Below are positions 1-64,000 of a DNA stretch of 64,000 bases, in pieces (the first letter of the stretch is position 1; each line of letters begins with the position of its first letter). The translations under genes and the position numbers were made by a program. Origin of the DNA: an uncultured Methanoregulaceae archaeon (GTDB lineage: Archaea; Halobacteriota; Methanomicrobia; Methanomicrobiales; Methanospirillaceae); the NCBI GenBank assembly GCA_963717525.1, contig OY970343.1, forward strand, positions 1,664,001 to 1,728,000, in the 5' to 3' direction. Below the pieces are notes generated by a model that did not search any database, was not told the origin of the DNA, and saw only the letters and a list, made by a program, of their open reading frames with translations.

Positions 1-177
1 GCTGCTCCGTTAACAGGACGCAACGAAAAAGACTCCGCCGGTATCAACACCAGTTAACGGGTTCCGGAATGCACCAGAACCCTTTTAAAAAACTCTTCAT
101 CGGATCCGGCCAGGCATTCACCCGCCCGGCACGACCCGTATGAGGTTCTCCCGGGAGTGCACCCGTTGAAAAAAGTT

Positions 178-813
178 TCAGGAGGAGCCGCCATTCCCGC
201 GGTCATCGCGGATCTGCTGCCGGTTGTCCCGGATCTGTTCGCGGTCGGCACCATTGTCCTGCCGGAGCGAGGTGTCCTGCTGCTGGTTCGCGTTGATCTG
301 GGACCAGTCCTGCTGGCTGGCGTTTCTCTCATCCTGTATGTCCTGGTGCGTTGCGGCATTACCCTGCCAGTCCTGGTGGATGTCGGCCCGGTCTGCTGCA
401 ATCTGCTGCTCTTCGGCAGTCTGGTTGCCGGTGTCGTTTCTTATGTCCTGCCGGTCGGTGTGGATATCCTCGCGGTACCCGATGTCTGCGGACCGGTTTG
501 CAAGATCGGATTGCTGGTCTGAGCGGACGGTGGCACGGTTCCCGAGGATATCCTGGAAGATGTTGAGGCTGTCCCACCAGTTCTGGTGGATATCCTGGTC
601 GTTTGCGTGGATGTCCTGCGTGAGGTTCCGGTCATCGTGGCGCAGGCCGAATATGCCTTCAATCGAGCCGAGCGGGTCAAAAGCCGGCGGAGTGGCGATG
701 GTCACGGTGGGCGTTACATTTACCTGCGAGGCGTCATCTGCACTCGCGGGGAGCACCAGCGCGATGAGGAGCACGGCGCAGATGCAGGGGATGGCAAGCA
801 TTCTGAGGTTCAT
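178..813 (-). CDS. Secreted low-complexity Q/D/R/N-rich repeat (coiled-coil-like) protein
   Basis: Signal peptide (..ALVLPASA), Pro/Thr linker, recurring DIH.D.QDI-like units. Confidence 0.7.
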   Translation of the reverse strand: MNLRMLAIPCICAVLLIALVLPASADDASQVNVTPTVTIATPPAFDPLGSIEGIFGLRHDDRNLTQDIHANDQDIHQNWWDSLNIFQDILGNRATVRSDQQSDLANRSADIGYREDIHTDRQDIRNDTGNQTAEEQQIAADRADIHQDWQGNAATHQDIQDERNASQQDWSQINANQQQDTSLRQDNGADREQIRDNRQQIRDDRGNGGSS

Positions 814-1131
814 GGTGTTTTCTCTCCTGATGAGTGGGGCCCGGTTTGGGGCTTCGCAATCAGTCGTTTTCCTGAATGTAATATATATTTGACAAATAGC
901 CGGGGTGCTTCTCCAGAACCCGCGGGTTAGAAGAGTGATGGTAAAAGGTGGGAGGGAGAACTGGTGCGGATTTTTCCATCAGGTGTTCCGGGGCATCACT
1001 GGGAAAAAGGGAAGGCCGGGCCTCGCGGCATTACCGGTCATATCCGGAAGATACCTGAGAGCCCGGCATCCGGGATCTCCGGTGCGGTATGACCCTGATC
1101 AGGACCAGAGAGCCGGCCCGTCACCCGGCCA

Positions 1132-1374
1132 TCACGCCCGCAGCGTCCACCGCACGGTGATCGCGTGTGCGGGGCAGAAATCGTTGCACAAAAAACACAT
1201 GCAGCAGAGCTGGCTCTTCTCCGGGTACACACCGTCCCCTTTGATCGACACAAAGACGCCCATCGAGCAGAGGTCTACGCACCGGTGTTTTGCATGGCAA
1301 TGGCGGGACCGGCTGCAGAGGTCCGGATCGACGTACACCTCAGTCCCTACCGTTGTTGCGGGTCCGACTTCCAC
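1132..1374 (-). CDS. 4Fe-4S dicluster ferredoxin-like protein
   Basis: C..(HCHAKHR)CVDLC and CCMCFLCNDFCP motifs; start uncertain. Confidence 0.75.
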   Translation of the reverse strand: MEVGPATTVGTEVYVDPDLCSRSRHCHAKHRCVDLCSMGVFVSIKGDGVYPEKSQLCCMCFLCNDFCPAHAITVRWTLRA

Positions 1375-1543
1375 GAAAGAGCACCTGTTACCCGGGCCCG
1401 GCGGGAGACCGCACCCGGCTTTCTTTCTGAATTATTCGGTTATTTATTATAAATACTGATATTATCCGTACCTGCCGCACGAGACCTGCCGGGAGTACAC
1501 GGTGCCAAAAAAGGAGAGTTTGAGAGGGGCCTTCGCAGCCGCC

Positions 1544-2431
1544 TTAGGGGTGTGCCGGGCGCCTGCCCTTCCAGAACCGGTAGCCGGCATACGCCACGCC
1601 GGCGATGATGAGAAGCGGGATGATGCTGATCACGAACACGATGATCGCGTCAATAATACCAAAGAAGCCAGCGATGCCCTCGTTGATGGCGGTCACGAAG
1701 TCATGGCCCTGCGTGCCCCCGACCGGTGCCGGTTCCTGCAGGGTGACCGTGATGGTCGCGTAGTCGATCTGGCTGTTGAGGTACTTCATCTGGCCGGTGA
1801 CCCGGTCGAGGTTGGTCTGCACGGTATCGATCTGCTGCTGGATGGCAAGGACGTCCTCGACCTTGGTGGCGTTCTTCATGATCAGGTTGTACTGGGCGAT
1901 CTGGTTCTGGTACGCGGTGATCTGTGCCTGGACATCGACGTACTCCGCGGTCACGTCCTGGCCCTGCGTGGAGAGGCTGGTCACCTTCCCGATGGCCTGC
2001 ACACCCGAGAGTGCGCTGTCGAACTGGGCCGCGGGGAGCCGGAGGACCACGGTCCCGTATGGCTGGCTGGTATAGTCAGTCCCGATATTCGTGGTCGATA
2101 CGTATCCCCCGGCACTGGTGCCGATCGCTTCGACCGCCGCTGCAGCGCTGGTGACATTGCTTACTTCAAGCGTGAGGTCAGCGGTTTTGATGATCTTCGT
2201 CTCAACGCCCTGGCCCGGCATTCCTCCTGAGGTGGGGACGGGGACCGGCGGGGAGATCGGGCCGGATGCGATAAGTGCCTGGTCTGAACTGTAACCGGTA
2301 GAGGCTCCCCCGCTTTCGGCGGGTAACGGGGCGATCGCGGATTTTGCGGTGCTGCCCTGGAGGCTGGTGCACCCGGCGGCTGCCACGGCCGCGATGCACA
2401 CGATGAGGATGAGAATGGACCTGTACTGCAT
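1544..2431 (-). CDS. DUF4349-domain membrane-anchored lipoprotein
   Basis: Lipobox-like AAAGC; KIIKTADLTLEV...QDVTAEYVDVQA...YATITVTL and C-terminal TM typical of DUF4349. Confidence 0.85.
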   Translation of the reverse strand: MQYRSILILIVCIAAVAAAGCTSLQGSTAKSAIAPLPAESGGASTGYSSDQALIASGPISPPVPVPTSGGMPGQGVETKIIKTADLTLEVSNVTSAAAAVEAIGTSAGGYVSTTNIGTDYTSQPYGTVVLRLPAAQFDSALSGVQAIGKVTSLSTQGQDVTAEYVDVQAQITAYQNQIAQYNLIMKNATKVEDVLAIQQQIDTVQTNLDRVTGQMKYLNSQIDYATITVTLQEPAPVGGTQGHDFVTAINEGIAGFFGIIDAIIVFVISIIPLLIIAGVAYAGYRFWKGRRPAHP

Positions 2432-2606
2432 ACCAGCCTATCTGGCTCGCGGAATATAAATATCCGACGATAACTGCGAATATTCCCGTAGTTATCCCGG
2501 GGTTTTTGGCGATCCGGGGGATTTTGCAGGAAATTACCGGCACAATCAAAAGGGAGCCGGCCGGCCCGGCGCCGGATGGTGCCCCTGTTCCCGGGTATCG
2601 ATAGTA

Positions 2607-4090
2607 TTATTTCCGGAACAGCCCCGGGTTCTGGCGCCGGATCCACCATCTTCGCAGGAGTACGGCGAGGATAATGATGATGACGATGAGGATGAGCCAG
2701 GCCAGGTATTCCTGGATCAGCTGTACGATCCTGTCGAGGATTGTCGGTGATGGGACCGGAAGTGGCGGGATCACGGCAGGTGTTCCTGCCGGGGTTTCAA
2801 CCGGGGTAACCTGGATGGTTTTGGTTGGGCCGGGCCGACACCCAGCGGAGCGGGTTGTTGTCCCTGGTACCCGACTCCCTCATTACTGCCCGGTTGCACC
2901 CAGTAATCTGTACGGCCGCCTCCGCCGCCGTTGCCAGGTGATGCCGTTGCAGTTACCTGGACATTTACCGATACATTATAGCCATCAACCGAAGCATTGA
3001 CGAGGGCGGTCCCGGCAGACCGGCGATGAAAATGGTGTGGCTGCCTGGTGGCCTGTGGTCAGGACCTGCGGCAACGATATCGCTGCTCCCGCCGGCCCGG
3101 ACCCGATGGAAAAGATGACCGGTATGCCGTCCGGGAGGATGTTCCCGGCCACCAGTGCGCCGGTACTATCGTAACTGAGGTTTGCCTGGATGCTGCTCGC
3201 CTGGGACGTTGAGATCCCTGCCGGCATGGCGGTAATGCCGAGGACCAGGTACGGGTACTGGTATAACGTTCCCCCGCCTATGTGTTGTGCCAGGGAAGCT
3301 GCCGGGGAGTTTGTCCCCCACCAGTTATCCGGGGCATAGATGTCCCCGCCATTTGTATGGAGGATATCACCCGCACCGGAGGTGGTACTTCCAAACCGGC
3401 AGAAGGTTGCATTCACCTGGTTTGATGCATAGACGGCGCCCCCGTTCGTGGTCCCGTGACAGTTGACGAAGGATGACGAACTGACCGCGATAATACCGGG
3501 GGTGCTATGTACAGGGCGCCACCTTCAAGTGCGGAGCACGAGGTGAAATTCGAGCCGGTGACCGTCAGGAGCAGGCCATACGAGTGAACGGAGACAGCGC
3601 CTCCGCCATTTTTGCCCGGTGCCGTGTCGTTCATAAAATCTGACGAGATGACGCTTGTGTTGGCATAGGAGTGTATCGCGCCTCCGCCATCCGAGCTTGA
3701 TGAATACCCGTTCCGGAACGTCAGGTCCCTGACGGTAATATTCGTGATCTGCGCACCGGTAGACGAAGTGTTATAGAGTATACCCTCTGCGGTTGGTCCT
3801 GGACTGTTTATCCCGTCAAGAATGGTATTCCGGGTCGTGGCCCCGGTCGACTGGTTTGACTGGAAAGTGAGGTTGTTACTGAGGACCACTATGTTATAGT
3901 AAAAGTACGTCCCGCTGGCAAACGTGATCGTATCGCCATCAGAGGTTGTATTCAGGAAATTCTGGAATGCCGAAGGGGTGGCATAGGTAGAATTATCGAT
4001 CGGGTAATTCTTTCCCGCTACCGGTCCGGCACCCATGGACAAGAAGATAACCGCGATCAAAACTGCTGCATACCACTGACGGAAATTCAT
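2607..4090 (-). CDS. Cell-surface beta-helix (GGAI-repeat) protein with C-terminal membrane anchor, frameshifted
   Basis: ORFs 3413-4090 and 2985-3416 continue one protein (signal peptide, GGAIH/GGAVS/GGALY repeats, DNWWG); hand-translated 3' end reads ...LAWLILIVIIIILAVLLRRWWIRRQNPGLFRK-stop. Confidence 0.7.
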
Positions 4091-4334
4091 TTTTTCTTTT
4101 CACACCCGGTAAAACTGGCTAAAATAATCGGACCCTGCACAGGAAGGTACTACCAGATGGTAAGATGGGATCCCTATATATGAATGCCGAGATCACGCCC
4201 CGGGCCAGCCGGGCGGGATGGACGATCTTTCTTCCTGATTTCCGGAGACGAGGTATTCCCTCCGCGATCCGCCGGCAATTGAGGAACCTTAAAGTGAAAT
4301 CCACGATCATACTGGTGTGTTCGAGGTCCGGTCC

Positions 4335-4715
4335 ATGGAGCCTTCCCTGAAATGCCCGTTCTGCAACCCGCTGGCGGAAGATATTGTCGCACGAAACGAT
4401 CTCTGCTACGCCCTCTGGGACCGGTTCCCGGTGAGCAGGGGACACCTGCTCGTGATCCCGTTCCGGCATGTGCCGGACTACTTCTCGCTGACCGGTGAGG
4501 AGAAACAGGCGCTGCTTGCGCTGGTGGATGCGGGCAGGGGTATCATCGAGGAAAATTTCCAACCAGCCGGCTACAACATCGGCCTCAACGTGGGATCCGC
4601 GGCCGGGCAGACCGTGATGCACTGCCACTGCCACGTGATCCCCCGGTATGCCGGGGATGCCCGGGACCCGAGAGGTGGGGTGCGGTGGGTTGTGCCAAGG
4701 AAGAGCAGGTACTAA
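4335..4715 (+). CDS. HIT family hydrolase
   Basis: CPFC, FPVSRGHLLVIP, AGQTVMHCHCHVIPR histidine triad. Confidence 0.9.
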   Translation: MEPSLKCPFCNPLAEDIVARNDLCYALWDRFPVSRGHLLVIPFRHVPDYFSLTGEEKQALLALVDAGRGIIEENFQPAGYNIGLNVGSAAGQTVMHCHCHVIPRYAGDARDPRGGVRWVVPRKSRY

Positions 4716-4766
4716 GAAGGCTGTGGGTGTCCTTTTTTATAACTTCAACCACTATCATTTCATGAT

Positions 4767-5066
4767 ATGACCCAGCCGGATATTTACCAGATGGTCCAGT
4801 CTAAAAAGGAGGAGATCTCCCGCCTTGCAGAAAAGTATGGCGCTTCCCATATCCGGATCTTTGGATCAGTGGCCCGCCACGCGGCTGATGAAAAAAGCGA
4901 TATCGATTTTCTTGTCGAACTGGAACCCGGGAGGACCCTCTTCGATCTGGGCGGACTGGCGTATGATCTCGAAAAACTCCTGGGCCGACCGGTGGATGTC
5001 TGTACCCTGCCCCTGCTGAGGGAACAGATCAGGACAAGAGTTGTTCTTGAAGCGGTTCCCCTATGA
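4767..5066 (+). CDS. MNT (minimal nucleotidyltransferase) antitoxin
   Basis: FGSVAR...SDIDFL motif; overlaps downstream HEPN gene. Confidence 0.9.
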   Translation: MTQPDIYQMVQSKKEEISRLAEKYGASHIRIFGSVARHAADEKSDIDFLVELEPGRTLFDLGGLAYDLEKLLGRPVDVCTLPLLREQIRTRVVLEAVPL

Positions 5067-5407
5067 GAGATGACAGGCTGCGGCTGATGGATATGGCAGA
5101 GTCCATCAGGAAAATCGAGAAATATACGTCATCAGGAAAACAGGGATTCGTACGTGACGAGCTCGTCCAGGTCTGGGTTGTTTATTATCTCCAGGTTCTT
5201 GGGGAAGCCGCCCGTGGGATCTCGGAAGAATCCCAGGGAAAATATTCCCTGATCCCCTGGGGCAGGATCATTGGATTCAGGAATATTCTCGTCCATCACT
5301 ATTTTGCGATTAATCCTGATGAGATCTGGGCGGTCGTCGAAGTGAATATCCCTCCTCTCAAACAGGCACTGGAACAGATCCTGGCACATTATCCGGCTGA
5401 CGAGTGA
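5063..5407 (+). CDS. HEPN/DUF86 ribonuclease toxin (HepT-like)
   Basis: RNILVHHY Rx4H motif; paired with MNT. Confidence 0.9.
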   Translation: MRDDRLRLMDMAESIRKIEKYTSSGKQGFVRDELVQVWVVYYLQVLGEAARGISEESQGKYSLIPWGRIIGFRNILVHHYFAINPDEIWAVVEVNIPPLKQALEQILAHYPADE

Positions 5408-5450
5408 TATTGAAAGGGTACAGGAAAGCGTCAGGAGGCTGCACAACCCC

Positions 5451-5972
5451 ATGAAAAACATCATTCTGATCGGCATGCCCGGCGCAGGGAAGAGCACCGT
5501 GGGCGTCATCCTTGCAAAGACGCTGGGGATGACCTTTGTCGATACCGATATCGCGATCCAGGAACGTGCCGGGCGGCTCCTGCAGGAGATCATCGATACG
5601 GAGGGGCCGGACGCGTTCCTGAAAACCGAGGAGGAGACCATCCAGTCTCTCCATTGCCGCAATTGTGTCATCGCCACCGGGGGCAGCGTGGTTTTTTCGA
5701 GAAAAGCGATGAACTCCCTGAAAAAGGAGGGTGTGGTTGTGTACCTGAAGATCTCCTGCGACGAGATGGTACGGAGACTCAGTAACATCACGACCCGGGG
5801 CATTGTGCTGTTTTCCGGCGAGAGTCTTTTTGATATGTATCACGAGAGGGTCCCGCTGTACGAGAGGTATGCCGATATCACGGTCGATTGCGAAGATGAG
5901 GACTTCGAGGAAGTTGTGGGGAAGGTGATCGGGGAGCTGAAGAGGGAGAACAGGGGCGGAACCAAAAAGTGA
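5451..5972 (+). CDS. aroK: Shikimate kinase (bacterial AroK type)
   Basis: IGMPGAGKST P-loop, FVDTD, VIATGGS, ERVPLYERYAD. Confidence 0.85.
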   Translation: MKNIILIGMPGAGKSTVGVILAKTLGMTFVDTDIAIQERAGRLLQEIIDTEGPDAFLKTEEETIQSLHCRNCVIATGGSVVFSRKAMNSLKKEGVVVYLKISCDEMVRRLSNITTRGIVLFSGESLFDMYHERVPLYERYADITVDCEDEDFEEVVGKVIGELKRENRGGTKK

Positions 5973-5983
5973 AACAAAAAAAA

Positions 5984-6227
5984 CTATTTGAGCGGGATCA
6001 AAACGTCAAGCAATGCCTTAATGTCAATCCCTGCCTGTTTCAGAATTGCTTTCAATGTTCCCCGGTCAATCTCGTGATGATCGGGAACAACAATAGTCCG
6101 GGTGTCATCGGCACTCTTCAGGATGACATGGCTTCCTTTCTGGTGATCAATGTAAAAGCCGAGCCGGAGCAGTGCATTGATTAGTTTCCTTCGCCGGGAG
6201 GAGCGGGAACTTTTTTGTCCGGGTCAT
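5984..6227 (-). CDS. hicA: HicA toxin, frameshifted (absent from ORF track)
   Basis: Removing one base at ~6186 gives [37 protein letters not shown]...VPDHHEIDRGTLKAILKQAGI; ATGA overlap with hicB stop. Confidence 0.85.
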
Positions 6228-6448
6228 ACTTCGACGGCGATTTCCCGGATACTGACCCGGCGCTGGTCGGGTACTTTTCTCTGGTGTTTGATGAGCGATT
6301 CGAGGTATCCTTCGATTGCTTCCTTTGCGTTCGCTTCTGCTTCCGCGACCGTTTTTCCCTGCGTGATACAGCCGGGCAGGGCCGGGACGGTTACCACGTA
6401 CCATCCATCTTCGCCGGGTTCAATGACAATATTATATTTTTTCTGCAT
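6224..6448 (-). CDS. hicB: HicB antitoxin
   Basis: YVVTVPALPGCITQGKTVAEAEANAKEAIEGYL. Confidence 0.9.
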   Translation of the reverse strand: MQKKYNIVIEPGEDGWYVVTVPALPGCITQGKTVAEAEANAKEAIEGYLESLIKHQRKVPDQRRVSIREIAVEV

Positions 6449-6753
6449 GGCGCCTGACCCCTTCACCTTTTATAGGGACTTCGCAGGTATTAAAGATTGA
6501 TTTGGGGGGCTTGTTCCCGGGTACTAGAACCGGGGAGTGAGCGGCGGGCCCGGGAAATTCTGCGGAGGGGATGCCGGTTCCTCGCTTGCGGGCTGTCTCA
6601 GGGAGGATGAGAGATGCACCTGTGCGAAGGGACATGAGATGGTCCCGGCCGGCACCCGAAAGGAACATCCCGTGGGGGTACACGGGCATTTAATGTGTGG
6701 GGAGATCAACAAGAACTAAAAAAGACAAGATGGCAGTCATCCGGGAGGAATGT

Positions 6754-7203
6754 ATGACCGACACTACGCAGACAGATCTCATCAGAAGTTTTGTGGATTA
6801 CCTCATTTCGTCACAAAAGCTTGAGGTGTTCAACTATTCGATCTTCGTGAACAAGGAAAAGGATGCTTTTTTTGTCAATGCCGTACCCCATTTTCCCCTT
6901 GTCCGGTTAAAGATCGACAATGACAAAAATAAAAAGTCCATTGAGGTGGCGCTCAAAATTACCGAAACTGCAGCAGACAGGCCTGCGGATTCCCTCGACC
7001 GGGTCTGTACCATGGGAGTCAGCGTTTCCATGGACAAAGACGGAAAACTCCGGGTCCATACGGACCTGGCACAGGACGCCGTCTTCGCACAATTGCCGGC
7101 CCCGGTCACGGATGCGATAAAGAAGATCTATGCCGACCTTGAGAAGGGCAATGCAGCGCTCCAGAGCCAGCTCCAGGCATGGTACAATGAACATGCCCGG
7201 TGA
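6754..7203 (+). CDS. Hypothetical protein
   Basis: GGAGG-like RBS, plausible composition, T-run downstream. Confidence 0.65.
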   Translation: MTDTTQTDLIRSFVDYLISSQKLEVFNYSIFVNKEKDAFFVNAVPHFPLVRLKIDNDKNKKSIEVALKITETAADRPADSLDRVCTMGVSVSMDKDGKLRVHTDLAQDAVFAQLPAPVTDAIKKIYADLEKGNAALQSQLQAWYNEHAR

Positions 7204-7238
7204 ACCGGCACACCGTGCGTTTTTTTGGGCAGCACCTG

Positions 7239-7358
7239 CCTCAAGGGGATAGCCGGGATGAGGCGCTGAAACATAGTGAAGAGGCAATAACCGGGTATAT
7301 CGAAACCCTCCGGATCCTCAAAAAACCGGTACCGGTTCAGAGAATACTTCGTGGATAA
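7239..7358 (+). pseudogene. 3' remnant of a second hicB
   Basis: Translates QGDSRDEALKHSEEAITGYIETLRILKKPVP; no start or N-terminal half. Confidence 0.7.
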
Positions 7359-7404
7359 CCCTTTTTAGGAATGCAGCGGGTCGATCGGCCAGAACTAAAA
7401 AAAA

Positions 7405-7725
7405 TTACCAGTTTTCCACTTCTTTGATTTCAGACTCGTCGGAGAGAAATGCAAAAAATCCGTCTGCGGCATCTTCCAGGGCTTCTTCTTTTGTATTTCG
7501 CGGACGCATGCTCCGGTAATAATCAGCACAGCCTTTGCCTTTCACCATCAGGTTTGCAACGCCGATATAGCTCTCCCCGCCTGCATTCAGGATCTGTTGT
7601 ACCTTGATTTTCAGGGGGCTGTATTTCATGTCCTCTATGTCACATTCAAAAACCCCGACAACTTCCCTGATCTCGCTGATCTTCGTGTGCTTCCGTTGTA
7701 AATCGGTTTCTGTCACTACTATCAC
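7405..7725 (-). CDS. Hypothetical protein
   Basis: Acidic globular ORF; start approximate. Confidence 0.6.
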   Translation of the reverse strand: MIVVTETDLQRKHTKISEIREVVGVFECDIEDMKYSPLKIKVQQILNAGGESYIGVANLMVKGKGCADYYRSMRPRNTKEEALEDAADGFFAFLSDESEIKEVENW

Positions 7726-7887
7726 CACTTGGGACTCTCTTCTTTTTGAAGTATAGATGCTTTCTTTTGGCTCGTTCCGTGTTATGCACCTGACGCTGTT
7801 TTTTGGTACGGCCACGGTCCGGAGGGGGAACGCCCAGGCAGGGCTCATCGCCCGGTTCCGGGAAATCCCGGCGACGCACCAGGACCG

Positions 7888-8389
7888 TTAATTCATCTTC
7901 TCTTTCCTTTTCACCAGCACTGACCTGACTGCTTCAGGATGTCCTTTGGGAGAAACCTTTCGCCAGACATCGGTAATCAATCCGTCCGGGCTGATCAGGA
8001 ATGTGTCCCGTGACGTACCCAGCATCTCTTTCCCGAACAGCGTCATTGGTTTCCAGGAGTCATACGCGGTGAGTACCCGTATGATCGGGGTCGCTCAGGA
8101 GAAGGATAGCGAGACTGTATTTCTCGGCAAACTTCTGGTGGCTTTCCTGCGAATCCGTGCTTACACCGATGACCTGTGCCCCAAGATCGACGAATTTCTC
8201 CAGTGCCGCATTGAACTGCATCGCTTCGATCGTACACCCGGGGGTGTTGTCTCGTGGATAAAAATACAGGACCACCCATTTTCCCCGGAAGGTATTCAGG
8301 CAGAACGACGTTCCCTGTGCATCCGGAAGACAGAAATCCGGTGTCGGTTTCCCGACAAAGGGGTCTAGTTGTAATTCAGGCATACCCAT
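7888..8389 (-). CDS. bcp: Peroxiredoxin, BCP/PrxQ type, frameshifted near 8075
   Basis: VVLYFYPRDNTPGCTIEA; second frame continues ...RDTFLISPDGLITDVWRKVSPKGH. Confidence 0.85.
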
Positions 8390-8549
8390 CAAAAGCATGA
8401 TTGTTACCCTGATTATTAAACATGCGTTTGCTGCGTACAGGGCTCCAAAAAAGAGAACGGAATTTTTTAAGGTGTGCAGCTGCGGGGAGTGACCCGCATA
8501 CGGATGGATTTATCCTCTGTCTCGTGTATAATGCCTGTGAGGACACACG

Positions 8550-8987
8550 ATGTCTGGCAGGGTAGATCCATTCCATAATGCCCGGTTCCTCGTGGAGATC
8601 GACGGGATCACACGGGCCGGGTTCCACGAGGTCCAGTTCGGGAGTGCGGTTACGGAGGTCATCGAGTACCGGGAAGGAAACGATCCCCCGGTCATGCGGC
8701 AATTAAACGGCCTGACGCAGTTCCGCCCGATCCGGCTGATCTGGGGCATGACCGGTGCCACCGAACTCTATGGCTGGTACAAGGCTTGCAGCACCTCCGG
8801 GCCGGCGGGGCTGCGCAAAAACATGGCCATCATCCTGCTTGACGATAACGGCAACCCGGAGGCGCGGTGGAATGTCGTCAATGCCTGGCCCTGCCGGTAC
8901 ATCCCGCCGGACCTGACTGCACGGGAATGCCGGGTCGCGATCGAGATGCTGGAGATTGTCCATGAGGGGTTTACCCGGGACCTCTGA
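8550..8987 (+). CDS. Phage tail tube protein (T4 gp19-like, Afp1/Afp5 type)
   Basis: DPF.NARFLVEIDG..RAGF.EV, EYREG, WPCRY..PDL, VAIEMLEIVHEG. Confidence 0.9.
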   Translation: MSGRVDPFHNARFLVEIDGITRAGFHEVQFGSAVTEVIEYREGNDPPVMRQLNGLTQFRPIRLIWGMTGATELYGWYKACSTSGPAGLRKNMAIILLDDNGNPEARWNVVNAWPCRYIPPDLTARECRVAIEMLEIVHEGFTRDL

Positions 8988-9026
8988 CCGGCCGTTTCCG
9001 GTGAGACGAACGGAGGGCTGAAGAGT

Positions 9027-9461
9027 ATGCCTACTGCACAGCGACAGGACCCCCTGCCGGCATTCCGGTTCCGGGTCGAGAAGGAGGGGCTTCCCATCCG
9101 GCAGGTGACCGGTGTCACGGGTCTTGTGCTAGAGAGCGGGTTGTCCTTTCCCGCCACGCCCGGCACGGTCCCTCCCTCAAACCCGAACATTGTCCTGCAG
9201 CGGGGGGTCACGGACGGCACCGAGTTCTGGGACTGGGTGCAGATGACCCGGAAGGACTATTCCCTCCGGTACGATATCCGCATCGTTCTCATGGACGCAG
9301 ACGGGAACGATGTCATTGTCTGGCATGTGGTCAAGGCCTACCCGGTCCGGTGGAGCGGGCCGGACCTTTTCGCGGACACCAATGCCGTGGCGTTCGAAAC
9401 CCTCGAACTCGGGTATGACCATATCGTCTGGGAGCTGCCGGACGGGACGCCGGGTGAGTGA
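9027..9461 (+). CDS. Second phage tail tube protein (gp19-like)
   Basis: DPLPAFRFRVE, NIVLQRGVT, FWDW, AYPVRWSGPDL, VAFETLELGYD. Confidence 0.85.
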   Translation: MPTAQRQDPLPAFRFRVEKEGLPIRQVTGVTGLVLESGLSFPATPGTVPPSNPNIVLQRGVTDGTEFWDWVQMTRKDYSLRYDIRIVLMDADGNDVIVWHVVKAYPVRWSGPDLFADTNAVAFETLELGYDHIVWELPDGTPGE

Positions 9462-9462
9462 G

Positions 9463-9519
9463 CCGGGGGATTTTTTGGAGGACGCTCAATCGCCGCGTGG
9501 GCTTGGTGCCCGGGGGTTA
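9463..9519 (+). repeat. Dispersed repeat family B, copy 1
   Basis: CCGGGGGATTTT..GAGGACGCTCAATCGCCGCGTGGGCTTGG...GGTT. Confidence 0.8.
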
Positions 9520-9611
9520 GCACATCGAAACAACGCTGACCCTTGACTGATATCTGTCTATTATGGAATCGTTAGATCTTTCAAATTTCAAAATGATCCG
9601 GGAGAAGCGCC

Positions 9612-9670
9612 CGGCCAGACCGTGATACACTGCCACGTGATCCCCCGGTATGCCGGGGATGTGCCGGATG
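9612..9670 (+). pseudogene. Fragment duplicating the HIT gene 3' part
   Basis: CACTGCCACGTGATCCCCCGGTATGCCGGGGATG also present at ~4626-4659. Confidence 0.75.
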
Positions 9671-9750
9671 CCGAGGAATCCGGGGGATTGTGCCACGGAA
9701 GAGGCGGGGTATCGAGAGGATCGCTCTTCTTGCTCGTGCCCCGGCACCGG

Positions 9751-11199
9751 TCAGTTCCCTTCCGGAGCGGTCTCCGCGGGTGCATCCCGTGCATGCCACG
9801 CAAAGACCACCGCGACAAGGCTGAGGCCTGCGGCAAGGAAAAACGCCGCCTGGAAACCGCCCGCGAGCGCCGGCATCGGGACCGCGAACGGATCGTGTAA
9901 CTGCCCCACGGCCTCCGCGGCAATCAGGGTCTCGGAGAATGCGATCTGGAAGATCACGATCCCAAGGATAATGCCGGTATTGCCCAGCGCCTTCATGACG
10001 CCGGATGCAGCGCCCTTCATATCCGCGGGGCTGTGGTCCATGACGATTTTTGTATTGGGAACAAGGAATACCCCGCGGGTAAGCCCGAGGACGATGAGCG
10101 CGAGAAGGGCGGGGATGAGCGTGATACCTTGCGTAAACCCGGCGAAGAACAGGTACACCGCGGCTGATCCCGCTGCACCGATAACGCAGAGCGTTCTCGC
10201 GCTGAACCGGTCGGTCAAAAGGCCCACCCCCGGGGTGGCAAGGAGCATCACGGCAGCGGGCACGATGACGATGAGGCTCGTCAGTGCATAGGAATAGCCC
10301 AGGACCAGGTTGAGGTAGAACGGGAAGAGGAAGACCGGGCCGTTGATGACCAGCTTCATGAGGAAAAACGAGATATTCGCATTCGTGAAGTGCCGGTCCC
10401 GGAACAGGGAGATCTCAAAGGCCGGGTCCTCGGTTGCACTCTCGTACACGATCGCAAGCGTCCAGAAGGCAAACGTGAATATGGCGAGGCCTGCCGTGAT
10501 GAGACTGGTGATCCCAAAGACATTCACCGAACTGATGGCAAGGACGAGCGCGAGGGTGGCGCAGGAAAAGAGGCATGCCCCGAGAAGATCGAACGTTCTT
10601 CCCTTCGACGTCCCTTCACCTGCCGGGAGGGTGAACAAGCCGGCTGCGATGATCGCTATCCCGACCGGCACCAGGGCAAAAAAAATCCAGCGCCAGGAAA
10701 GCGTACCGGCAATTGCCACACCAAGCGTCGGCCCAAGGATGACACCCAGCACTGCCGCCCCCGTAAGATACGCAAAACCCCTGCCGTGCCAGGCTTCCGG
10801 GACATGGCAGGTGACAAACGGTGTGATAACGGCCGCTCCCATCGTTGCACCCACTGCCTCGATGATGCGGAAAATGATGAGCTGGTTTACGGTGCCCGCA
10901 CAACCGCAGAGGAGCGATCCCAGGGCAAAGAGCGCAGTGCCGAAAAGGAACACCCTGCGGTACCCCCATACGTCGCCGAGTTTTCCGAAAAAGAGGAACA
11001 GTCCCGAGAGGACCAGCAGGTACACGATGACGGAAGCGGAGGCAAGCCCGGTGCTCGTGTGGAGATCGCTTGCCACCTGCTGGAGCGGGACCGTGATGCA
11101 GCTGGCCGCAAAGGCGCCAATCAGGGCGCCAAGGCAGATGAGGGCGAGGTTGAACCGCCAGTACCGTTCAGGGGCGGCTGCCCCGGGCCGGGCTTCCAT
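9751..11199 (-). CDS. MFS transporter, DHA2 (EmrB/QacA-like)
   Basis: Many TM helices; GKLGDVWGYRR motif A; WRWIFF. Confidence 0.9.
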   Translation of the reverse strand: MEARPGAAAPERYWRFNLALICLGALIGAFAASCITVPLQQVASDLHTSTGLASASVIVYLLVLSGLFLFFGKLGDVWGYRRVFLFGTALFALGSLLCGCAGTVNQLIIFRIIEAVGATMGAAVITPFVTCHVPEAWHGRGFAYLTGAAVLGVILGPTLGVAIAGTLSWRWIFFALVPVGIAIIAAGLFTLPAGEGTSKGRTFDLLGACLFSCATLALVLAISSVNVFGITSLITAGLAIFTFAFWTLAIVYESATEDPAFEISLFRDRHFTNANISFFLMKLVINGPVFLFPFYLNLVLGYSYALTSLIVIVPAAVMLLATPGVGLLTDRFSARTLCVIGAAGSAAVYLFFAGFTQGITLIPALLALIVLGLTRGVFLVPNTKIVMDHSPADMKGAASGVMKALGNTGIILGIVIFQIAFSETLIAAEAVGQLHDPFAVPMPALAGGFQAAFFLAAGLSLVAVVFAWHARDAPAETAPEGN

Positions 11200-11277
11200 A
11201 CACACAAAAGTCGCCCTGCCGGCTGATATGATGGTTTCAATGGCCCGTGACCGGGACCGGGAACTACCGCAACAACC

Positions 11278-11913
11278 ATGTGGGTGGGAGAAGAGAAGGT
11301 ACGGATCGACATGGTACTGGACCGGTTCTCCGGGCGGGTGAGGGTGCTGGTTGTTGTCTGCTGCATCCTGCTCGCGGTCGCTGCCGTTATCGTTACCATC
11401 GGGTTTACCCAGCAGGTGCAGGTCAGGAAGCAGCTGCTCCAGACTGAACTTAAGGTCACCGCCGCCCAGATCGCAGGCAAGGTGAACGGCGACGGGCTGC
11501 TCTCCTTACAACCGGGCGATGAGGGATCGCCGCTCTACCTCTCGTTTGCACGGACGATTTACGAGGCACGCATCAACAACACGCATATCAGCAACGCGTA
11601 CATCATGCGGGTGGACAACGGCACTATCACGTATGTCATCGATGATTTTTACCTCACGCACGGGCTGGACTCGTCTGTTGCACGGATCGGGGACCCGACG
11701 ACCGAAGACCAGCCGGTGCTCATGGCCGCACTCACCGGGCCACACAGCTCCCCGGATATCTATACGTCGAAGTGGGGATCGTTTCTCTCCGGGTATGCCC
11801 CGGTCCGGGACTCGAATGGCACGGTTGTCGGCATCCTTGGGGTGGACGAGACTGCCGATTTCGTCAACCAGTACGAGTATGCCAATGTCTTCAATCTCGT
11901 TGAAGTGACGTGA
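11278..11913 (+). CDS. Membrane-anchored Cache-like sensor domain with no output domain
   Basis: One TM; YTSKWGSFLSGYAPVRDSNGTVVGILGVD. Confidence 0.75.
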   Translation: MWVGEEKVRIDMVLDRFSGRVRVLVVVCCILLAVAAVIVTIGFTQQVQVRKQLLQTELKVTAAQIAGKVNGDGLLSLQPGDEGSPLYLSFARTIYEARINNTHISNAYIMRVDNGTITYVIDDFYLTHGLDSSVARIGDPTTEDQPVLMAALTGPHSSPDIYTSKWGSFLSGYAPVRDSNGTVVGILGVDETADFVNQYEYANVFNLVEVT

Positions 11914-11988
11914 GGGCCTGCGGTATTAAAAAAAAGGAAGTGCCGGGGGGCTCGGCCGCGGAGCCGGTGTCTGGTGGGATTGTAGGGA

Positions 11989-12043
11989 CCGGGGGATTTT
12001 CAGAGGACGCTCAAACGCCGCGTGGGCTTGGGACCGGAGGTTA
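11989..12043 (+). repeat. Dispersed repeat family B, copy 2
   Basis: CCGGGGGATTTTCAGAGGACGCTCAAACGCCGCGTGGGCTTGG...GGTT. Confidence 0.8.
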
Positions 12044-12045
12044 AA

Positions 12046-12922
12046 TCATTGAGGGGAATTTTTTCTTAACATATCATTACAAAATCCAATTACTTCGGCA
12101 ACCTTGTTGTTGTGATGGATTTCCGGATTGATGATAATGTCATGGTGTATCCCGGCAATTTTCCTGAACACATCCTCCCACGGGATCCCATCTCCCAATT
12201 TTGGCGGGCGGTGCAGCCGGTGGATATGAAAACCTTTGAGACAGTCATCCGGTATCAGGTTAAAAGAGGAAAGGAAGTTTTGTTTTGTCTTTGTCGAGAG
12301 CGGCTGGATATCGAGTGACAATACCGAATTTCTCCAGCAGCAACGGGTCATCTTTCATCACGAAGTCCCGGAACTGTGCGATATCGGCTCCTGAAGCGAT
12401 GAACTGATCTGTCCTGTTTTCAAGAAGGATCTCCGGGACCATGCCAAATACATCGCCATACCGTTCCTGAAGTTTCCTGACGACTGCAACGATATCGGAA
12501 TATGAATTTCTCCGGTCGCCGGGATGGATCTCGATCTTTGCGGCGGGCATTCCCAGGAAATCCGAGATGTCGATTACCATCCGGATAAAGTGGTCAGTCC
12601 ATTCCCGGTCATACCATTTGATCGCTGCCTGTGCTTTTACGCCGTGTCCATCGGTCCTGCCGAGTGATGGCTCAGTGTGCAGGATGTAATGGATTTTTCC
12701 GGTCGGCGAACCGGATTTTTTGTAAAGGATCTCGATGCTCTTTCTGCTCAGGAACGAACAAAGGTCCTGGCCCGTTGTGGCGGTTTCGGTTTTATTCTTG
12801 ATCAAATCGGCCGGGACTTCAACAAATGTACATCCCGCCGGCTCCGCAAGTTTCCATCGTTCCGCAAGTTCGCCACGCTGGGGGATTTCTGATGTATTGG
12901 GAAAAACGTACGAGATGGACAA
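12046..12922 (-). CDS. Xylose-isomerase/endonuclease IV-like TIM-barrel protein, frameshifted near 12315
   Basis: LHTE, EIHPG, LLEN, (L)DIQ, GFHIH..H, NPEIH metal-binding-like motifs across two frames. Confidence 0.6.
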
Positions 12923-13016
12923 AGTAACAAGGAGAATTTTGTATCAAACCGGATTCTGAACCTTAATGCACATAATGTGCATTAAGCGCTAAATGTGCAT
13001 TCACCGACCGGGAACT

Positions 13017-13208
13017 ATGGAAGAACTTGAAAATACGGTGAAGTCCCGGCTTCACCATGGGAGCAATTCCCTCGATCTCACGATCCCTTCTGAAGTGGTT
13101 AAAACCTTCAAAATAAACCCCGGTGATGTTTTCAGACTCGTTGCAAAGACCGAGAAGAATTCCGTTATCCTCCAGTATGAGCGGGTCTATTCCGCAAAAT
13201 CCGGATAA
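13017..13208 (+). CDS. AbrB/SpoVT-like DNA-binding protein
   Basis: SLDLTIPSEVVKTFKINPGD. Confidence 0.75.
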   Translation: MEELENTVKSRLHHGSNSLDLTIPSEVVKTFKINPGDVFRLVAKTEKNSVILQYERVYSAKSG

Positions 13209-13232
13209 ACGCATCCGTTCCGGAGGAAAAAG

Positions 13233-14099
13233 ATGGAATATTTCGGTCCTGACTGGTGCTCACTTCCCTGGTCCCCGTGGATTCCTTTCACCGCAGAAAG
13301 ATATGAATTCCGGGATATCCCGAGAGAACCCGGCCTTTACCGCATCCGTCCGGCGGGAAAAGATTTCCTCATGTATATCGGTGAGACCCGGAGAACCGTA
13401 GATGAACGGCTGAGCGAACTCCGGCTTACCCTCAACAGAACCGAGCTGATGCCATGGAACGATCCCCACACGGCAGCCCCTTCGCTCTGGGCATGGAAGG
13501 ACGCGGAAGGTTTCGAATATGAGTGTTCCGGTGCACCGCTTGATGCTGCCATAAACGGGAGAAGAGGGATGGAAAGTTTTCTCCTGTACCGGTACCGGCA
13601 GGAACGCGGGGAATCCACGCTCTGCAATTTTGGCCGGTTCCACCCGAGATATCGTAAATCCACGAACCGGAAAGAAAACCTGCGAGGCGGAAAACTGGAA
13701 GCGGGCCACAAGGATAACCCGGCCGGAGGGCCGAGCCAGCCACCGCTGAATCCGACAGGAAAACCCGGCGACCCGGACTGGATGGGGCTCTCGTGGAGCA
13801 ACGGTGAAACTCTTGCGCCGGAGAAAACCCATCTCGCTCCCGCAGGCCCGGGCCTGTATATCCTGATCGATGCCGGTTCACAGGAGATCGTATACATCGG
13901 CCAGTCCGCGAATTGTGCAAACCGATTACTGGACCATAGCAGGAAATCTTGGGACGGGAAGGATCTGCAATTTTCCTTTAATGGCGTGGAGAAAACAATT
14001 CTCCCGCACCAGCTCAAGGAACTGGAAAATGATCTCATCGGAAATTTCTTTGAGCAATACCGGAAAGCCCCGGAATATCAGTTCAGGAATCAGGGGTAA
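13233..14099 (+). CDS. Tandem GIY-YIG nuclease-domain protein
   Basis: PGLYRI...MYIGET..RL and PGLYIL...VYIGQSANCANRL...LE. Confidence 0.8.
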   Translation: MEYFGPDWCSLPWSPWIPFTAERYEFRDIPREPGLYRIRPAGKDFLMYIGETRRTVDERLSELRLTLNRTELMPWNDPHTAAPSLWAWKDAEGFEYECSGAPLDAAINGRRGMESFLLYRYRQERGESTLCNFGRFHPRYRKSTNRKENLRGGKLEAGHKDNPAGGPSQPPLNPTGKPGDPDWMGLSWSNGETLAPEKTHLAPAGPGLYILIDAGSQEIVYIGQSANCANRLLDHSRKSWDGKDLQFSFNGVEKTILPHQLKELENDLIGNFFEQYRKAPEYQFRNQG

Positions 14100-14152
14100 T
14101 TTTAGATAAGTCGGTTCCAGTATACATCGGGGAAAGGTTATCTAGGGGGATT

Positions 14153-14219
14153 GGGAGGATTTTTAGAGGACGCTCATCGGGGCTCTGCCCCTTGCCACGT
14201 AGGCTACCCCCGAAGGTTA
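14153..14219 (+). repeat. Dispersed repeat family B, copy 3 (with GGGGC..GCCCC hairpin insert)
   Basis: GATTTTTAGAGGACGCTCATCGGGGCTCTGCCCCTTGCCACGTAGGCT...GGTT. Confidence 0.7.
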
Positions 14220-14259
14220 CGATTTGATCAGAATTCGAAAAAAGTTGAATGAAAAAAAA

Positions 14260-17200
14260 TCATCCGCTTATGGTCTTATTCGCTTTTTTCATCAAACCTG
14301 CTGGAATTGAGTGATGCAACCGCCAAACGATACTCATTGGTTTGCTTCCTGTATGACTCACATAGCTCTGCAGTTCCTAAACACACATACGGTTGCGAAA
14401 TATTGTTGATTTTGTTGAACTCCCTCACGAAGAGGAGAACCTTTGAGCCCAAACTTTCATGGTTTATGTATCTCTTCCCAGTTGGCGATGATGCGGATGT
14501 TGTACTCTGGGATTGCCAATGGAAAAGGTCTGCATTAATTGCGTAATCATCATACATCGTTGAGGGTGAGAAATGTTTTTCAGATTTATTTAGGGTAATA
14601 AAAAAAACATCCAGATTCTTTGCCTTGAGGTAAAGAACGCCTTCTCGTTTACCCGCAACATTCCATTCTTGGGGAGTCCAATGTCCAAGACCCGCAAAAA
14701 TTTGATCACGGGAATATGTGCAATGGAGGGAGAGGCCGGTTTCGAATCCAAGATCGAGCGGTTCTTCCATAACTTCGGTTTTTTCTTCAAGATACGCAAG
14801 AAGACTATCAAGCTCGATATCTCATCCACTCGTTTTCAACAAATGCATTGAGACTGGATTGTAAATCCGGATAATGAATCTCGTTAAGAGGTTGAGAATA
14901 GAGTGAATAATACAAAATATTGGTGAATGTTTGTTGTCTCTCACCGTTTTTGACACCCAAATCCACATTTTTTGTTGCAAGAAATTGACGAATGTACCGA
15001 ATCATTGAGACTGAGTTAAGATGCAACAATCGTTTTGCCGCAGTAGTTATTCGCTCCTCTTCATCGGGGAGGGGAGAGATACAGAGTTTTGCTTCTGCAC
15101 AGAGTTGCCGGAAACTAGATTTTTGGTAAATCTCGTGGGGATCAAGATGATGATATGATAAAAATGCTCCAACACATAGGGGCTGGTGAGATTCTTGTTC
15201 AAATTCGGTAATTTTTTGAATCAATCCCTTCCGCTTCGATAATGACCTTTCAATATGAGAGAGTACGGTCTCTTGTGCAACTTTTTCAAGAGTAATGAAA
15301 CAGCCACGTGGAAGGGAAAAATTATTTTCTCGAATCTGTTTTATGAGCGGGGTTGTGACATCGCTAAGGAGGGCACGATATTTAGCATCAAACCGGTAGT
15401 TTGCATGTTGCCTGCCCACAAAATCGAGAACCGTAAGGCATTCTTTCTCATCACAAAGGCGAAGTCCTCGTCCCAATTGCTGAAGAAAAACGGTCATGCT
15501 TTCTGTAGGTCGTAGGAATAGGATGGTATTGACTTGTGGGATATCGACGCCTTCATTGTAAAGATCTACGACAAAGATGAAGTGAATTTCCTTATCACAT
15601 AATTTTCTCTGAACGGAATTTCTTTCGTCAGAACTACTTTCAGAACTCAAATGCGTGGAGGGAATGCCTAACTTGGTGAATATTTCCGCCATATATTTTG
15701 CATGTTCAATGCTCACGCAAAATCCAAGTCCAATAACATCGTCAACAGCCGTGACATATTTCTGCACGGATTGGGCGATGTGATCTGCTCGCTCATCATT
15801 ACCGGTATATCGCTTTGAAAGGACGGCCTGATTGTATTTTCCTCTGGTCCATTCAACATCGTCAAGATTCACAGTATCCGTGATACCAAAATAATGGAAG
15901 GGTGCGAGGAGGTTTCGTCCAATTGCTTCAGATAGTCGGATCTCTGCTGCGATTCGGCCATCGAAATATCCGAGAATATCAAGATTATCCATCCGTTCGG
16001 GGGTCGCCGTCAATCCAAGGAGAATTTTTGGCTGATAGAATGAGAGAAGTTTTTGATAGGAGTCTGCTGCCGCATGATGAAATTCATCGACAATGATAAA
16101 ATCGTAATAGTCAGGCTCTGTTCTGGAAGAAAAATCAGTACTATTGAAAGACTGAATTGAGATGAAAAGATGATCGATCTGCGAGGGGACCTGCCCATGA
16201 ATACAAAGATCCCCGAAGTTGTGATCTTTCAGAATTGCTCTGAATGTATGAAGACTTTGTTTCAAAATTTCTTCGCGGTGTGCAACAAATAACAGCTTCG
16301 CATGTGGATTAATTTTCTCCTTAAATCGACGGAAATCAAATGCTGATATTACCGTTTTTCCGGTTCCCGTTGCGGCAACAATCAGATTTTTTGTATGATT
16401 GTGAATTGTTCGTTCAGCTTGCAATCGTTCCAGAATTTCTTTCTGATAATAATACGGGGTAATGTCAAAGAAATAAGGTAATGTTGCATCACCCGATCCC
16501 CTCCGTTCTTTTTTGAGGGCCAATTCAAATTGTGCATGATCTTTTTCCTGATAACGGATGAATTCAGGATCATTCCAATAACTTTCAAATGAGGCCTGAA
16601 TTTTGTGAATAATGGGTTTTGCATCTTTTTCCGTGAGTTTTACATTCCATTCAAGACCCGTGGTAATTGCCGGATTTGAAAGATTTGATGATCCGATATA
16701 TGCTGTTGAAAATCCGGAAGTCTCGTTTGAAATAATACGCTTTCGCATGGAGACGAGTTCGTTCTGTATCATAGGATATTCGCACTTCGGTATTGGGCAA
16801 TGATGCGAGAAAATCTATCGCTCGAATATCTGTCGCGCCGGTATAGGCAGTTGTGATCACTCGTAACTGACCCCGTTCGCAGAATTGCGATAGTTCATTC
16901 ATAAGGAGCCGAATTCCGCTCCATTTAATGAATGAAACAAGCATGTCGATTTTATCAGATGAAACAATCTCTGCTTTAAGTTCCTGAATGAGACTTGGTT
17001 CAATCGAGGAACCGGTGAATAAACTACTTTGAGCGAGAGGGGTAACGGGTCTTTGCGTAATAAATGATGAGTTTGAGGTTCTTTTCGGTTCAATAGCGAG
17101 CAGAACTTCCCCCAGTTCATTAATTTTACAATAATTGAGGCAATCCTCTTCTGTTTTCGCTGCAAGAAGTTTGATAATTTCGTTGCAACAGGCAATTTGT

Positions 17201-17385
17201 TCCGAGACATTCGAATCCGCGGAATTCTCTAGAAATTCAAGCGATTTTTTAAGAATAGGGCCGAGATATTGAGAGAGGAGAACCGGGGAGTTGAAATTTT
17301 TTAGGGCGTCCTTGCTGATCGTTATTCCCTGTTCCCGAAGTTTTTCTTCAAGATGGGTATTGATCAGCTGTTTCATAAAGTCCAT
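14260..17385 (-). CDS. PLD-like nuclease + SF2 helicase + DUF3427 protein, three frameshifts
   Basis: RLHAKAY/IGSSNLS PLD motif, ATGTGKT, DEFHH, LTATPER, QQLGRGLR, C-terminal YDDYAIN..FHWQSQS; frame breaks near 16730, 14820 and 14365. Confidence 0.85.
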
Positions 17386-17553
17386 GAGGAAGTAATTTCA
17401 TGGGACCTACCTTTTAGTGAGATTGTATCCGGAAGAGATTAAGATGCCAGGTTCATTTTTCCATAAGAAGGGACTCATATCTGTAATCTGCAAACCGTAC
17501 ATCTTTTTGTGATCTCGTGAGATGCTTGGGGGAGATGGATAAAGATTCGGATC

Positions 17554-17635
17554 AACCTTTGCAGAGTAAGCCCACGCGGCACGGGGCGGCAGCCCCGTTT
17601 GAGCGTTCCCCTTCCGACCCTCTGAAAATACGCCC
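17554..17635 (-). repeat. Dispersed repeat family B, copy 4 (inverted)
   Basis: Reverse complement has ATTTTCAGAGG..AACGCTCAAACGGGGCTGCCGCCCCGTGCCGCGTGGGCTT...GGTT. Confidence 0.7.
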
Positions 17636-17689
17636 GTAAAACCGTCCGATTCCCTCCTCAAAAATCTGTGCCCAATATGTCCGCCCATT

Positions 17690-17960
17690 TGCTAAAATAC
17701 GCCTAAATTGAGCCCCATATAATCCCTATTAGAGGCCCATAGAAGCCCCTAAAACGGCCACTATTTTCAGGATCGACCGAAAACACATCCGGGCCCAGAA
17801 TCGGGCCTCAAAACGCGTCTATGAGATCCTTTTATTTCGTCCGATTGCCAAAATAAGGCCGATTTGGGCTTATTTTGAATCGGAGCCCGATACGGGATTA
17901 TTTTGGAGGCGGGGGAGGGCAATCGGAGCCCATATTGAGCCCGGATTGGTGTAGGTGGAG
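17690..17960. repeat. Non-coding tract of short degenerate (G/A)GCCC repeats
   Basis: GAGCCCCATAT, AGGCCCAT, AAGCCCCT, AATCGGAGCCC twice, CCCATATTGAGCCCGGATTG. Confidence 0.5.
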
Positions 17961-18009
17961 GGGGAGGGGATCATACCCTCATCACGATATTCCTGTAAAT
18001 CAGGCTTAT

Positions 18010-18399
18010 TCAGCTATCGGCAAACCGTCCAGATAACAGTACCGACTGCGGCGGCACAAATTCCGGTATCGCCTCTTTAGGATCGATGGGCTCATCCAAT
18101 TCCTGCAGGTTCTCGATCCCGATTGCGTATCCCTTCGATCTCCCGGCAAAATAGGTGAAAAATTCTGAATCGTCTATACCGGCATAGTCCCGTACCCTGT
18201 CCCAGAGAATGTCCGGGTGATCTTCGAGAATCGTCCCGATCTCAAAGACTGCCACGATCTTCTTGACCGGTGCAGAGGAGTAAATGAAGATGCGGTTGAC
18301 CGAGCGATCCTTAAAGATCGCCTTCCTGAACTCGTACCGCTTCTCGCCTTCAATGATGGACCTGACGTATTTTGGTTTAATTGACAGTAAAACGTCCAT
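18010..18399 (-). CDS. ASCH/PUA-domain protein
   Basis: LLSIKPKYVRSIIEGEKRYEFRK...IYSSAP...PPQS; last codons probably frameshifted. Confidence 0.85.
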   Translation of the reverse strand: MDVLLSIKPKYVRSIIEGEKRYEFRKAIFKDRSVNRIFIYSSAPVKKIVAVFEIGTILEDHPDILWDRVRDYAGIDDSEFFTYFAGRSKGYAIGIENLQELDEPIDPKEAIPEFVPPQSVLLSGRFADS

Positions 18400-19879
18400 C
18401 GATCCCTCCAAGGGTCTTGATAACGGTATATTTCTCATCGCTTATCTGCATTATTGATTGTGGGGGTCCGTTAAGAATCCCGGATTCCAGCAATGTGGCC
18501 AGATTCAAAGGATTCCTCAAATGGAAATGATGACGGAAGAGAATGACCGTCAGTGGTTTTAGGCTCTCGTCAATCTCGGCCGTTGAATAGACGGTCCGTT
18601 TACCGACAACCCGGATAATCTCATCAGTCTGTGTCAGCCCCATCCGGACCTCCTCGATAACCCCAAGTGATGTCAGGGACTGTGTATCTCTTGACCGGTA
18701 AAATAACACGATATCCCCTGCTTTGAGCTGACGGTTCCTTGAATGGCTGAGATAGGCTTTTTTTATGGTATTCCCCTCAATGACAAATTCACCTGCATGC
18801 TCATGGAGCAGGGTCTGCCTCGCCCCGTAATCTGTAAAAAGGCGGGCATGGAACTCCGGTTGGATAGGGATGATCCATTTCTTCACCTGGGGGCCATCAT
18901 AGAATGACGGGTAAAATCTTTTAAGAATTTCAACCGGGGACAGCCCTGCACATTCATCCCGGCCGGCTACCAGTTTCTTGAGAAATATTTCTTCACCCCC
19001 TGAATTTACTCCCATTTTTACAAATCCGAATTCGGTAATGAGCTCGACAAGCCGGTCATTTTCTTCGGTAAAATGGGTGAGGAAAATTTCATCGCAGTCA
19101 TTTTTGATCGCAAGATCAAAAGAGACCTTCAGGAGCAGCTCGCCGATTTTATTCCCGACGTGGGTCACTTTGAGCGTCGCAATCTTCATCCGCCTCTTCT
19201 GCGGCAGCGGGGGAGTGACATCTATTGGCTCATCCTCAAATTTGTAAATGAGGAGAGCACCGATCAAACCATCTGGGCGATAGCTGACAAAACATTTCCG
19301 GTGCTCGCGTGATTTCTCGTCAAACCAGCGCTCAAATCCAGGATAATCACGTTTGAGACTGTCAAAGATAGGATCGCGGATGTTCAGATTATACATAAAA
19401 TCTTCTTTCAGCCCCGGGGGTGACGCGATTCTTTCTCTCCTCGGAACAAACGTACGGAAAAACTGTATGGCATCATCGATGTGAAGCACACGGTCACTGA
19501 TCCCGGCAGCAAAGGCTTTCCTGTGAATCCCGGCATCCTCGGTCAGAAGAAAATCTGAAGCGCCACGGAAAACCGCATAGAGGATTTCGTTATCAACACT
19601 GTCCTGAGGTGAAGAAGGACTGCCGACCTTCCTGATGAACTCTTCATCACCCGCCGCAGACGGGGGGTGCTGCAATTGTCTGTACGTCTCGATTTTTGAG
19701 AGCATTACCTCTCTTCTGCGTGCATCCCTGTCCCGTTGGACATCTGCCACTGATGCGGGATGAATAAAGATCTCAACAGGTATATCCTGTAAAAGTCCGA
19801 AGAGATCCCGCACATTCTGTGAAATGATGCGATCGTCTTCGCGATAAATGAGAATGTTGGTATCAACGAGCAGATGCAT
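18377..19879 (-). CDS. PIN - GNAT - EVE/PUA fusion protein
   Basis: LVDTNILI and LLTED (PIN); LKRDYPGFERWF, KIATLKV, KIGELL (GNAT); GNTIKKAYLS, GDIVLFYRS, GPPQSI (PUA-like). Confidence 0.85.
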   Translation of the reverse strand: MHLLVDTNILIYREDDRIISQNVRDLFGLLQDIPVEIFIHPASVADVQRDRDARRREVMLSKIETYRQLQHPPSAAGDEEFIRKVGSPSSPQDSVDNEILYAVFRGASDFLLTEDAGIHRKAFAAGISDRVLHIDDAIQFFRTFVPRRERIASPPGLKEDFMYNLNIRDPIFDSLKRDYPGFERWFDEKSREHRKCFVSYRPDGLIGALLIYKFEDEPIDVTPPLPQKRRMKIATLKVTHVGNKIGELLLKVSFDLAIKNDCDEIFLTHFTEENDRLVELITEFGFVKMGVNSGGEEIFLKKLVAGRDECAGLSPVEILKRFYPSFYDGPQVKKWIIPIQPEFHARLFTDYGARQTLLHEHAGEFVIEGNTIKKAYLSHSRNRQLKAGDIVLFYRSRDTQSLTSLGVIEEVRMGLTQTDEIIRVVGKRTVYSTAEIDESLKPLTVILFRHHFHLRNPLNLATLLESGILNGPPQSIMQISDEKYTVIKTLGGIDGRFTVN

Positions 19880-20559
19880 GAGTTGTCACTGAATTAACCA
19901 CGATTTGCTAATATAAATGAACCCACCATGCAGGGTGAAAGAAACAAGAGACTCGTGGCATTCTTTCCGTCCACTCCCTTTCACATTTCGTCTCCCAAAC
20001 TTTCCATTCCCCCGGTACAGCTAACCAGCACCATCAGCCAAATATATATACGAACCTGCCGTTGTCCATGGGTAAGGGAAACCATGTTCCAGAACTTTTG
20101 CACGAGGGTGGCACGAAAATTCCGCAGGCTCGGGATCGCACGAAAAGAGGCGGCCCGGATCGCGAAGTTTTGCTATGTCTCCATGATCACCGCGTGCGGG
20201 CTGATGGGGCTGTTTTTTAGTATCCCGCAGGAACTGTTCGAGCCGATCACCGGTGCCGGGACAATACAGGCGGACGCCCGGCCTGGTCTCTTTTCGTCCG
20301 CTGTATCTGCTTCACGTCGTTGACCGCCGGTCCGGGCGCTCAAGAGTGATCCTGCACGGGAGAGATGGTTTTAGCCTGCCGTCCGCTTCGTGACAGGAAA
20401 GGGTGGCACTCAGGGGAGATGCAACTCTTCCGGGCCGGCGTGGGAAGGCAAAGTCGCGGTGAGGAGCCCTGGCTCCGGGTACCGTAGGGACGGGGTGGTC
20501 GAATAAAAAAAATCTAAAAAAGGTGATGGATATGGAAACTTCAGGAACGAATCATCAGG

Positions 20560-20895
20560 ATGTGGCCGAGCCGGGTGGAATGGCATCCGGCGGGGTGGGG
20601 ACCGGACAGGAATACAGGAACGAAAGGGGGGGCAGGCGGCAGGAAAAAGAAGGAGCGCCGCGACCGTATCGTAATCGGGCTGGGCGTGCTCGATCCCGGG
20701 CGGGGAGCGCCCCTGCCGGAAACCCCGGCACCGCATCCCGTGACGCCGGATGGGGACGAGGTCCGGGAAGAGAGCCCCGGAGACCTGGTCTTCACTCTCT
20801 TCGAACGCCAGGAACGGATCGCGGAAAGGCTGGACCGGAAGATCGAACGGCTGGCCCGGCGCCTCGACAGGATTGAAGAGCGGGGGCGGGACTAA
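20560..20895 (+). CDS. Hypothetical protein with C-terminal coiled coil
   Basis: LFERQERIAERLDRKIERLARRLDRIEE; abuts next ATG; start uncertain. Confidence 0.45.
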   Translation: MWPSRVEWHPAGWGPDRNTGTKGGAGGRKKKERRDRIVIGLGVLDPGRGAPLPETPAPHPVTPDGDEVREESPGDLVFTLFERQERIAERLDRKIERLARRLDRIEERGRD

Positions 20896-21114
20896 ATGCC
20901 ACGGAGACCGGCAGAGCTCATACCGGCCGTACCGCTCTACCTTATCCCGCATGTCCTCATGCAGCGGATCCGGGAGGTCGGCGAAGAGCTGGACCGTATC
21001 GCGGTAAAAAGGACAGCGCGGCATTTCTACACGGTCAGCGTCAGGACCCGGCCGGTGAAGAGGGAGTACCAGGCCGTGCGGACACACAGGAAACGCGGAG
21101 GAGGCGGGGAATGA
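20896..21114 (+). CDS. Small basic hypothetical protein
   Basis: Translationally coupled to both neighbours. Confidence 0.55.
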   Translation: MPRRPAELIPAVPLYLIPHVLMQRIREVGEELDRIAVKRTARHFYTVSVRTRPVKREYQAVRTHRKRGGGGE

Positions 21115-21506
21115 CGAGAGGGCGCCGGCCGACCAGGAACCTGGACGCCGGGATCTCGATGGCGCAGGTACGGGGCATGGCCATGCAGTTTGTGCCGGGC
21201 CCGGATTTGCCCTGCACGTTCATGATCCGGGGATCCGGCCGGATCATTTTTGTCCGGGTCAAGCGGTCGGCCCGGCTCCACTGCGGAATTCCGGAGCTGG
21301 CCGCTGCCCACAATGAGCCGATCGCCCGGCTCCGTACCCTGCCCGGGACCGGCCCGCTGGTCCGCGAGCTCTGGCTCTATTCCAAGAAAGGCGCCTGGCG
21401 GTACTTCCGGGTGACAGAGAGCGGCATCGACGAGACCGGCCCGGACGGGGAACCCCTGGTTACCCCGGGGAAGATACCCTCTGCAGGAAGGGGGGTAGTA
21501 TCATGA
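21111..21506 (+). CDS. Hypothetical protein, possible degenerate restriction-endonuclease-like fold
   Basis: IIFVRVKR..., RELWLYS..WRYFRV; ATGA overlap. Confidence 0.55.
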   Translation: MTRGRRPTRNLDAGISMAQVRGMAMQFVPGPDLPCTFMIRGSGRIIFVRVKRSARLHCGIPELAAAHNEPIARLRTLPGTGPLVRELWLYSKKGAWRYFRVTESGIDETGPDGEPLVTPGKIPSAGRGVVS

Positions 21507-21826
21507 CCCCCCAGCCGGGAGAGGTGTACCCGGCAGGAGACGTACTCCCAAATCTCCCCTGTACGGGCCCGGATTGGGGTATCCGGGGGATTTTCGGGGA
21601 CCGAAATCGCCAAAAAGGGGGCCTGTTGTTCTGCAAAAACCCCATATTGGCGCCGGATTGCCGGATTTCAGGGCATCACGGGCGCCAAAAAAAGACCAAA
21701 TAGGCCCAATTGGAGGGCCGTTATGTGTGGAAACTGCCAGTGGATTGTGGCCCCAGGAAAACAACAACCGGGAGATCCGGGGTATTTCACGTCGGAGATC
21801 GGAAAAACACACAGGAGGTGGAAGGT

Positions 21827-22438
21827 ATGACAACACTCTTTGAAGCACTGGACGGGGAAGCACAAAAAGACCTGCTGCGGGATACCATCGTGGAATGTGT
21901 CGCGGTTGTTGTCCGGGCGGTACCAGACCCGGACCGGCCGGATGACCGGCTCACCATGAAGATCGTGAGTGAGGTCTTCGATACATTCGCTCCCGGGATA
22001 CCGTGGATCGATGCGGAACTCGCCCGGCTCCGGGAGATCTGTGAGGATGCGGCCGGTGACATCACGGTCCCGGTGCAGGACGCGCTGCTCGTTGCCCTCA
22101 ACCGGCGCAGGAAGGAACAAGACGGCCTTGTGGCAGGAAAGATCGGCGGGCATCCCGCAGCCTGGGCATCTGACCCTCAGTTCATGGCCTTTCCCGGGCC
22201 GATTCTCCGGAACGCCCGGGCTACGGTCCCCGTCTGGTGGATGGCCTGGACCGCAGGGATGGAAGACGACGGGATGATGTGCGTGGACTACGAGGACATT
22301 TGGTCATATTCCGGCATGGACCCGGTCTTTGCAGAGGACGGGACGGGAGAGACCCGGAAGAACATTCTGAAACGGATGCAGCAGGTGAATGGTGTGGTCG
22401 GAAGGATGGTGGAGAGGCTGATGAGGGAAGGTACGTGA
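21827..22438 (+). CDS. Hypothetical protein
   Basis: GGAGGTG RBS-like sequence upstream; acidic globular ORF. Confidence 0.6.
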   Translation: MTTLFEALDGEAQKDLLRDTIVECVAVVVRAVPDPDRPDDRLTMKIVSEVFDTFAPGIPWIDAELARLREICEDAAGDITVPVQDALLVALNRRRKEQDGLVAGKIGGHPAAWASDPQFMAFPGPILRNARATVPVWWMAWTAGMEDDGMMCVDYEDIWSYSGMDPVFAEDGTGETRKNILKRMQQVNGVVGRMVERLMREGT

Positions 22439-22654
22439 GGGGACGCGTGATCATTACATCCTTTGAGCCGGAATGGCCGTAAAAATTTCCGGGGCCGGGC
22501 TAGAGGAGTGCTTCCGGTGTGAATGCATTTCCCACAACGGTCAACCGAAGTACCGGCGCCGGGAGTATGCGTGAAGACCAAAAAGGGAGAAGGAACAGGG
22601 AAATGATTATCCTCTTCTCTCTCCAAACACACTGACAAGATACTTACCATCGGC

Positions 22655-23026
22655 GTGAACCTTCAAAGGCCGGGGATTTTTTTGACAGGAAAAATATCAG
22701 GGAAAACGAGCAGGGCACTCAAAAAGATCGTGGATATCATCGTACGATCTGCTGATCCCGACCGTATCATCCTCTTTGGCTCACGCTCAAAAGGGACGCA
22801 GACACAAAAAAGCGACTACGATATCTGCGTCATCAAAAGGGGAGTAAAGCACCGCCGTGAACTCGCCATGAAACTCTATCGTGACCTGTACGGGGTCGGT
22901 GTGCCGGTTGATGTCATTGTCGAGACTCCCGAGACGTTCGAGGAATTCAGGGACAACCCTTTCATGATTTACCATGACATCGCCCGGCAGGGCAGGATCA
23001 TTTATGAAAAACCGGTCCCTTGCTGA
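22655..23026 (+). CDS. MNT nucleotidyltransferase
   Basis: IILFGSRSKG...SDYDICVI; start approximate. Confidence 0.85.
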   Translation: MNLQRPGIFLTGKISGKTSRALKKIVDIIVRSADPDRIILFGSRSKGTQTQKSDYDICVIKRGVKHRRELAMKLYRDLYGVGVPVDVIVETPETFEEFRDNPFMIYHDIARQGRIIYEKPVPC

Positions 23027-23105
23027 AACGTGGCTTGTCCGGGCCCGGAGCAATCTCATCAGATCCCGTAATAAAAAAACAGTAACCGGTGTAGAGGAAG
23101 AATAA
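23004..23105 (+). pseudogene. Truncated HEPN-like N-terminus
   Basis: MKNRSLAETWLVRARSNL resembles the first helix of MNT-associated HEPN; ends after 33 aa. Confidence 0.55.
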
Positions 23106-23108
23106 ATC

Positions 23109-23354
23109 ATGATTCCGGATCGTTGCAGTTTCTGTAAAGGAAAACTCCATCCTGGAAAAACGGAGTGTCTGGCTCACGCTGCCGGTGAAGTAATCGTGAT
23201 TAAAGATATACCGGCATATGTCTGTGAGCAGTGCGGGGAAGATTGGTACAGTGCCGAAACATCCCGGAAAATTGATGCGGTCATGAGGGATGCCCACCAG
23301 AAAAAACTGTGCATGCACCCGCTTCCTGCCGGTGAAGTGTCGCTCAATGGATAA
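23109..23354 (+). CDS. YgiT/MqsA-type zinc-finger protein
   Basis: CSFC...IVIKDIPAYVCEQCGE.WYS. Confidence 0.85.
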   Translation: MIPDRCSFCKGKLHPGKTECLAHAAGEVIVIKDIPAYVCEQCGEDWYSAETSRKIDAVMRDAHQKKLCMHPLPAGEVSLNG

Positions 23355-23530
23355 CAGATACCTGGAATGTGTTTTCTGAGGGCACCTATCCCTCCCCAAC
23401 AAGGTACTACAACGTCTTCGCTTATGCGGCGGGGCGGTTAGGGGGGACAGGCACGGCCCCCTCCGTCAATCTGTCAGGGATCCTTTTGTAAAGAAACAAA
23501 GATTTCTCCTGATCCTGTTTTTTTTGGATT

Positions 23531-23806
23531 TTAAAAATCCCGGTAGGCCGTTTTACGAGCCTCGACTTCGAGGACGTGGATGATCAAAACATCATCATGA
23601 ATCGAAATAAATGCCCTTATACCCCGGCGTATTCTGACTGAGTACACCGGGTGCCGGGGATTTGATCCCTTTATTTTTTTGATAAAGTGATAGGGGTCTT
23701 CCCGGATTTCGTGGATCTTCCGGATAACCAGACGGGCGATTTCCGGGGGAAGCCTGCCGAGGTCGCGGTCGGCCCGTGAAGTATACCGGACCTCGTATGG
23801 GCTCAT
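23531..23806 (-). CDS. RelE/ParE family toxin
   Basis: YEVRYTSRADRDLGRL...YSVRIR...RKTAY. Confidence 0.85.
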   Translation of the reverse strand: MSPYEVRYTSRADRDLGRLPPEIARLVIRKIHEIREDPYHFIKKIKGSNPRHPVYSVRIRRGIRAFISIHDDVLIIHVLEVEARKTAYRDF

Positions 23807-24039
23807 TTAACCCCATACTTCTTCATAATCTCTTTTTCCGGGATCAGGTTTCCCTGCCGGACGTCTTTTAAGGATTCTTCGAGACCCGCTATCGCATCTT
23901 CACTGAGGGGTTCATCATCGACTGCAAGATTCACGAGGCGCTCAATGACATCGTTGTACGACTCTTTTGGATGGCGTTTTAAGGAGTTCAGCTGGGTTTT
24001 GAGGTCCTCCCGGATGTAAATTGAACTTGCTGCCTGCAT
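23803..24039 (-). CDS. RHH-like antitoxin
   Basis: SIYIREDLKTQLNSLK.HPKESYNDVIERL; overlaps toxin start. Confidence 0.8.
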   Translation of the reverse strand: MQAASSIYIREDLKTQLNSLKRHPKESYNDVIERLVNLAVDDEPLSEDAIAGLEESLKDVRQGNLIPEKEIMKKYGVK

Positions 24040-24722
24040 AGTAACACTACTATGCACCTATAGGTCTTTAACCTGATGGTCTTTTAGCCGGGCACAATCC
24101 ATACCCGTTGTCCGGCACTCACGATGAAAATCTTCGCTCTGGAGGAACAGGCATTATTCGAAGACCCAGGCATACATGATGAAAAATAATGGGTTTTTCA
24201 TGGAGAAATCCTCAAAATATTTTTCTTAACGCACTTGGGGGATATGGCATTTGATGCCTCCGCTCCCGCGCCCTTGAGGCACCCCCCATATAGCAATGAT
24301 CTCCAATCCCCCCATCCCAAGGTACATTTTGTGCACCTTCCAACCACCCCCATCCCTCGCCCGGATAACCAAACTCTCTTTTAAAATCCCCCGGTTTTCC
24401 CGAAAAATCGCTTCATAATCAAAGCCCTTCCTCCCCTACCGCCTATAGGGATATGTCAAAGGGGCCCCCGCGACAGGAAAGAAAAGAGACCACAGAAGGG
24501 AGCGGCACAAACTCACCGGCTCCCGCCGGAGTACCGGAACAGGCCACCCGAACGCGGTAACCGGGACGGTGCCTTCCCGTGCAGTCCCCTCCACCCCAAC
24601 GGTCCGGAGGACCGTTCACTGAGGGCTGCAGGAACAAAAAAAGGCGCCAGAAGATCCCGGTCACGCCGCGGTGGTCCCGCCCCCGGCATTCCGAACCACA
24701 CGAAAACAAGGAGTGATGCAGT

Positions 24723-25226
24723 ATGGGAGATTTCATCCAGAGCTCAGCAGTAAAGTCCGCAACAAGGAAGCTCGCGGCCCCGATCGAGGATGTCACAACG
24801 TTCGCAAATATCGTCAGCGGGGTGATCGCGGCAAACCCGTTCGGCTGCGTATCGTACATCAGCGCCGGCGTGACCCACGCCCCGGTCGAAAAGACTCGGG
24901 AAAGCTACGTGGCAAAGATCATCTACCAGGACAACGATGCAAAAACCGTCGGTAGCCTGTCCGACAAGTATAACACGGTCGCGGGTTTCAATGCCGGTGC
25001 AGCCGCCCTGCTCGCCAGTGCCCCGCTCACCGCAGCCCACGGGGGCATGCCCGCACGGGACAGCGACTCCGAGACCTTCTCGGCGACGCTCAAGTGCTCG
25101 GACCCCAACGGCGAGATCTACAATGTCACGATCGGCCGTGAGCGGATCAGCCTCACCTCGTACGAGGACGACGCGATCCGGGCAAAAGTCGAGACCTGGG
25201 CCGACAGCGTGCCGGCACTCGCCTGA
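24723..25226 (+). CDS. Uncharacterised 167-aa protein, copy 1
   Basis: Clear paralog of 33885-34388 (NPFGCVSY, KCxDPNGEIYNV, KVETWADSVP). Confidence 0.85.
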   Translation: MGDFIQSSAVKSATRKLAAPIEDVTTFANIVSGVIAANPFGCVSYISAGVTHAPVEKTRESYVAKIIYQDNDAKTVGSLSDKYNTVAGFNAGAAALLASAPLTAAHGGMPARDSDSETFSATLKCSDPNGEIYNVTIGRERISLTSYEDDAIRAKVETWADSVPALA

Positions 25227-25237
25227 GGGTGACGACC

Positions 25238-25354
25238 ATGGACAACGAACTCATCATCATCGGGGCGTTCCTCGGTGCAGGACTGCTCGCCTATGTCATC
25301 ATCCCCGGCCTCATGGTCATCTGGGACCGGGTCCTCGACCACATGGAATACTAA
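25238..25354 (+). CDS. 38-aa single-TM protein (below ORF cutoff)
   Basis: MDNELIIIGAFLGAGLLAYVIIPGLMVIWDRVLDHMEY, preceded by GAGGGTGA. Confidence 0.65.
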   Translation: MDNELIIIGAFLGAGLLAYVIIPGLMVIWDRVLDHMEY

Positions 25355-25458
25355 GCGAAAAACGGCAGGGGTACTGCCATGCCCCTGACTCTTTTTTTCA
25401 AAGGGGGTCACCCCCCTCTCCTTTTTCCGGGCACCCGCTCCGGAGCATCCGGGCACAG

Positions 25459-25824
25459 GACTACAAAAAACTCGACATCCCGGAACCGAAGATCCCGTGT
25501 TTTGTCTGCAGGAAGAAGGGCGCATGGTTCGTGGAGAAATTCACGAAGGAACGACGGGCGAGAGAGAAAGGCCAGCGGGACGCCCGGCGGTTGTGCCGGT
25601 CGTGCCATGCGGCAGCGGTGAAGGCCGAGCAGGAGGCGAGCATCTCCCTGCCGGGGACATTCGATCTCTCTAATATGAAACGGGCGACAGCGGATCTCGG
25701 GAAATGCCCGGCCTGCGGGGTGGCAAAAGTGGAGTGGATCGATGAGGCGGCGGGCGTGATGCTGTGCGGACGGTGCTATGAGAGGGAGAGGAGGAAGCAT
25801 GCCATCACCGCTCAATCCAGATAA
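25459..25824 (+). pseudogene. C-terminal multi-Zn-finger fragment of a larger gene
   Basis: CFVC, CRSC, CPAC, CGRC; no convincing start. Confidence 0.6.
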
Positions 25825-25838
25825 GGTGTTCCCGGGTC

Positions 25839-26411
25839 TTACCGAACATCCTGCACGGGAGGCCGGCCATATTTTTTTCTTACCTGTTCCGGGTAACGGA
25901 TGGTGAAGATGATCCCGGCTGCAAGGACGATATAGGTGAGCACCTGTGCGATGTTCCCGGCCGGCCCTGGTCTCGCGAACGTGATGGCGTTAAGCCCGAG
26001 GTTGATGAGGAAAACACCACCCCATGCACCGGTGATCCGCACATTTGTCCGGATAAAGACCGGGCTCTCCCAAACCGCACGGTCCACCATCTCGCGGGCG
26101 TAGGGAAGCGTGAAGGGAGCGCCGGCGACGATGGACCCGATTGCAACCACAGCGAGCGTCCCGTTGATCAGGAGCCCGGTGTACATAAGGATCCCGCCAC
26201 TGCCAGAAACGAGCGCTGCAATAAGCAGGCCGGTAAAGAGCACAAGGCTCGCCCACGTCAGGATCATGCCTTTTTTGAGATCGGAAAAACCGGTCAGGAC
26301 CGTGATAATCGTTGCCGCCGCAAGAGCGATGGTCACCCCCACCCCGGGGATCCCGGCGAGGACACCGTACGCGATCAGGGGTGCAAACCCGAGCAGGACA
26401 CCTGCTTTCAT
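25839..26411 (-). CDS. Membrane protein
   Basis: ~6 TM; PFTLPYARE..F.RTN.IT..W. Confidence 0.8.
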   Translation of the reverse strand: MKAGVLLGFAPLIAYGVLAGIPGVGVTIALAAATIITVLTGFSDLKKGMILTWASLVLFTGLLIAALVSGSGGILMYTGLLINGTLAVVAIGSIVAGAPFTLPYAREMVDRAVWESPVFIRTNVRITGAWGGVFLINLGLNAITFARPGPAGNIAQVLTYIVLAAGIIFTIRYPEQVRKKYGRPPVQDVR

Positions 26412-26564
26412 TGCCGGCCACGCTCCCGGGGTGCTCGGGCGAACGGATCGCAGGTTTCTGGCAGTTCAGTACTTTTTTTGGGACCCGGGCACTCCCGGGG
26501 TCCGCTGTAATGCGAGGGCGGGGTCATGATCAGTCTTTCCTTGTTTTTGTGATTTTCCGGGAAT

Positions 26565-26951
26565 GTGGTGATCGGATCCACCCGGTTCCCAGGTCTAACT
26601 TCTGCCATCGTACCAATTTATGCCAGTATCCCGGGAAACGATTATTCGATCGGGGAACCTCCCCGGCCACCTGGCCGGGACCGGGATACCTGCACTCCGG
26701 ACGGGATTTTTCTGACGCCCATCACACCCACAACGCTTCTTGAGTACTCCGGCGCCGGCCTCGGGATACTGGGGTGGCTCGGCGTCCGCGAGGTCGGCTC
26801 GGCCGGGGCCCAGGAAATTGGCTTTATCGTGTGGATTGCAAGCGGCCTCATCCTGATCGCCTGGGGCTACCATACGAAAGCAAAGGCGATCATGGTTATC
26901 AATGCCGTCAACGTGATCATGGCCGCGTCCGCACTGGCAGCGCTCATCTGA
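26565..26951 (+). CDS. Small membrane protein (start uncertain)
   Basis: Three hydrophobic segments in the C-terminal 75 aa. Confidence 0.45.
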   Translation: MVIGSTRFPGLTSAIVPIYASIPGNDYSIGEPPRPPGRDRDTCTPDGIFLTPITPTTLLEYSGAGLGILGWLGVREVGSAGAQEIGFIVWIASGLILIAWGYHTKAKAIMVINAVNVIMAASALAALI

Positions 26952-27012
26952 TCCGGGAAGCAACCCCCGCGAGCTGGTCACCCGTTTTCGTCCTCGGAAT
27001 CCGCTCAAAAGA

Positions 27013-28382
27013 TCAGGCACTTTTGAGCACGCTCTCAAATGGCTGGACCATATGGTATTTCATATCGGCAAACACTTTTTTCCGGAAACCGGGGATCCGT
27101 AAAAGCGGGATGAGGAGTGCATTGAAAAGCCGGGTCTTCAGGTCAGCCTGCGGGAAATCAAACATCCCGTGCTCCTTGTAGTACCGGTAATCTGCCTGGA
27201 ACGCAATCCTCATTCCGCCGTAAATATTGTCCCGGAATATCTTGTGGCCCCCGACCGCGTAAAACGTGTGCGGGGGGATGTACCCTGATTCTGCGCATTG
27301 CAAAATACGTGTTGCCATGGCGTCGAGCAGGAGATCAAGCTCCCCGGACCCGAAACCTCGTCGGTCACAAACTGTGCATTACACCCGCCGTTGTCCGCCC
27401 ATGCAGTCAGTGCCTCTTTTAAGACGGGGACCTGGTGGAGCGGCCCGGCGATCACAAACCCGATCTGTTTACCTTTGAAATTCGGGATGTGCCCCCGGAA
27501 AAAACTCCGGTCGAAAAACTGCTTCCACGTCGACGAGAGATACCGGTCATGCACCGAGCCTGCCATGATAATGATATCCGCGGGCAGCAGTTTGTTTCTG
27601 AAAAAGTCGATGTACCCGTCGGTATAGACACAGGTGTTGTCATAGCCGCACTGGCAGCACCCAAGACAGCCGCCTTTCATATTTATGTCATGGAGATTGA
27701 TCATCTCGACGGAACCGGAAAAAGTTTTGTAAAGCCGGTCTGTCATCACGAAAAGATTGGGTGAACTGCCGTCAGAATCCGTAAGAATGACAACCTTTTT
27801 TGAACCGGTTTCCTGGATCTTCTGGTGGGGGCCCGGGATATACGTGATGGCCGGCCACACAAGCGGAGCGTTCTCCCGCTGGACCGGGACCTTCTCCTGC
27901 ACTGCGGTAAAGAGGAGGGAGACGAATTTCTCCAGCCGTTTTCGTTCCTCATCCTGTAAGAGATCCCGCATTTCCGCGGAATAAAATCCGAGGTACTTCA
28001 TCCCGAGATCGTCGCTTATGGCATGGATGTAGGCATGGGCGGTCTGGTCGAAGAAATGGATGGAGGTCGAGAGCGATGAGGCATAGGTCCCGGCAAACGC
28101 GTCCTGTGCCTTCCTCTCAAAAACAAGTTCAATGAACCGTTTGTACTGGGAGCAGACGACGAGGTAATAGAGGGGAAATGCCCAGAGAACAAGATCTGCG
28201 GACCGGACGCTGTCAAGCGTTGTGTTCCAGGCTGCGGCGTCTTTCTCGATCTTCCTTATATCGGCTGCCACATTGAGGATTTCATACCGGTGATCCGGGA
28301 ACTTTTTCCGGATATAGGCAACATACTGCATCGTGACGCTGGTATCGCCCTTCGGGCTTCCGTTCAGGACAACAATTTTCAT
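27013..28382 (-). CDS. Tandem-domain NADPH-dependent FMN reductase / iron-sulfur flavoprotein, frameshifted near 27345
   Basis: LNGSPK; GCLGCCQC..C; continuation ORF 27013-27318. Confidence 0.85.
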
Positions 28383-28409
28383 GGCTTTAATCCCCCGGTC
28401 CGTCCCGCA

Positions 28410-28640
28410 TCACTCGTCCGGTGTCCGTGTACTGTCAAGGATCTTCCGTGCGAATTCCTGGAGGGCATCTGCTTTCACGAGCGCTATGCCGCGTTCGACA
28501 TCCCCGAGCACCAGCAGGATATCGCCCTGCTTAATCTGAAAGATCTCCCGGGCTTCCTTGGGGATCACAATCTGCCCCCGTTCACCGACCTTCACGCTGC
28601 CGAAGAGGTGTTTGGTATTCCCCTTCCGGGGAGCGATCAT
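28410..28640 (-). CDS. AbrB family regulator
   Basis: FGSVKVGERGQIVIPKEAR. Confidence 0.9.
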   Translation of the reverse strand: MIAPRKGNTKHLFGSVKVGERGQIVIPKEAREIFQIKQGDILLVLGDVERGIALVKADALQEFARKILDSTRTPDE

Positions 28641-28726
28641 ATCGCTTACAAGATCCTCATTCCCGCATTTCTTACTTTTCATATATGTTATATTTGTGTG
28701 ATTTATCATATTTATCATTTTCTCGA

Positions 28727-28796
28727 GCATCTACGGTTGATGGCAGATCTTTCACTTCGCGATAATTTGAGTATCAACCGCAGACGCAACAGAACC
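28727..28796 (+). repeat. Hairpin element family A, left-truncated copy
   Basis: Near-identical to 43444-43513; ends CGCAACAGAACC. Confidence 0.85.
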
Positions 28797-28975
28797 CTTT
28801 CAATGAGTATACCAAAACTCCCATTATTTCACGGATTCAGTGGACGCAAGTGAACTTTCAAAGGTATCAGCCATCCTGAATTTGATCCTTCAAAGAAAAA
28901 TAATAAGCCGCCTAAGACCGGGCAAAATTATCGTAGTGCTAAAATAACAACCAGCATGAAAATTATTCAGTCTCA

Positions 28976-29626
28976 TCAAAAAACCAGCAACTCTTTTCGG
29001 TAAAACCATTTGTTTACCAGCCATATGAGGATCCCGATAAAAACCCATGATAATTCGGCTAAATAGGTATTAAATACTGCAATTCCTATCGAAATGAGAA
29101 ACACTCCTGATCCACTCAGCAGGCGTATGACTCTGTAATGCACATACCCTTGCGTGATGTCAGTGTCCGAGAGCCTGCGGTGTTTTGTTGCATACCACCA
29201 GAGCGCAGCCAGGACAACCCCGGCACATGCCTGGGTCAGGGCATAAAATATCACTGCAACCGGTGTCTCAGGATACTCGATGATCAGCGAGGTGTGGAAT
29301 GGGATGAGGGTGATAAAGAAAAGGAATGAAAAGTTCAGTACAGTAACGGTCCGGTCCAGTTTTTTTATATGCTGGAAAATATGGTGATGGGCCATCCACC
29401 ATTCGCTGATGATGATAAAACTAATGATATAGATTAAGAACGTCGGCCATTCACTGAGAAGACGTACCGGGAGTTCCGCGGCGGTGTTGCCTTTTGTAAC
29501 AACAGGGACTGCAAGCGAGAGGACCATGAGGGTGATTGCAAATGCGAATATGCAGTCCGTGAGATTGATCAGGCGCTCGAGGTTTTTGAAAAACTGGTAC
29601 GTTGAATGGGTTTTTTCCGGAGGCAT
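28976..29626 (-). CDS. TMEM175/DUF1211 family K+ channel-like protein
   Basis: RL..LTDCIFAFAITLMVL, WWMAHH.IF. Confidence 0.85.
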   Translation of the reverse strand: MPPEKTHSTYQFFKNLERLINLTDCIFAFAITLMVLSLAVPVVTKGNTAAELPVRLLSEWPTFLIYIISFIIISEWWMAHHHIFQHIKKLDRTVTVLNFSFLFFITLIPFHTSLIIEYPETPVAVIFYALTQACAGVVLAALWWYATKHRRLSDTDITQGYVHYRVIRLLSGSGVFLISIGIAVFNTYLAELSWVFIGILIWLVNKWFYRKELLVF

Positions 29627-29651
29627 AGTTACCTGATCTCTGTTTCTCTCA

Positions 29652-30135
29652 TTAAGTTTCGCTTCTGGCAAGTTCACGATCGATCTCTTTTCGTTTCTTC
29701 TCATAATTGTCTCCCTGCTTGCCCAAGCGCGTATCGAGACCGGGACATACTGGTCGTTTCAAACCCTCTCCATACAGTACCGCCCAGTATACGGTCCTGA
29801 TGAGGCTGTGGATTGCATTTTTTCCTGCCGAATCTTTGCCGATAACGCTGAAAGCACCATTCCGGTAGGCCTCTCCTTTGATACTCTGGTCGTCATCATA
29901 TGAGGTGAAAAGAATGAAAGGAGTTGTGCTACCTCTGGAACGTAGTTCCTGTAAAAACTGGAATCCCATTCATCCCTGACATCTGGTAATCGGAGATGAT
30001 GCATTCATACGTCAAGGAGGCCATCTTTTTGATTGCATCAGATACCGATGATGCCTTATCGACATCTATCTCTCCAGTTCGTTCGAAAAATAAGGTGCAG
30101 ATCTCAAGCAGGTCGGGGTCATCGTCCACGTGCTC
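29652..30135 (-). pseudogene. Response regulator receiver protein, frameshifted or 5'-truncated
   Basis: HVDDDPDLL...IISDYQM..MNG then FLQELR...PFILFT in another frame. Confidence 0.7.
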
Positions 30136-30273
30136 ATTGCGCTCGGAGTAACCGGATTTAGAATCTACGCTGAAGATATCGTCAGGCATGCGCCACCGGA
30201 TCGCCTGGTATAATCCGGGCGGGCGGCAGGCAAATCTTATTATGGAGTGCAGGCCATCCTTGACCGTTGCAGT

Positions 30274-30675
30274 ATGACAAGTGAAAAGATGTTGCAGGAA
30301 ACCGCGTCACGCCTGAGTGAGTTCCTGATGGCAAGAAATGTCATGGGTGAATCGATCGATATCGGTGACAAGATAGTAATCCCCGTGGCACGGTTTGGAT
30401 TTGGCTTTGGCGCAGGAGAGGGCAGCGGAAAAAACGGTGGTGGAGAAGGAGCGGGCGCAGGTGGAGGGGTCGAGCCGGTTGCACTCATCATCCTCCACAA
30501 GGACGTGAAGGGACCGGAAGGGGTACAGGTTATGTCCATCAGCAAGGAAAACCCTATCGCCCAAGTGATCTCGGCGCTGAGCGAGACACTCGCGCCACAG
30601 GTAATTCAAGCGATCAAATCTATGGACAAGAAGATGCCGGCAGGGCAGGATACGAAAAAGTCGAACGATTTATAA
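30274..30675 (+). CDS. GerW/YtfJ family protein
   Basis: IVIPVARFGFGFGAGEG...GAGGGVEPVA. Confidence 0.85.
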   Translation: MTSEKMLQETASRLSEFLMARNVMGESIDIGDKIVIPVARFGFGFGAGEGSGKNGGGEGAGAGGGVEPVALIILHKDVKGPEGVQVMSISKENPIAQVISALSETLAPQVIQAIKSMDKKMPAGQDTKKSNDL

Positions 30676-30705
30676 TAGTCAAAAAAACCGCTATCTGGCG
30701 CTGGT

Positions 30706-31377
30706 ATGGACACGATCCTTCTCATCCTTTTTGTTACCGCAGGCATCTGCGGTGTTTTGGTCATCTCAGCGCTCATCATTTACGCGGTCCCGGTTCAGTT
30801 CGCCGTCATCTATGTCCGGGAAAAGGGGCGGGAAGAGAGCACGGTAACCGTCTCGTGGGGACCGGCATCTTGTTCTCTATCTCGTGGAGCCCGACAGAGA
30901 CTCACGCGTGTCCTTTTCAGCGGCAGGATGATCTGGTCCCGTTTGAAGCTAGACGAACCCACGCCGGCAGATACAGCCGAACCCGCATCCCACGGTCCGG
31001 GCTTATCAACCGTTGAGATCCTTGATATTGTCCCTCCTATTATTGGGGATGCAGGGACATTTTTGGGGGAACTCTACCGGCAAAGTCATCTTGTCAGAAT
31101 GACCGGAACAATCCGGATTGGGATGGAGAACCCGGCCGCCACCGGTATGCTCTATGGTGGATATTGGGTCTCCCGGTTCGCTCTGAACGCATCACGGATC
31201 TTCATTGAAATGGAACCGGTATTTGGGGAACGGGTACTGGTACTGGACATTACGATGCGCCTCCGGATACACAACACCCTCGCCCTTATTATCCCGGGAA
31301 TCGCGCTCATACGAAACCCGGCACTTCGGAGATTGTTTATCCTTCTTCGGCATCGAACTACGGGAATAGCAGCATGA
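30706..31377 (+). CDS. DUF2953-like membrane protein
   Basis: N-terminal TM; IGMENPAATGMLYG; next to YtfJ. Confidence 0.7.
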   Translation: MDTILLILFVTAGICGVLVISALIIYAVPVQFAVIYVREKGREESTVTVSWGPASCSLSRGARQRLTRVLFSGRMIWSRLKLDEPTPADTAEPASHGPGLSTVEILDIVPPIIGDAGTFLGELYRQSHLVRMTGTIRIGMENPAATGMLYGGYWVSRFALNASRIFIEMEPVFGERVLVLDITMRLRIHNTLALIIPGIALIRNPALRRLFILLRHRTTGIAA

Positions 31378-31649
31378 TAGAACCGGAGATCCGAATCCAA
31401 ACGCCGATCCGGTCCGGGGGTCGTTTTGTTGTCCCGGTCGTACGGGAGAACGGTTTTTCTGGCAGCTGCGGTACTACGGGGTTCGTAGACCCCGTCGCGC
31501 TTCTCTTCGAGGAAGCTGGGTGCTGGTATTTCGTCCCGCTCTTACCTGGTTTTTCCCAGAAGGAACTCGAATCGGCATTTGCCGTTGTAGGATTTGAACA
31601 AAAAAGGTCAACCACGCCTGAGAAGAATCCAACACTTGTGAGAAAGTAG
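31374..31649 (+). CDS. Small YtfJ-like hypothetical protein
   Basis: FVVPVVR...VDPVALL; coupled to upstream gene. Confidence 0.55.
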   Translation: MIEPEIRIQTPIRSGGRFVVPVVRENGFSGSCGTTGFVDPVALLFEEAGCWYFVPLLPGFSQKELESAFAVVGFEQKRSTTPEKNPTLVRK

Positions 31650-31669
31650 TCAGGTGCTGAATTTGTATT

Positions 31670-32320
31670 TTACCCTTCATTTTTATCTGTTTGATCATTC
31701 TTTTTTCGGAGAAATCCCACAACAATGGATCCAACAATAAGAATTGAGATCCCGAGAATAGCCAAAGTGATATAATTGAAGTGCTCCTGAACGATTGGCA
31801 GGCTTCCAACGAAATATCCGGCGAGTATGAAAGTACAACTCCACAGGACGGCGCCTACGATGTTATAGGTAATGAACCATCGGTAGTTCATCCTGCCGAC
31901 ACCGGCAAGGAACGGTGCAACGGTCCGGATATAGGGAATAAACCGTGCGATAATAATGGTAAGACCGCCATACCGGGAAAAATATTCCTCAGTTTTCTCC
32001 AGATGACCTTTTTTCACATGCTTTTCGAGTACCTTCATCCCCTTCGTTTTTGCGATCCAGTAATTGACCGAATCCCCTAGCACCGCGGCAGCACAGAGTG
32101 TGATGATCAGGATCTCAACATTTAAAGAACCTGAGCTCGCAAACGCCCCTGCAATAAAGAGAAGCGAATCCCCGGGAAGAAAGGGAAATATCACAAAGCC
32201 CGTTTCGGAAAAGATGAGCACAAAAAGGATCAGGTACGTCCAGAACCCATAGGTCTGGATAATACCCGGCAGGTACTTATCGATGTGAATAATGAGATAA
32301 AAAAGAGTGGAGAGATCCAT
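31670..32320 (-). CDS. DedA/VTT family protein
   Basis: FSETG..PFLPGDSLLF, ARFIPYIRT. Confidence 0.9.
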   Translation of the reverse strand: MDLSTLFYLIIHIDKYLPGIIQTYGFWTYLILFVLIFSETGFVIFPFLPGDSLLFIAGAFASSGSLNVEILIITLCAAAVLGDSVNYWIAKTKGMKVLEKHVKKGHLEKTEEYFSRYGGLTIIIARFIPYIRTVAPFLAGVGRMNYRWFITYNIVGAVLWSCTFILAGYFVGSLPIVQEHFNYITLAILGISILIVGSIVVGFLRKKNDQTDKNEG

Positions 32321-32368
32321 GGATAGTAACGATATACCTATCCGATAAATATAAGATTATCGCAACAA

Positions 32369-32447
32369 GGTGCTGTTACATCTGCGGTTGGTGGCAGATA
32401 TTACAAGTCTTAAGAATTTGTGTATCGACAGTAGACACACCAGAACC
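32369..32447 (+). repeat. Hairpin element family A (79 bp)
   Basis: GGTGCTGTTACATCTGCGGTTG...CGACAGTAGACACACCAGAACC. Confidence 0.85.
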
Positions 32448-32471
32448 GAAAAATAAAAAAGAGGATTTTAT

Positions 32472-32888
32472 TTATATGGCTTTTTCGTGATTTGCATAGT
32501 GAAGATCTTTACAATAATCATGTAAGTATCCGCCACAATACTTACACGTGCACACGACCTCATTTGTCAGATTATCAATAAGGCGCGTGTTGGATGATCC
32601 CGTATGTTTGAGTAATTTATCCCCGCATTCAACGCAGCATATATCTTTTTCAGATATTCCTCCCTCCTCGAGATTCTTGAGATAACGACTGTATGCGGAA
32701 CTCCCCAGTCCATCTTTATGTTTCTCGTTGTGCACTGCGGCACAAGCATCGTGAATAAACCCTCCACAAAACGGGCATATCCTTCTCTCTTTTTTGGATG
32801 AACCAGGTTTATGGGGTACTATTTTACCGCCACATTCACCACAAAAAGCATTCAACCCGCTATCTGGCATCAACGTTTCTCTTGTCAT
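32472..32888 (-). CDS. Protein with two repeated Cys/His zinc-finger units
   Basis: CGEC..CPFCGGFIHDAC..H and CVEC..CKYCGGYLHDYC..H. Confidence 0.75.
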   Translation of the reverse strand: MTRETLMPDSGLNAFCGECGGKIVPHKPGSSKKERRICPFCGGFIHDACAAVHNEKHKDGLGSSAYSRYLKNLEEGGISEKDICCVECGDKLLKHTGSSNTRLIDNLTNEVVCTCKYCGGYLHDYCKDLHYANHEKAI

Positions 32889-32935
32889 ACAATCGGGACT
32901 TTGTATTTTCTTAAGACATATAGTTTATTAAAACA

Positions 32936-33015
32936 GGGTCTGTTAACCTGTTAGGGAATTATCAAATTTCCAATGCCTGATAAACTATCCGATCCCACGT
33001 CAGGTTAACAGAACC
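32936..33015 (+). repeat. Hairpin element family A (80 bp)
   Basis: GGGTCTGTTAACCTG...CAGGTTAACAGAACC. Confidence 0.8.
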
Positions 33016-33080
33016 AAAAAAAAGCAACCTTAAAATATCCCATGAGCAGAATTCACGTATAAACCCTGAGGTAGATTAGT

Positions 33081-33695
33081 ATGCCTGAAACAACTGCTTC
33101 TCCGCAACCTTCTGCAGATGTGGAATTGGAAAAGGAACTGGAAGAATTACGTTGGTTTACCAATCCCGGACTCCATCCCTGGTGGGTCGTCCTTCTGTGG
33201 GGGATCCTTGCCGTTATCATCGGTATTATGTTCCTCGCATCTCCGGGCATTACAACGCTCGTCTTTGCCACATTCCTTGGTGCCTACTGGCTTGTCAGTG
33301 GTATCTTCTCGCTCATCAGTCTTGCCTTCGACAGGAGCCATATGGGATGGAAGATTTTTCTGGCAGTTCTCAACCTCATCGCGGGTCTCATCATCCTCTG
33401 TTACCCGCTGGTCTCCACCATCTTCCTGCTTCTGTTCTTTGTGGTCTTCATCGGGGTATGGGCGCTCTTTATCGGTGGTGCTCACCTCTATCATGCCTTT
33501 ACCTTTAAGGATGCGGGAAACGGCATCCTGGGAATCATCAGTATTATTTTCGGTCTCCTGCTCCTTCTCTACCCGCTGGTCTCAGCCGCGCTCGTTCCTT
33601 TCATTGCCGGGATCTTCGCTATTGTAATTGGTATCATTGCCATGGTGGCCTCGTTCAAGGTAAAGGGGACACCCTCCCCTCAGGCGACTGCCTGA
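33081..33695 (+). CDS. HdeD/DUF308 membrane protein
   Basis: WWVVLLWGILAVIIG..P..T; repeated TM hairpins. Confidence 0.85.
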   Translation: MPETTASPQPSADVELEKELEELRWFTNPGLHPWWVVLLWGILAVIIGIMFLASPGITTLVFATFLGAYWLVSGIFSLISLAFDRSHMGWKIFLAVLNLIAGLIILCYPLVSTIFLLLFFVVFIGVWALFIGGAHLYHAFTFKDAGNGILGIISIIFGLLLLLYPLVSAALVPFIAGIFAIVIGIIAMVASFKVKGTPSPQATA

Positions 33696-33884
33696 TACTC
33701 ATCTTTTTTTATTGCCTGTTCATAGCATGGGACGATTGCCAGACAGGGAAAAAACTGGATTCTACGATCAGGGTTCAGAAAACCCGCCTCTTTCCCCACC
33801 CTCTATTTTTGGTTCAGTCACGGCTAAGTATCCCCGCTCCCAATCCTCTTTCACCCAACGGCGCCCGAGGGTGGAGTAAAAGAA

Positions 33885-34388
33885 ATGACTGACTTTGTTC
33901 AGACAAGCGAAATCAAGCATGCGGTTCGGAAACTTTCGAACCCGATCGAGGATGCGGTGACGTTCAATAACGTCGTCCAGTCCGTGATCGCTGCGAACCC
34001 CTTCGGGTGTGTATCGTATATGACCGCCGGCGAGAACCATCCCGCCGTGGAAAAGACCAGGGAAGCGTATACCGCGAAGATCGTCTACCAGGACAACGAC
34101 GCCAGGATCTGCGGCACGGGCACGCACCGGTTCATGAGCCTCGGCGGCTATAACAACGGCTCAGCCGCCATTCTCGCAAATGCTGCCCTCTCAACCGCAC
34201 ACGGGGGCATAGCCGCCCACGACTTCGACAGCGACACCTGGTCCGCGAACCTCAAGTGTCACGATCCCAACGGCGAGATCTACAATGTCGTGCTCTCCCG
34301 GGACCAGGTTATCCTGACATCCTATGAATCCGAGGATATCCGCACAAAGGTTGAGACCTGGGCCGACAGCGTGCCGGAACTGGCCTGA
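33885..34388 (+). CDS. Uncharacterised 167-aa protein, copy 2
   Basis: Paralog of 24723-25226. Confidence 0.85.
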   Translation: MTDFVQTSEIKHAVRKLSNPIEDAVTFNNVVQSVIAANPFGCVSYMTAGENHPAVEKTREAYTAKIVYQDNDARICGTGTHRFMSLGGYNNGSAAILANAALSTAHGGIAAHDFDSDTWSANLKCHDPNGEIYNVVLSRDQVILTSYESEDIRTKVETWADSVPELA

Positions 34389-34466
34389 ATTATCGACGAA
34401 ACGGCAGGAGACCGGGACCTTTCCGGTCAACCCTCTCCCTGCCGTTTTTCGCGGAGGGCCTCAAGA

Positions 34467-34628
34467 ATGGATATCGAATTTTCAATTATTGCCGGGCTCG
34501 TCCTCCCACTCTATCCCCTGCTGTTTGCCATCTACCAGAAAATTGGCAGGTACGATGAGATCGTCGAGGAGTTCAAGAAACTCCGGGACGAGCACCAGAA
34601 TTACCGGGAGAAGTACCATGGAACGTAA
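34467..34628 (+). CDS. 53-aa TM + coiled-coil protein (below ORF cutoff)
   Basis: MDIEFSIIAGLVLPLYPLLFAIYQKIGRYDEIVEEFKKLRDEHQNYREKYHGT; GGAGG upstream; overlaps next start. Confidence 0.65.
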   Translation: MDIEFSIIAGLVLPLYPLLFAIYQKIGRYDEIVEEFKKLRDEHQNYREKYHGT

Positions 34629-35118
34629 AATTGATACTGCACCAGAGGAGGACCGGGCACCTCGTCCGGTCGCCCGGGTCACCGGCCTGTACCGGGGCAC
34701 ATTCGCCGGGCTTGTCCCGCTCACCGTAAAAACCCCGCTGACACCGGACCAGGTGCGCCGGAACCCGATCTTCTACGAACTCGACCTGAACCACGAGTAT
34801 GCGGACGAGAACCTCATTATCGACCTCGTGTACGACAACCTTTCACCGCGCCGGCTGCCGGACCTTTTCCGGGGAACCGACATCCCCCGGGGCATCCGGT
34901 TCTGGCCGGACTGGTTTACCATCCCGCCCTATGACGAGATGCACGACCTCGACGGCCGCCGGGTATATCCCAGAGCGCCCGGCATCCACACCGTGCAGGT
35001 CCGGACTGCCTGCCGGAAGTTTGCACAGATAGGAAGGAGCCGGGATTTCTCACCGGAGAATGGCGGCTCCACGAGCCCGGTCTTCGAGATTATGATCGCC
35101 GGTGACGATCATGTTTGA
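34618..35118 (+). CDS. Hypothetical protein
   Basis: Operon-like overlaps on both sides. Confidence 0.7.
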   Translation: MERKIDTAPEEDRAPRPVARVTGLYRGTFAGLVPLTVKTPLTPDQVRRNPIFYELDLNHEYADENLIIDLVYDNLSPRRLPDLFRGTDIPRGIRFWPDWFTIPPYDEMHDLDGRRVYPRAPGIHTVQVRTACRKFAQIGRSRDFSPENGGSTSPVFEIMIAGDDHV

Positions 35119-35695
35119 GAACGAGACACAGACCCGGTGCGCCATCTGCGGCACCGGGGTCCTCCTCGGCGCAATCTTTCTTTTTGCACATTTCCCGGTC
35201 ATCCTGCTGGTGGTGCCGGTCGCGGTGCTCTTCCTCGGTCTTGTTGCCGACCCGGAGGAGACCCACGCGGTCTGGTACGGGATGCTTTCCACGATCGGCA
35301 TCTTTGACCTGTCCGCACTGACGGATGCAGAGCGGTCGTACTACGCTGAGAAACGGCATTATTTCTGGTTCGGCGAGGTCGCGATGGCCTCAGTGCTGGC
35401 CGATATGTTTGCCATCCCGGCCGGGATCTTCCTTGCGGGCCGGGCGGAGATGACCCTTGCATTCATCGGAGCGACGGTCCTCTTCCTGCCGCTCTTCGTG
35501 TTCCTGCCGAAGCTGATCCAGAGAGCGATGAAAGCGGACGTGGATGCCGCGATCAAGACATTCGGCAAGAACGAACAGGTGAAAAAGGTATTCTGGACTA
35601 TGTTCGTCGCTATGGCCGGACTGATGCTCGCCCGGGTCCTGGATCCGGCAACGGCGCAGCAGGTCGTGGGGGTGATCATGGGAATGGGTGGGTAA
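35111..35695 (+). CDS. Hypothetical membrane protein
   Basis: Several TM segments; followed by a T-tract. Confidence 0.65.
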   Translation: MFENETQTRCAICGTGVLLGAIFLFAHFPVILLVVPVAVLFLGLVADPEETHAVWYGMLSTIGIFDLSALTDAERSYYAEKRHYFWFGEVAMASVLADMFAIPAGIFLAGRAEMTLAFIGATVLFLPLFVFLPKLIQRAMKADVDAAIKTFGKNEQVKKVFWTMFVAMAGLMLARVLDPATAQQVVGVIMGMGG

Positions 35696-35754
35696 ATTCT
35701 TTTTTTTTACACGATTCCCCTTTTCATCGTTACGAAAACTTTACCGATGAGGGG

Positions 35755-36228
35755 TTATGAAAAATCTGTTTTCATCTGGTGACCCGCTTCACCAGATTGA
35801 GAGAAGCTCGAGTTCATACAGTATCTCTGGTTAGTCGGCGGCGGGCCGTCATTGAAAACATGCCCCAGGTGAGCTTCGCACCGGGCGCACAGGACTTCTA
35901 CGCGGTGCATTCCGAACTTATGGTCTTCTGATGTTGTCACATTCTCCTTGGCTATCGGCGCTGAGAAACTTGGCCAGCCCGTCCCGGACTCAAACTTGTC
36001 CCGGGAATCAAAGAGATCTGTCCCGCAGCACGCACACTGGAAGATGCCGTCATCATGGGTGTCATGATATGCACCGGTGAATGCGGGTTCTGTACCTTGT
36101 CTGCGTGCGACTTCAAAGATCTGGGCAGGGAGAATCGATCTCCACTCTTCTTCAGTCTTCTTAATGGGCTCGACAAATTCAACCTTTCCGGTCGCAGCTG
36201 AGTAAATGGGGATTTTTCCGTTTGTCAT
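35755..36228 (-). CDS. msrB: Methionine-R-sulfoxide reductase
   Basis: GTEPAF, KFESGTGWPSF, HLGHVF.DGP, RYCMNS. Confidence 0.95.
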   Translation of the reverse strand: MTNGKIPIYSAATGKVEFVEPIKKTEEEWRSILPAQIFEVARRQGTEPAFTGAYHDTHDDGIFQCACCGTDLFDSRDKFESGTGWPSFSAPIAKENVTTSEDHKFGMHRVEVLCARCEAHLGHVFNDGPPPTNQRYCMNSSFSQSGEAGHQMKTDFS

Positions 36229-36331
36229 AATCGCTCCAGCATGAATCTTGTAAGGGTAGCACCGGGAGATAAATCCTGTGGTGGCTATTCGCCAGTTCCC
36301 GGTGAAAGTACAGGCTCCCGGTGACCGCCTT

Positions 36332-37105
36332 TCACTTCCCGGGGATAATTTTCAGCAGGGTCTCCATTTTCTTTCGGTCAAACCCGATGATGAACTCGTT
36401 CCCGATCTGGACGACCGGTGATCCGATATGACCAGTTTTCTCAATGACGAGGTTTCTAGCCTCTTCATCCGCAGCCATATTAATCTCAACAAATTTTACA
36501 TTCTTACTGGTGAGATACTCTTTAACCGCTCGGCAACCGGAGCATCCCGGTGTTGCATAGACCCGCACCTCTTGTGATTCGTCCCACGTTTTGTCAATGA
36601 AACCTTCGCGGCCGGAAAGGATCTTGTATTCCTTGTATCGTCCCGGATTTTTCCTGTCGTAATCCTGGTGGTAATCCTCAGCAGGGTAGAATGTTGTGTA
36701 TTGCCGGATTTCCGTTGCCACCGGTTTGTTGAATTTGCCGGAATCATTCAGCTTTTTCTTCGAATTTTCCGCGATTCGCTTCTGCTCCTCATCGTGGTAG
36801 AAAATGGCTGTATGGTACTGGGATCCCTTGTCAGCAAACTGGCCATCGGAATCAGTAGGGTCGATCTGGCGCCAGAATACATCGAGGAGTTTCTCGTATG
36901 TGACTTTCTCCGGGTTGTACGTTACCTGCACTGCCTCAAGGTATCCTGTCGAACCTGACGAGACTTCATCGTAGGTCGGGTTCGGTTTCGTGCCGCCGGC
37001 ATACCCGGCGACCGAGTCAATTACTCCATCTGTCATCCTGAACGGGGGCTGCATACACCAGAAGCAGCCACCGGCAAATGTTGCCTTCATCTGTTTGTTG
37101 TCCAT
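36332..37105 (-). CDS. msrA: Methionine-S-sulfoxide reductase fused to a glutaredoxin (NrdH-like) domain
   Basis: FAGGCFWC, AEDYHQDY; C-terminal CSGC...PVV.IG..IIGFD. Confidence 0.95.
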   Translation of the reverse strand: MDNKQMKATFAGGCFWCMQPPFRMTDGVIDSVAGYAGGTKPNPTYDEVSSGSTGYLEAVQVTYNPEKVTYEKLLDVFWRQIDPTDSDGQFADKGSQYHTAIFYHDEEQKRIAENSKKKLNDSGKFNKPVATEIRQYTTFYPAEDYHQDYDRKNPGRYKEYKILSGREGFIDKTWDESQEVRVYATPGCSGCRAVKEYLTSKNVKFVEINMAADEEARNLVIEKTGHIGSPVVQIGNEFIIGFDRKKMETLLKIIPGK

Positions 37106-37205
37106 GATATCATCCTCGATTATTAACCAAATGTTAATGCAAATGCCAGGAATCCCGGCAGCGGAATGTCCAGCTCCAGCATATGTTCTCCATAGTCAGT
37201 CCCTG

Positions 37206-37847
37206 CTATGTCGCCGTCGTATTAGTGGTGTTGGTCTGTGTCTCCAGTACCTCAGCCCGCTCTTTCAGAAGATCCTGAATCTTCGCCTCGGTCGTATCAT
37301 AGTTTCCCGCACCGAAATTGTGGTAGACGATGAAACCATTGACATCGATAAGGTAATCCGCAGGCCAGTACTCATTGCCGTAAGATCCCCATGTTGCGTA
37401 ATCATTGTCGAGCACGACCGGGTATTTTATACCATATTTCTCTACAGCCTGCCGGACATTGCTGATGTCATGCTCGAACGGAGTTTCCGGGGTATGGATA
37501 CCGATGATCTCAAGACCCTGGTCATGGTACTTGTCGTACCACGTGTTCAGGTACGGGATCTCCATTTGGCAATCGATGCAGTTGAACGTCCAGAAGTGAA
37601 CGAGGATAACTTTCTTCCCGATCAGGCTCCCGATAGTGATGTTGTCAACATTCACGAATCCCGACGGTTCGGCGATTTCCTGTGCGGACGGGTATATCAT
37701 AGCCTCCGCCGGATTGCTTGAAATGTTTACCTCTGGAATGACCGGCGTACCGGTGTACGATTTTGAAGGAGTGAACCGCCCGAAGAATACGATGGCCGCT
37801 GCAATGAAAATCAGCGCTGCGATGAGTGCAATGGTTCGTTCTTCCAT
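37206..37847 (-). CDS. DipZ-like redoxin, shortened paralog
   Basis: FWTFNCIDC, IGIHTPE, YWPADYLID. Confidence 0.85.
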   Translation of the reverse strand: MEERTIALIAALIFIAAAIVFFGRFTPSKSYTGTPVIPEVNISSNPAEAMIYPSAQEIAEPSGFVNVDNITIGSLIGKKVILVHFWTFNCIDCQMEIPYLNTWYDKYHDQGLEIIGIHTPETPFEHDISNVRQAVEKYGIKYPVVLDNDYATWGSYGNEYWPADYLIDVNGFIVYHNFGAGNYDTTEAKIQDLLKERAEVLETQTNTTNTTAT

Positions 37848-37849
37848 GA

Positions 37850-38950
37850 TTATCCAAAGGTAAACGTATACGCCTGCAGTCCCGGCTGTGGGATGTCCAG
37901 CTCCAGCGTGTGCACTCCGTAGTCCGTACCTGCTACGAGCTGGTACAGCCGCTCGTCACTGATCGTTGCAACCCCCCCGGTGACATCCGGCCCACCGATA
38001 GCAACAGCAGGTTTGCCGTCAACCACGACGCTTACTTTCGTGGCATTGCTTGCGCTCGCGACGAAATAGACGTTCTTTGCATGGTACTGGAAGACAACGC
38101 TATTATTTCCTGTTGTCTCGGCATACTGGTCGCTAAAGTTCCAGGTCCCTCCCAGGTAAAGTGTATTCGAGGAGATCGAACCGGGCAGCACCAGTGTCTG
38201 CATGCCGTTCACCGATTGGTTTCCATTCCCCAGGTACTGGTTCTGTGCAGATCCAAAGTAGGTCTCCGGACTGCTGACCTTAGAGAAATCCACACTGACG
38301 GCATTCGCAGGTACCGATGTCGTGTTGGAGATGTTGACCTGGATCCCGAGTGCCTGTGCCCGCTCCCGTAAGAGATTCTGGATCTCCATTTCCGTTGTGT
38401 TGTAGTTACCCTCACCAATGTTGCGGTCGACAATAAATCCATCAATGTCGATAAGGTAGTCCTCAGGCCAGTACTGGTTCCCGTAGGAATCCCATGTCGC
38501 GTAATTGTTGTCGAGAACGACCGGATATTTGATACCGAATTTCTGGACCGCCATCCGGACATTGTTGATATCGTGCTCGAACTGGAACTCCGGAGTATGG
38601 ACTCCTATAATCTCAAGGCCCTGGTCATGGTATTCTGAGTACCATGTGTTCAGGTACGGGATCGTGCGTTCGCAGTTGATGCAGCTGTATGTCCAGAAAT
38701 CCACCAGGATGACATCTTTGCCTATCAGGCTCCCGATAGTGATGTTATCCACATTCACGAACCCTGAAGGATCTGCGATCTCTTTTGCGTACGGGTAGAG
38801 TTTCGCCTTTTCAGCATTGATTGCAGTCCGGTTACCCGGTGCCACCGAAGTTCCTGTATAGGATCTGTTCGGACTGAACTGTTGGACGTACACAATAGTC
38901 CCTGCTATCAGGATCAACACGATTATCAGTACAATTGTCCTTTTTTCCAT
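37850..38950 (-). CDS. DipZ-like redoxin with C-terminal domain
   Basis: FWTYSCINC, GVHTPEF, SPETYFG, AYTFTFG. Confidence 0.9.
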   Translation of the reverse strand: MEKRTIVLIIVLILIAGTIVYVQQFSPNRSYTGTSVAPGNRTAINAEKAKLYPYAKEIADPSGFVNVDNITIGSLIGKDVILVDFWTYSCINCERTIPYLNTWYSEYHDQGLEIIGVHTPEFQFEHDINNVRMAVQKFGIKYPVVLDNNYATWDSYGNQYWPEDYLIDIDGFIVDRNIGEGNYNTTEMEIQNLLRERAQALGIQVNISNTTSVPANAVSVDFSKVSSPETYFGSAQNQYLGNGNQSVNGMQTLVLPGSISSNTLYLGGTWNFSDQYAETTGNNSVVFQYHAKNVYFVASASNATKVSVVVDGKPAVAIGGPDVTGGVATISDERLYQLVAGTDYGVHTLELDIPQPGLQAYTFTFG

Positions 38951-38954
38951 CAGG

Positions 38955-39663
38955 TCAGCTCCCTAAAATGTATCCGTTGATCATGGTCAGATCAGCGATG
39001 AGTCCGAGCGTTTGTGTGAAGATCAGGATACCGAGAACGATCAGGAGAGCCCCAAAGATGATGTTGATGTATCCCAGGACCCGGGAATATTTGTTAATCC
39101 ACACGACTGCCTGGGATGCAAAAAGCCCGGTGATGATGAAGGGCAGGCCGAGACCGAGCGAGTATGCCAGCAAGAGTGTGAATGCGAGTGACGGCTGCGA
39201 CGCTGCAAGCCCGAGAATTGCCCCCAGTGCCGCTCCGACACAAGGCGTCCATCCGACAGCGAATGCAACACCGAAGAGAAATGCAGTGACATATTTCGAT
39301 TTGATCCCGGTCACCCGGAATTTATATTCCTTCTCAAGCCAGCTGACCCGGATCAGCCCCATAAGGTACAGGCCGAAGAAGATGATGATCAGCCCTCCCG
39401 CCCGGGACAGCCAGACCTGAACGTCAGAAGCGACTGATGTCAGGATCGTATTGAGCAGGACACCGAGGATAGCGAAAACAACCGAGAACCCGACAACAAA
39501 GAGAATGCTCGCGATAAGGATGTCCCACCGTTTCGCGGCGCCTTCCCGGACTGTAGGTACCGGCAAGATAGACGAGGAAACCCGGCACCAGCGGGAGGAC
39601 ACATGGAGCGAGGAACGAGACGATTCCGGCACCGAATGCAACAAGATAGGATACTTCAACCAT
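38955..39663 (-). CDS. ccdA: CcdA/DsbD-type disulfide transporter, frameshifted near 39550
   Basis: SFLAPCVLPLVP in one frame, FAVGWTPCVG in the next. Confidence 0.9.
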
Positions 39664-39695
39664 AAATCAACTCAGGTAAAGGAGAAACGGCAAGA

Positions 39696-39842
39696 TTAAC
39701 CGGACTTATTCTCCTGTATTTTTACAAGTTCCATCGGTTCGTTATGACAGATGAGTTCCCCGCCCCCTGACTCTTTTACAACCACAACGTTCCCACAAAT
39801 ATTGCACCGATATACTTCTCCAGCTTTATCGACGTTTACCAC
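39696..39842 (-). CDS. Desulforedoxin-like small protein (below ORF cutoff)
   Basis: GEVYRCNICGNVVVVKESGGGELICHNEPM. Confidence 0.8.
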   Translation of the reverse strand: MVNVDKAGEVYRCNICGNVVVVKESGGGELICHNEPMELVKIQENKSG

Positions 39843-40023
39843 GTGTTTGCCTCCGAATGCCCTTAGGGTGAAAATTCATAAGTGGAATATACTATTTATA
39901 TCCTAGGATACAGCTATTCCCTCAGCAGAGAGAGGAGCGCTAGCGGCGGTGCATGACAACACGGCATTAAAATTTAATTCGCTACCCGGAATTCAGAGGA
40001 CTATCCTAAACAATCCAGACTTT

Positions 40024-40773
40024 TCAAACTGAAAGCACCCTGTATAGCTCCACAATCGCGACCATTGTCTTGTATCCTTTGTCTGTGATGATGTAATCGC
40101 CACGCTCGTGGCGTTGGAGGATCATACCGGATTCCGTCAGTTTCCTGATGTGGAAGAGAAGGTTCCCACCTTTGAGGCCGGTCAACTGGGAGATCTCCGA
40201 GAAGGTCCGGGTCCCGGTTATAAGCGCCTTTACGATCTGGAACCGCTGGGCATTTGCAACAGGTTCAAGGATGTCATTTACCACAGCCTCATCAGGTATT
40301 TCAGCGACTAAATCCGCTGTATCGGGACTTTTTTGGTAGATTCCGAGTGTCTTCATCAATGAGACCTGCTTTTCGAAAAGTCGGCTAACTTCAGTAAAAC
40401 AGGTATCACACCGATCGTACGGCCCCTTCTTCCGGAGTGTCTTCATCTTTCCCCGGTACGACTGGATCAGCTCGTCAGAGATATTCCCCTCTGTGATATG
40501 CCGGGCAGAATTCTCCAAAAACTCCATGAATACCTCGTAACAGGTCTTCCGCATAGCACAATCCTCTACCATGCGGGCAGATAGATCGGCCTTCGCAGTA
40601 CCAATCTGGTTATCCGCGAACACTCCGGCATACTCTTTCTTAACATCTCCGAGTACTGCGTCCAGGTGCTGTTGGTTTGCCCGCTCGACAAACCGCTTCA
40701 AATCAGTGCGCAGACCTGTGATCTCCGTCTTTAGCTCGCGAATCTCGGTCATTGTCCCCAGTACTGCTCCCAT
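40024..40773 (-). CDS. ArsR-like wHTH regulator with Cys-containing N-terminal domain
   Basis: RFQIVKAL..TFSEISQLTGLKGGNLLFHIRKL; CAMRKTC, CDTC. Confidence 0.85.
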   Translation of the reverse strand: MGAVLGTMTEIRELKTEITGLRTDLKRFVERANQQHLDAVLGDVKKEYAGVFADNQIGTAKADLSARMVEDCAMRKTCYEVFMEFLENSARHITEGNISDELIQSYRGKMKTLRKKGPYDRCDTCFTEVSRLFEKQVSLMKTLGIYQKSPDTADLVAEIPDEAVVNDILEPVANAQRFQIVKALITGTRTFSEISQLTGLKGGNLLFHIRKLTESGMILQRHERGDYIITDKGYKTMVAIVELYRVLSV

Positions 40774-40906
40774 ACTCTCCTCTCGTGTTTGATTGGAATG
40801 CTTATGACCATGCGGGTCATTTTTCTGTATCAAAGATACTTTGTGTATTTTTATGACCCTTATCTATATATTAACGACCCTGCAATGGATACCCGGTGAA
40901 AAAATT

Positions 40907-41152
40907 ATGACCAAATCAGTTAAGGAACAAATCCATGCACAGATCACAGGAGCACTCAAGGGAGCCAAATTCCCGGTAGCAACGCCAAAAGACCTGATTG
41001 CAGCATTCCCGAATGGTGCAGATACGACCTGCCAGGTCGGGGACCTGAAGATGACTGCCGGCGAGGCAGGAAAACTCCTGAAGGCATCGGACTTCCCGTT
41101 CAAGAGTGCAAAGGCTGTTGCTGACGTTATCGTCGAACGTGCAGGGTTGTAA
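40907..41152 (+). CDS. MTH865 family protein
   Basis: GAKFPVATP.DLI.AFPNG.DTTC...DFPF. Confidence 0.85.
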   Translation: MTKSVKEQIHAQITGALKGAKFPVATPKDLIAAFPNGADTTCQVGDLKMTAGEAGKLLKASDFPFKSAKAVADVIVERAGL

Positions 41153-41188
41153 TCCCTTGGACAATCGCTCATTACCGGTGAATTTACT

Positions 41189-41593
41189 ATGGCAAAATTA
41201 ACCGCAGAGATGAAAGAAGCGTTTGGTAAGATGAAGATCTTCCCGGTTGCGACTGCATCAAAAGACGGTACTCCAAACGTGGTTCCTATCGGGGTCGTCG
41301 AACTCGTCAGCGATGATACGATCTGGATCACGGACAACTTCATGCACAAGTCGCTTGAGAACCTTGCGGCTAACCCGAAGATTGCGCTCTATATCTGGGG
41401 CCCGGAGATCAAGGGCTGCTTCCAGATCAAGGGTCATGCGACGGTCAAGACCAGCGGCAAGGATTTCGACGAAATGAAGGTAAAGATGAACAAAAAGAAT
41501 CCCGCTATGCCCGCACGTTCCCTTATCATTGTAAAGATCACCGATGTATTCGAATGCCAGCCGGGACAAAACGCAGGAAAGAAACTCCTTTAA
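41189..41593 (+). CDS. Pyridoxamine 5'-phosphate oxidase-like FMN-binding protein
   Basis: VATASKDGTPNVVP, DNFM.KS.ENL..NP, FQIKG. Confidence 0.9.
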   Translation: MAKLTAEMKEAFGKMKIFPVATASKDGTPNVVPIGVVELVSDDTIWITDNFMHKSLENLAANPKIALYIWGPEIKGCFQIKGHATVKTSGKDFDEMKVKMNKKNPAMPARSLIIVKITDVFECQPGQNAGKKLL

Positions 41594-41614
41594 AGCATAT
41601 GAGGAAAAACGAAC

Positions 41615-42268
41615 ATGCCGGTAATTGGTATTTCAGGATCTCCTGTCCCGAACAGTAATACTGATCGGGCACTACGCATTGCTCTTGACGCAACCGGAGA
41701 GGAAACAGAGTTCATCAAATTATCCGATTATTCCTACCAACCGTGCAGGGCATGTCTTGGATGTGAAGAGACAAACGTCTGCGTCCTTAAGGATGATGCT
41801 ACTGCCCTGGCACAAAAAATCCGGTATGCCGATGCCCTCATTGTCGCCGGTTATCCACCATACGGATATCTTGATGGACGGACGAAATCCTTTCTCGAAA
41901 GGTTATGGTGCCTGAGGCACAAACATGGGTTCTTGAGGGGTAAGCCCGCTGGGATTATTATTACAAGTGCTCATCCTCCGGAAAATGACGTGCTGTCCCC
42001 GTCGATGGAACATGCAATCTCTTCGGTAAAACATTTTATGAATATAGAAGGCATGGATGTTGTCGGTGCTGTCGGGGTTGTGGGAAATGTGCCCTGTCTC
42101 CTGTGCGGTCCCGGGGAACATTGCGCCCTGAGCGGGGTCAAAAAATTTTTCGGGCCGGATGTCGTACGTGCCTCAATAAAAATTCAGAAGCTTGAGGACC
42201 AGAAGGATGTGATCGCAGACTTTAGTAACCATGGGCACGGAAATTGGGAAGCGTGTCCGGAATTCTAA
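41615..42268 (+). CDS. Iron-sulfur flavoprotein / flavodoxin family
   Basis: GISGSP...SNTD, PCRACLGC....C..KDD; C-terminus possibly frameshifted. Confidence 0.85.
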   Translation: MPVIGISGSPVPNSNTDRALRIALDATGEETEFIKLSDYSYQPCRACLGCEETNVCVLKDDATALAQKIRYADALIVAGYPPYGYLDGRTKSFLERLWCLRHKHGFLRGKPAGIIITSAHPPENDVLSPSMEHAISSVKHFMNIEGMDVVGAVGVVGNVPCLLCGPGEHCALSGVKKFFGPDVVRASIKIQKLEDQKDVIADFSNHGHGNWEACPEF

Positions 42269-42300
42269 GAGGAAATAGCTGCTCATTTATCGCTACCTTT

Positions 42301-42416
42301 AGGTAAAGATCAACAAAAAGAACCCGGCCATGCCTGCACATTCCCTTATCATCGTGAAGATCGCCGATGTTTTCGAATGCCAGCCGGGCCCGAATGCCGG
42401 CAAAAAAATCCTCTGA
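42301..42416 (+). pseudogene. Diverged duplicate of the 3' end of the FMN-binding gene
   Basis: Aligns with 41478-41593, including the stop codon. Confidence 0.85.
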
Positions 42417-42584
42417 TCCTCTCCATTTTTCATAATCATACGATTGTGATGTGCCACTCCGGTTGGTGTGTCTACTACGGGATCAAAAGACTACAAAATT
42501 TTTGTAAGGGTTGCCCGGCTGGGTGGAGAGAGGCATTTGATAAGGCAGCCCTCTAAAAAAATCAGGACACCCTTGAGCACGCTT

Positions 42585-43286
42585 TCAATCTGTTTTCCGA
42601 AGGAGTTCTTCAATAAATTCGAGTTGAAAACTCTGAAATTCCATGAGTTTTTGTGCCTGATTCGTCGCAAGATAATCAATTTTCTTATGAAGCCGGTGAA
42701 TTTCGGAGTCCGTATGGATGCTCACCTCGAAATCACGTTCGGCGTGGAGACGGTCCCTCACTTCCTGGCGGTTCTGGCTCATGATAATGATGGGGGCCTG
42801 GATCGCAGCGACTACTGACAGGACGAGGTTAAGCAGGATATAGGGATAGGGATCGAATGCCCGGGAGAGTAAAATAGTGGAGTTCAAGATAACCCACAAG
42901 AAAAGCATGGCGGTAAAAACCCCGATAAACGTCCAGCTCCCGGCGAATTCGGCGAGTCTGTCGGAGACGCGTTCGCCAAAGGTCATCCTCTTTTCATATT
43001 CAATATTGTCATTTTTAGGGAGATGATTCTCCACTGTCGTGTCATCACTGACTGTCCCTTTGAACGAGGCATATTCATTTTTTTCCTTCTCCGCTACATC
43101 ACGGATATAATGTATCCTGAACCGGTTGAGATCAGACTTACAGATGTATCCTTCGGGTGACCACGCTGGATGTTCCTTTGTGACGATATCAACGATCGAT
43201 GCAGGAACCAGCTCCGCAGGCACCAGGTCGTTTTTCCTCTTATGTATCCCGCAAATCTGGCAGGAGAATGTTCCCTGATCCGCCAT
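42585..43286 (-). CDS. DUF1003 membrane protein
   Basis: FAGSWTFI, FDPYPYILLNLVLS, QAPIIIMSQNRQ. Confidence 0.9.
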   Translation of the reverse strand: MADQGTFSCQICGIHKRKNDLVPAELVPASIVDIVTKEHPAWSPEGYICKSDLNRFRIHYIRDVAEKEKNEYASFKGTVSDDTTVENHLPKNDNIEYEKRMTFGERVSDRLAEFAGSWTFIGVFTAMLFLWVILNSTILLSRAFDPYPYILLNLVLSVVAAIQAPIIIMSQNRQEVRDRLHAERDFEVSIHTDSEIHRLHKKIDYLATNQAQKLMEFQSFQLEFIEELLRKTD

Positions 43287-43434
43287 CTCTTTTCCTCTCA
43301 CAACCACCAATGGGTCTTTACATTCTAATTAATTATCGGGACGGGGATAACTCCGGTATACCATTAATTTGTGAAAATTCGCATTTGTCCTGATTTATTT
43401 CCCAATGTTACATCAAACTATCAGAAACATCAAA

Positions 43435-43513
43435 GATGCTGTTGCATCTACGGTTGATGGCAGATCTTTCACTTCGCGATAATTTGAGTATCAGCCACAG
43501 ACGCACCAGAACC
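43435..43513 (+). repeat. Hairpin element family A (79 bp)
   Basis: GATGCTGTTGCATCTACGGTTGAT...ATCAGCCACAGACGCACCAGAACC; ~31-bp imperfect arms. Confidence 0.85.
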
Positions 43514-43592
43514 CAATAATGGAAAATTAACAATCATTTTTAGCGACTGTTTTATGAGAAGAAAGATACTATGACTCTTCGTGGCGAATGAA

Positions 43593-44279
43593 ATGGACTA
43601 TGGAACCATGATCGGGAATTCTTTTACCTATGTAAAAGAGGGTATAATCGACAAAGTGAACACGTGGCTGCTCTTGATTATCGCCACACTTATTCTGGCA
43701 ATACCCCTGATGGGGTATATCATGAGCGTATACCGGGGTACCAAACCTGCACCCGAAGTGGATGGCTGGAGCACGTTATTTGTTGATGGAATTCTCCTGT
43801 TGATTGTCGGATTTATCTATGCGATCCCCATTCTTATATTAGAATTCCTTGTGATTGGTGCAACGTTTGTAACCCAAATGGGGAGTAACCCAACCGCAGC
43901 AATGACAGGTCTTGCCGGTGCCGGGATCCTTGCAGTTATCCTGATCATAGTCGCAATCATCATTGCCATTGTCGCGCCCATCGGAATTATCCGCTTTGCA
44001 CGAACCGGGAGCTTCGGCGAGGCTTTTAATTTTGGTGAAATTTTTGCCACCATAAAAAAGATCGGATGGCTCTCGTATATCCTTGCACTCATTATCGTTG
44101 CCATCGTAGTCGGTATCCCGGTTCTCATTCTCTGGGCCATCCTTATGGCACTGATCATTGCCCTGCCAATTGTCGGACTGGTTATTGCAGTAATTATCTT
44201 CCTCATAGTCCTCCCGATCATCGAGGTCTTCGAGGCACGGTTTCTTACTCAGGTGTACCAGACTGCCGGAACCACATAA
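43593..44279 (+). CDS. DUF4013 membrane protein
   Basis: GY...YRG..PAPE..W..LFVDG, RFARTGSFGEAFNF. Confidence 0.9.
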   Translation: MDYGTMIGNSFTYVKEGIIDKVNTWLLLIIATLILAIPLMGYIMSVYRGTKPAPEVDGWSTLFVDGILLLIVGFIYAIPILILEFLVIGATFVTQMGSNPTAAMTGLAGAGILAVILIIVAIIIAIVAPIGIIRFARTGSFGEAFNFGEIFATIKKIGWLSYILALIIVAIVVGIPVLILWAILMALIIALPIVGLVIAVIIFLIVLPIIEVFEARFLTQVYQTAGTT

Positions 44280-44304
44280 TCCCTTTTTAGATTATTCAAA
44301 GACA

Positions 44305-44396
44305 GGTGCTGTTGCGTTGTCGGGATCTTTAGATAGTCAATTTTGCTGGATCACGACGAAATCATTTTCATAAAGTCCCGTTAAAGCAACAGAACC
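44305..44396 (+). repeat. Hairpin element family A (92 bp variant)
   Basis: GGTGCTGTTGC..CGGGA...TCCCG..GCAACAGAACC. Confidence 0.8.
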
Positions 44397-44449
44397 GGAT
44401 TGGGATACCGTGACTCCCGCCGCCCAAGGGGTCACGCGTGCGCACACGT

Positions 44450-44800
44450 TCATCCCGGGTTGCCGGCCATCACCTGTTTGATCATCTCCATCGCTTCCTG
44501 GATGGTCTCCCGTGCATCCTCCCGCTCGATCCGGTAGAGTTTCTGCAGGGGACCAAGAGCCCGGGGATCCCCGAGCATGCCCAATGCGTAGGCGGCTTTC
44601 AGCCGCACCCGTGCATCGTCATCCCACAGGGTGTCGATCAACGGCTCCACGGCCCGGGGATCTCCCAGTCGTCCCAGCGATTCCGCCGCCTGCCACCGCG
44701 TCCCTTCATTGTCATCGGAGAGCCTTTCAATTAACCCTTCAAGAGTATTGGCCGTTCTCTATCACCTTCACCAAGCAGTCGGTTGTTCCTGTCTGGGGCA
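44450..44800 (-). CDS. HEAT-repeat (PBS lyase-like) protein, 5' end frameshifted
   Basis: RWQAAESLGRLGDPRAVEPL / VRLKAAYALGMLGDPRA. Confidence 0.75.
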
Positions 44801-44913
44801 TGGCAGGAATCCTCTACGATCCCGTATGCACCAGGGGGTGCTTTATTTTTCCCGTTCAGGGGGATAGGGTGGTGATCCGGGTATACCGGCGATCCCTCTT
44901 TTACGCTATTGAA

Positions 44914-46325
44914 TTATCCACCCGACTGCCGGTACGTCCCTTTGGGTACGGTCAGTGCAAACCGGGCGCCATTTCCGGGCTCGCTTGTTTCATTCAGGGA
45001 AATTTTTGTTATGGAGAGGATCTCGCGGGAGAGGAACAGGCCAAGACCGGTATTTTTCCCGAACCCCCGCTCGAACAGGTGTTTTTTATCCTCCACGCCG
45101 ATCCCGGCCCCGTCGTCCTCGCAGGTAAGGACAAGCCCATTATTTGTTTCTGACGCGAAAAACCGGATTTTTGTCATCGCGCTGCCCCCGTATCGCAGGG
45201 CATTGTCAATCAGGTTGTAGAAGACCTTCTGGACAAGCGGGTCGGCGAATAGTTCAGTCCCGGAAGGAATATCGTTTACCACCACGGCTTTCCCGGCGGA
45301 GACCTGCGCTGTTGCGGTATCCACGAGCGAATAGCAGTCCTGCCAGGCCGGTGCCCTGACGCCGATCTCTTCGTACTCCCTGGTAAACTGGATGATTGCC
45401 ATTATGCGCTGCAAGGCGGCTTTGATCTTCAGGGAATACTCGTCGCGTGCGGGCCCGGGGGGTTCCTGTTCCTGGAAGACCTGGTACACCTGGAGCGCCG
45501 ACAGCAAGTTGATGATATCGTGCCTTGTTATCCCCGAGAGAAGGTTAAGTTTTTTGTTCGCCTGGCTGACTGCCTCCTCGGCACGTTTCCGTTCGGTAAT
45601 ATCGTGGACCACCACGCAGGCAAGCGGCGGTGCTCCCTCGCGGGGGATGATGCGGGACGTAAGGTCGGCATACCTGAGGGACCCGTCCCGGTGCCGGAGC
45701 TGCACTTCCCCGGACCAGCCATCCGGGGCAAAGAGGTTCCCGCCCCCCGCCCCCCCGGTATCCCGTCCCAGGATATAAAGTCGCCGGGATTCATACCGGT
45801 CAGTTCGTTGCCGGTGTACCCGAACACGCGGGCCGATGCCGGGTTTGCTTCGAGGATCGTCTTTGTATCACCTGAGACAAGAAGGATCCCCTCTGCAGCA
45901 TTGTCGACTATCGCCTGGTAGCGCTGCATGGTCTCCCGGAGCTGTCGGTCGACGGCGTGCCGGTGGAGGGCAAGATCCACGGTAAAGACCAGCTCCCGTT
46001 CGTTGAATGGCTTGACAAGGTAATGGTACGGCGAGGTCTCTTTTGCCCGGGCGAGCCGGTTAGTATCGGAATATGCAGTCAGGTATATGATGGGGATGTC
46101 GGCGTGCTCATGAATCTGCCGGGCGGTTTCGATCCCGTCGATCTTTCCCATCAGCCCGATATCCATGCAGATAAGGTCCGGCGGGTCTTTTGTTGCCATC
46201 GCCACGGCTTCCTCGCCGAATGCCGTTGTGCCGGCGATCCGGTACCCGTTCTTTTCGAGCAGTTCCGCTATCTGGAGCGCGATAATCCCGTTATCCTCCA
46301 CGACAAGGATCGATTCGCCGGCCAT
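44914..46325 (-). CDS. Hybrid receiver-PAS-histidine kinase, frameshifted near 45750
   Basis: ILVVEDN/MDI receiver, PAS, TRHDI H-box, NLIDNA, DDGAG, GLGL. Confidence 0.85.
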
Positions 46326-46471
46326 ACATCAGTTCCTTTGGATCCGGGACAGGTGTTTGTCCGGGCCGGGATTCCTGCCAATGCTTTCGGGAACAGCGAC
46401 ACCACTGCCTCTTCTCCCCGGCACGCGAAGAGAGGGACCAAAACTCACGTCCGTGTCTTTTGCCATCGTCC

Positions 46472-46753
46472 TCAACGGTTCTTTTCGGGGATAAACTGGA
46501 TCCCCTCGTACACAGGCCCGAAAAAATCCTCGTTGCCAACACCGATGTTCAGTTTTCCCATCAGGATGTCGTTAAACTGGTCCTCCAGTATGGAGCGGGG
46601 GAAAGCATTTGTCTGTTTCAGGCAGAAACGGACCCATTCCGACCAGAGCAGCATGCGCTGGACGCTCATGATCCGGTTGCGCCGGACATGCAGGGATAAG
46701 AATTCGCGAAACAGTGCGGTTTCATCCGGTTCTTCTCCGGCCGTTTCTGGCAT
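46472..46753 (-). CDS. Hypothetical protein
   Basis: LLWSEWVRF..., YEGIQF. Confidence 0.55.
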   Translation of the reverse strand: MPETAGEEPDETALFREFLSLHVRRNRIMSVQRMLLWSEWVRFCLKQTNAFPRSILEDQFNDILMGKLNIGVGNEDFFGPVYEGIQFIPEKNR

Positions 46754-47342
46754 TCCGTAGCGTGCGCCGGAGGGATTCCGGCCGGGGTTTCGATCGAGGA
46801 GATAATGGTAATCACCTGCAGAGGATTCAGACTCCCTTTTAATAGATTTTTGTCTGAGTATCAGATTTTATCACATATTTTGAAAATGAACGAAATCTAT
46901 AACTGTCCCTTTATCGTTCCAACGGGACTAAAGCGCTGTAAAGGTACAGGAAACACCGGGGGGCAATCGGGCAGTAAACGCCGGAGAGAACCGGTGAGAT
47001 AGAGCGGTGCACGATATGCGAAAAATCTCGTCAGGGTAAAAAAACCGGCGGCGGGGAAATCACCTGCCACATGAGCCTATGCACTTGGGAGAACCGGGGA
47101 AAAGCACCGGCGGGTAGATGGACGAAAAAAGTACCGATCGTTCTCAAGGGCGGCAGTGCAGCAGGTGGTGGGGGTGATTACCGGGATGGGAGGATAAATT
47201 TTTTTAAAGCACCTCAAAGTAAAATCTTCTAAAATGTGTCTTTTTTTCGTTAACGTCTGAAAAGTGCGCATAAAAAAAAGATTTTAATGTATTTTTCTGG
47301 TTCAGGCATGGCCCATTGTTGTCAGGAGTGGTAAAATGAGGA

Positions 47343-47579
47343 TTACCACCTGACCTGGGCACCTGCACGTTGATACCGGGGAACCCAGAACGCTACGAAT
47401 AGGACCATGTACACAATCTCAAAGAGGGTTACGACAAGAACCGTGCTGAATGGTATGTTGTAGGTATAATAAAATACACCAAAGTTCATGACGATCAAGA
47501 GTGTCACTGCGTATATGACTAATCTTTTCACAAAGGTAATTGGTAAGATTCTGCCAATTGCATCTTTTTGTTCATCCAT
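47343..47579 (-). CDS. Small two-TM membrane protein
   Basis: GGAGG RBS; two hydrophobic helices. Confidence 0.6.
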   Translation of the reverse strand: MDEQKDAIGRILPITFVKRLVIYAVTLLIVMNFGVFYYTYNIPFSTVLVVTLFEIVYMVLFVAFWVPRYQRAGAQVRW

Positions 47580-47783
47580 CGTACATCCTCCGGTTGTTGT
47601 ACATCCCGTAAAATCCTGATCCGTGACAGTCTGCGATTATAATTACCATCCATCCAAATCTCATTTTTTTGTACCCGTGGGACCGGTTTTGTCATACCCG
47701 AGTGGGCAGTTGGTGACCCGGGATAATTCTCTCTGCATCATGAGACACTTTGCAAAAGACCCTCCCAAGGAAGGAGTGTATTG

Positions 47784-48040
47784 ATCGCAGTGGTTGTGCT
47801 CGCAGAACTCCTCAAGCATATACCCACATGAAACGAATGAGGGGTTAAAGCTGATGCCTGAGGTACAACTGAGCTCTGCCCCATTCCCGGGAGTCTCTTA
47901 TGGCCGACAGGCAGATTATACCGGAACCTGTTTCAGGGTTTCCTGGTGGGGAGAGCAGGTTCCCGCCACGCAAAGCCCGGCCAGCGAAGGAGATATCCGA
48001 AGGTCCGGGTTCCCGGTTGCAGCCAACGTGCATCAATAAC
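47784..48040 (-). ncRNA. Putative structured ncRNA, copy A
   Basis: Three collinear motif blocks shared with 52907-53155; strand inferred. Confidence 0.5.
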
Positions 48041-48125
48041 CCGGCCGGCATATCTGTCCGTGCATACCCTCCTGTGAACCGCGGACGAAAAAGAGGGGCC
48101 GGATGGAGGATGAGTGGAGGACTGG

Positions 48126-48365
48126 TTATTTCAGGACAGGTGCGGACGGGGTTTTCACACCGGCCCCTGCTTTTGGATGGTCCTTCCGGTACTCGTCCTT
48201 GTGCGACCCACGTATTAACGCTTTCACGTGTTTTGCAAAGTGGGAGATCACTTTCGGTACCACCGTGGACGGGTGCGCACTCGTGCCAGATCCGGATTTT
48301 TGGGGGGCGGTTTCCTGCATTTTTGTATCGGTCATTGTTGTATCGTGTGTTGTTGTATTCTTCAT
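48126..48365 (-). CDS. Small basic hypothetical protein
   Basis: AGGAG upstream of ATG. Confidence 0.45.
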   Translation of the reverse strand: MKNTTTHDTTMTDTKMQETAPQKSGSGTSAHPSTVVPKVISHFAKHVKALIRGSHKDEYRKDHPKAGAGVKTPSAPVLK

Positions 48366-48678
48366 ATATGTTCAACTCCTTTTCATAATTCAAAAGCTGA
48401 TATGATGATTTTCATGAGGTTTTTTTAGGAAAATCGTCCTGATAACCCGTTCGAGTGTTATTTCATACCAAACCGGGTGAATACATGGCGTGTGAGTATA
48501 GAGACTTGCCTGTTGTTTATAGGATCTGCTTTTCATGTTCTTTTTTTTAAGATACACTGTTGACAGTGTGTTATTTTTGATTAGAAATTTGAGAATTCTT
48601 TACGTTTCTATTATCTTATTTGTTATGTTGGGGAATATTTTTCTGATCCGGTCGGCCCGGAGATCCGGATTTTCCGGT

Positions 48679-50100
48679 TTATCGGGTCCATTTTCTTATC
48701 GCAAGTATTGCTGCTATTGCACCGACGCCGGATATTATTCCAAATCCCGGGGTATTCGTGGGTACTTGATTTGCTGTTGCATTTGTTGAATTTCTTTGGG
48801 TGACTGGGACAGACAGGGACCCGGATGTACTCGGCGATATTGTTTCACTTGCAGTAATTATATCCGATACCATAGTTGTCGTGACCGGCACAACGGTACT
48901 ATTCATCATAGGAGTTGTTGTTGCAGGATTAGGCGTACTTGTAGCAAGCGGAATCTGGGCTGCAACGGGAACCTCCGAGAACAATGGGTTGGGTAATTCA
49001 CCGCGCCATACGTCATTAAAATGATTGGCAATATTCGAACCCCCCATCAATACAATACTTCCATCCGGCATCGCTAAACTACTCTGGCCGTATCGTGGCG
49101 ACCACGCAGCATTTGCAGTTATTTCAGTCCACGTTTTGCCACCATCTGTAGAACGCCATACATCATTTAGGAGAACGGTACTATTGTAGGGGGGAATATA
49201 ACTCAGGCCGCCTATAATCACGATACTGCCATCGGGCATTACAACCATGCTCTGACCGTATCTACCTGGCCACCCGGCATCAGGTGTGACCAGCTTCCAC
49301 GTTGCCCCCTCATCTGTCGAACTCCACACGTCATTAAGACCGATACCACTGTTGCCCAATCCCCCCATGAGCAGGATACTCCCATCTGGCATCAGTCCGA
49401 CACTGGGGTACGATCGTGGCGACCATTCTGCATTTGACGTAACCTGAATCCATCGAATACCATTGTCTACTGAACGCCAAACGTCGTTGTAATTAGTATC
49501 AGGGTTACTGCTGAGGACATTGATATTGGTTCCACCTATAAGCAGGATACTCCCATCGGGCATGACAAGAGAACTGAAATCTCCTCGTGGCGACCATTCT
49601 GCGTTTGCGGTCATCTGCGTCCATGAAGCTCCATAATCTTGTGACCACCAAACGTCATTGAGGAAGTTGCTACCGGTCCAGCCTCCCATAAGCACGATAC
49701 TTCCATCCGGTAACGCTACACTGTCAAATCGATTTCTCGCTGACCATGGAGCATTCTCAGTTATCTCAGACCATGTGGCACCGGCATCAGTCGAACGCCA
49801 CACATCATTGGAACCACCGCCCATAATCACGATACTACCATCGGACATCACCAGACTGCTAAAAAATGCTCGTGGCGACCACGGGGCGTTAGCGTTTATC
49901 TCCGTCCAGGGACCCGTCGGAGTTGGGGTTGGTGTCGGGGTAGCAAGTGCTATTGGATACGATCTGTACCCAAGTGTCGTGGTTGGCGTAACTGTAGGAA
50001 CAGGGGTAATTACTGATATTGGATTATACTGATAATTTATTGCCGCGACAGGTAACACGAGTACGAGGCACACAAAGAGAAGCAGGAATTTCTCTCTCAT
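48679..50100 (-). CDS. Secreted Kelch/BNR-like beta-propeller protein with PGF-CTERM
   Basis: ~6 repeats of WSPR..S...MPDGSIV.MGG..NDVWRS.D.G.TW; Thr-rich linker; TPGF-TM-RK. Confidence 0.9.
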   Translation of the reverse strand: MREKFLLLFVCLVLVLPVAAINYQYNPISVITPVPTVTPTTTLGYRSYPIALATPTPTPTPTGPWTEINANAPWSPRAFFSSLVMSDGSIVIMGGGSNDVWRSTDAGATWSEITENAPWSARNRFDSVALPDGSIVLMGGWTGSNFLNDVWWSQDYGASWTQMTANAEWSPRGDFSSLVMPDGSILLIGGTNINVLSSNPDTNYNDVWRSVDNGIRWIQVTSNAEWSPRSYPSVGLMPDGSILLMGGLGNSGIGLNDVWSSTDEGATWKLVTPDAGWPGRYGQSMVVMPDGSIVIIGGLSYIPPYNSTVLLNDVWRSTDGGKTWTEITANAAWSPRYGQSSLAMPDGSIVLMGGSNIANHFNDVWRGELPNPLFSEVPVAAQIPLATSTPNPATTTPMMNSTVVPVTTTMVSDIITASETISPSTSGSLSVPVTQRNSTNATANQVPTNTPGFGIISGVGAIAAILAIRKWTR

Positions 50101-50229
50101 AAGACCCTAATTCCCCCTCTCCAAGTTTAATAGTTTGGATAGTTCATAGCTTTTATCAGGTTCACCTTGGCAACGCTATTCATTTAATAGGAATAAAAAA
50201 GAAAAACAAAAAAATGGAGTTGGAGGATT

Positions 50230-50901
50230 ATGGAGATAGTACCGGGAATTCACCAGGTCGATGGTGTAAAGGGTAATTGTTTTATTATTGTTCGGGACGA
50301 TCTGACACTTATCGATACGGGAATGCCCAAAAACAGCGCAAAAATAGTACAATATATTCAGGATGTTCTTAAACGCAAACCTTCAGACATCAAAACGATC
50401 GTCCTGACACACTTTCATGTTGATCACGTGGGTGACGCTTTCGATCTCAAAAAACTGAGCGGTGCGAAGGTGGCCATTCATGAAGCGGATGCGGACTACG
50501 TTTCCGGTAGAAAAACCCCGCCTGTGCCGAAAGGTGTTATGGGAATGATCTTTAAAGTCCTCATGCCCTTGTTTTTCAGATCAAAGCCTGTTGAACCGGA
50601 TATAAAGCTCAACGACGGTGACACCATCGCTGGTCTTGCCACCATTCATACACCCGGACATACACCGGGAAGTATTTGTCTTTTTGATCCGGCATCAAAA
50701 ATTCTGTTTGCAGGGGATCTCTTGAGGTATGACGGCATTAACATCAAAACGGGACCATTAGCATTAGACACACATGAGGTACAGCAATCAATCAATAAAA
50801 TCGCCGCACTTGATTTCGCTATCATGCTGCCGGGACATGGAATACCTCTCAGACCCGATGCATCGGTAAAGGTCCGGGAGTTCGCAACGTCATTACCCTG
50901 A
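50230..50901 (+). CDS. Metallo-beta-lactamase fold hydrolase
   Basis: THFHVDHVG, TPGHTPGS, AGD, PGHG. Confidence 0.9.
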   Translation: MEIVPGIHQVDGVKGNCFIIVRDDLTLIDTGMPKNSAKIVQYIQDVLKRKPSDIKTIVLTHFHVDHVGDAFDLKKLSGAKVAIHEADADYVSGRKTPPVPKGVMGMIFKVLMPLFFRSKPVEPDIKLNDGDTIAGLATIHTPGHTPGSICLFDPASKILFAGDLLRYDGINIKTGPLALDTHEVQQSINKIAALDFAIMLPGHGIPLRPDASVKVREFATSLP

Positions 50902-51869
50902 GTTCGAAAAGAGGTAACCGGGAAATTTCATTACATTTTATTTTTTCATTTTTAACCGTTGGTTATGAGTTATTTATAAAAAAAGTGGGGGGTGAGACAG
51001 GAAGCGATTATTACCCCCTGCGCCTGGATGTGCCCTGACTGCGGACACAGGGTAAGGGATTGACAAAAACAGTAAAATCGTACAAAGTGCAGACATACGA
51101 AATGAGATAATGAAAAAGTTTGGGTGACCACTATGGCAAACGACTTTTATAATACAAAATTTACCGGGCGCAGAATCAACATAGATTTTATGAGATGCTT
51201 TGGTTCTACGCCGATGTTTGAACATACAGGAGGATTACAAAGAAACTGGCGTAGCTGCTGGAATATTCATTTTCCGTTATCTGGAAGAACTCATGCGTTT
51301 GTTGCCGGAAAATGGTTTCTGATGTATATTATCGAAAGTTATCAGTAACATTCTTTTTTCTTATAAAATTATTATTGGTTTTGGTTCCGCAAATCCCGGC
51401 ATTGTTCCAACGGTCATGGGGCCATGCACCGCGCACACATCAAGACCGCAAAGGAAGGCAAGCAAGCTTAGAGCGCGATCCCGTGTCAGGTACTGCCCGG
51501 AATGTAAGATGATGCTGCCGGATGAGGATGTACCAGGAATATGAACAGATGCAAAGGTCCTAGAAAAGAAACCCCACATTGGCCTTTGCCATGCCTTTCT
51601 GTTGGCAGATAATGAGCTGGACGCAGGAAACATCGTTGAAAGTGGAAAAAGGTTAATTGTGGACGGTCACAAAACCGGGGTAAGTTTTTTGCCAATTGTC
51701 ATTCATGACGGAATCATAAACGTGATACCCGGCAGGATATCCGTATCCTGTGAGGACAACCTGATCCGCATTCATTATAACGGTCCCATAAGGGGATGAA
51801 GTACCAATGACATGGAAACTTACCCAATCACCCGGCTCTAACGCGCTATATGCCTGCCATGGTACGAAA

Positions 51870-52178
51870 TCAGTACCTCCCGGTCTGGTAGGTGTTGATC
51901 TGAGAACTCCCGCTGCCTGTGGTCATAGATTGAATCTCCTGTGGACCTGTCCAAAAATCCTGGAATCCTGCCGGCGCCGGGGCAGGTATCGCGGTTGGTT
52001 GGGCGATCACTGTTGCCACAGGTGCGGATGCCGCAGTTTGTGCTGTTGCGGCATCTGCCCAGCCTTTGTCATACAGCGTTATCCCTGCGATGATTATTAT
52101 GGCAATAACTACGATGATCGCTAAAGGAACACGGATCTCGCTCCATATCTTATCCGTATCAATAACGACTTGACTCAT
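51870..52178 (-). CDS. Single-TM hypothetical protein
   Basis: TM followed by Ala/Pro/Thr-rich tail. Confidence 0.55.
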   Translation of the reverse strand: MSQVVIDTDKIWSEIRVPLAIIVVIAIIIIAGITLYDKGWADAATAQTAASAPVATVIAQPTAIPAPAPAGFQDFWTGPQEIQSMTTGSGSSQINTYQTGRY

Positions 52179-52284
52179 CTTCTCATTCCTCCATGTTTAC
52201 CATTGACTTTCTAAGTACACATAGTTTAAAAGGTTTACCAAGTTAAATAAAGGATATAGGGAACAAACGGTAAACAATCCTGAA

Positions 52285-52431
52285 ATGGTGACGGAACCTC
52301 CAAAAATGGTTAAGATATCGCAGCGAAATTATGAACGCCTGCAAAAGTTCGGATGTGCCGGTGAATCATTGAATACAGCTTTGGATCGTGCACTTGATCT
52401 CGCTGAAAAGAAAAACGGAAACTCCCGATAA
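52285..52431 (+). CDS. 48-aa ribbon-helix-helix-like protein (below ORF cutoff)
   Basis: MVKISQRNYERLQKFGCAGESLNTALDRALDLAE. Confidence 0.6.
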   Translation: MVTEPPKMVKISQRNYERLQKFGCAGESLNTALDRALDLAEKKNGNSR

Positions 52432-52636
52432 CAATTTTAACAATATGACCTTGGATCGAAGGCATGGAGCGCGATCCATTGGCAATTTTGTGACAAGTGC
52501 GGGAAATGATGTTAGAATACATCAGATCCCGAAGACATTACAGAACTGCATACGGCATACTAGGGAAGGCATATATTGTCACCCTGACAAGAGACCACGA
52601 CAAGTCTGATGAATACACCATATAAGGAGATCGAAT

Positions 52637-52855
52637 ATGAGCGCATACCATTTTTGTACAGGTTGTGAATACATCAAAACCAGGACGGTCCCGGGACCTG
52701 ATAAATCGACGGCAAGCCAATGGTCATGCCCGGCCCGGTTCAACCCGAGGGAAGGGAAATGGCCTTCAATAGATGGGGTGAACCCGCACGAATGCCCGCG
52801 GAACGAGCAGTTTATGACTCTTCAGAAACAGAGTGGCGACCGCAAACTCCGGTGA
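52637..52855 (+). CDS. Small Cys-rich protein
   Basis: AGGAG RBS; CTGC, CPARFNP, CPR. Confidence 0.6.
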   Translation: MSAYHFCTGCEYIKTRTVPGPDKSTASQWSCPARFNPREGKWPSIDGVNPHECPRNEQFMTLQKQSGDRKLR

Positions 52856-52906
52856 AACCCCTGTCTTTCCTGATACCGGGGCTGTATTTTCATCTTCTTA
52901 ATCTCC

Positions 52907-53155
52907 GTCGCACTGCTGCATGCAGCGCCAGCATCGCCGGCAGGGAAGCGAACGAGGGGTTAAACCTGATGCCGGGGTAAAACGGGGCTCCTGGCCCACA
53001 GGACCGGCAAACGTGTCCAGGGACCCGTTCCATACGGCCTTTGCCATACCGGGGCTGTCACCGGCGGGAATACCAGCATGCCGCAGGGTACGGGTATCCG
53101 GGAGCCCGGCTAGTGCAGCCAACACATCACCGCTCCACTCCGTGATCTCTCCCGC
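52907..53155 (-). ncRNA. Putative structured ncRNA, copy B
   Basis: Motif blocks shared with copy A; TATA-like AT tract at ~53165-53185 upstream on the minus strand. Confidence 0.5.
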
Positions 53156-53257
53156 AATGACTATTTTTATGTAATTATATTTTTTTCCCATATTCCCGGA
53201 AAAGATATTTATTGATCTGAAAAGAATAGGAAAACGTACATCCGGTCACTCATCGTT

Positions 53258-54343
53258 ATGGGATTCATATTTTTGGGGAAGAAGACGTCTTCCCTTAACC
53301 TGGAAAATGCTCTCAAGGAATCCGAACTGAAATACCGTCGCCTTTTTGAAACTGCACAGGATGCCATTCTCATCCTCGATGGAGACTCCGGTGAAGTCAC
53401 GGATGCAAATACCTTCATTCTTGACCTGCTGGGGTATCCACGGGAGTATTTTGTCGGTAAACATCTCTGGGAACTCGGATTTATCAAGGACCAATCCCTT
53501 GCCCAACATGCATTCACCGAGCTGAAAACCAAGGGGTATATCCGGTACGAAGATCTGCCCCTGCAAAAAAAAGACGGGCAGGGCATGGACGTTGAGTTTA
53601 TCAGCAATGTCTACCTTGTGGGCGATAAGAAAATTATACAATGCAACATCCGGGATATCACGGAGCGCAGGCACATTGAAAATACACTCGCTCTTGCCAG
53701 CAGGAAGCTGAACCTGCTTTCCGGTATTACCCGGCACGACATCAACAACGAGATAACCGTGCTTTTGGGGAATCTCGAATTCCTTGAAAAAGAGTGCCCT
53801 GATCCGTCACAAAATGAATATATCCACAAGGCTTCAGCTGCTGCGTATCGCATTTTATCCATAATCCGTTCTGCCAAGGAATATGAATCACTGGGTATTA
53901 ACGAAGCAGCCTGGCAGAACTGTCGTACGCTTGTCGATACTGCGGCAAAACAAATCCTGCTGGGAAAGGTTATGGTGAAAAACGATCTCCCCGAAGATTC
54001 AGAAGTTTTTGCCGACCCGCTCATTGTCAGGGTCTTTTACAACCTGATGGATAATGCAGTGAAGTATGGCGGGAAGATCACGACCATCCGTTTCTCTCTG
54101 GAAGATCGTGATGATGTCCATGTCATCAGGTGCGAAGATGACGGCGTGGGGGTATCGCCGGAAGAGAAAGAGCAGATCTTCAAGCGTGGATTCGGGAAAC
54201 ATACCGGGCTTGGTTTAACCATTTCGCGTGAGATCCTTGATATTACGGGTATTACGATACAGGAGAATGGCAGATTCGGTGCCGGCGCACGCTTTGAGAT
54301 GACCGTCCCGAAAACGGCATACCGGCTGGCAGGTAATGGCTGA
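53258..54343 (+). CDS. PAS histidine kinase
   Basis: YRRLFETAQD PAS, TRHDINN, NLMDNA, DDGVG, GLGL. Confidence 0.9.
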   Translation: MGFIFLGKKTSSLNLENALKESELKYRRLFETAQDAILILDGDSGEVTDANTFILDLLGYPREYFVGKHLWELGFIKDQSLAQHAFTELKTKGYIRYEDLPLQKKDGQGMDVEFISNVYLVGDKKIIQCNIRDITERRHIENTLALASRKLNLLSGITRHDINNEITVLLGNLEFLEKECPDPSQNEYIHKASAAAYRILSIIRSAKEYESLGINEAAWQNCRTLVDTAAKQILLGKVMVKNDLPEDSEVFADPLIVRVFYNLMDNAVKYGGKITTIRFSLEDRDDVHVIRCEDDGVGVSPEEKEQIFKRGFGKHTGLGLTISREILDITGITIQENGRFGAGARFEMTVPKTAYRLAGNG

Positions 54344-54484
54344 TCTTTTTTCACAAAGGTAACGCCAAAGATTCTGGCGGACTTAAGATAACAGAACCAC
54401 CAGTGCAGACGTGCTGAGAGCGAGAATTTGGCTTTTTTAAAAGGAACGCAGGGTGGCAAAAGTGGAGTGGATCGATGAGGAGGG

Positions 54485-54563
54485 GGTTCTGTTGCACCCG
54501 CTGTTGACAGGTAAATTTATCCGAAGTGAAAAATCCGCTACCCACCGCAGATGCAACAGCACC
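54485..54563 (-). repeat. Hairpin element family A (79 bp, reverse)
   Basis: GGTTCTGTTGCACCCGCTGTTG...CCACCGCAGATGCAACAGCACC. Confidence 0.85.
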
Positions 54564-54613
54564 CCCTGGAATAAGGAGATTCATATGGCATGCGTGGATA
54601 TTGTTGATATGTC

Positions 54614-55270
54614 GTGCTTCCGATCATTGCAGCTATGCTGCCTCTTACCAGCCTCTCCACCCCGGGCCCGCTCCTGCAGTACGGGATATGGGTATACCTG
54701 CTGGTCTTCATCGTCATAACGCTCGCTTCAACTATCGTCGGCGGACTGATTCCCGACAACACGTTCCTGTTCCTTACCGGGGCGGTAGCCATTGGCAATG
54801 GGTTATCTATACTGTGGCTGTTCGTCATAGCGGTCGGTGGCGGGTTTGCGGGCTATGAGATCAACTACTGGAGCGGGAGGATTTTCGGGCTGGCCATCTG
54901 CCGGGGGATATGCCCGACAGTCCTCAACAACAGCAATGTCCAAAAGGCCCTCAATGTGATGGACCGGTTCGGTCTGGCCACTATGGTCTTTTCCCGATTT
55001 ATGCCAGTCCTGAACCTGCCATCATTTATCGCGGGAGTGAACGTGATGGAGTACCGCAGGTACTTTGGGTTTAATCTCATCAGTTCGATACTCTGGTGTG
55101 GGTCTCTCCTGATGCTTGGGTATTATATCGGGAGCATATCATTTGTAAGCGATTTCCTCAACAACCTCATGGACCTTTTCCTAGTCATCCTGGTAGTGGC
55201 GATAATCATCGCGATAGTTATGTTTGCCCGTGATTACGTGAAACGAAAAGGCAGCTGTTCTCCTGAATAA
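54614..55270 (+). CDS. DedA/VTT family protein
   Basis: IPDNTFLFLTG, SRFMP, AGVNVMEYRRY. Confidence 0.8.
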   Translation: MLPIIAAMLPLTSLSTPGPLLQYGIWVYLLVFIVITLASTIVGGLIPDNTFLFLTGAVAIGNGLSILWLFVIAVGGGFAGYEINYWSGRIFGLAICRGICPTVLNNSNVQKALNVMDRFGLATMVFSRFMPVLNLPSFIAGVNVMEYRRYFGFNLISSILWCGSLLMLGYYIGSISFVSDFLNNLMDLFLVILVVAIIIAIVMFARDYVKRKGSCSPE

Positions 55271-55281
55271 AAAAAGTCCGG

Positions 55282-55360
55282 TGTTCTGGTGCATTGGCGG
55301 GTGGTGACGACTTTTTCACCTCATTAAAATAATCAGGTAAACCTTCAATGTAACAGCACC
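55282..55360 (-). repeat. Hairpin element family A (79 bp, reverse)
   Basis: TGTTCTGGTGCATTGGCGG...CCTTCAATGTAACAGCACC; abuts the usp stop codon. Confidence 0.8.
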
Positions 55361-55798
55361 TTATTTGCTTTTCACCACGAGAACCATACATTCCGCCGTC
55401 CGTATAATGCTCTCGGCGACACTGCCCAAAAGCAGTCTTTCGAGGCCGCTCTTCCCCTGCGAGCCGACAACGATCAGGTCGACCTTGTTTTTTACGGCAA
55501 ACTTAGTGATTGCATGCGCAGGTCTGCCAGACAGAATGAAGGTCTCTAATTTTACCCCGTCTGCGATTTTTTTCACCTGTTCAATGGCCTTTTCTCCCTC
55601 GTCCTTTAATTTCAGATAAACCTCATCCGTCAGTACCTCCACCTGCGAAGATGTAAAAGGCGTTTCGTCGATTACATAGACGACATAGGTTGTAGATCCA
55701 AGTTCACGGGCCAGCTCTAAGCCTTTCTTCACGACAGGCTGGTTTTTCACCGATCCATCCGTTGTTATCAGAATTTTCTCAAATATCTTCGTCATCAT
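55361..55798 (-). CDS. Universal stress protein
   Basis: KILITTDGS, DLIVVGSQG, LLGSVAE. Confidence 0.9.
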   Translation of the reverse strand: MMTKIFEKILITTDGSVKNQPVVKKGLELARELGSTTYVVYVIDETPFTSSQVEVLTDEVYLKLKDEGEKAIEQVKKIADGVKLETFILSGRPAHAITKFAVKNKVDLIVVGSQGKSGLERLLLGSVAESIIRTAECMVLVVKSK

Positions 55799-55830
55799 TT
55801 CACCCTTTACCCTTCCGGGAATAAACCTTC

Positions 55831-57607
55831 TCATTCAGACATATCATAATAAGATTCACTTTCCGGCTCCGGTGTTTCTGCCGGATTTTCGGACTTCTTT
55901 TCATCGGTTTCGTACACATACCTCGATCCCCGCAGTGCGCATAACACTGCTGCAACAAAACAGATTGCTGCACCGATATAGAAGGAGATCCTGAGGGAAG
56001 GCATGAATGCCTGCGCAAGGGTGACCGGGAACCATGTTATGCCGGTCAGTGTTGTTATCGTTGCCGGGCTCAATGCAGCAACGACAGACTGTGGTACCGC
56101 AGCGAGGATGACGCGAACCGGATTATACCCCAGAAATGCTGCAAACAACGAACCCGTCGGGGGGAGGGCACTCATAGGTGCAATGAGACCTGGTGCCCCG
56201 GCACTCGTAAGTGATACAGCGAGAACGGGTGGAAAGGTCTGGGTCAGGCTGACGAGGATAATAGTAAAAAACATTCCCATGGAGATGACCATGCCGCTGT
56301 TTTGCAGCATTGTCCTCATTCCTGATGCAACACCCCTGTCTTCACTGGGCACTGCATTCATAATGGCCGCAATGTTCGGTGCCCCGAACATGCCATTCCC
56401 AAGCCCCATGATCAGGAGTGCAATCGCGAAGATCCAATAATCAAAGTTATATGGCAACACCGCAAGCATCAGGAAAGAAACGGCGGTTAAGACCATCCCA
56501 CCCGTCGCGAACAACCGGGACCCGTATTTATCAGAGAGCCAGCCGGAAAGGGGCCCCATGATCAGAAATCCGGCGGTGAGCGGCAGCATAAACACGCCGG
56601 CCCAGAAGGGTGTTGACTCGTAACTATAACCTTGGAGCGGCAGCCAGATGCCCTGAAGAAGGAGGATCAGCATGAACATCATCCCGCCCCGGGCAATTGC
56701 GCTCAGGAATCCGGCGATATTTGCAAGGGAGAAAATACGGTTCCTGAAAAGGCTTAATTTAAACATCGGGTCCTCGACACGGTTCTCGATAAACGGGAAT
56801 GCAACCAGTAAAATGACGCCGGCGACTATCGAAGCGATGACCCATGGACTGCCCCATCCCATCGGGTCGTTCCCGAAGGGAAGCAGTCCGTACGTGATCC
56901 CGATCAACAAGAGGGTCAGGCCGGCAAAGAACGTGAGGTTCCCCCATATATCGATCTTCCGGGCCCGTCTGGGTAACGGGGACTCTTTGAGTTTCAGGTA
57001 TGCCCATATCGTCCCAAGAATCCCGACCGGCACGCTGACGAGAAATACGTACCGCCAGTTGTAGAACGCAAGAATTCCTCCAAGGATAAGACCAATGAAC
57101 TGGCCCGACAGGAATGCAATCTGGTTGAGACCCAGCGCCTTGCCCCGTTCATTGGGAGGGAATGCATCGGTGAGAATTGCGGCGCTGTTCGAGAAGGTAA
57201 ACGAAGCCCCTACGGCCTGGACGAGGCGGAAGACGATAATCTCGATGGCACCGGTGTCACCGGTGCCGGGCGTGAGAAAAAGCAGGATGGATCCGAAGGT
57301 GAAAATCGCAAAGCCGATATTGTAGAGTTTCACCCGGCCGTACATGTCCGAGAGCCGGCCGCAGGAAAGGAGCAGGGTCGCGGTGACGAGGCTGTATCCC
57401 ATCAGCACCCAGATCAGGGTACTGGAACGAGGTGAACGGATCGATATTGATTCCGTTGAATATCGCAGGGAGCGAGATGAGGGTAATGCTGCCGTTCACG
57501 GATACCATGAACATCTCGATGGTCGTAATCGAGAGTACGATCCACTTGTAGTCGATGCCCTTTTTTACAGACCCTGTTCCAATGCCTGTAGGTTCGCTGT
57601 TTTCCAT
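55831..57607 (-). CDS. MFS transporter (14-TM), frameshifted near 57415
   Basis: [12 protein letters not shown]-terminus in ORF 57257-57607. Confidence 0.9.
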
Positions 57608-57872
57608 GAGATCGGGCTACCCCCGGAGTTATACGGGCATTCTCCTGAACCTATAATTTACAGGATAAGATCTTTTCAGACAATAATGTTTTTCAGAATT
57701 CCTGCAGAAGATCGATTGCATGACTCCATCAAGGTTGACTATTCAAACGTCACGCAGACGCGTCAGTGCCTAATCATATCGCAACCGGTTTGGTATGAGG
57801 CCGGCCATAATAGATCGTATCTCAATTTCCCCAATCCGTACATTTATACGATCATGGATGAGAATGGCTTCC

Positions 57873-58288
57873 ATGCCACTCAAAGAGCAGATCATGGAAG
57901 TCATCAGTGGTCCCCATGTTGCAGCGGTTGCAACACTGGACGGCAAGCTCCCGGCGGTCCGATTCATGGTGCTTGCCCGGCCTACCAGACATGACCCTTG
58001 TCGGGGCAACGATGAAATCCTCGAAAAAGGTCGAACAGCTGAAGAAAAACCCTGACACGGCTCTTGCCATCTGGTCGGGAAAGGAATATTCCGACCCATA
58101 TGTCGAGATCAGGGCAAAGGGCAAGGTCCACGAAGATATTGCCACGAAGAAAAAGTACCTGGAACCCGATGCTCGAACAGCACTTCAAAACGCCGGAGAA
58201 TCCGGATTTTGTCGTGATCGTGTTCACCGCAGGCGAGATTGCGTATCACGGGAAGAATATGTCAAGCATGGAGATCTGGAAACGCTAA
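57873..58288 (+). CDS. Pyridoxamine-oxidase-like (general stress) protein, two frameshifts
   Basis: AVATLDGKLPAVRFM, S.KVEQLKKNP, WNPML..F..PENPDF across three frames. Confidence 0.75.
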
Positions 58289-58398
58289 AAAAGATTCCGG
58301 TTTTGCCGGCAGGAAGTGCATCGTTGGCGGAATGCCTGTTCCTCCCGGACTTTCCCAAAAGGGAAACCACCTCTTTTTAGGTACTCTTCGGGAAGGTA

Positions 58399-59428
58399 TC
58401 AGAGTCGCAGGAGGCGTTCCGCGTTTCCGTGCGCTATCCTGTTCTTATCCGCACGGCTCACCGGGAGGTTTTCGAGGAAGGTGCGTGCTTCCGCCATGGA
58501 ACTGTACGGGTAGTCGGCAGAGAACAGGATCCGGTCGGCCCCGACCTGAAGATACAGGTTGAGGAAGGTCTGGATAAAGTTGAAACCGCTGAACGAATAG
58601 TCCACATTCTCCCGGAGGTAGTCTGCGACAGGATGCTCAAGCTTCGTAACGTTCGTGGACAGACCTTTGTCGAGCCGGGGCATCATGAAAGGAAGAGCCT
58701 CCCCCATGTGGCCGATCACGATCTGGAGATCCGGGAACTGGTCGAACGCTCCACCGAGGATGAGGCGGAGGACATGGACTGCAGTCTCGATATGCCAGCC
58801 CCACCCGTGCCGGGAGAACCCGTTTACTACCTCGGGTGAGAAGCCTGAATAGTACGCCTCAATCACCGGCGCCGGTGGTGGTGTCGGGTGGATGCAGAGG
58901 GGAACTTTGAGCGCATCGGCACGCTCTAAGATCGGCCAGAAGAATTTGTCATCGAGGTAGCAGCCCCGGGTGTGTCCGTTGATCCATCCTCCTTTGAAGC
59001 CATGTTCTTTGACCATACGTTCCAGCTCATCAGCAGCAATGTCGGGAGCGGCGGTTGGCAGTGTGGCAAATCCGGCGAACCGCCGGGGATACCGCCGTAC
59101 CGCCTCCGCAAGATAGTCATTCGCTTCGCGGGCCAGTTTTACGGCCCCGGCCGCGTCGAGTTGCTGCACCGAGGGGTCGGTCAGCGACAATACCTGCACG
59201 TCGATACCTGCGGCATCCATTTCAGCGATTCTCTTCTCACCGAGATCCAGCAAATCTTCGGCCATACTCCCGGAACCGATGCGACCTGTCATCCTTGGCT
59301 GGTCTTTGAGTCTTTGTCCCGGGCCGTCCAGAAATGCAGGGCTCGCATAGTGCTCTTCAAGGGTGATCGTCCGCGTGATTTCGCGATCTCCGGGGTGAGA
59401 TAATGGTACAGGGGGCCTTCCTTGCCAT
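58399..59428 (-). CDS. Amidohydrolase_2 family metal-dependent decarboxylase/hydrolase, 5' frameshift
   Basis: ITLEEH, IHP, GHMGE, FSADYPY. Confidence 0.85.
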
Positions 59429-59503
59429 AATCCACATTCAGAGGCATGTCCTAAAATAAATTCTCATAGATCATAATTCAGGTAAAAAGGGAACGTGAGG
59501 ATC

Positions 59504-60172
59504 ATGAAACTCAATTTTGAAAAAGCAGTTTCCTATATTGATACCTTATATGAAAATGATGAAGCGTTCAAAAAAAAGTATGTTGAATCCACTGGCCTGA
59601 AAAACTTCGGAACCGTAGTGGATAGCGACGTTTCAAGAATGATGCAGATAGTGATACATCTGGTACGACCGCAAAAAATCTTAGAAATCGGGACAAGTAT
59701 CGGCTATTCAACAGTATCAATGGCAAAAGTTGCTCAGGGATACGGCGGCACAATTACCACGATTGAGTACGATGAGCAGTCAGCACAGCAGGCAATAAAA
59801 AATTTCAGGTATAGCGGTGTTGCCGAATGTATCGAGGTAATAATCGGGGATGCAAAGGAAATAATTCCGACTCTCGACGAAAGGTATGATTTGATATTCC
59901 AGGATGTCGGGGATAAAACCCTGTATCCTGTTTTGTTTGACCGTTTGGTTGCCCTGCTGAAACCCGGTGGCGTGTTCATGGCTGAAGATTCCCTTTTTCC
60001 GGTTATGGACGCGGATATATCCAAACCCGCAGACGTTGATCGAATGAAAAGGATGAAAAGATCCTTTGAATCACTTGAAGAATTCAACAGGATGGTTGCT
60101 CATAATCCCTGTTTAAGGAGCACAATACTTCCTATCGGCGACGGGTTAACTATCGGCATAAAAACAGGTTAA
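59504..60172 (+). CDS. O-methyltransferase
   Basis: ILEIGTSIGYST, LPIGDGL. Confidence 0.9.
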   Translation: MKLNFEKAVSYIDTLYENDEAFKKKYVESTGLKNFGTVVDSDVSRMMQIVIHLVRPQKILEIGTSIGYSTVSMAKVAQGYGGTITTIEYDEQSAQQAIKNFRYSGVAECIEVIIGDAKEIIPTLDERYDLIFQDVGDKTLYPVLFDRLVALLKPGGVFMAEDSLFPVMDADISKPADVDRMKRMKRSFESLEEFNRMVAHNPCLRSTILPIGDGLTIGIKTG

Positions 60173-60180
60173 TATGAGGG

Positions 60181-60262
60181 GAGCCTGCTGAGGCGTTTAT
60201 GGTTGGCAACCAGTAATTCAGCTCGTTAAAATATTCACATCAAAAGTGAACGCACCAGCACC
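60181..60262 (-). repeat. Degenerate hairpin element family A copy
   Basis: Ends CGCACCAGCACC; left part has GCGTTTATGGTTG vs consensus GCGTCTGCGGTTG. Confidence 0.5.
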
Positions 60263-60285
60263 TTTGGGAATGGCTGCTCCTTGGA

Positions 60286-60885
60286 TTACCGGGACAATTC
60301 CTTTTTCATCCTTGCATGGACCTCTTCAAGGTTCAGCGGGTTGAGCGGTTTACAGAGGATCTCATGGACCCGGAGGTTTTTCAGGTGCTGCGAGGATGCG
60401 GCCTGCATGACCAGTGCCGTATCCGATCCTCTTCCTGTGCCGGCGATGGCAATGATCTTCTCACCGCTCTTTACGTGACCGCCATCTGTCGCCATGAGCA
60501 CAATTTCAAAACAGACCTTGAACCCCTGGCAGAAGCAGCGCAGCAGGTTTGCCATCACGACAGGTGTTGTCGATTCATAGAGGTCGGTGGTGTGAAAAAG
60601 CATCGTGCCAAAATGAACCACATGTCCCGCTTCCCTCAATGTCTTTGCCAGATTCTCGGGAAACGCATTGATCTCGCGGTGAAAGTCCCATTGATGAGGA
60701 ATAACGATCAGCTGTATACCGTCGTTTTTGAAATACTCCATTGCTTTCTTCGCAGTAGCACCGCTCGTAGACGCGATCACTATCTTCCTGATTTCGAGCT
60801 GATGAGCACGTTCGCGTGCTAACCGAAACGTGATGTCCGTGTTCTCCGGATCGAGTGTTTCAAAATATGTTACCAGATGTTCCAT
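60286..60885 (-). CDS. Pyruvate-kinase C-terminal-like domain protein
   Basis: IVIASTSGATA, FCQGFKVC.EI..MA.D.G, IAGTGRG.DTA. Confidence 0.8.
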   Translation of the reverse strand: MEHLVTYFETLDPENTDITFRLARERAHQLEIRKIVIASTSGATAKKAMEYFKNDGIQLIVIPHQWDFHREINAFPENLAKTLREAGHVVHFGTMLFHTTDLYESTTPVVMANLLRCFCQGFKVCFEIVLMATDGGHVKSGEKIIAIAGTGRGSDTALVMQAASSQHLKNLRVHEILCKPLNPLNLEEVHARMKKELSR

Positions 60886-61102
60886 GATCGGAACTATGGC
60901 AGGAGTTGTTGATAAGGTGTTTGATCTGGCAAAATACCAAAAGTCAGGGCCAGGGTGGGACGTCGGGAAACTTCTGCAGGTTTCTCCGTTTGTGAAAATG
61001 TATAATTCACCTGATTTCTCTGTGAGGTCCCGTCAACCTGTCGGAACCCTCCAAAGATACCTTTAAACTCCGCCTGTGCAAACATCAGCGAAGAGGGAAA
61101 TC

Positions 61103-61663
61103 ATGGACAAAATCACGCTCGGCCCGATGCCGTATATGAGTGTCATGCCCACGGTGCTCGTGGGAGCAAACGTGAACGGAAAAGCAAACTATATGACCGC
61201 CGGGGCAGCAACGGTCGCCTGCGTGGCTCCACCGATGGTCTGCGTTGCGCTCAACAAGGCCCGGTACACGGTTAAGGGAATCGGGGAGAACAAGACGTTC
61301 AGCCTGAATATACCGTCCGCAAGACTGGTAGTCGAGGCCGACCACTGCGGTATTGTATCAGGGGCGCAGGAGGACAAGTCCGGGGTCTTCAAATCATTCT
61401 ACGGCACACTGAAGACCGCTCCCATGGCAGAGGAATGCCCGGTCAATATCGAGTGCAAACTCTTCAAAGCCGTTGACTGCGGGAGCCACCTGCTGCATAT
61501 TGGCGAGGTTATCGGGGTCTACGCTGACAAGGGTTGCATAACTGACGGAAAACCGGATGTCACGAAGGTAAACCCGATCGTACTCGCCCAGGCCACCTAT
61601 TTCAATATCGGAAAAAACGTTGAAAAGGCGTTCTCGGCCGGAAAGAAATACCGGAAAAAGTAA
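61103..61663 (+). CDS. Flavin reductase / flavoredoxin family
   Basis: FSLNIPS, CGIVSG..DK, ECPVNIEC, IGEV. Confidence 0.9.
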   Translation: MDKITLGPMPYMSVMPTVLVGANVNGKANYMTAGAATVACVAPPMVCVALNKARYTVKGIGENKTFSLNIPSARLVVEADHCGIVSGAQEDKSGVFKSFYGTLKTAPMAEECPVNIECKLFKAVDCGSHLLHIGEVIGVYADKGCITDGKPDVTKVNPIVLAQATYFNIGKNVEKAFSAGKKYRKK

Positions 61664-61748
61664 GAGCGGGATTATCCCCCCATTTCCGTAATCACCCCCA
61701 CCACCTGCCCTGCGACCTTGTACAGGGCTAAAACCGGAAAAGGATCAC

Positions 61749-62135
61749 TCATCCGGTAAATTCCCGGCCCGTCTCTGTCAACGAGTAATAAATCCAGTTC
61801 CCCCGGTACTCTCCTTCAATAAGTCCACTCTCTTTAAGAACCGTCAGGTGATAGGAGAGTTTCGGGCCGGAGATATGCATGAATTGGTTGATGACGCAGA
61901 CACAGAGTGGCTGGTCTTTGAGGAGGTAAAGAATGGTAAGGCGAAGAGGATCGGAGAGTGCGTGATACTTCCGGCTCTGTAAACCGAGCTCCTTTTCTTC
62001 CGGAATGTGCCGGGAGAGGGCCTCAACTCCTCCCAGATGTTCGACGGCCTCACGGCCCGCATCGGGATCAGGGGCTGCCCTCTTTCCGGGCCCGGGTTTT
62101 CGCGGGCTGCAACAGGACCACGGATAGGTTTTCAT
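61749..62135 (-). CDS. ArsR/SmtB family regulator
   Basis: ALSDPLRLTIL..PLCVCVI...LSYHL; N-terminal CC. Confidence 0.9.
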   Translation of the reverse strand: MKTYPWSCCSPRKPGPGKRAAPDPDAGREAVEHLGGVEALSRHIPEEKELGLQSRKYHALSDPLRLTILYLLKDQPLCVCVINQFMHISGPKLSYHLTVLKESGLIEGEYRGNWIYYSLTETGREFTG

Positions 62136-62207
62136 TTCAAAATAATATGAAATGCCAAAGTATATACGTTTCACGCCCGGATAAAATTTCAACAAAATTT
62201 GAAATGG

Positions 62208-63248
62208 ATGGACTCCATGGCAGCACAACAATGCGCATGCACCTGCTCACCGCCGGTTCCCCGGGCGGCACAGGAATTCATGTACGCGAGCCCTGCGATC
62301 ACCTTTGCCGACCGGTGGGATCATTTCCTCGCCCGGTGGGGCGTAAACCGGATGGGCCATGTAGTACAGCCCGGGCTGTACAAACTGGGCCTTGCCATCC
62401 CGGAATCACCGGTCTTTGCGTCCGCGAACTACACGCTGAGCTTTGATGCGCTCCGTTCGGCGCTTGCCGGCATCGACGCGTATATCCTCGTGCTGGACAC
62501 CAGAGGTATCAACATCTGGTGCGCCGCGGGCAAAGGCACGTTCGGCACCGATGAACTGGTCCGGCGCATTGATGCGACCGGGCTCTCCGGCATCGTATCG
62601 CACCGCAGGATCATCCTCCCCCAGCTCGGGGCGCCGGGCGTTTCTGCGCATGAAGTATCACGCAGGTCCGGCTTCTCGGTCGAGTACAGCCCAGTCCGGG
62701 CCCGGGATCTGCCTGCCTACCTCGCCACGCACACGGCAACAAGGGAGATGCGTACCGTCCGGTTTACCCTTGCCGACCGGCTCGTCCTTGCTCCCGTGGA
62801 ACTGGTGCATATCCTCCTGCCAATGATAGCAGCGGCAGTTGTGCTGTACTTCCTCGCCGGCCCGGTCGCAGCGCTTGCAGCGGTTTCCGCAGTCTTTGCA
62901 GGAACCATCCTCTTCCCGGCCCTGCTGCCGGTCATCCCAACCCGGGACTTTTCCACGAAAGGATTTATCCTCGGCGCAATTGTCGCGATCCCGTTTGCGG
63001 CCACTTATGCCTTGACCCCCGGACTTTCCGGCATTGGACTGATCATCACCGTGCTTGTCCCGCTTCTGATCATGCCGGCCGTGACAGCATACCTTGCCCT
63101 CAACTTCACAGGTTCGACTACGTTCACGTCACGTACTGGTGTAAAAAAGGAGATCTTCCGGTACGTGCCGGTGATGGTGATAATGGCTGGCGCCGGGACC
63201 CTCCTCGGGATCGCACTGGGCGTCCTCCATCTCATGGGAGTGGCCTGA
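62208..63248 (+). CDS. hgcA: Mercury methylation corrinoid protein
   Basis: Cap-helix NIWCAAGKGTFG; C-terminal TMs with NFTGSTTFTSRTGV. Confidence 0.95.
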   Translation: MDSMAAQQCACTCSPPVPRAAQEFMYASPAITFADRWDHFLARWGVNRMGHVVQPGLYKLGLAIPESPVFASANYTLSFDALRSALAGIDAYILVLDTRGINIWCAAGKGTFGTDELVRRIDATGLSGIVSHRRIILPQLGAPGVSAHEVSRRSGFSVEYSPVRARDLPAYLATHTATREMRTVRFTLADRLVLAPVELVHILLPMIAAAVVLYFLAGPVAALAAVSAVFAGTILFPALLPVIPTRDFSTKGFILGAIVAIPFAATYALTPGLSGIGLIITVLVPLLIMPAVTAYLALNFTGSTTFTSRTGVKKEIFRYVPVMVIMAGAGTLLGIALGVLHLMGVA

Positions 63249-63622
63249 TGTTTGATTCCTACGCGAAGAACACGCTCCGGTATTTCCCGGAAAAGTGCAT
63301 CAACTGCCGGCGCTGCACGCAGGTCTGCCCCCATGGCGTTTTCGCCGAAGGGGAAGACCGGGCTGAACTCGTCCGCCCTTCAGGATGCATGGAGTGCGGC
63401 GCATGTGCTCTCAACTGTCCGGTACAGGCAATTGAGGTGCAGAGCGGTGTCGGGTGCGCATGGGCCATGATCGGTGCTGCACTCAGGGGAAAGGACATGG
63501 ACAGCTGCGAATGCAGCTGCGGGGGGCCGGAGAGTTCCTGCTGCGGCGGCGAAACAAAAGAAGAACCGTGTTCGTGCGGGACTGAGGAAGGGGGTGTAAT
63601 TGCGGACCATGAAATCAGATGA
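63248..63622 (+). CDS. hgcB: Mercury methylation ferredoxin
   Basis: CINCRRC..VCP and CMECGAC..NCP; GVGCA; Cys-rich tail. Confidence 0.95.
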   Translation: MFDSYAKNTLRYFPEKCINCRRCTQVCPHGVFAEGEDRAELVRPSGCMECGACALNCPVQAIEVQSGVGCAWAMIGAALRGKDMDSCECSCGGPESSCCGGETKEEPCSCGTEEGGVIADHEIR

Positions 63623-64000
63623 AGCATATGCCACATTTATGAGAGGTTTCTCCTGCTCGGCGGCAGGTACTCAGCAGTTTTGCTGAAGAACTCGGTCTTG
63701 ACAAAGAAACGGCGTACAAAATTGCCTGCGGGTTTGGCTCCGGGCTTTCCCGGACCGATAATATCTGCGGTGCGGTGTCCGGGGCAATTATGGTCATCGG
63801 GCTCAAATACGGCAAGGTAATGCCGAAGGATAACGCCGCAAGGGATAAAACTCAGATGCTCGTGCAGCAGTTCCTCCAGGAATTTACCGTAAAGAACGGC
63901 TCGGTCAACTGCACAGACCTGCTGGGATATAACCTTGGCAATCAGGAAGAATACGTCACGGCACGCGACAAGAAACTCTTTGTCACAAAATGCCCGGCGC
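63609..64000 (+). CDS. C-GCAxxG-C-C family redox protein (partial, frameshift near 63666)
   Basis: GFSCS, ACGFGSG...ICGAVSGA, GSVNC.DLLG. Confidence 0.85.

What the first reader, a model, noticed from the sequence alone, without database searches (positions are those of the whole stretch)
28727..60262. Family of ~79-bp hairpin sites flanking single genes as cassettes: candidate new gene-capture system
Seen: six complete copies (32369-32447, 32936-33015, 43435-43513, 44305-44396, 54485-54563 reverse, 55282-55360 reverse) plus partial or degenerate ones (28727-28796, 60181-60262, possibly 42461 and 54390). They share ends G(G/A)TGCTGTT...(A/C)ACAGAACC and five of the six are 79-80 bp. Interiors differ but remain self-complementary, e.g. 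TTGCATCT/AGACGCA versus TTAACCTG/CAGGTTAA, which looks like compensatory change. Same-orientation pairs each enclose exactly one gene (Zn-finger, DUF4013, DedA). I see no target-site duplications and no recombinase or transposase in the window. Known: IS6-family ends such as IS257/IS431 GGTTCTGTTGCAAA resemble these termini, and directly repeated IS6 copies form pseudo-compound transposons; integron attC sites conserve hairpin structure over sequence. Inference: structure-selected recombination sites mobilising one-gene cassettes in trans, functionally integron-like but with GTT on the left and AAC on the right, opposite to attC.
Basis: partly seen in the sequence, partly recalled or inferred. 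Interest (0 to 1): 0.9.

Follow-up and report, generated by a model that had tools for sequence, protein, structure and literature searches.

The report
IS6-like mini-elements bracketing methanogen genes
A methanogen genome carries about 58 copies of an 80-base palindrome made of the two ends of a jumping gene, and these copies sit at the borders of single genes and gene islands and probably help to shuffle them: a new twist on a known kind of mobile DNA, not a new integron.

Summary
All six complete copies lie at the stated coordinates, and two of the four partial ones are confirmed. A covariance model finds about 58 such sites in this 2.29-Mb mcrA-bearing genome, clustered in accessory islands, and also in 8 of 18 same-genus genomes.

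The sites are not attC-like hairpins of a new recombinase. Their arms match (20-24 of 26 bases) the terminal inverted repeats of two cargo-carrying transposons elsewhere in the genome. These transposons hold the genome's only two IS6/IS240-type DDE transposase genes, and each has a perfect 8-bp target duplication. The arm covariation follows transposase and repeat lineages. I found no strand-specific wobble bias and no integron integrase.

The small sites are not ordinary MITEs either. None of 81 examined has a target duplication. They lie at duplication and synteny breakpoints (17 repeat-match ends against 4.7 expected) and bracket single genes (11 intervals). One metagenome contig has a single site where this genome has 14.6 kb between two direct, 67/70-identical sites.

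Best reading: trans-acting IS6-like mini-elements that drive IS26-style, duplication-free rearrangements of neighbouring genes. The mechanism is inferred, not shown. This is a new variant of a known kind.

The parts
1..81 (+). site copy at the window edge (genome 1663998-1664081; its first 3 bases lie before the window)
   Evidence: covariance-model match E 5.0e-10; it was in the seed alignment A1
7865..7886 (-). solo arm (half-site), tip at 7886
   Evidence: position-weight-matrix score 17.6. It lies at the edge of an 89.9% repeat shared with genome 793477-794040, which starts in site 793412-793490
28718..28796 (+). type-A site with its left tip lost (a 32-nt deletion relative to contig L072); left direct repeat of the 14.6-kb segment
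   Evidence: model E 2.8e-8, not in the seed; alignment with L072
28797..43434 (.). 14,638-bp segment (21 ORFs of at least 70 aa, including MsrA, MsrB, two AhpC/TSA, FMN reductase, DedA, TMEM175, DUF1003) between two direct sites that are 67/70 identical; absent from metagenome contig L072
32369..32447 (+). type-A site, 79 nt
32472..32888 (-). 138-aa ORF with four CxxC pairs (no Pfam match), bracketed by two sites
32936..33015 (+). type-D site, 80 nt; strong hairpin (z -4.64)
42588..43310 (-). DUF1003 gene; an 82.5% copy at genome 1139262-1140020 is bracketed there by sites 1139177 and 1140041
43435..43513 (+). type-A site, 79 nt; right direct repeat of the 14.6-kb segment
43514..44304 (+). 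DUF4013 cassette (gene 43581-44279). A 95.9% copy lies at genome 1107488-1108282. The homology starts at the first base after the left site and ends 6 nt into the right site
   Evidence: also bracketed by sites in relative G037
44305..44396 (-). type-C site, 92 nt; arms resemble the repeats of Element B
52526..52547 (-). possible solo arm, tip at 52547
   Evidence: matrix score 16.5 only; not followed up
54485..54563 (-). type-A site, 79 nt
54614..55270 (+). DedA/VTT-domain gene bracketed by two sites
   Evidence: intact in contigs of two other studies
55282..55360 (+). type-A site, 79 nt; abuts the stop codon of the Usp gene 55361-55834
57749..57770 (-). half-site: the left arm of the composite site genome 1295589-1295699. 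A 92.6% segmental duplication (window about 57715-59433) ends inside it
60187..60262 (+). degenerate site
   Evidence: model E 2.8e-4

Best explanation
The 78-93-nt sites are miniature, non-coding, double-ended derivatives of an IS6-like DDE transposon family. Each is two ~25-bp terminal inverted repeats set back to back, tips outward, around a 25-40-nt loop.

Autonomous relatives lie in the same genome, outside the window. Element A is genome 2070743-2077067 (6.3 kb) and carries a DNA methylase and an HNH endonuclease as cargo. Element B is 1834962-1838924 (4.0 kb). Each encodes a 394/398-aa transposase with a SWIM zinc finger, a zinc ribbon and an IS240-type DDE domain.

The palindrome, and its 'compensatory' variation, exist because both arms must fit the same transposase. 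Distinct site types (A-D) track distinct transposase and repeat lineages.

Inferred step. The transposase acts in trans on the tips of these mini-elements as IS26 does on its ends. It would form cointegrates, adjacent deletions and circular 'translocatable units' (one site plus neighbouring DNA), which re-insert next to another site without a target duplication. Repeated events would produce site-gene-site arrays, doublets of sites, composite sites, loss of any original duplication, and insertion/deletion variants flanked by direct sites.

Shown: the identity of the ends, the 8-bp duplications of the large elements, the absence of duplications at small sites, the breakpoint association, and one candidate empty allele.

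Inferred: that the transposase causes these rearrangements, and by which chemistry.
For: (1) Ends. A matrix built from site arms finds solo arms that bound the only two PF13610 genes in the genome. Both elements have perfect 8-bp duplications, CCCTTAGT and TCTTAAAA. Two decayed elements in relatives also have paired ends with duplications of 8/8 (G019) and 7/8 (G014). Single matching ends lie next to transposase genes in G003 and G015; the G015 end is the type-B arm. Transposon ends match site arms at 20-24 of 26 bases, whereas random 26-mers reach at most 15.

(2) Family. Pfam DDE_Tnp_IS240 scores 55.4 and 50.4 bits in hmmscan, (58 and 52.8 in the genome search), against a cut-off of 27. The best NCBIfam match is the IS6 family transposase, over the full model length. 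The tips carry GG and CTGT, as in the IS6 consensus of Varani et al. 2021 (PMC7986276, passages read).

(3) No duplication at small sites. In 58 sites the flanks match at 2.45 of 8 bases on average, against 2.14 for shuffled pairings. In 38 sites with intact tips there are 0 exact repeats of 3-8 bases. The 23 sites examined in relatives' loci match at 0-5 of 8.

(4) Breakpoints. 17 of 380 ends of intragenomic repeat matches lie within 40 bp of a site. Pseudo-sites placed in random intergenic gaps give 4.69 +/- 2.82, and 2 of 2000 simulations reach 17. The DUF4013 cassette repeat (95.9%) begins at the first base outside site 43435-43513, although the neighbouring sites of the two copies are unrelated.

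(5) Clustering. 17 of 57 gaps between neighbouring sites are under 1.5 kb (2.2 expected; maximum 9 in 2000 simulations). There are 11 single-gene intervals and 6 doublets 24-272 bp apart. Pairs 600-1300 bp apart recur in G002, G003, G009, G015 and G018.

(6) Empty allele. Metagenome contig L072 joins window 28399-28796 (with one site) at the site's tip to window 43514-44084. This genome has 14,638 bp plus a second, direct, 67/70-identical site there. The L072 site resembles site 1 to within 8 nt of the tip.

(7) Element B is inserted in the 8 bp that abut the tip of another end at 1838933. This is one case of insertion directly beside an existing end.

(8) Composite sites with tandem arms or nested copies occur at 504472, 1126514, 1140023 and 1295589.
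Against: Flanking sites are not in the direct orientation that IS26 pseudo-compound transposons require. Of 19 neighbouring pairs, 2 are direct, 5 inverted and 12 ambiguous. They are barely more alike than random pairs (0.638 against 0.608; 112 of 5000 random sets reach this).

The two DUF4013 copies share neither flanking site, which a simple unit of 'site plus gene' would predict.

Solitary sites also lack duplications, so every site must have had both flanks replaced, or have arrived by an unknown route.

Of the four relatives with 11 or more model matches, only G015 has a transposase homologue. G002, G009 and G018 have none found, though these are 81-85% complete draft genomes.

The transposases fall just under NCBIfam's IS6 cut-off (113.6 and 112.5 bits against 125). 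The autonomous elements are 4-6 kb with cargo, unlike 0.7-0.9-kb IS6 members.

The empty allele rests on one 1001-bp contig, which could be an assembly chimera across the repeated site. None of 107 genus genomes shows that arrangement.

Contigs from two other studies carry the DedA cassette unchanged. No circular junction was seen, but only contigs, not reads, were available.
Confidence: 0.6

Rival explanations
1. Inert, old MITEs. The sites were once inserted by ordinary transposition, mostly into AT-rich spacers of accessory islands, and now do nothing. Their link with breakpoints and gene borders would reflect the islands they live in, homologous recombination between copies, and the fact that repeats end at gene ends.
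For: Copies are old: within-type pairwise identity is about 0.5-0.8. Site 484580 is at an orthologous position in G003, so sites can be inherited vertically. In several cases the breakpoint equals a gene end. The DedA cassette is fixed in two other populations. Most site-rich relatives lack the transposase.
Against: A duplication that decayed at the same rate as the sites should still match at 4-5 of 8 bases. The observed 2.45 is close to the random 2.14, and 0 of 81 sites has one. The excess of breakpoints survives a control restricted to intergenic gaps (2 of 2000). The DUF4013 repeat and the L072 junction end at site tips, not inside the sites as homologous recombination predicts.
Confidence: 0.25
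2. One reading: structure-selected single-strand hairpin sites, recombined like integron attC sites by a site-specific (tyrosine) recombinase that captures one-gene cassettes.
For: Arm covariation is strong. Lengths and interiors vary while the ends are conserved. There are no target duplications. Arrays of one-gene intervals exist. Divergent tyrosine recombinase genes lie 1-5 kb from three clusters, at genome 153295-154632, 1101224-1102690 and 1271596-1272546.
Against: No integron integrase: TIGR02249 scores at best 45 bits against a cut-off of 265. The nearby recombinases give only weak XerA-like matches, and two of them are copies within a 2.4-kb, 99.2% repeat. The same covariation holds between repeats 4-6 kb apart on full-length elements, where no hairpin forms. 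G-T and A-C mismatches are 118 against 110 with no strand bias per copy (p 0.955). 3 of 6 window copies fold no better than shuffles. Sites show no preference for 3' ends of genes (57 against 59) and no common orientation.
Confidence: 0.07
3. Host-domesticated palindromes: binding sites for a SWIM/DDE-derived DNA-binding protein, or RNA hairpins, that regulate or insulate the stress and membrane genes beside them.
For: Tips and arms are more conserved than loops within types: 0.70-0.84 and 0.65-0.77 against 0.50-0.60. Sites lie 0-50 bp from gene ends. An orthologous site is kept in G003. Sites are enriched at strand switches: 31 of 58 against 40% genome-wide.
Against: Distribution in the genus is patchy (8 of 18 genomes). 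No Rfam family matches. Position relative to gene starts or ends is not consistent. Neighbouring genes are heterogeneous. Both transposon copies have intact ends and fresh duplications, so they look active rather than domesticated.
Confidence: 0.05

Closest known systems
IS6/IS26 family insertion sequences, their pseudo-compound transposons and translocatable units (Varani et al. 2021, PMC7986276; Harmer and Hall 2019, PMC6807381; passages read)
   Same: DDE transposase of the IS240/IS6 type. 8-bp target duplications at the autonomous copies. Repeats with GG at the tip followed by CTGT. Rearrangements that leave copies without duplications and genes bracketed by copies.
   Different: The transposases are 394/398 aa, with a SWIM zinc finger and a zinc ribbon at the N-terminus, and score under NCBIfam's IS6 cut-off. 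The autonomous elements are 4.0 and 6.3 kb with cargo and a second, subterminal copy of the repeat motif; the review lists a single IS6 member with a passenger gene. The bracketing units are 80-nt mini-elements, not full insertion sequences, and are not consistently direct repeats. The 'caaa' part of the IS6 repeat consensus is absent.
Prokaryotic MITEs, including the two IS6-family MITEs in ISfinder (227 and 336 bp) and the MITE pairs that flank and mobilise integrons in Acinetobacter (Minnick 2024, PMC10969869; passages read)
   Same: Non-coding, multicopy, made of the two ends of an autonomous element and dependent on its transposase in trans. Pairs can flank genes.
   Different: No target duplication at any of 81 copies, which is a defining feature of a MITE. 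They are much shorter (78-93 nt), being little more than the two repeats. Several co-existing repeat lineages occur in one genome. The host is an archaeal methanogen.
Integron attC sites and gene cassettes
   Same: Imperfect palindromes with conserved ends and variable interiors and lengths. One-gene intervals in arrays. No target duplication. A single site at one candidate empty locus.
   Different: No IntI. The conserved core has the opposite polarity (the attC definition is recalled, not from a call). Sites are not tied to the 3' ends of genes or to one orientation. There is no sign that one strand folds. The ends belong to a DDE transposon.
Mobile insertion cassettes
   Same: Passenger genes moved in trans by a transposase that recognises flanking IS ends.
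   Different: In those cassettes the gene lies inside one pair of inverted repeats. Here the genes lie outside, between complete double-ended mini-elements.

Membership tests
IS6/IS26 family (autonomous Elements A and B) | DDE transposase of the IS6 (IS240) type | tested here: inconclusive
   Pfam PF13610 scores 55.4 and 50.4 bits against a cut-off of 27, so this is met (58 and 52.8 in the genome search). NCBIfam NF033587 is the best hit over model positions 1-201 of 202, but scores 113.6 and 112.5 bits against a cut-off of 125, so this is not met.
IS6/IS26 family (autonomous Elements A and B) | 8-bp target-site duplication | tested here: met
   A has CCCTTAGT on both sides and B has TCTTAAAA on both sides. 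G019 remnant 8/8, G014 remnant 7/8.
IS6/IS26 family (autonomous Elements A and B) | Short terminal repeats with GG at the tip, then cTGTt and caaa motifs (Varani 2021) | tested here: inconclusive
   GG and CTGT(T) are present in A, in end C and in most site arms; B has CTGAT. The caaa motif is absent.
IS6/IS26 family (autonomous Elements A and B) | Simple 0.7-0.9-kb element with one transposase gene | tested here: not met
   The elements are 6325 and 3963 bp with several further ORFs, including a DNA methylase and an HNH endonuclease in A.
IS6/IS26 family (autonomous Elements A and B) | Transposition through cointegrates | not testable with these tools
   Needs a mating-out or plasmid-fusion assay.
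MITE (the small sites) | Terminal inverted repeats that match those of an autonomous element | tested here: met
   20-24 of 26 bases; random best is at most 15.
MITE (the small sites) | Small, non-coding, multicopy | tested here: met
   78-111 nt. I kept 58 loci from 111 both-strand matches, of which 34 were in the model's seed.
MITE (the small sites) | Flanking target-site duplication | tested here: not met
   0 of 38 intact-tip sites has an exact repeat of 3-8 bases. 58 sites average 2.45 of 8 against 2.14 for shuffled pairings. 23 sites in relatives match at 0-5 of 8.
Integron | Integron integrase IntI | tested here: not met
   TIGR02249 over the whole genome: best 45 bits against a cut-off of 265. 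The genome is 87% complete by marker genes.
Integron | attC core polarity (..AAC at the 5' box, GTT.. at the 3' box; definition recalled) | tested here: not met
   On either strand the sites read ..CTGTT at the 5' arm and AACAG.. at the 3' arm.
Integron | One site at the 3' end of each cassette gene, all in one orientation | tested here: not met
   57 adjacencies to 3' ends against 59 to 5' ends. Neighbouring pairs: 2 direct, 5 inverted, 12 ambiguous.
IS26-type pseudo-compound transposon / translocatable unit | Passenger DNA between directly repeated copies | tested here: inconclusive
   Met for the 14.6-kb segment, whose flanking sites are direct and 67/70 identical. Not met as a rule: 2 direct, 5 inverted, 12 ambiguous.
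IS26-type pseudo-compound transposon / translocatable unit | One copy left at the empty locus and no target duplication | tested here: inconclusive
   One 1001-bp metagenome contig (L072) fits. No genome of 107 in the genus does. A chimeric assembly is not excluded.
IS26-type pseudo-compound transposon / translocatable unit | Circular intermediate holding one copy plus the passenger | not testable with these tools
   Only assembled contigs of the runs were available, not raw reads.

The most novel reading that the evidence does not exclude
An archaeal, DDE-transposase-based counterpart of the integron. In this reading, an IS6-like SWIM-finger transposase uses 80-nt, duplication-free, double-ended mini-elements as portable recombination sites. 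It excises 'one site plus adjacent DNA' circles and re-inserts them at the tip of any resident site. This would build arrays of single-gene cassettes and move whole islands, such as the 14.6-kb oxidative-stress island, in methanogen chromosomes.
Probability: 0.3. Interest if true: 0.8.

Novelty: new variant of a known kind. Interest (0 to 1): 0.55.

Why it matters
If the mechanism holds, the IS26-style 'translocatable unit' route would operate in archaea. That route is known mainly from antibiotic-resistance regions of bacteria. It would also need nothing more than two 25-bp transposon ends as a site, which gives methanogens a cheap way to shuffle and exchange accessory genes: stress defence, membrane proteins and regulators. 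It would also define a class of MITE-like elements that never carry target duplications, which MITE finders that require such duplications would miss.

Even on the conservative reading, the result has value. It assigns about 58 unexplained palindromes per genome to a transposon family. It shows that 'compensatory' change in a palindrome can come from co-evolution of repeats with their transposase rather than from selection on a hairpin.

Tried and rejected
Rfam at gathering thresholds gave no family in the window, and the window has no tRNA.

My first look for inverted repeats within 300 bp of the two transposase genes found nothing. The true ends lie 0.7-3.4 kb away and were found later with a matrix of site arms. 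A loose regular-expression search for half-sites was too noisy to use.

I searched for duplications shared between different sites, which would trace intramolecular transposition. There were 6 pairs at 7-8 of 8 matches, about what chance gives, and none involved neighbouring sites.

Synteny searches with window 30200-35700 and 53258-57408 in 60 genus genomes found the genes scattered singly. Species are too far apart for presence/absence calls. At 55360 the homology edge coincides with a stop codon, so it is uninformative.

I laid contigs of four runs from four other studies on window 42000-61000. No clean empty allele appeared. The DedA cassette is spanned intact by a 10.2-kb contig (X5) and a 6.3-kb contig (X9). 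DUF4013 lies at about double depth, as expected for two copies. A joint 43514<->45014 on opposite strands in three runs has one end exactly at a site tip, but I could not interpret it from contigs.

The earlier-findings index had nothing on this genome, sequence or topic.

Literature searches and passages of PMC7986276, PMC6807381, PMC10969869 and PMC13343696 turned up no description of this family or of duplication-free IS6 mini-elements. Supplements were not opened, and subscription journals and ISfinder itself are outside the library, so prior description is not excluded.

I did not run the large protein searches, structure prediction or complex prediction, because the family assignment did not need them.

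Full report
WHAT IS THERE. The window is bases 1664001-1728000 of a single-contig, 2.288-Mb genome with 54.5% G+C. The genome encodes McrA, so the host is a methanogenic or methane-cycling archaeon.

The end words are far over-represented: GRTGCTGTT occurs 6 times against 0.75 expected, and MACAGAACC 7 times against 0.88. They are looser than written, though. One copy starts GGGTCTG, and three end in CCAGAAC.

I aligned 34 copies from the whole genome (A1) and built a covariance model (R1). The model gave 111 both-strand matches at E<=1 in the genome. From these I kept 58 distinct loci: 55 at E<1e-3 plus three weaker composite ones. The 34 seed copies match by construction.

In the window the model confirms the degenerate copies at 28718-28796 and 60187-60262. 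It does not confirm those proposed at 42461 and 54390. It adds a copy at the window's first 81 bases.

The consensus is GGTTCTGT-NNN-GTT-NN-CGG ... loop ... CCG-NN-AAC-NNN-ACAGAACC. At least four types are visible. Type A is 79 nt, type B 80 nt, type C about 92 nt and type D 80 nt.

The sites are intergenic, usually 0-50 bp from an ORF end (ORFs from my own crude longest-ORF caller). They cluster in islands at about 137-152 kb, 504-526 kb, 793-798 kb, 1104-1140 kb, 1267-1307 kb and 1648-1734 kb.

The family is patchy among relatives. It is found in 8 of 18 same-genus genomes and in 1 of 12 genomes of other families of the order.

WHOSE ENDS THEY ARE. The window holds no transposase or recombinase among the 90 ORFs scanned. 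The genome, however, has exactly two genes with the IS6-type DDE domain PF13610.

A position-weight matrix made from the site arms finds strong solo arms that bound both genes. Element A is 2070743-2077067, 6325 bp. Element B is 1834962-1838924, 3963 bp. Each has inverted ends that start GGTTCTG, a second subterminal copy of the motif, and a perfect 8-bp direct repeat of the target: CCCTTAGT for A and TCTTAAAA for B.

In relatives, decayed elements in G019 and G014 show paired ends with 8/8 and 7/8 target repeats. In G003 and G015 a matching end lies beside the transposase gene. The G015 end is the type-B arm, and the G015 transposases are only 39-40% identical to that of Element A.

The ends of the large elements match arms of the small sites at 20-24 of 26 positions, while random 26-mers reach 15 at most. 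Type A resembles Element A, type C resembles Element B, and type B resembles the G015 element.

The transposases are 394 and 398 aa and 77% identical to each other. They carry a SWIM zinc finger, a zinc ribbon and the DDE domain. Their best NCBIfam family is 'IS6 family transposase' over its whole length, at 113.6 and 112.5 bits, just under the cut-off of 125.

Target repeats of 8 bp and tips with GG followed by CTGT are the IS6 hallmarks given by Varani et al. 2021 (PMC7986276, passages). Length, cargo (a DNA methylase and an HNH endonuclease in A) and the missing 'caaa' motif are not typical of IS6. I therefore call the family IS6-like.

HAIRPIN OR PAIRED ENDS? Covariation between the two arms is strong. 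85.9% of cells pair against 70.9% in shuffles; 14 of 17 pairs show double changes; 0 of 500 shuffles reach the observed score.

But the same co-variation is seen between the left and right ends of the full-length elements, which lie 4-6 kb apart. It therefore follows from two ends having to fit one transposase lineage.

If one strand had to fold, G-T wobbles should outnumber A-C mismatches on that strand. Across 58 sites I count 118 against 110, plus 251 transversion mismatches, and no per-copy bias (p = 0.955). Only 3 of the 6 window copies fold better than shuffled sequence. I see no evidence for selection on a single-strand hairpin. This does not exclude cruciform or hairpin intermediates.

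NOT AN INTEGRON. No integron integrase is present: TIGR02249 scores at best 45 bits against a cut-off of 265.

Divergent tyrosine recombinase genes do lie near three clusters. They give only weak XerA-like matches, and two of them are copies inside a 2.4-kb, 99.2% repeat.

Sites adjoin 3' ends of genes 57 times and 5' ends 59 times. Neighbouring sites are direct in 2 cases, inverted in 5 and ambiguous in 12.

NOT ORDINARY MITES EITHER. The large elements have perfect target repeats; the small ones have none. For 58 sites the mean match is 2.45 of 8 against 2.14 for shuffled pairings. For 38 sites with intact tips there is no exact repeat of 3-8 bases. For 23 sites in five relatives the match is 0-5 of 8.

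Decay cannot explain this. Copies of one type are still 50-84% alike, so a decayed repeat should still match at 4-5 of 8 bases.

WHAT THE SITES DO TO THEIR SURROUNDINGS. First, they pair up. 17 of 57 gaps between neighbouring sites are under 1.5 kb (2.2 expected; maximum 9 in 2000 simulations). There are 11 intervals holding a single ORF and 6 doublets 24-272 bp apart. Similar pairs 600-1300 bp apart recur in five relatives, around unrelated genes (TetR, an HTH regulator, hypotheticals).

Second, they mark breakpoints. 17 of 380 ends of intragenomic repeat matches lie within 40 bp of a site. Pseudo-sites in random intergenic gaps give 4.69 +/- 2.82, and 2 of 2000 simulations reach 17. Synteny with relatives also breaks at sites.

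The clearest case is the DUF4013 cassette of the window. Its 95.9% copy at 1107488-1108282 matches from the first base after site 43435-43513 to 6 nt into site 44305-44396, while the sites next to the two copies are unrelated.

The same gene is bracketed by sites in relative G037, with the downstream site starting at the same junction. In four other relatives it has no sites.

A 92.6% segmental duplication ends in the middle of composite site 1295589-1295699 and leaves a half-site at window 57749-57770.

Third, there is one candidate filled/empty pair. Metagenome contig L072 (1001 bp) runs from the MazE-like gene at window 28399 through one type-A site and then, exactly at the site's tip, into the DUF4013 cassette at window 43514. 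This genome has 14,638 bp (21 ORFs, many for oxidative-stress defence) plus a second site there. The two flanking sites are direct repeats, 67 of 70 identical.

The L072 site resembles site 1 to within 8 nt of its right tip. A crossover inside the sites is therefore unlikely, and a join at the tip fits better.

The caveats are real. This is one short contig that could be a chimera across the repeated site, and no genome of 107 in the genus shows that arrangement.

Fourth, Element B sits in the 8 bp that abut the tip of another end. Composite sites with tandem or nested arms also exist. Ends therefore attract further events.

MECHANISM. The best-supported reading is as follows. The sites are the minimal substrate of an IS6-like transposase that is supplied in trans. 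The rearrangements at their tips follow the IS26 pattern described in PMC7986276 and PMC6807381: cointegrates, adjacent deletions, and translocatable units that re-enter beside a resident copy without target duplication.

This accounts for the missing duplications, the tip-precise borders, the arrays, the doublets and the 14.6-kb insertion/deletion.

Several observations count against it. There is no rule of direct orientation. The two DUF4013 copies share no flanking site. Solitary sites also lack duplications. Three site-rich draft genomes have no detectable transposase. I have no circle junction or assay.

I put 0.85 on 'ends of an IS6-like transposon family' and about 0.45 on the IS26-like mobilisation, for 0.6 on the combined statement. 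The main rival (0.25) is that the sites are inert relics sitting in recombination-prone islands.

NOVELTY. IS6-family elements, their MITEs (two in ISfinder, 227 and 336 bp) and MITE-flanked gene mobilisation are all known.

Three features are new as far as the searches and the passages read can show. The first is an archaeal IS6-like lineage with a SWIM-finger transposase and cargo. The second is 80-nt double-ended derivatives in several co-existing lineages. The third is their consistent lack of target duplication, together with the bracketing of single genes.

This is a new variant of a known kind. It is worth a bench test but is not a new class of system.

Noticed in passing
genome 2070743-2077067 (locus L049): Element A carries an N6/N4 DNA methylase (PF01555, 163.6 bits) and an HNH endonuclease gene beside the transposase. 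This is a restriction-modification-like cargo on an IS6-like transposon.
   Followed up: partly
genome 152325-154726 and 1271502-1273907: A 2.4-kb repeat, 99.2% identical, holds a divergent tyrosine recombinase with a coiled-coil tail (445 aa). The second copy is frameshifted to 316 aa. A paralogue of 488 aa lies at 1101224-1102690. All three lie 1-5 kb from site clusters.
   Followed up: partly
window 35758-38950: An oxidative-stress block: MsrB, MsrA fused to glutaredoxin, and two paralogous AhpC/TSA-redoxin genes (a 300-nt repeat at 74%). It lies inside the 14.6-kb segment that contig L072 lacks.
   Followed up: no
window 43514 and 45014: Contigs of three runs from three studies join 43514 to 45014 on opposite strands (depth 5.5-17, short side 44 nt). 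Position 43514 is the first base outside site 43435-43513. There is also a 524-bp skip, 45060 to 45585, in two runs. Neither is explained.
   Followed up: partly
genome 1648873-1655540 (just before the window): A 6.6-kb stretch matches itself at many offsets of about 255 bp at 75-83% identity. It looks like a long internal tandem repeat, probably a giant repeat protein gene.
   Followed up: no
locus L060 11778-12138; genome 508926-509273, 968543-968903, 404660-405000 and others: A 320-360-bp sequence family with about 20 copies (66-79% identity) is scattered over the genome. One copy abuts site 509280. Its nature is unknown.
   Followed up: no
window 29655-30189: A response-regulator receiver domain is split over two overlapping ORFs (105 and 86 aa), so the gene is probably frameshifted.
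   Followed up: no
window 48682-50100: A 473-aa Kelch/beta-propeller protein with five to six internal DNA repeats about 150-170 bp apart.
   Followed up: no
window 4767-5063, 22655-23023, 23534-24057, 28413-28730: Several toxin-antitoxin-like genes occur in the window: two minimal nucleotidyltransferases, a ParE-like gene with a VapB/DUF7557 partner, and a MazE/AbrB-like gene. This fits an accessory island.
   Followed up: no
genome 1118717 and 1305095: Two solo arms with top matrix scores (28.7 and 26.9) end a 1.05-kb, 97% repeat (1117677-1118718 and 1305094-1306142). This may be a truncated third transposon present in two copies.
   Followed up: no
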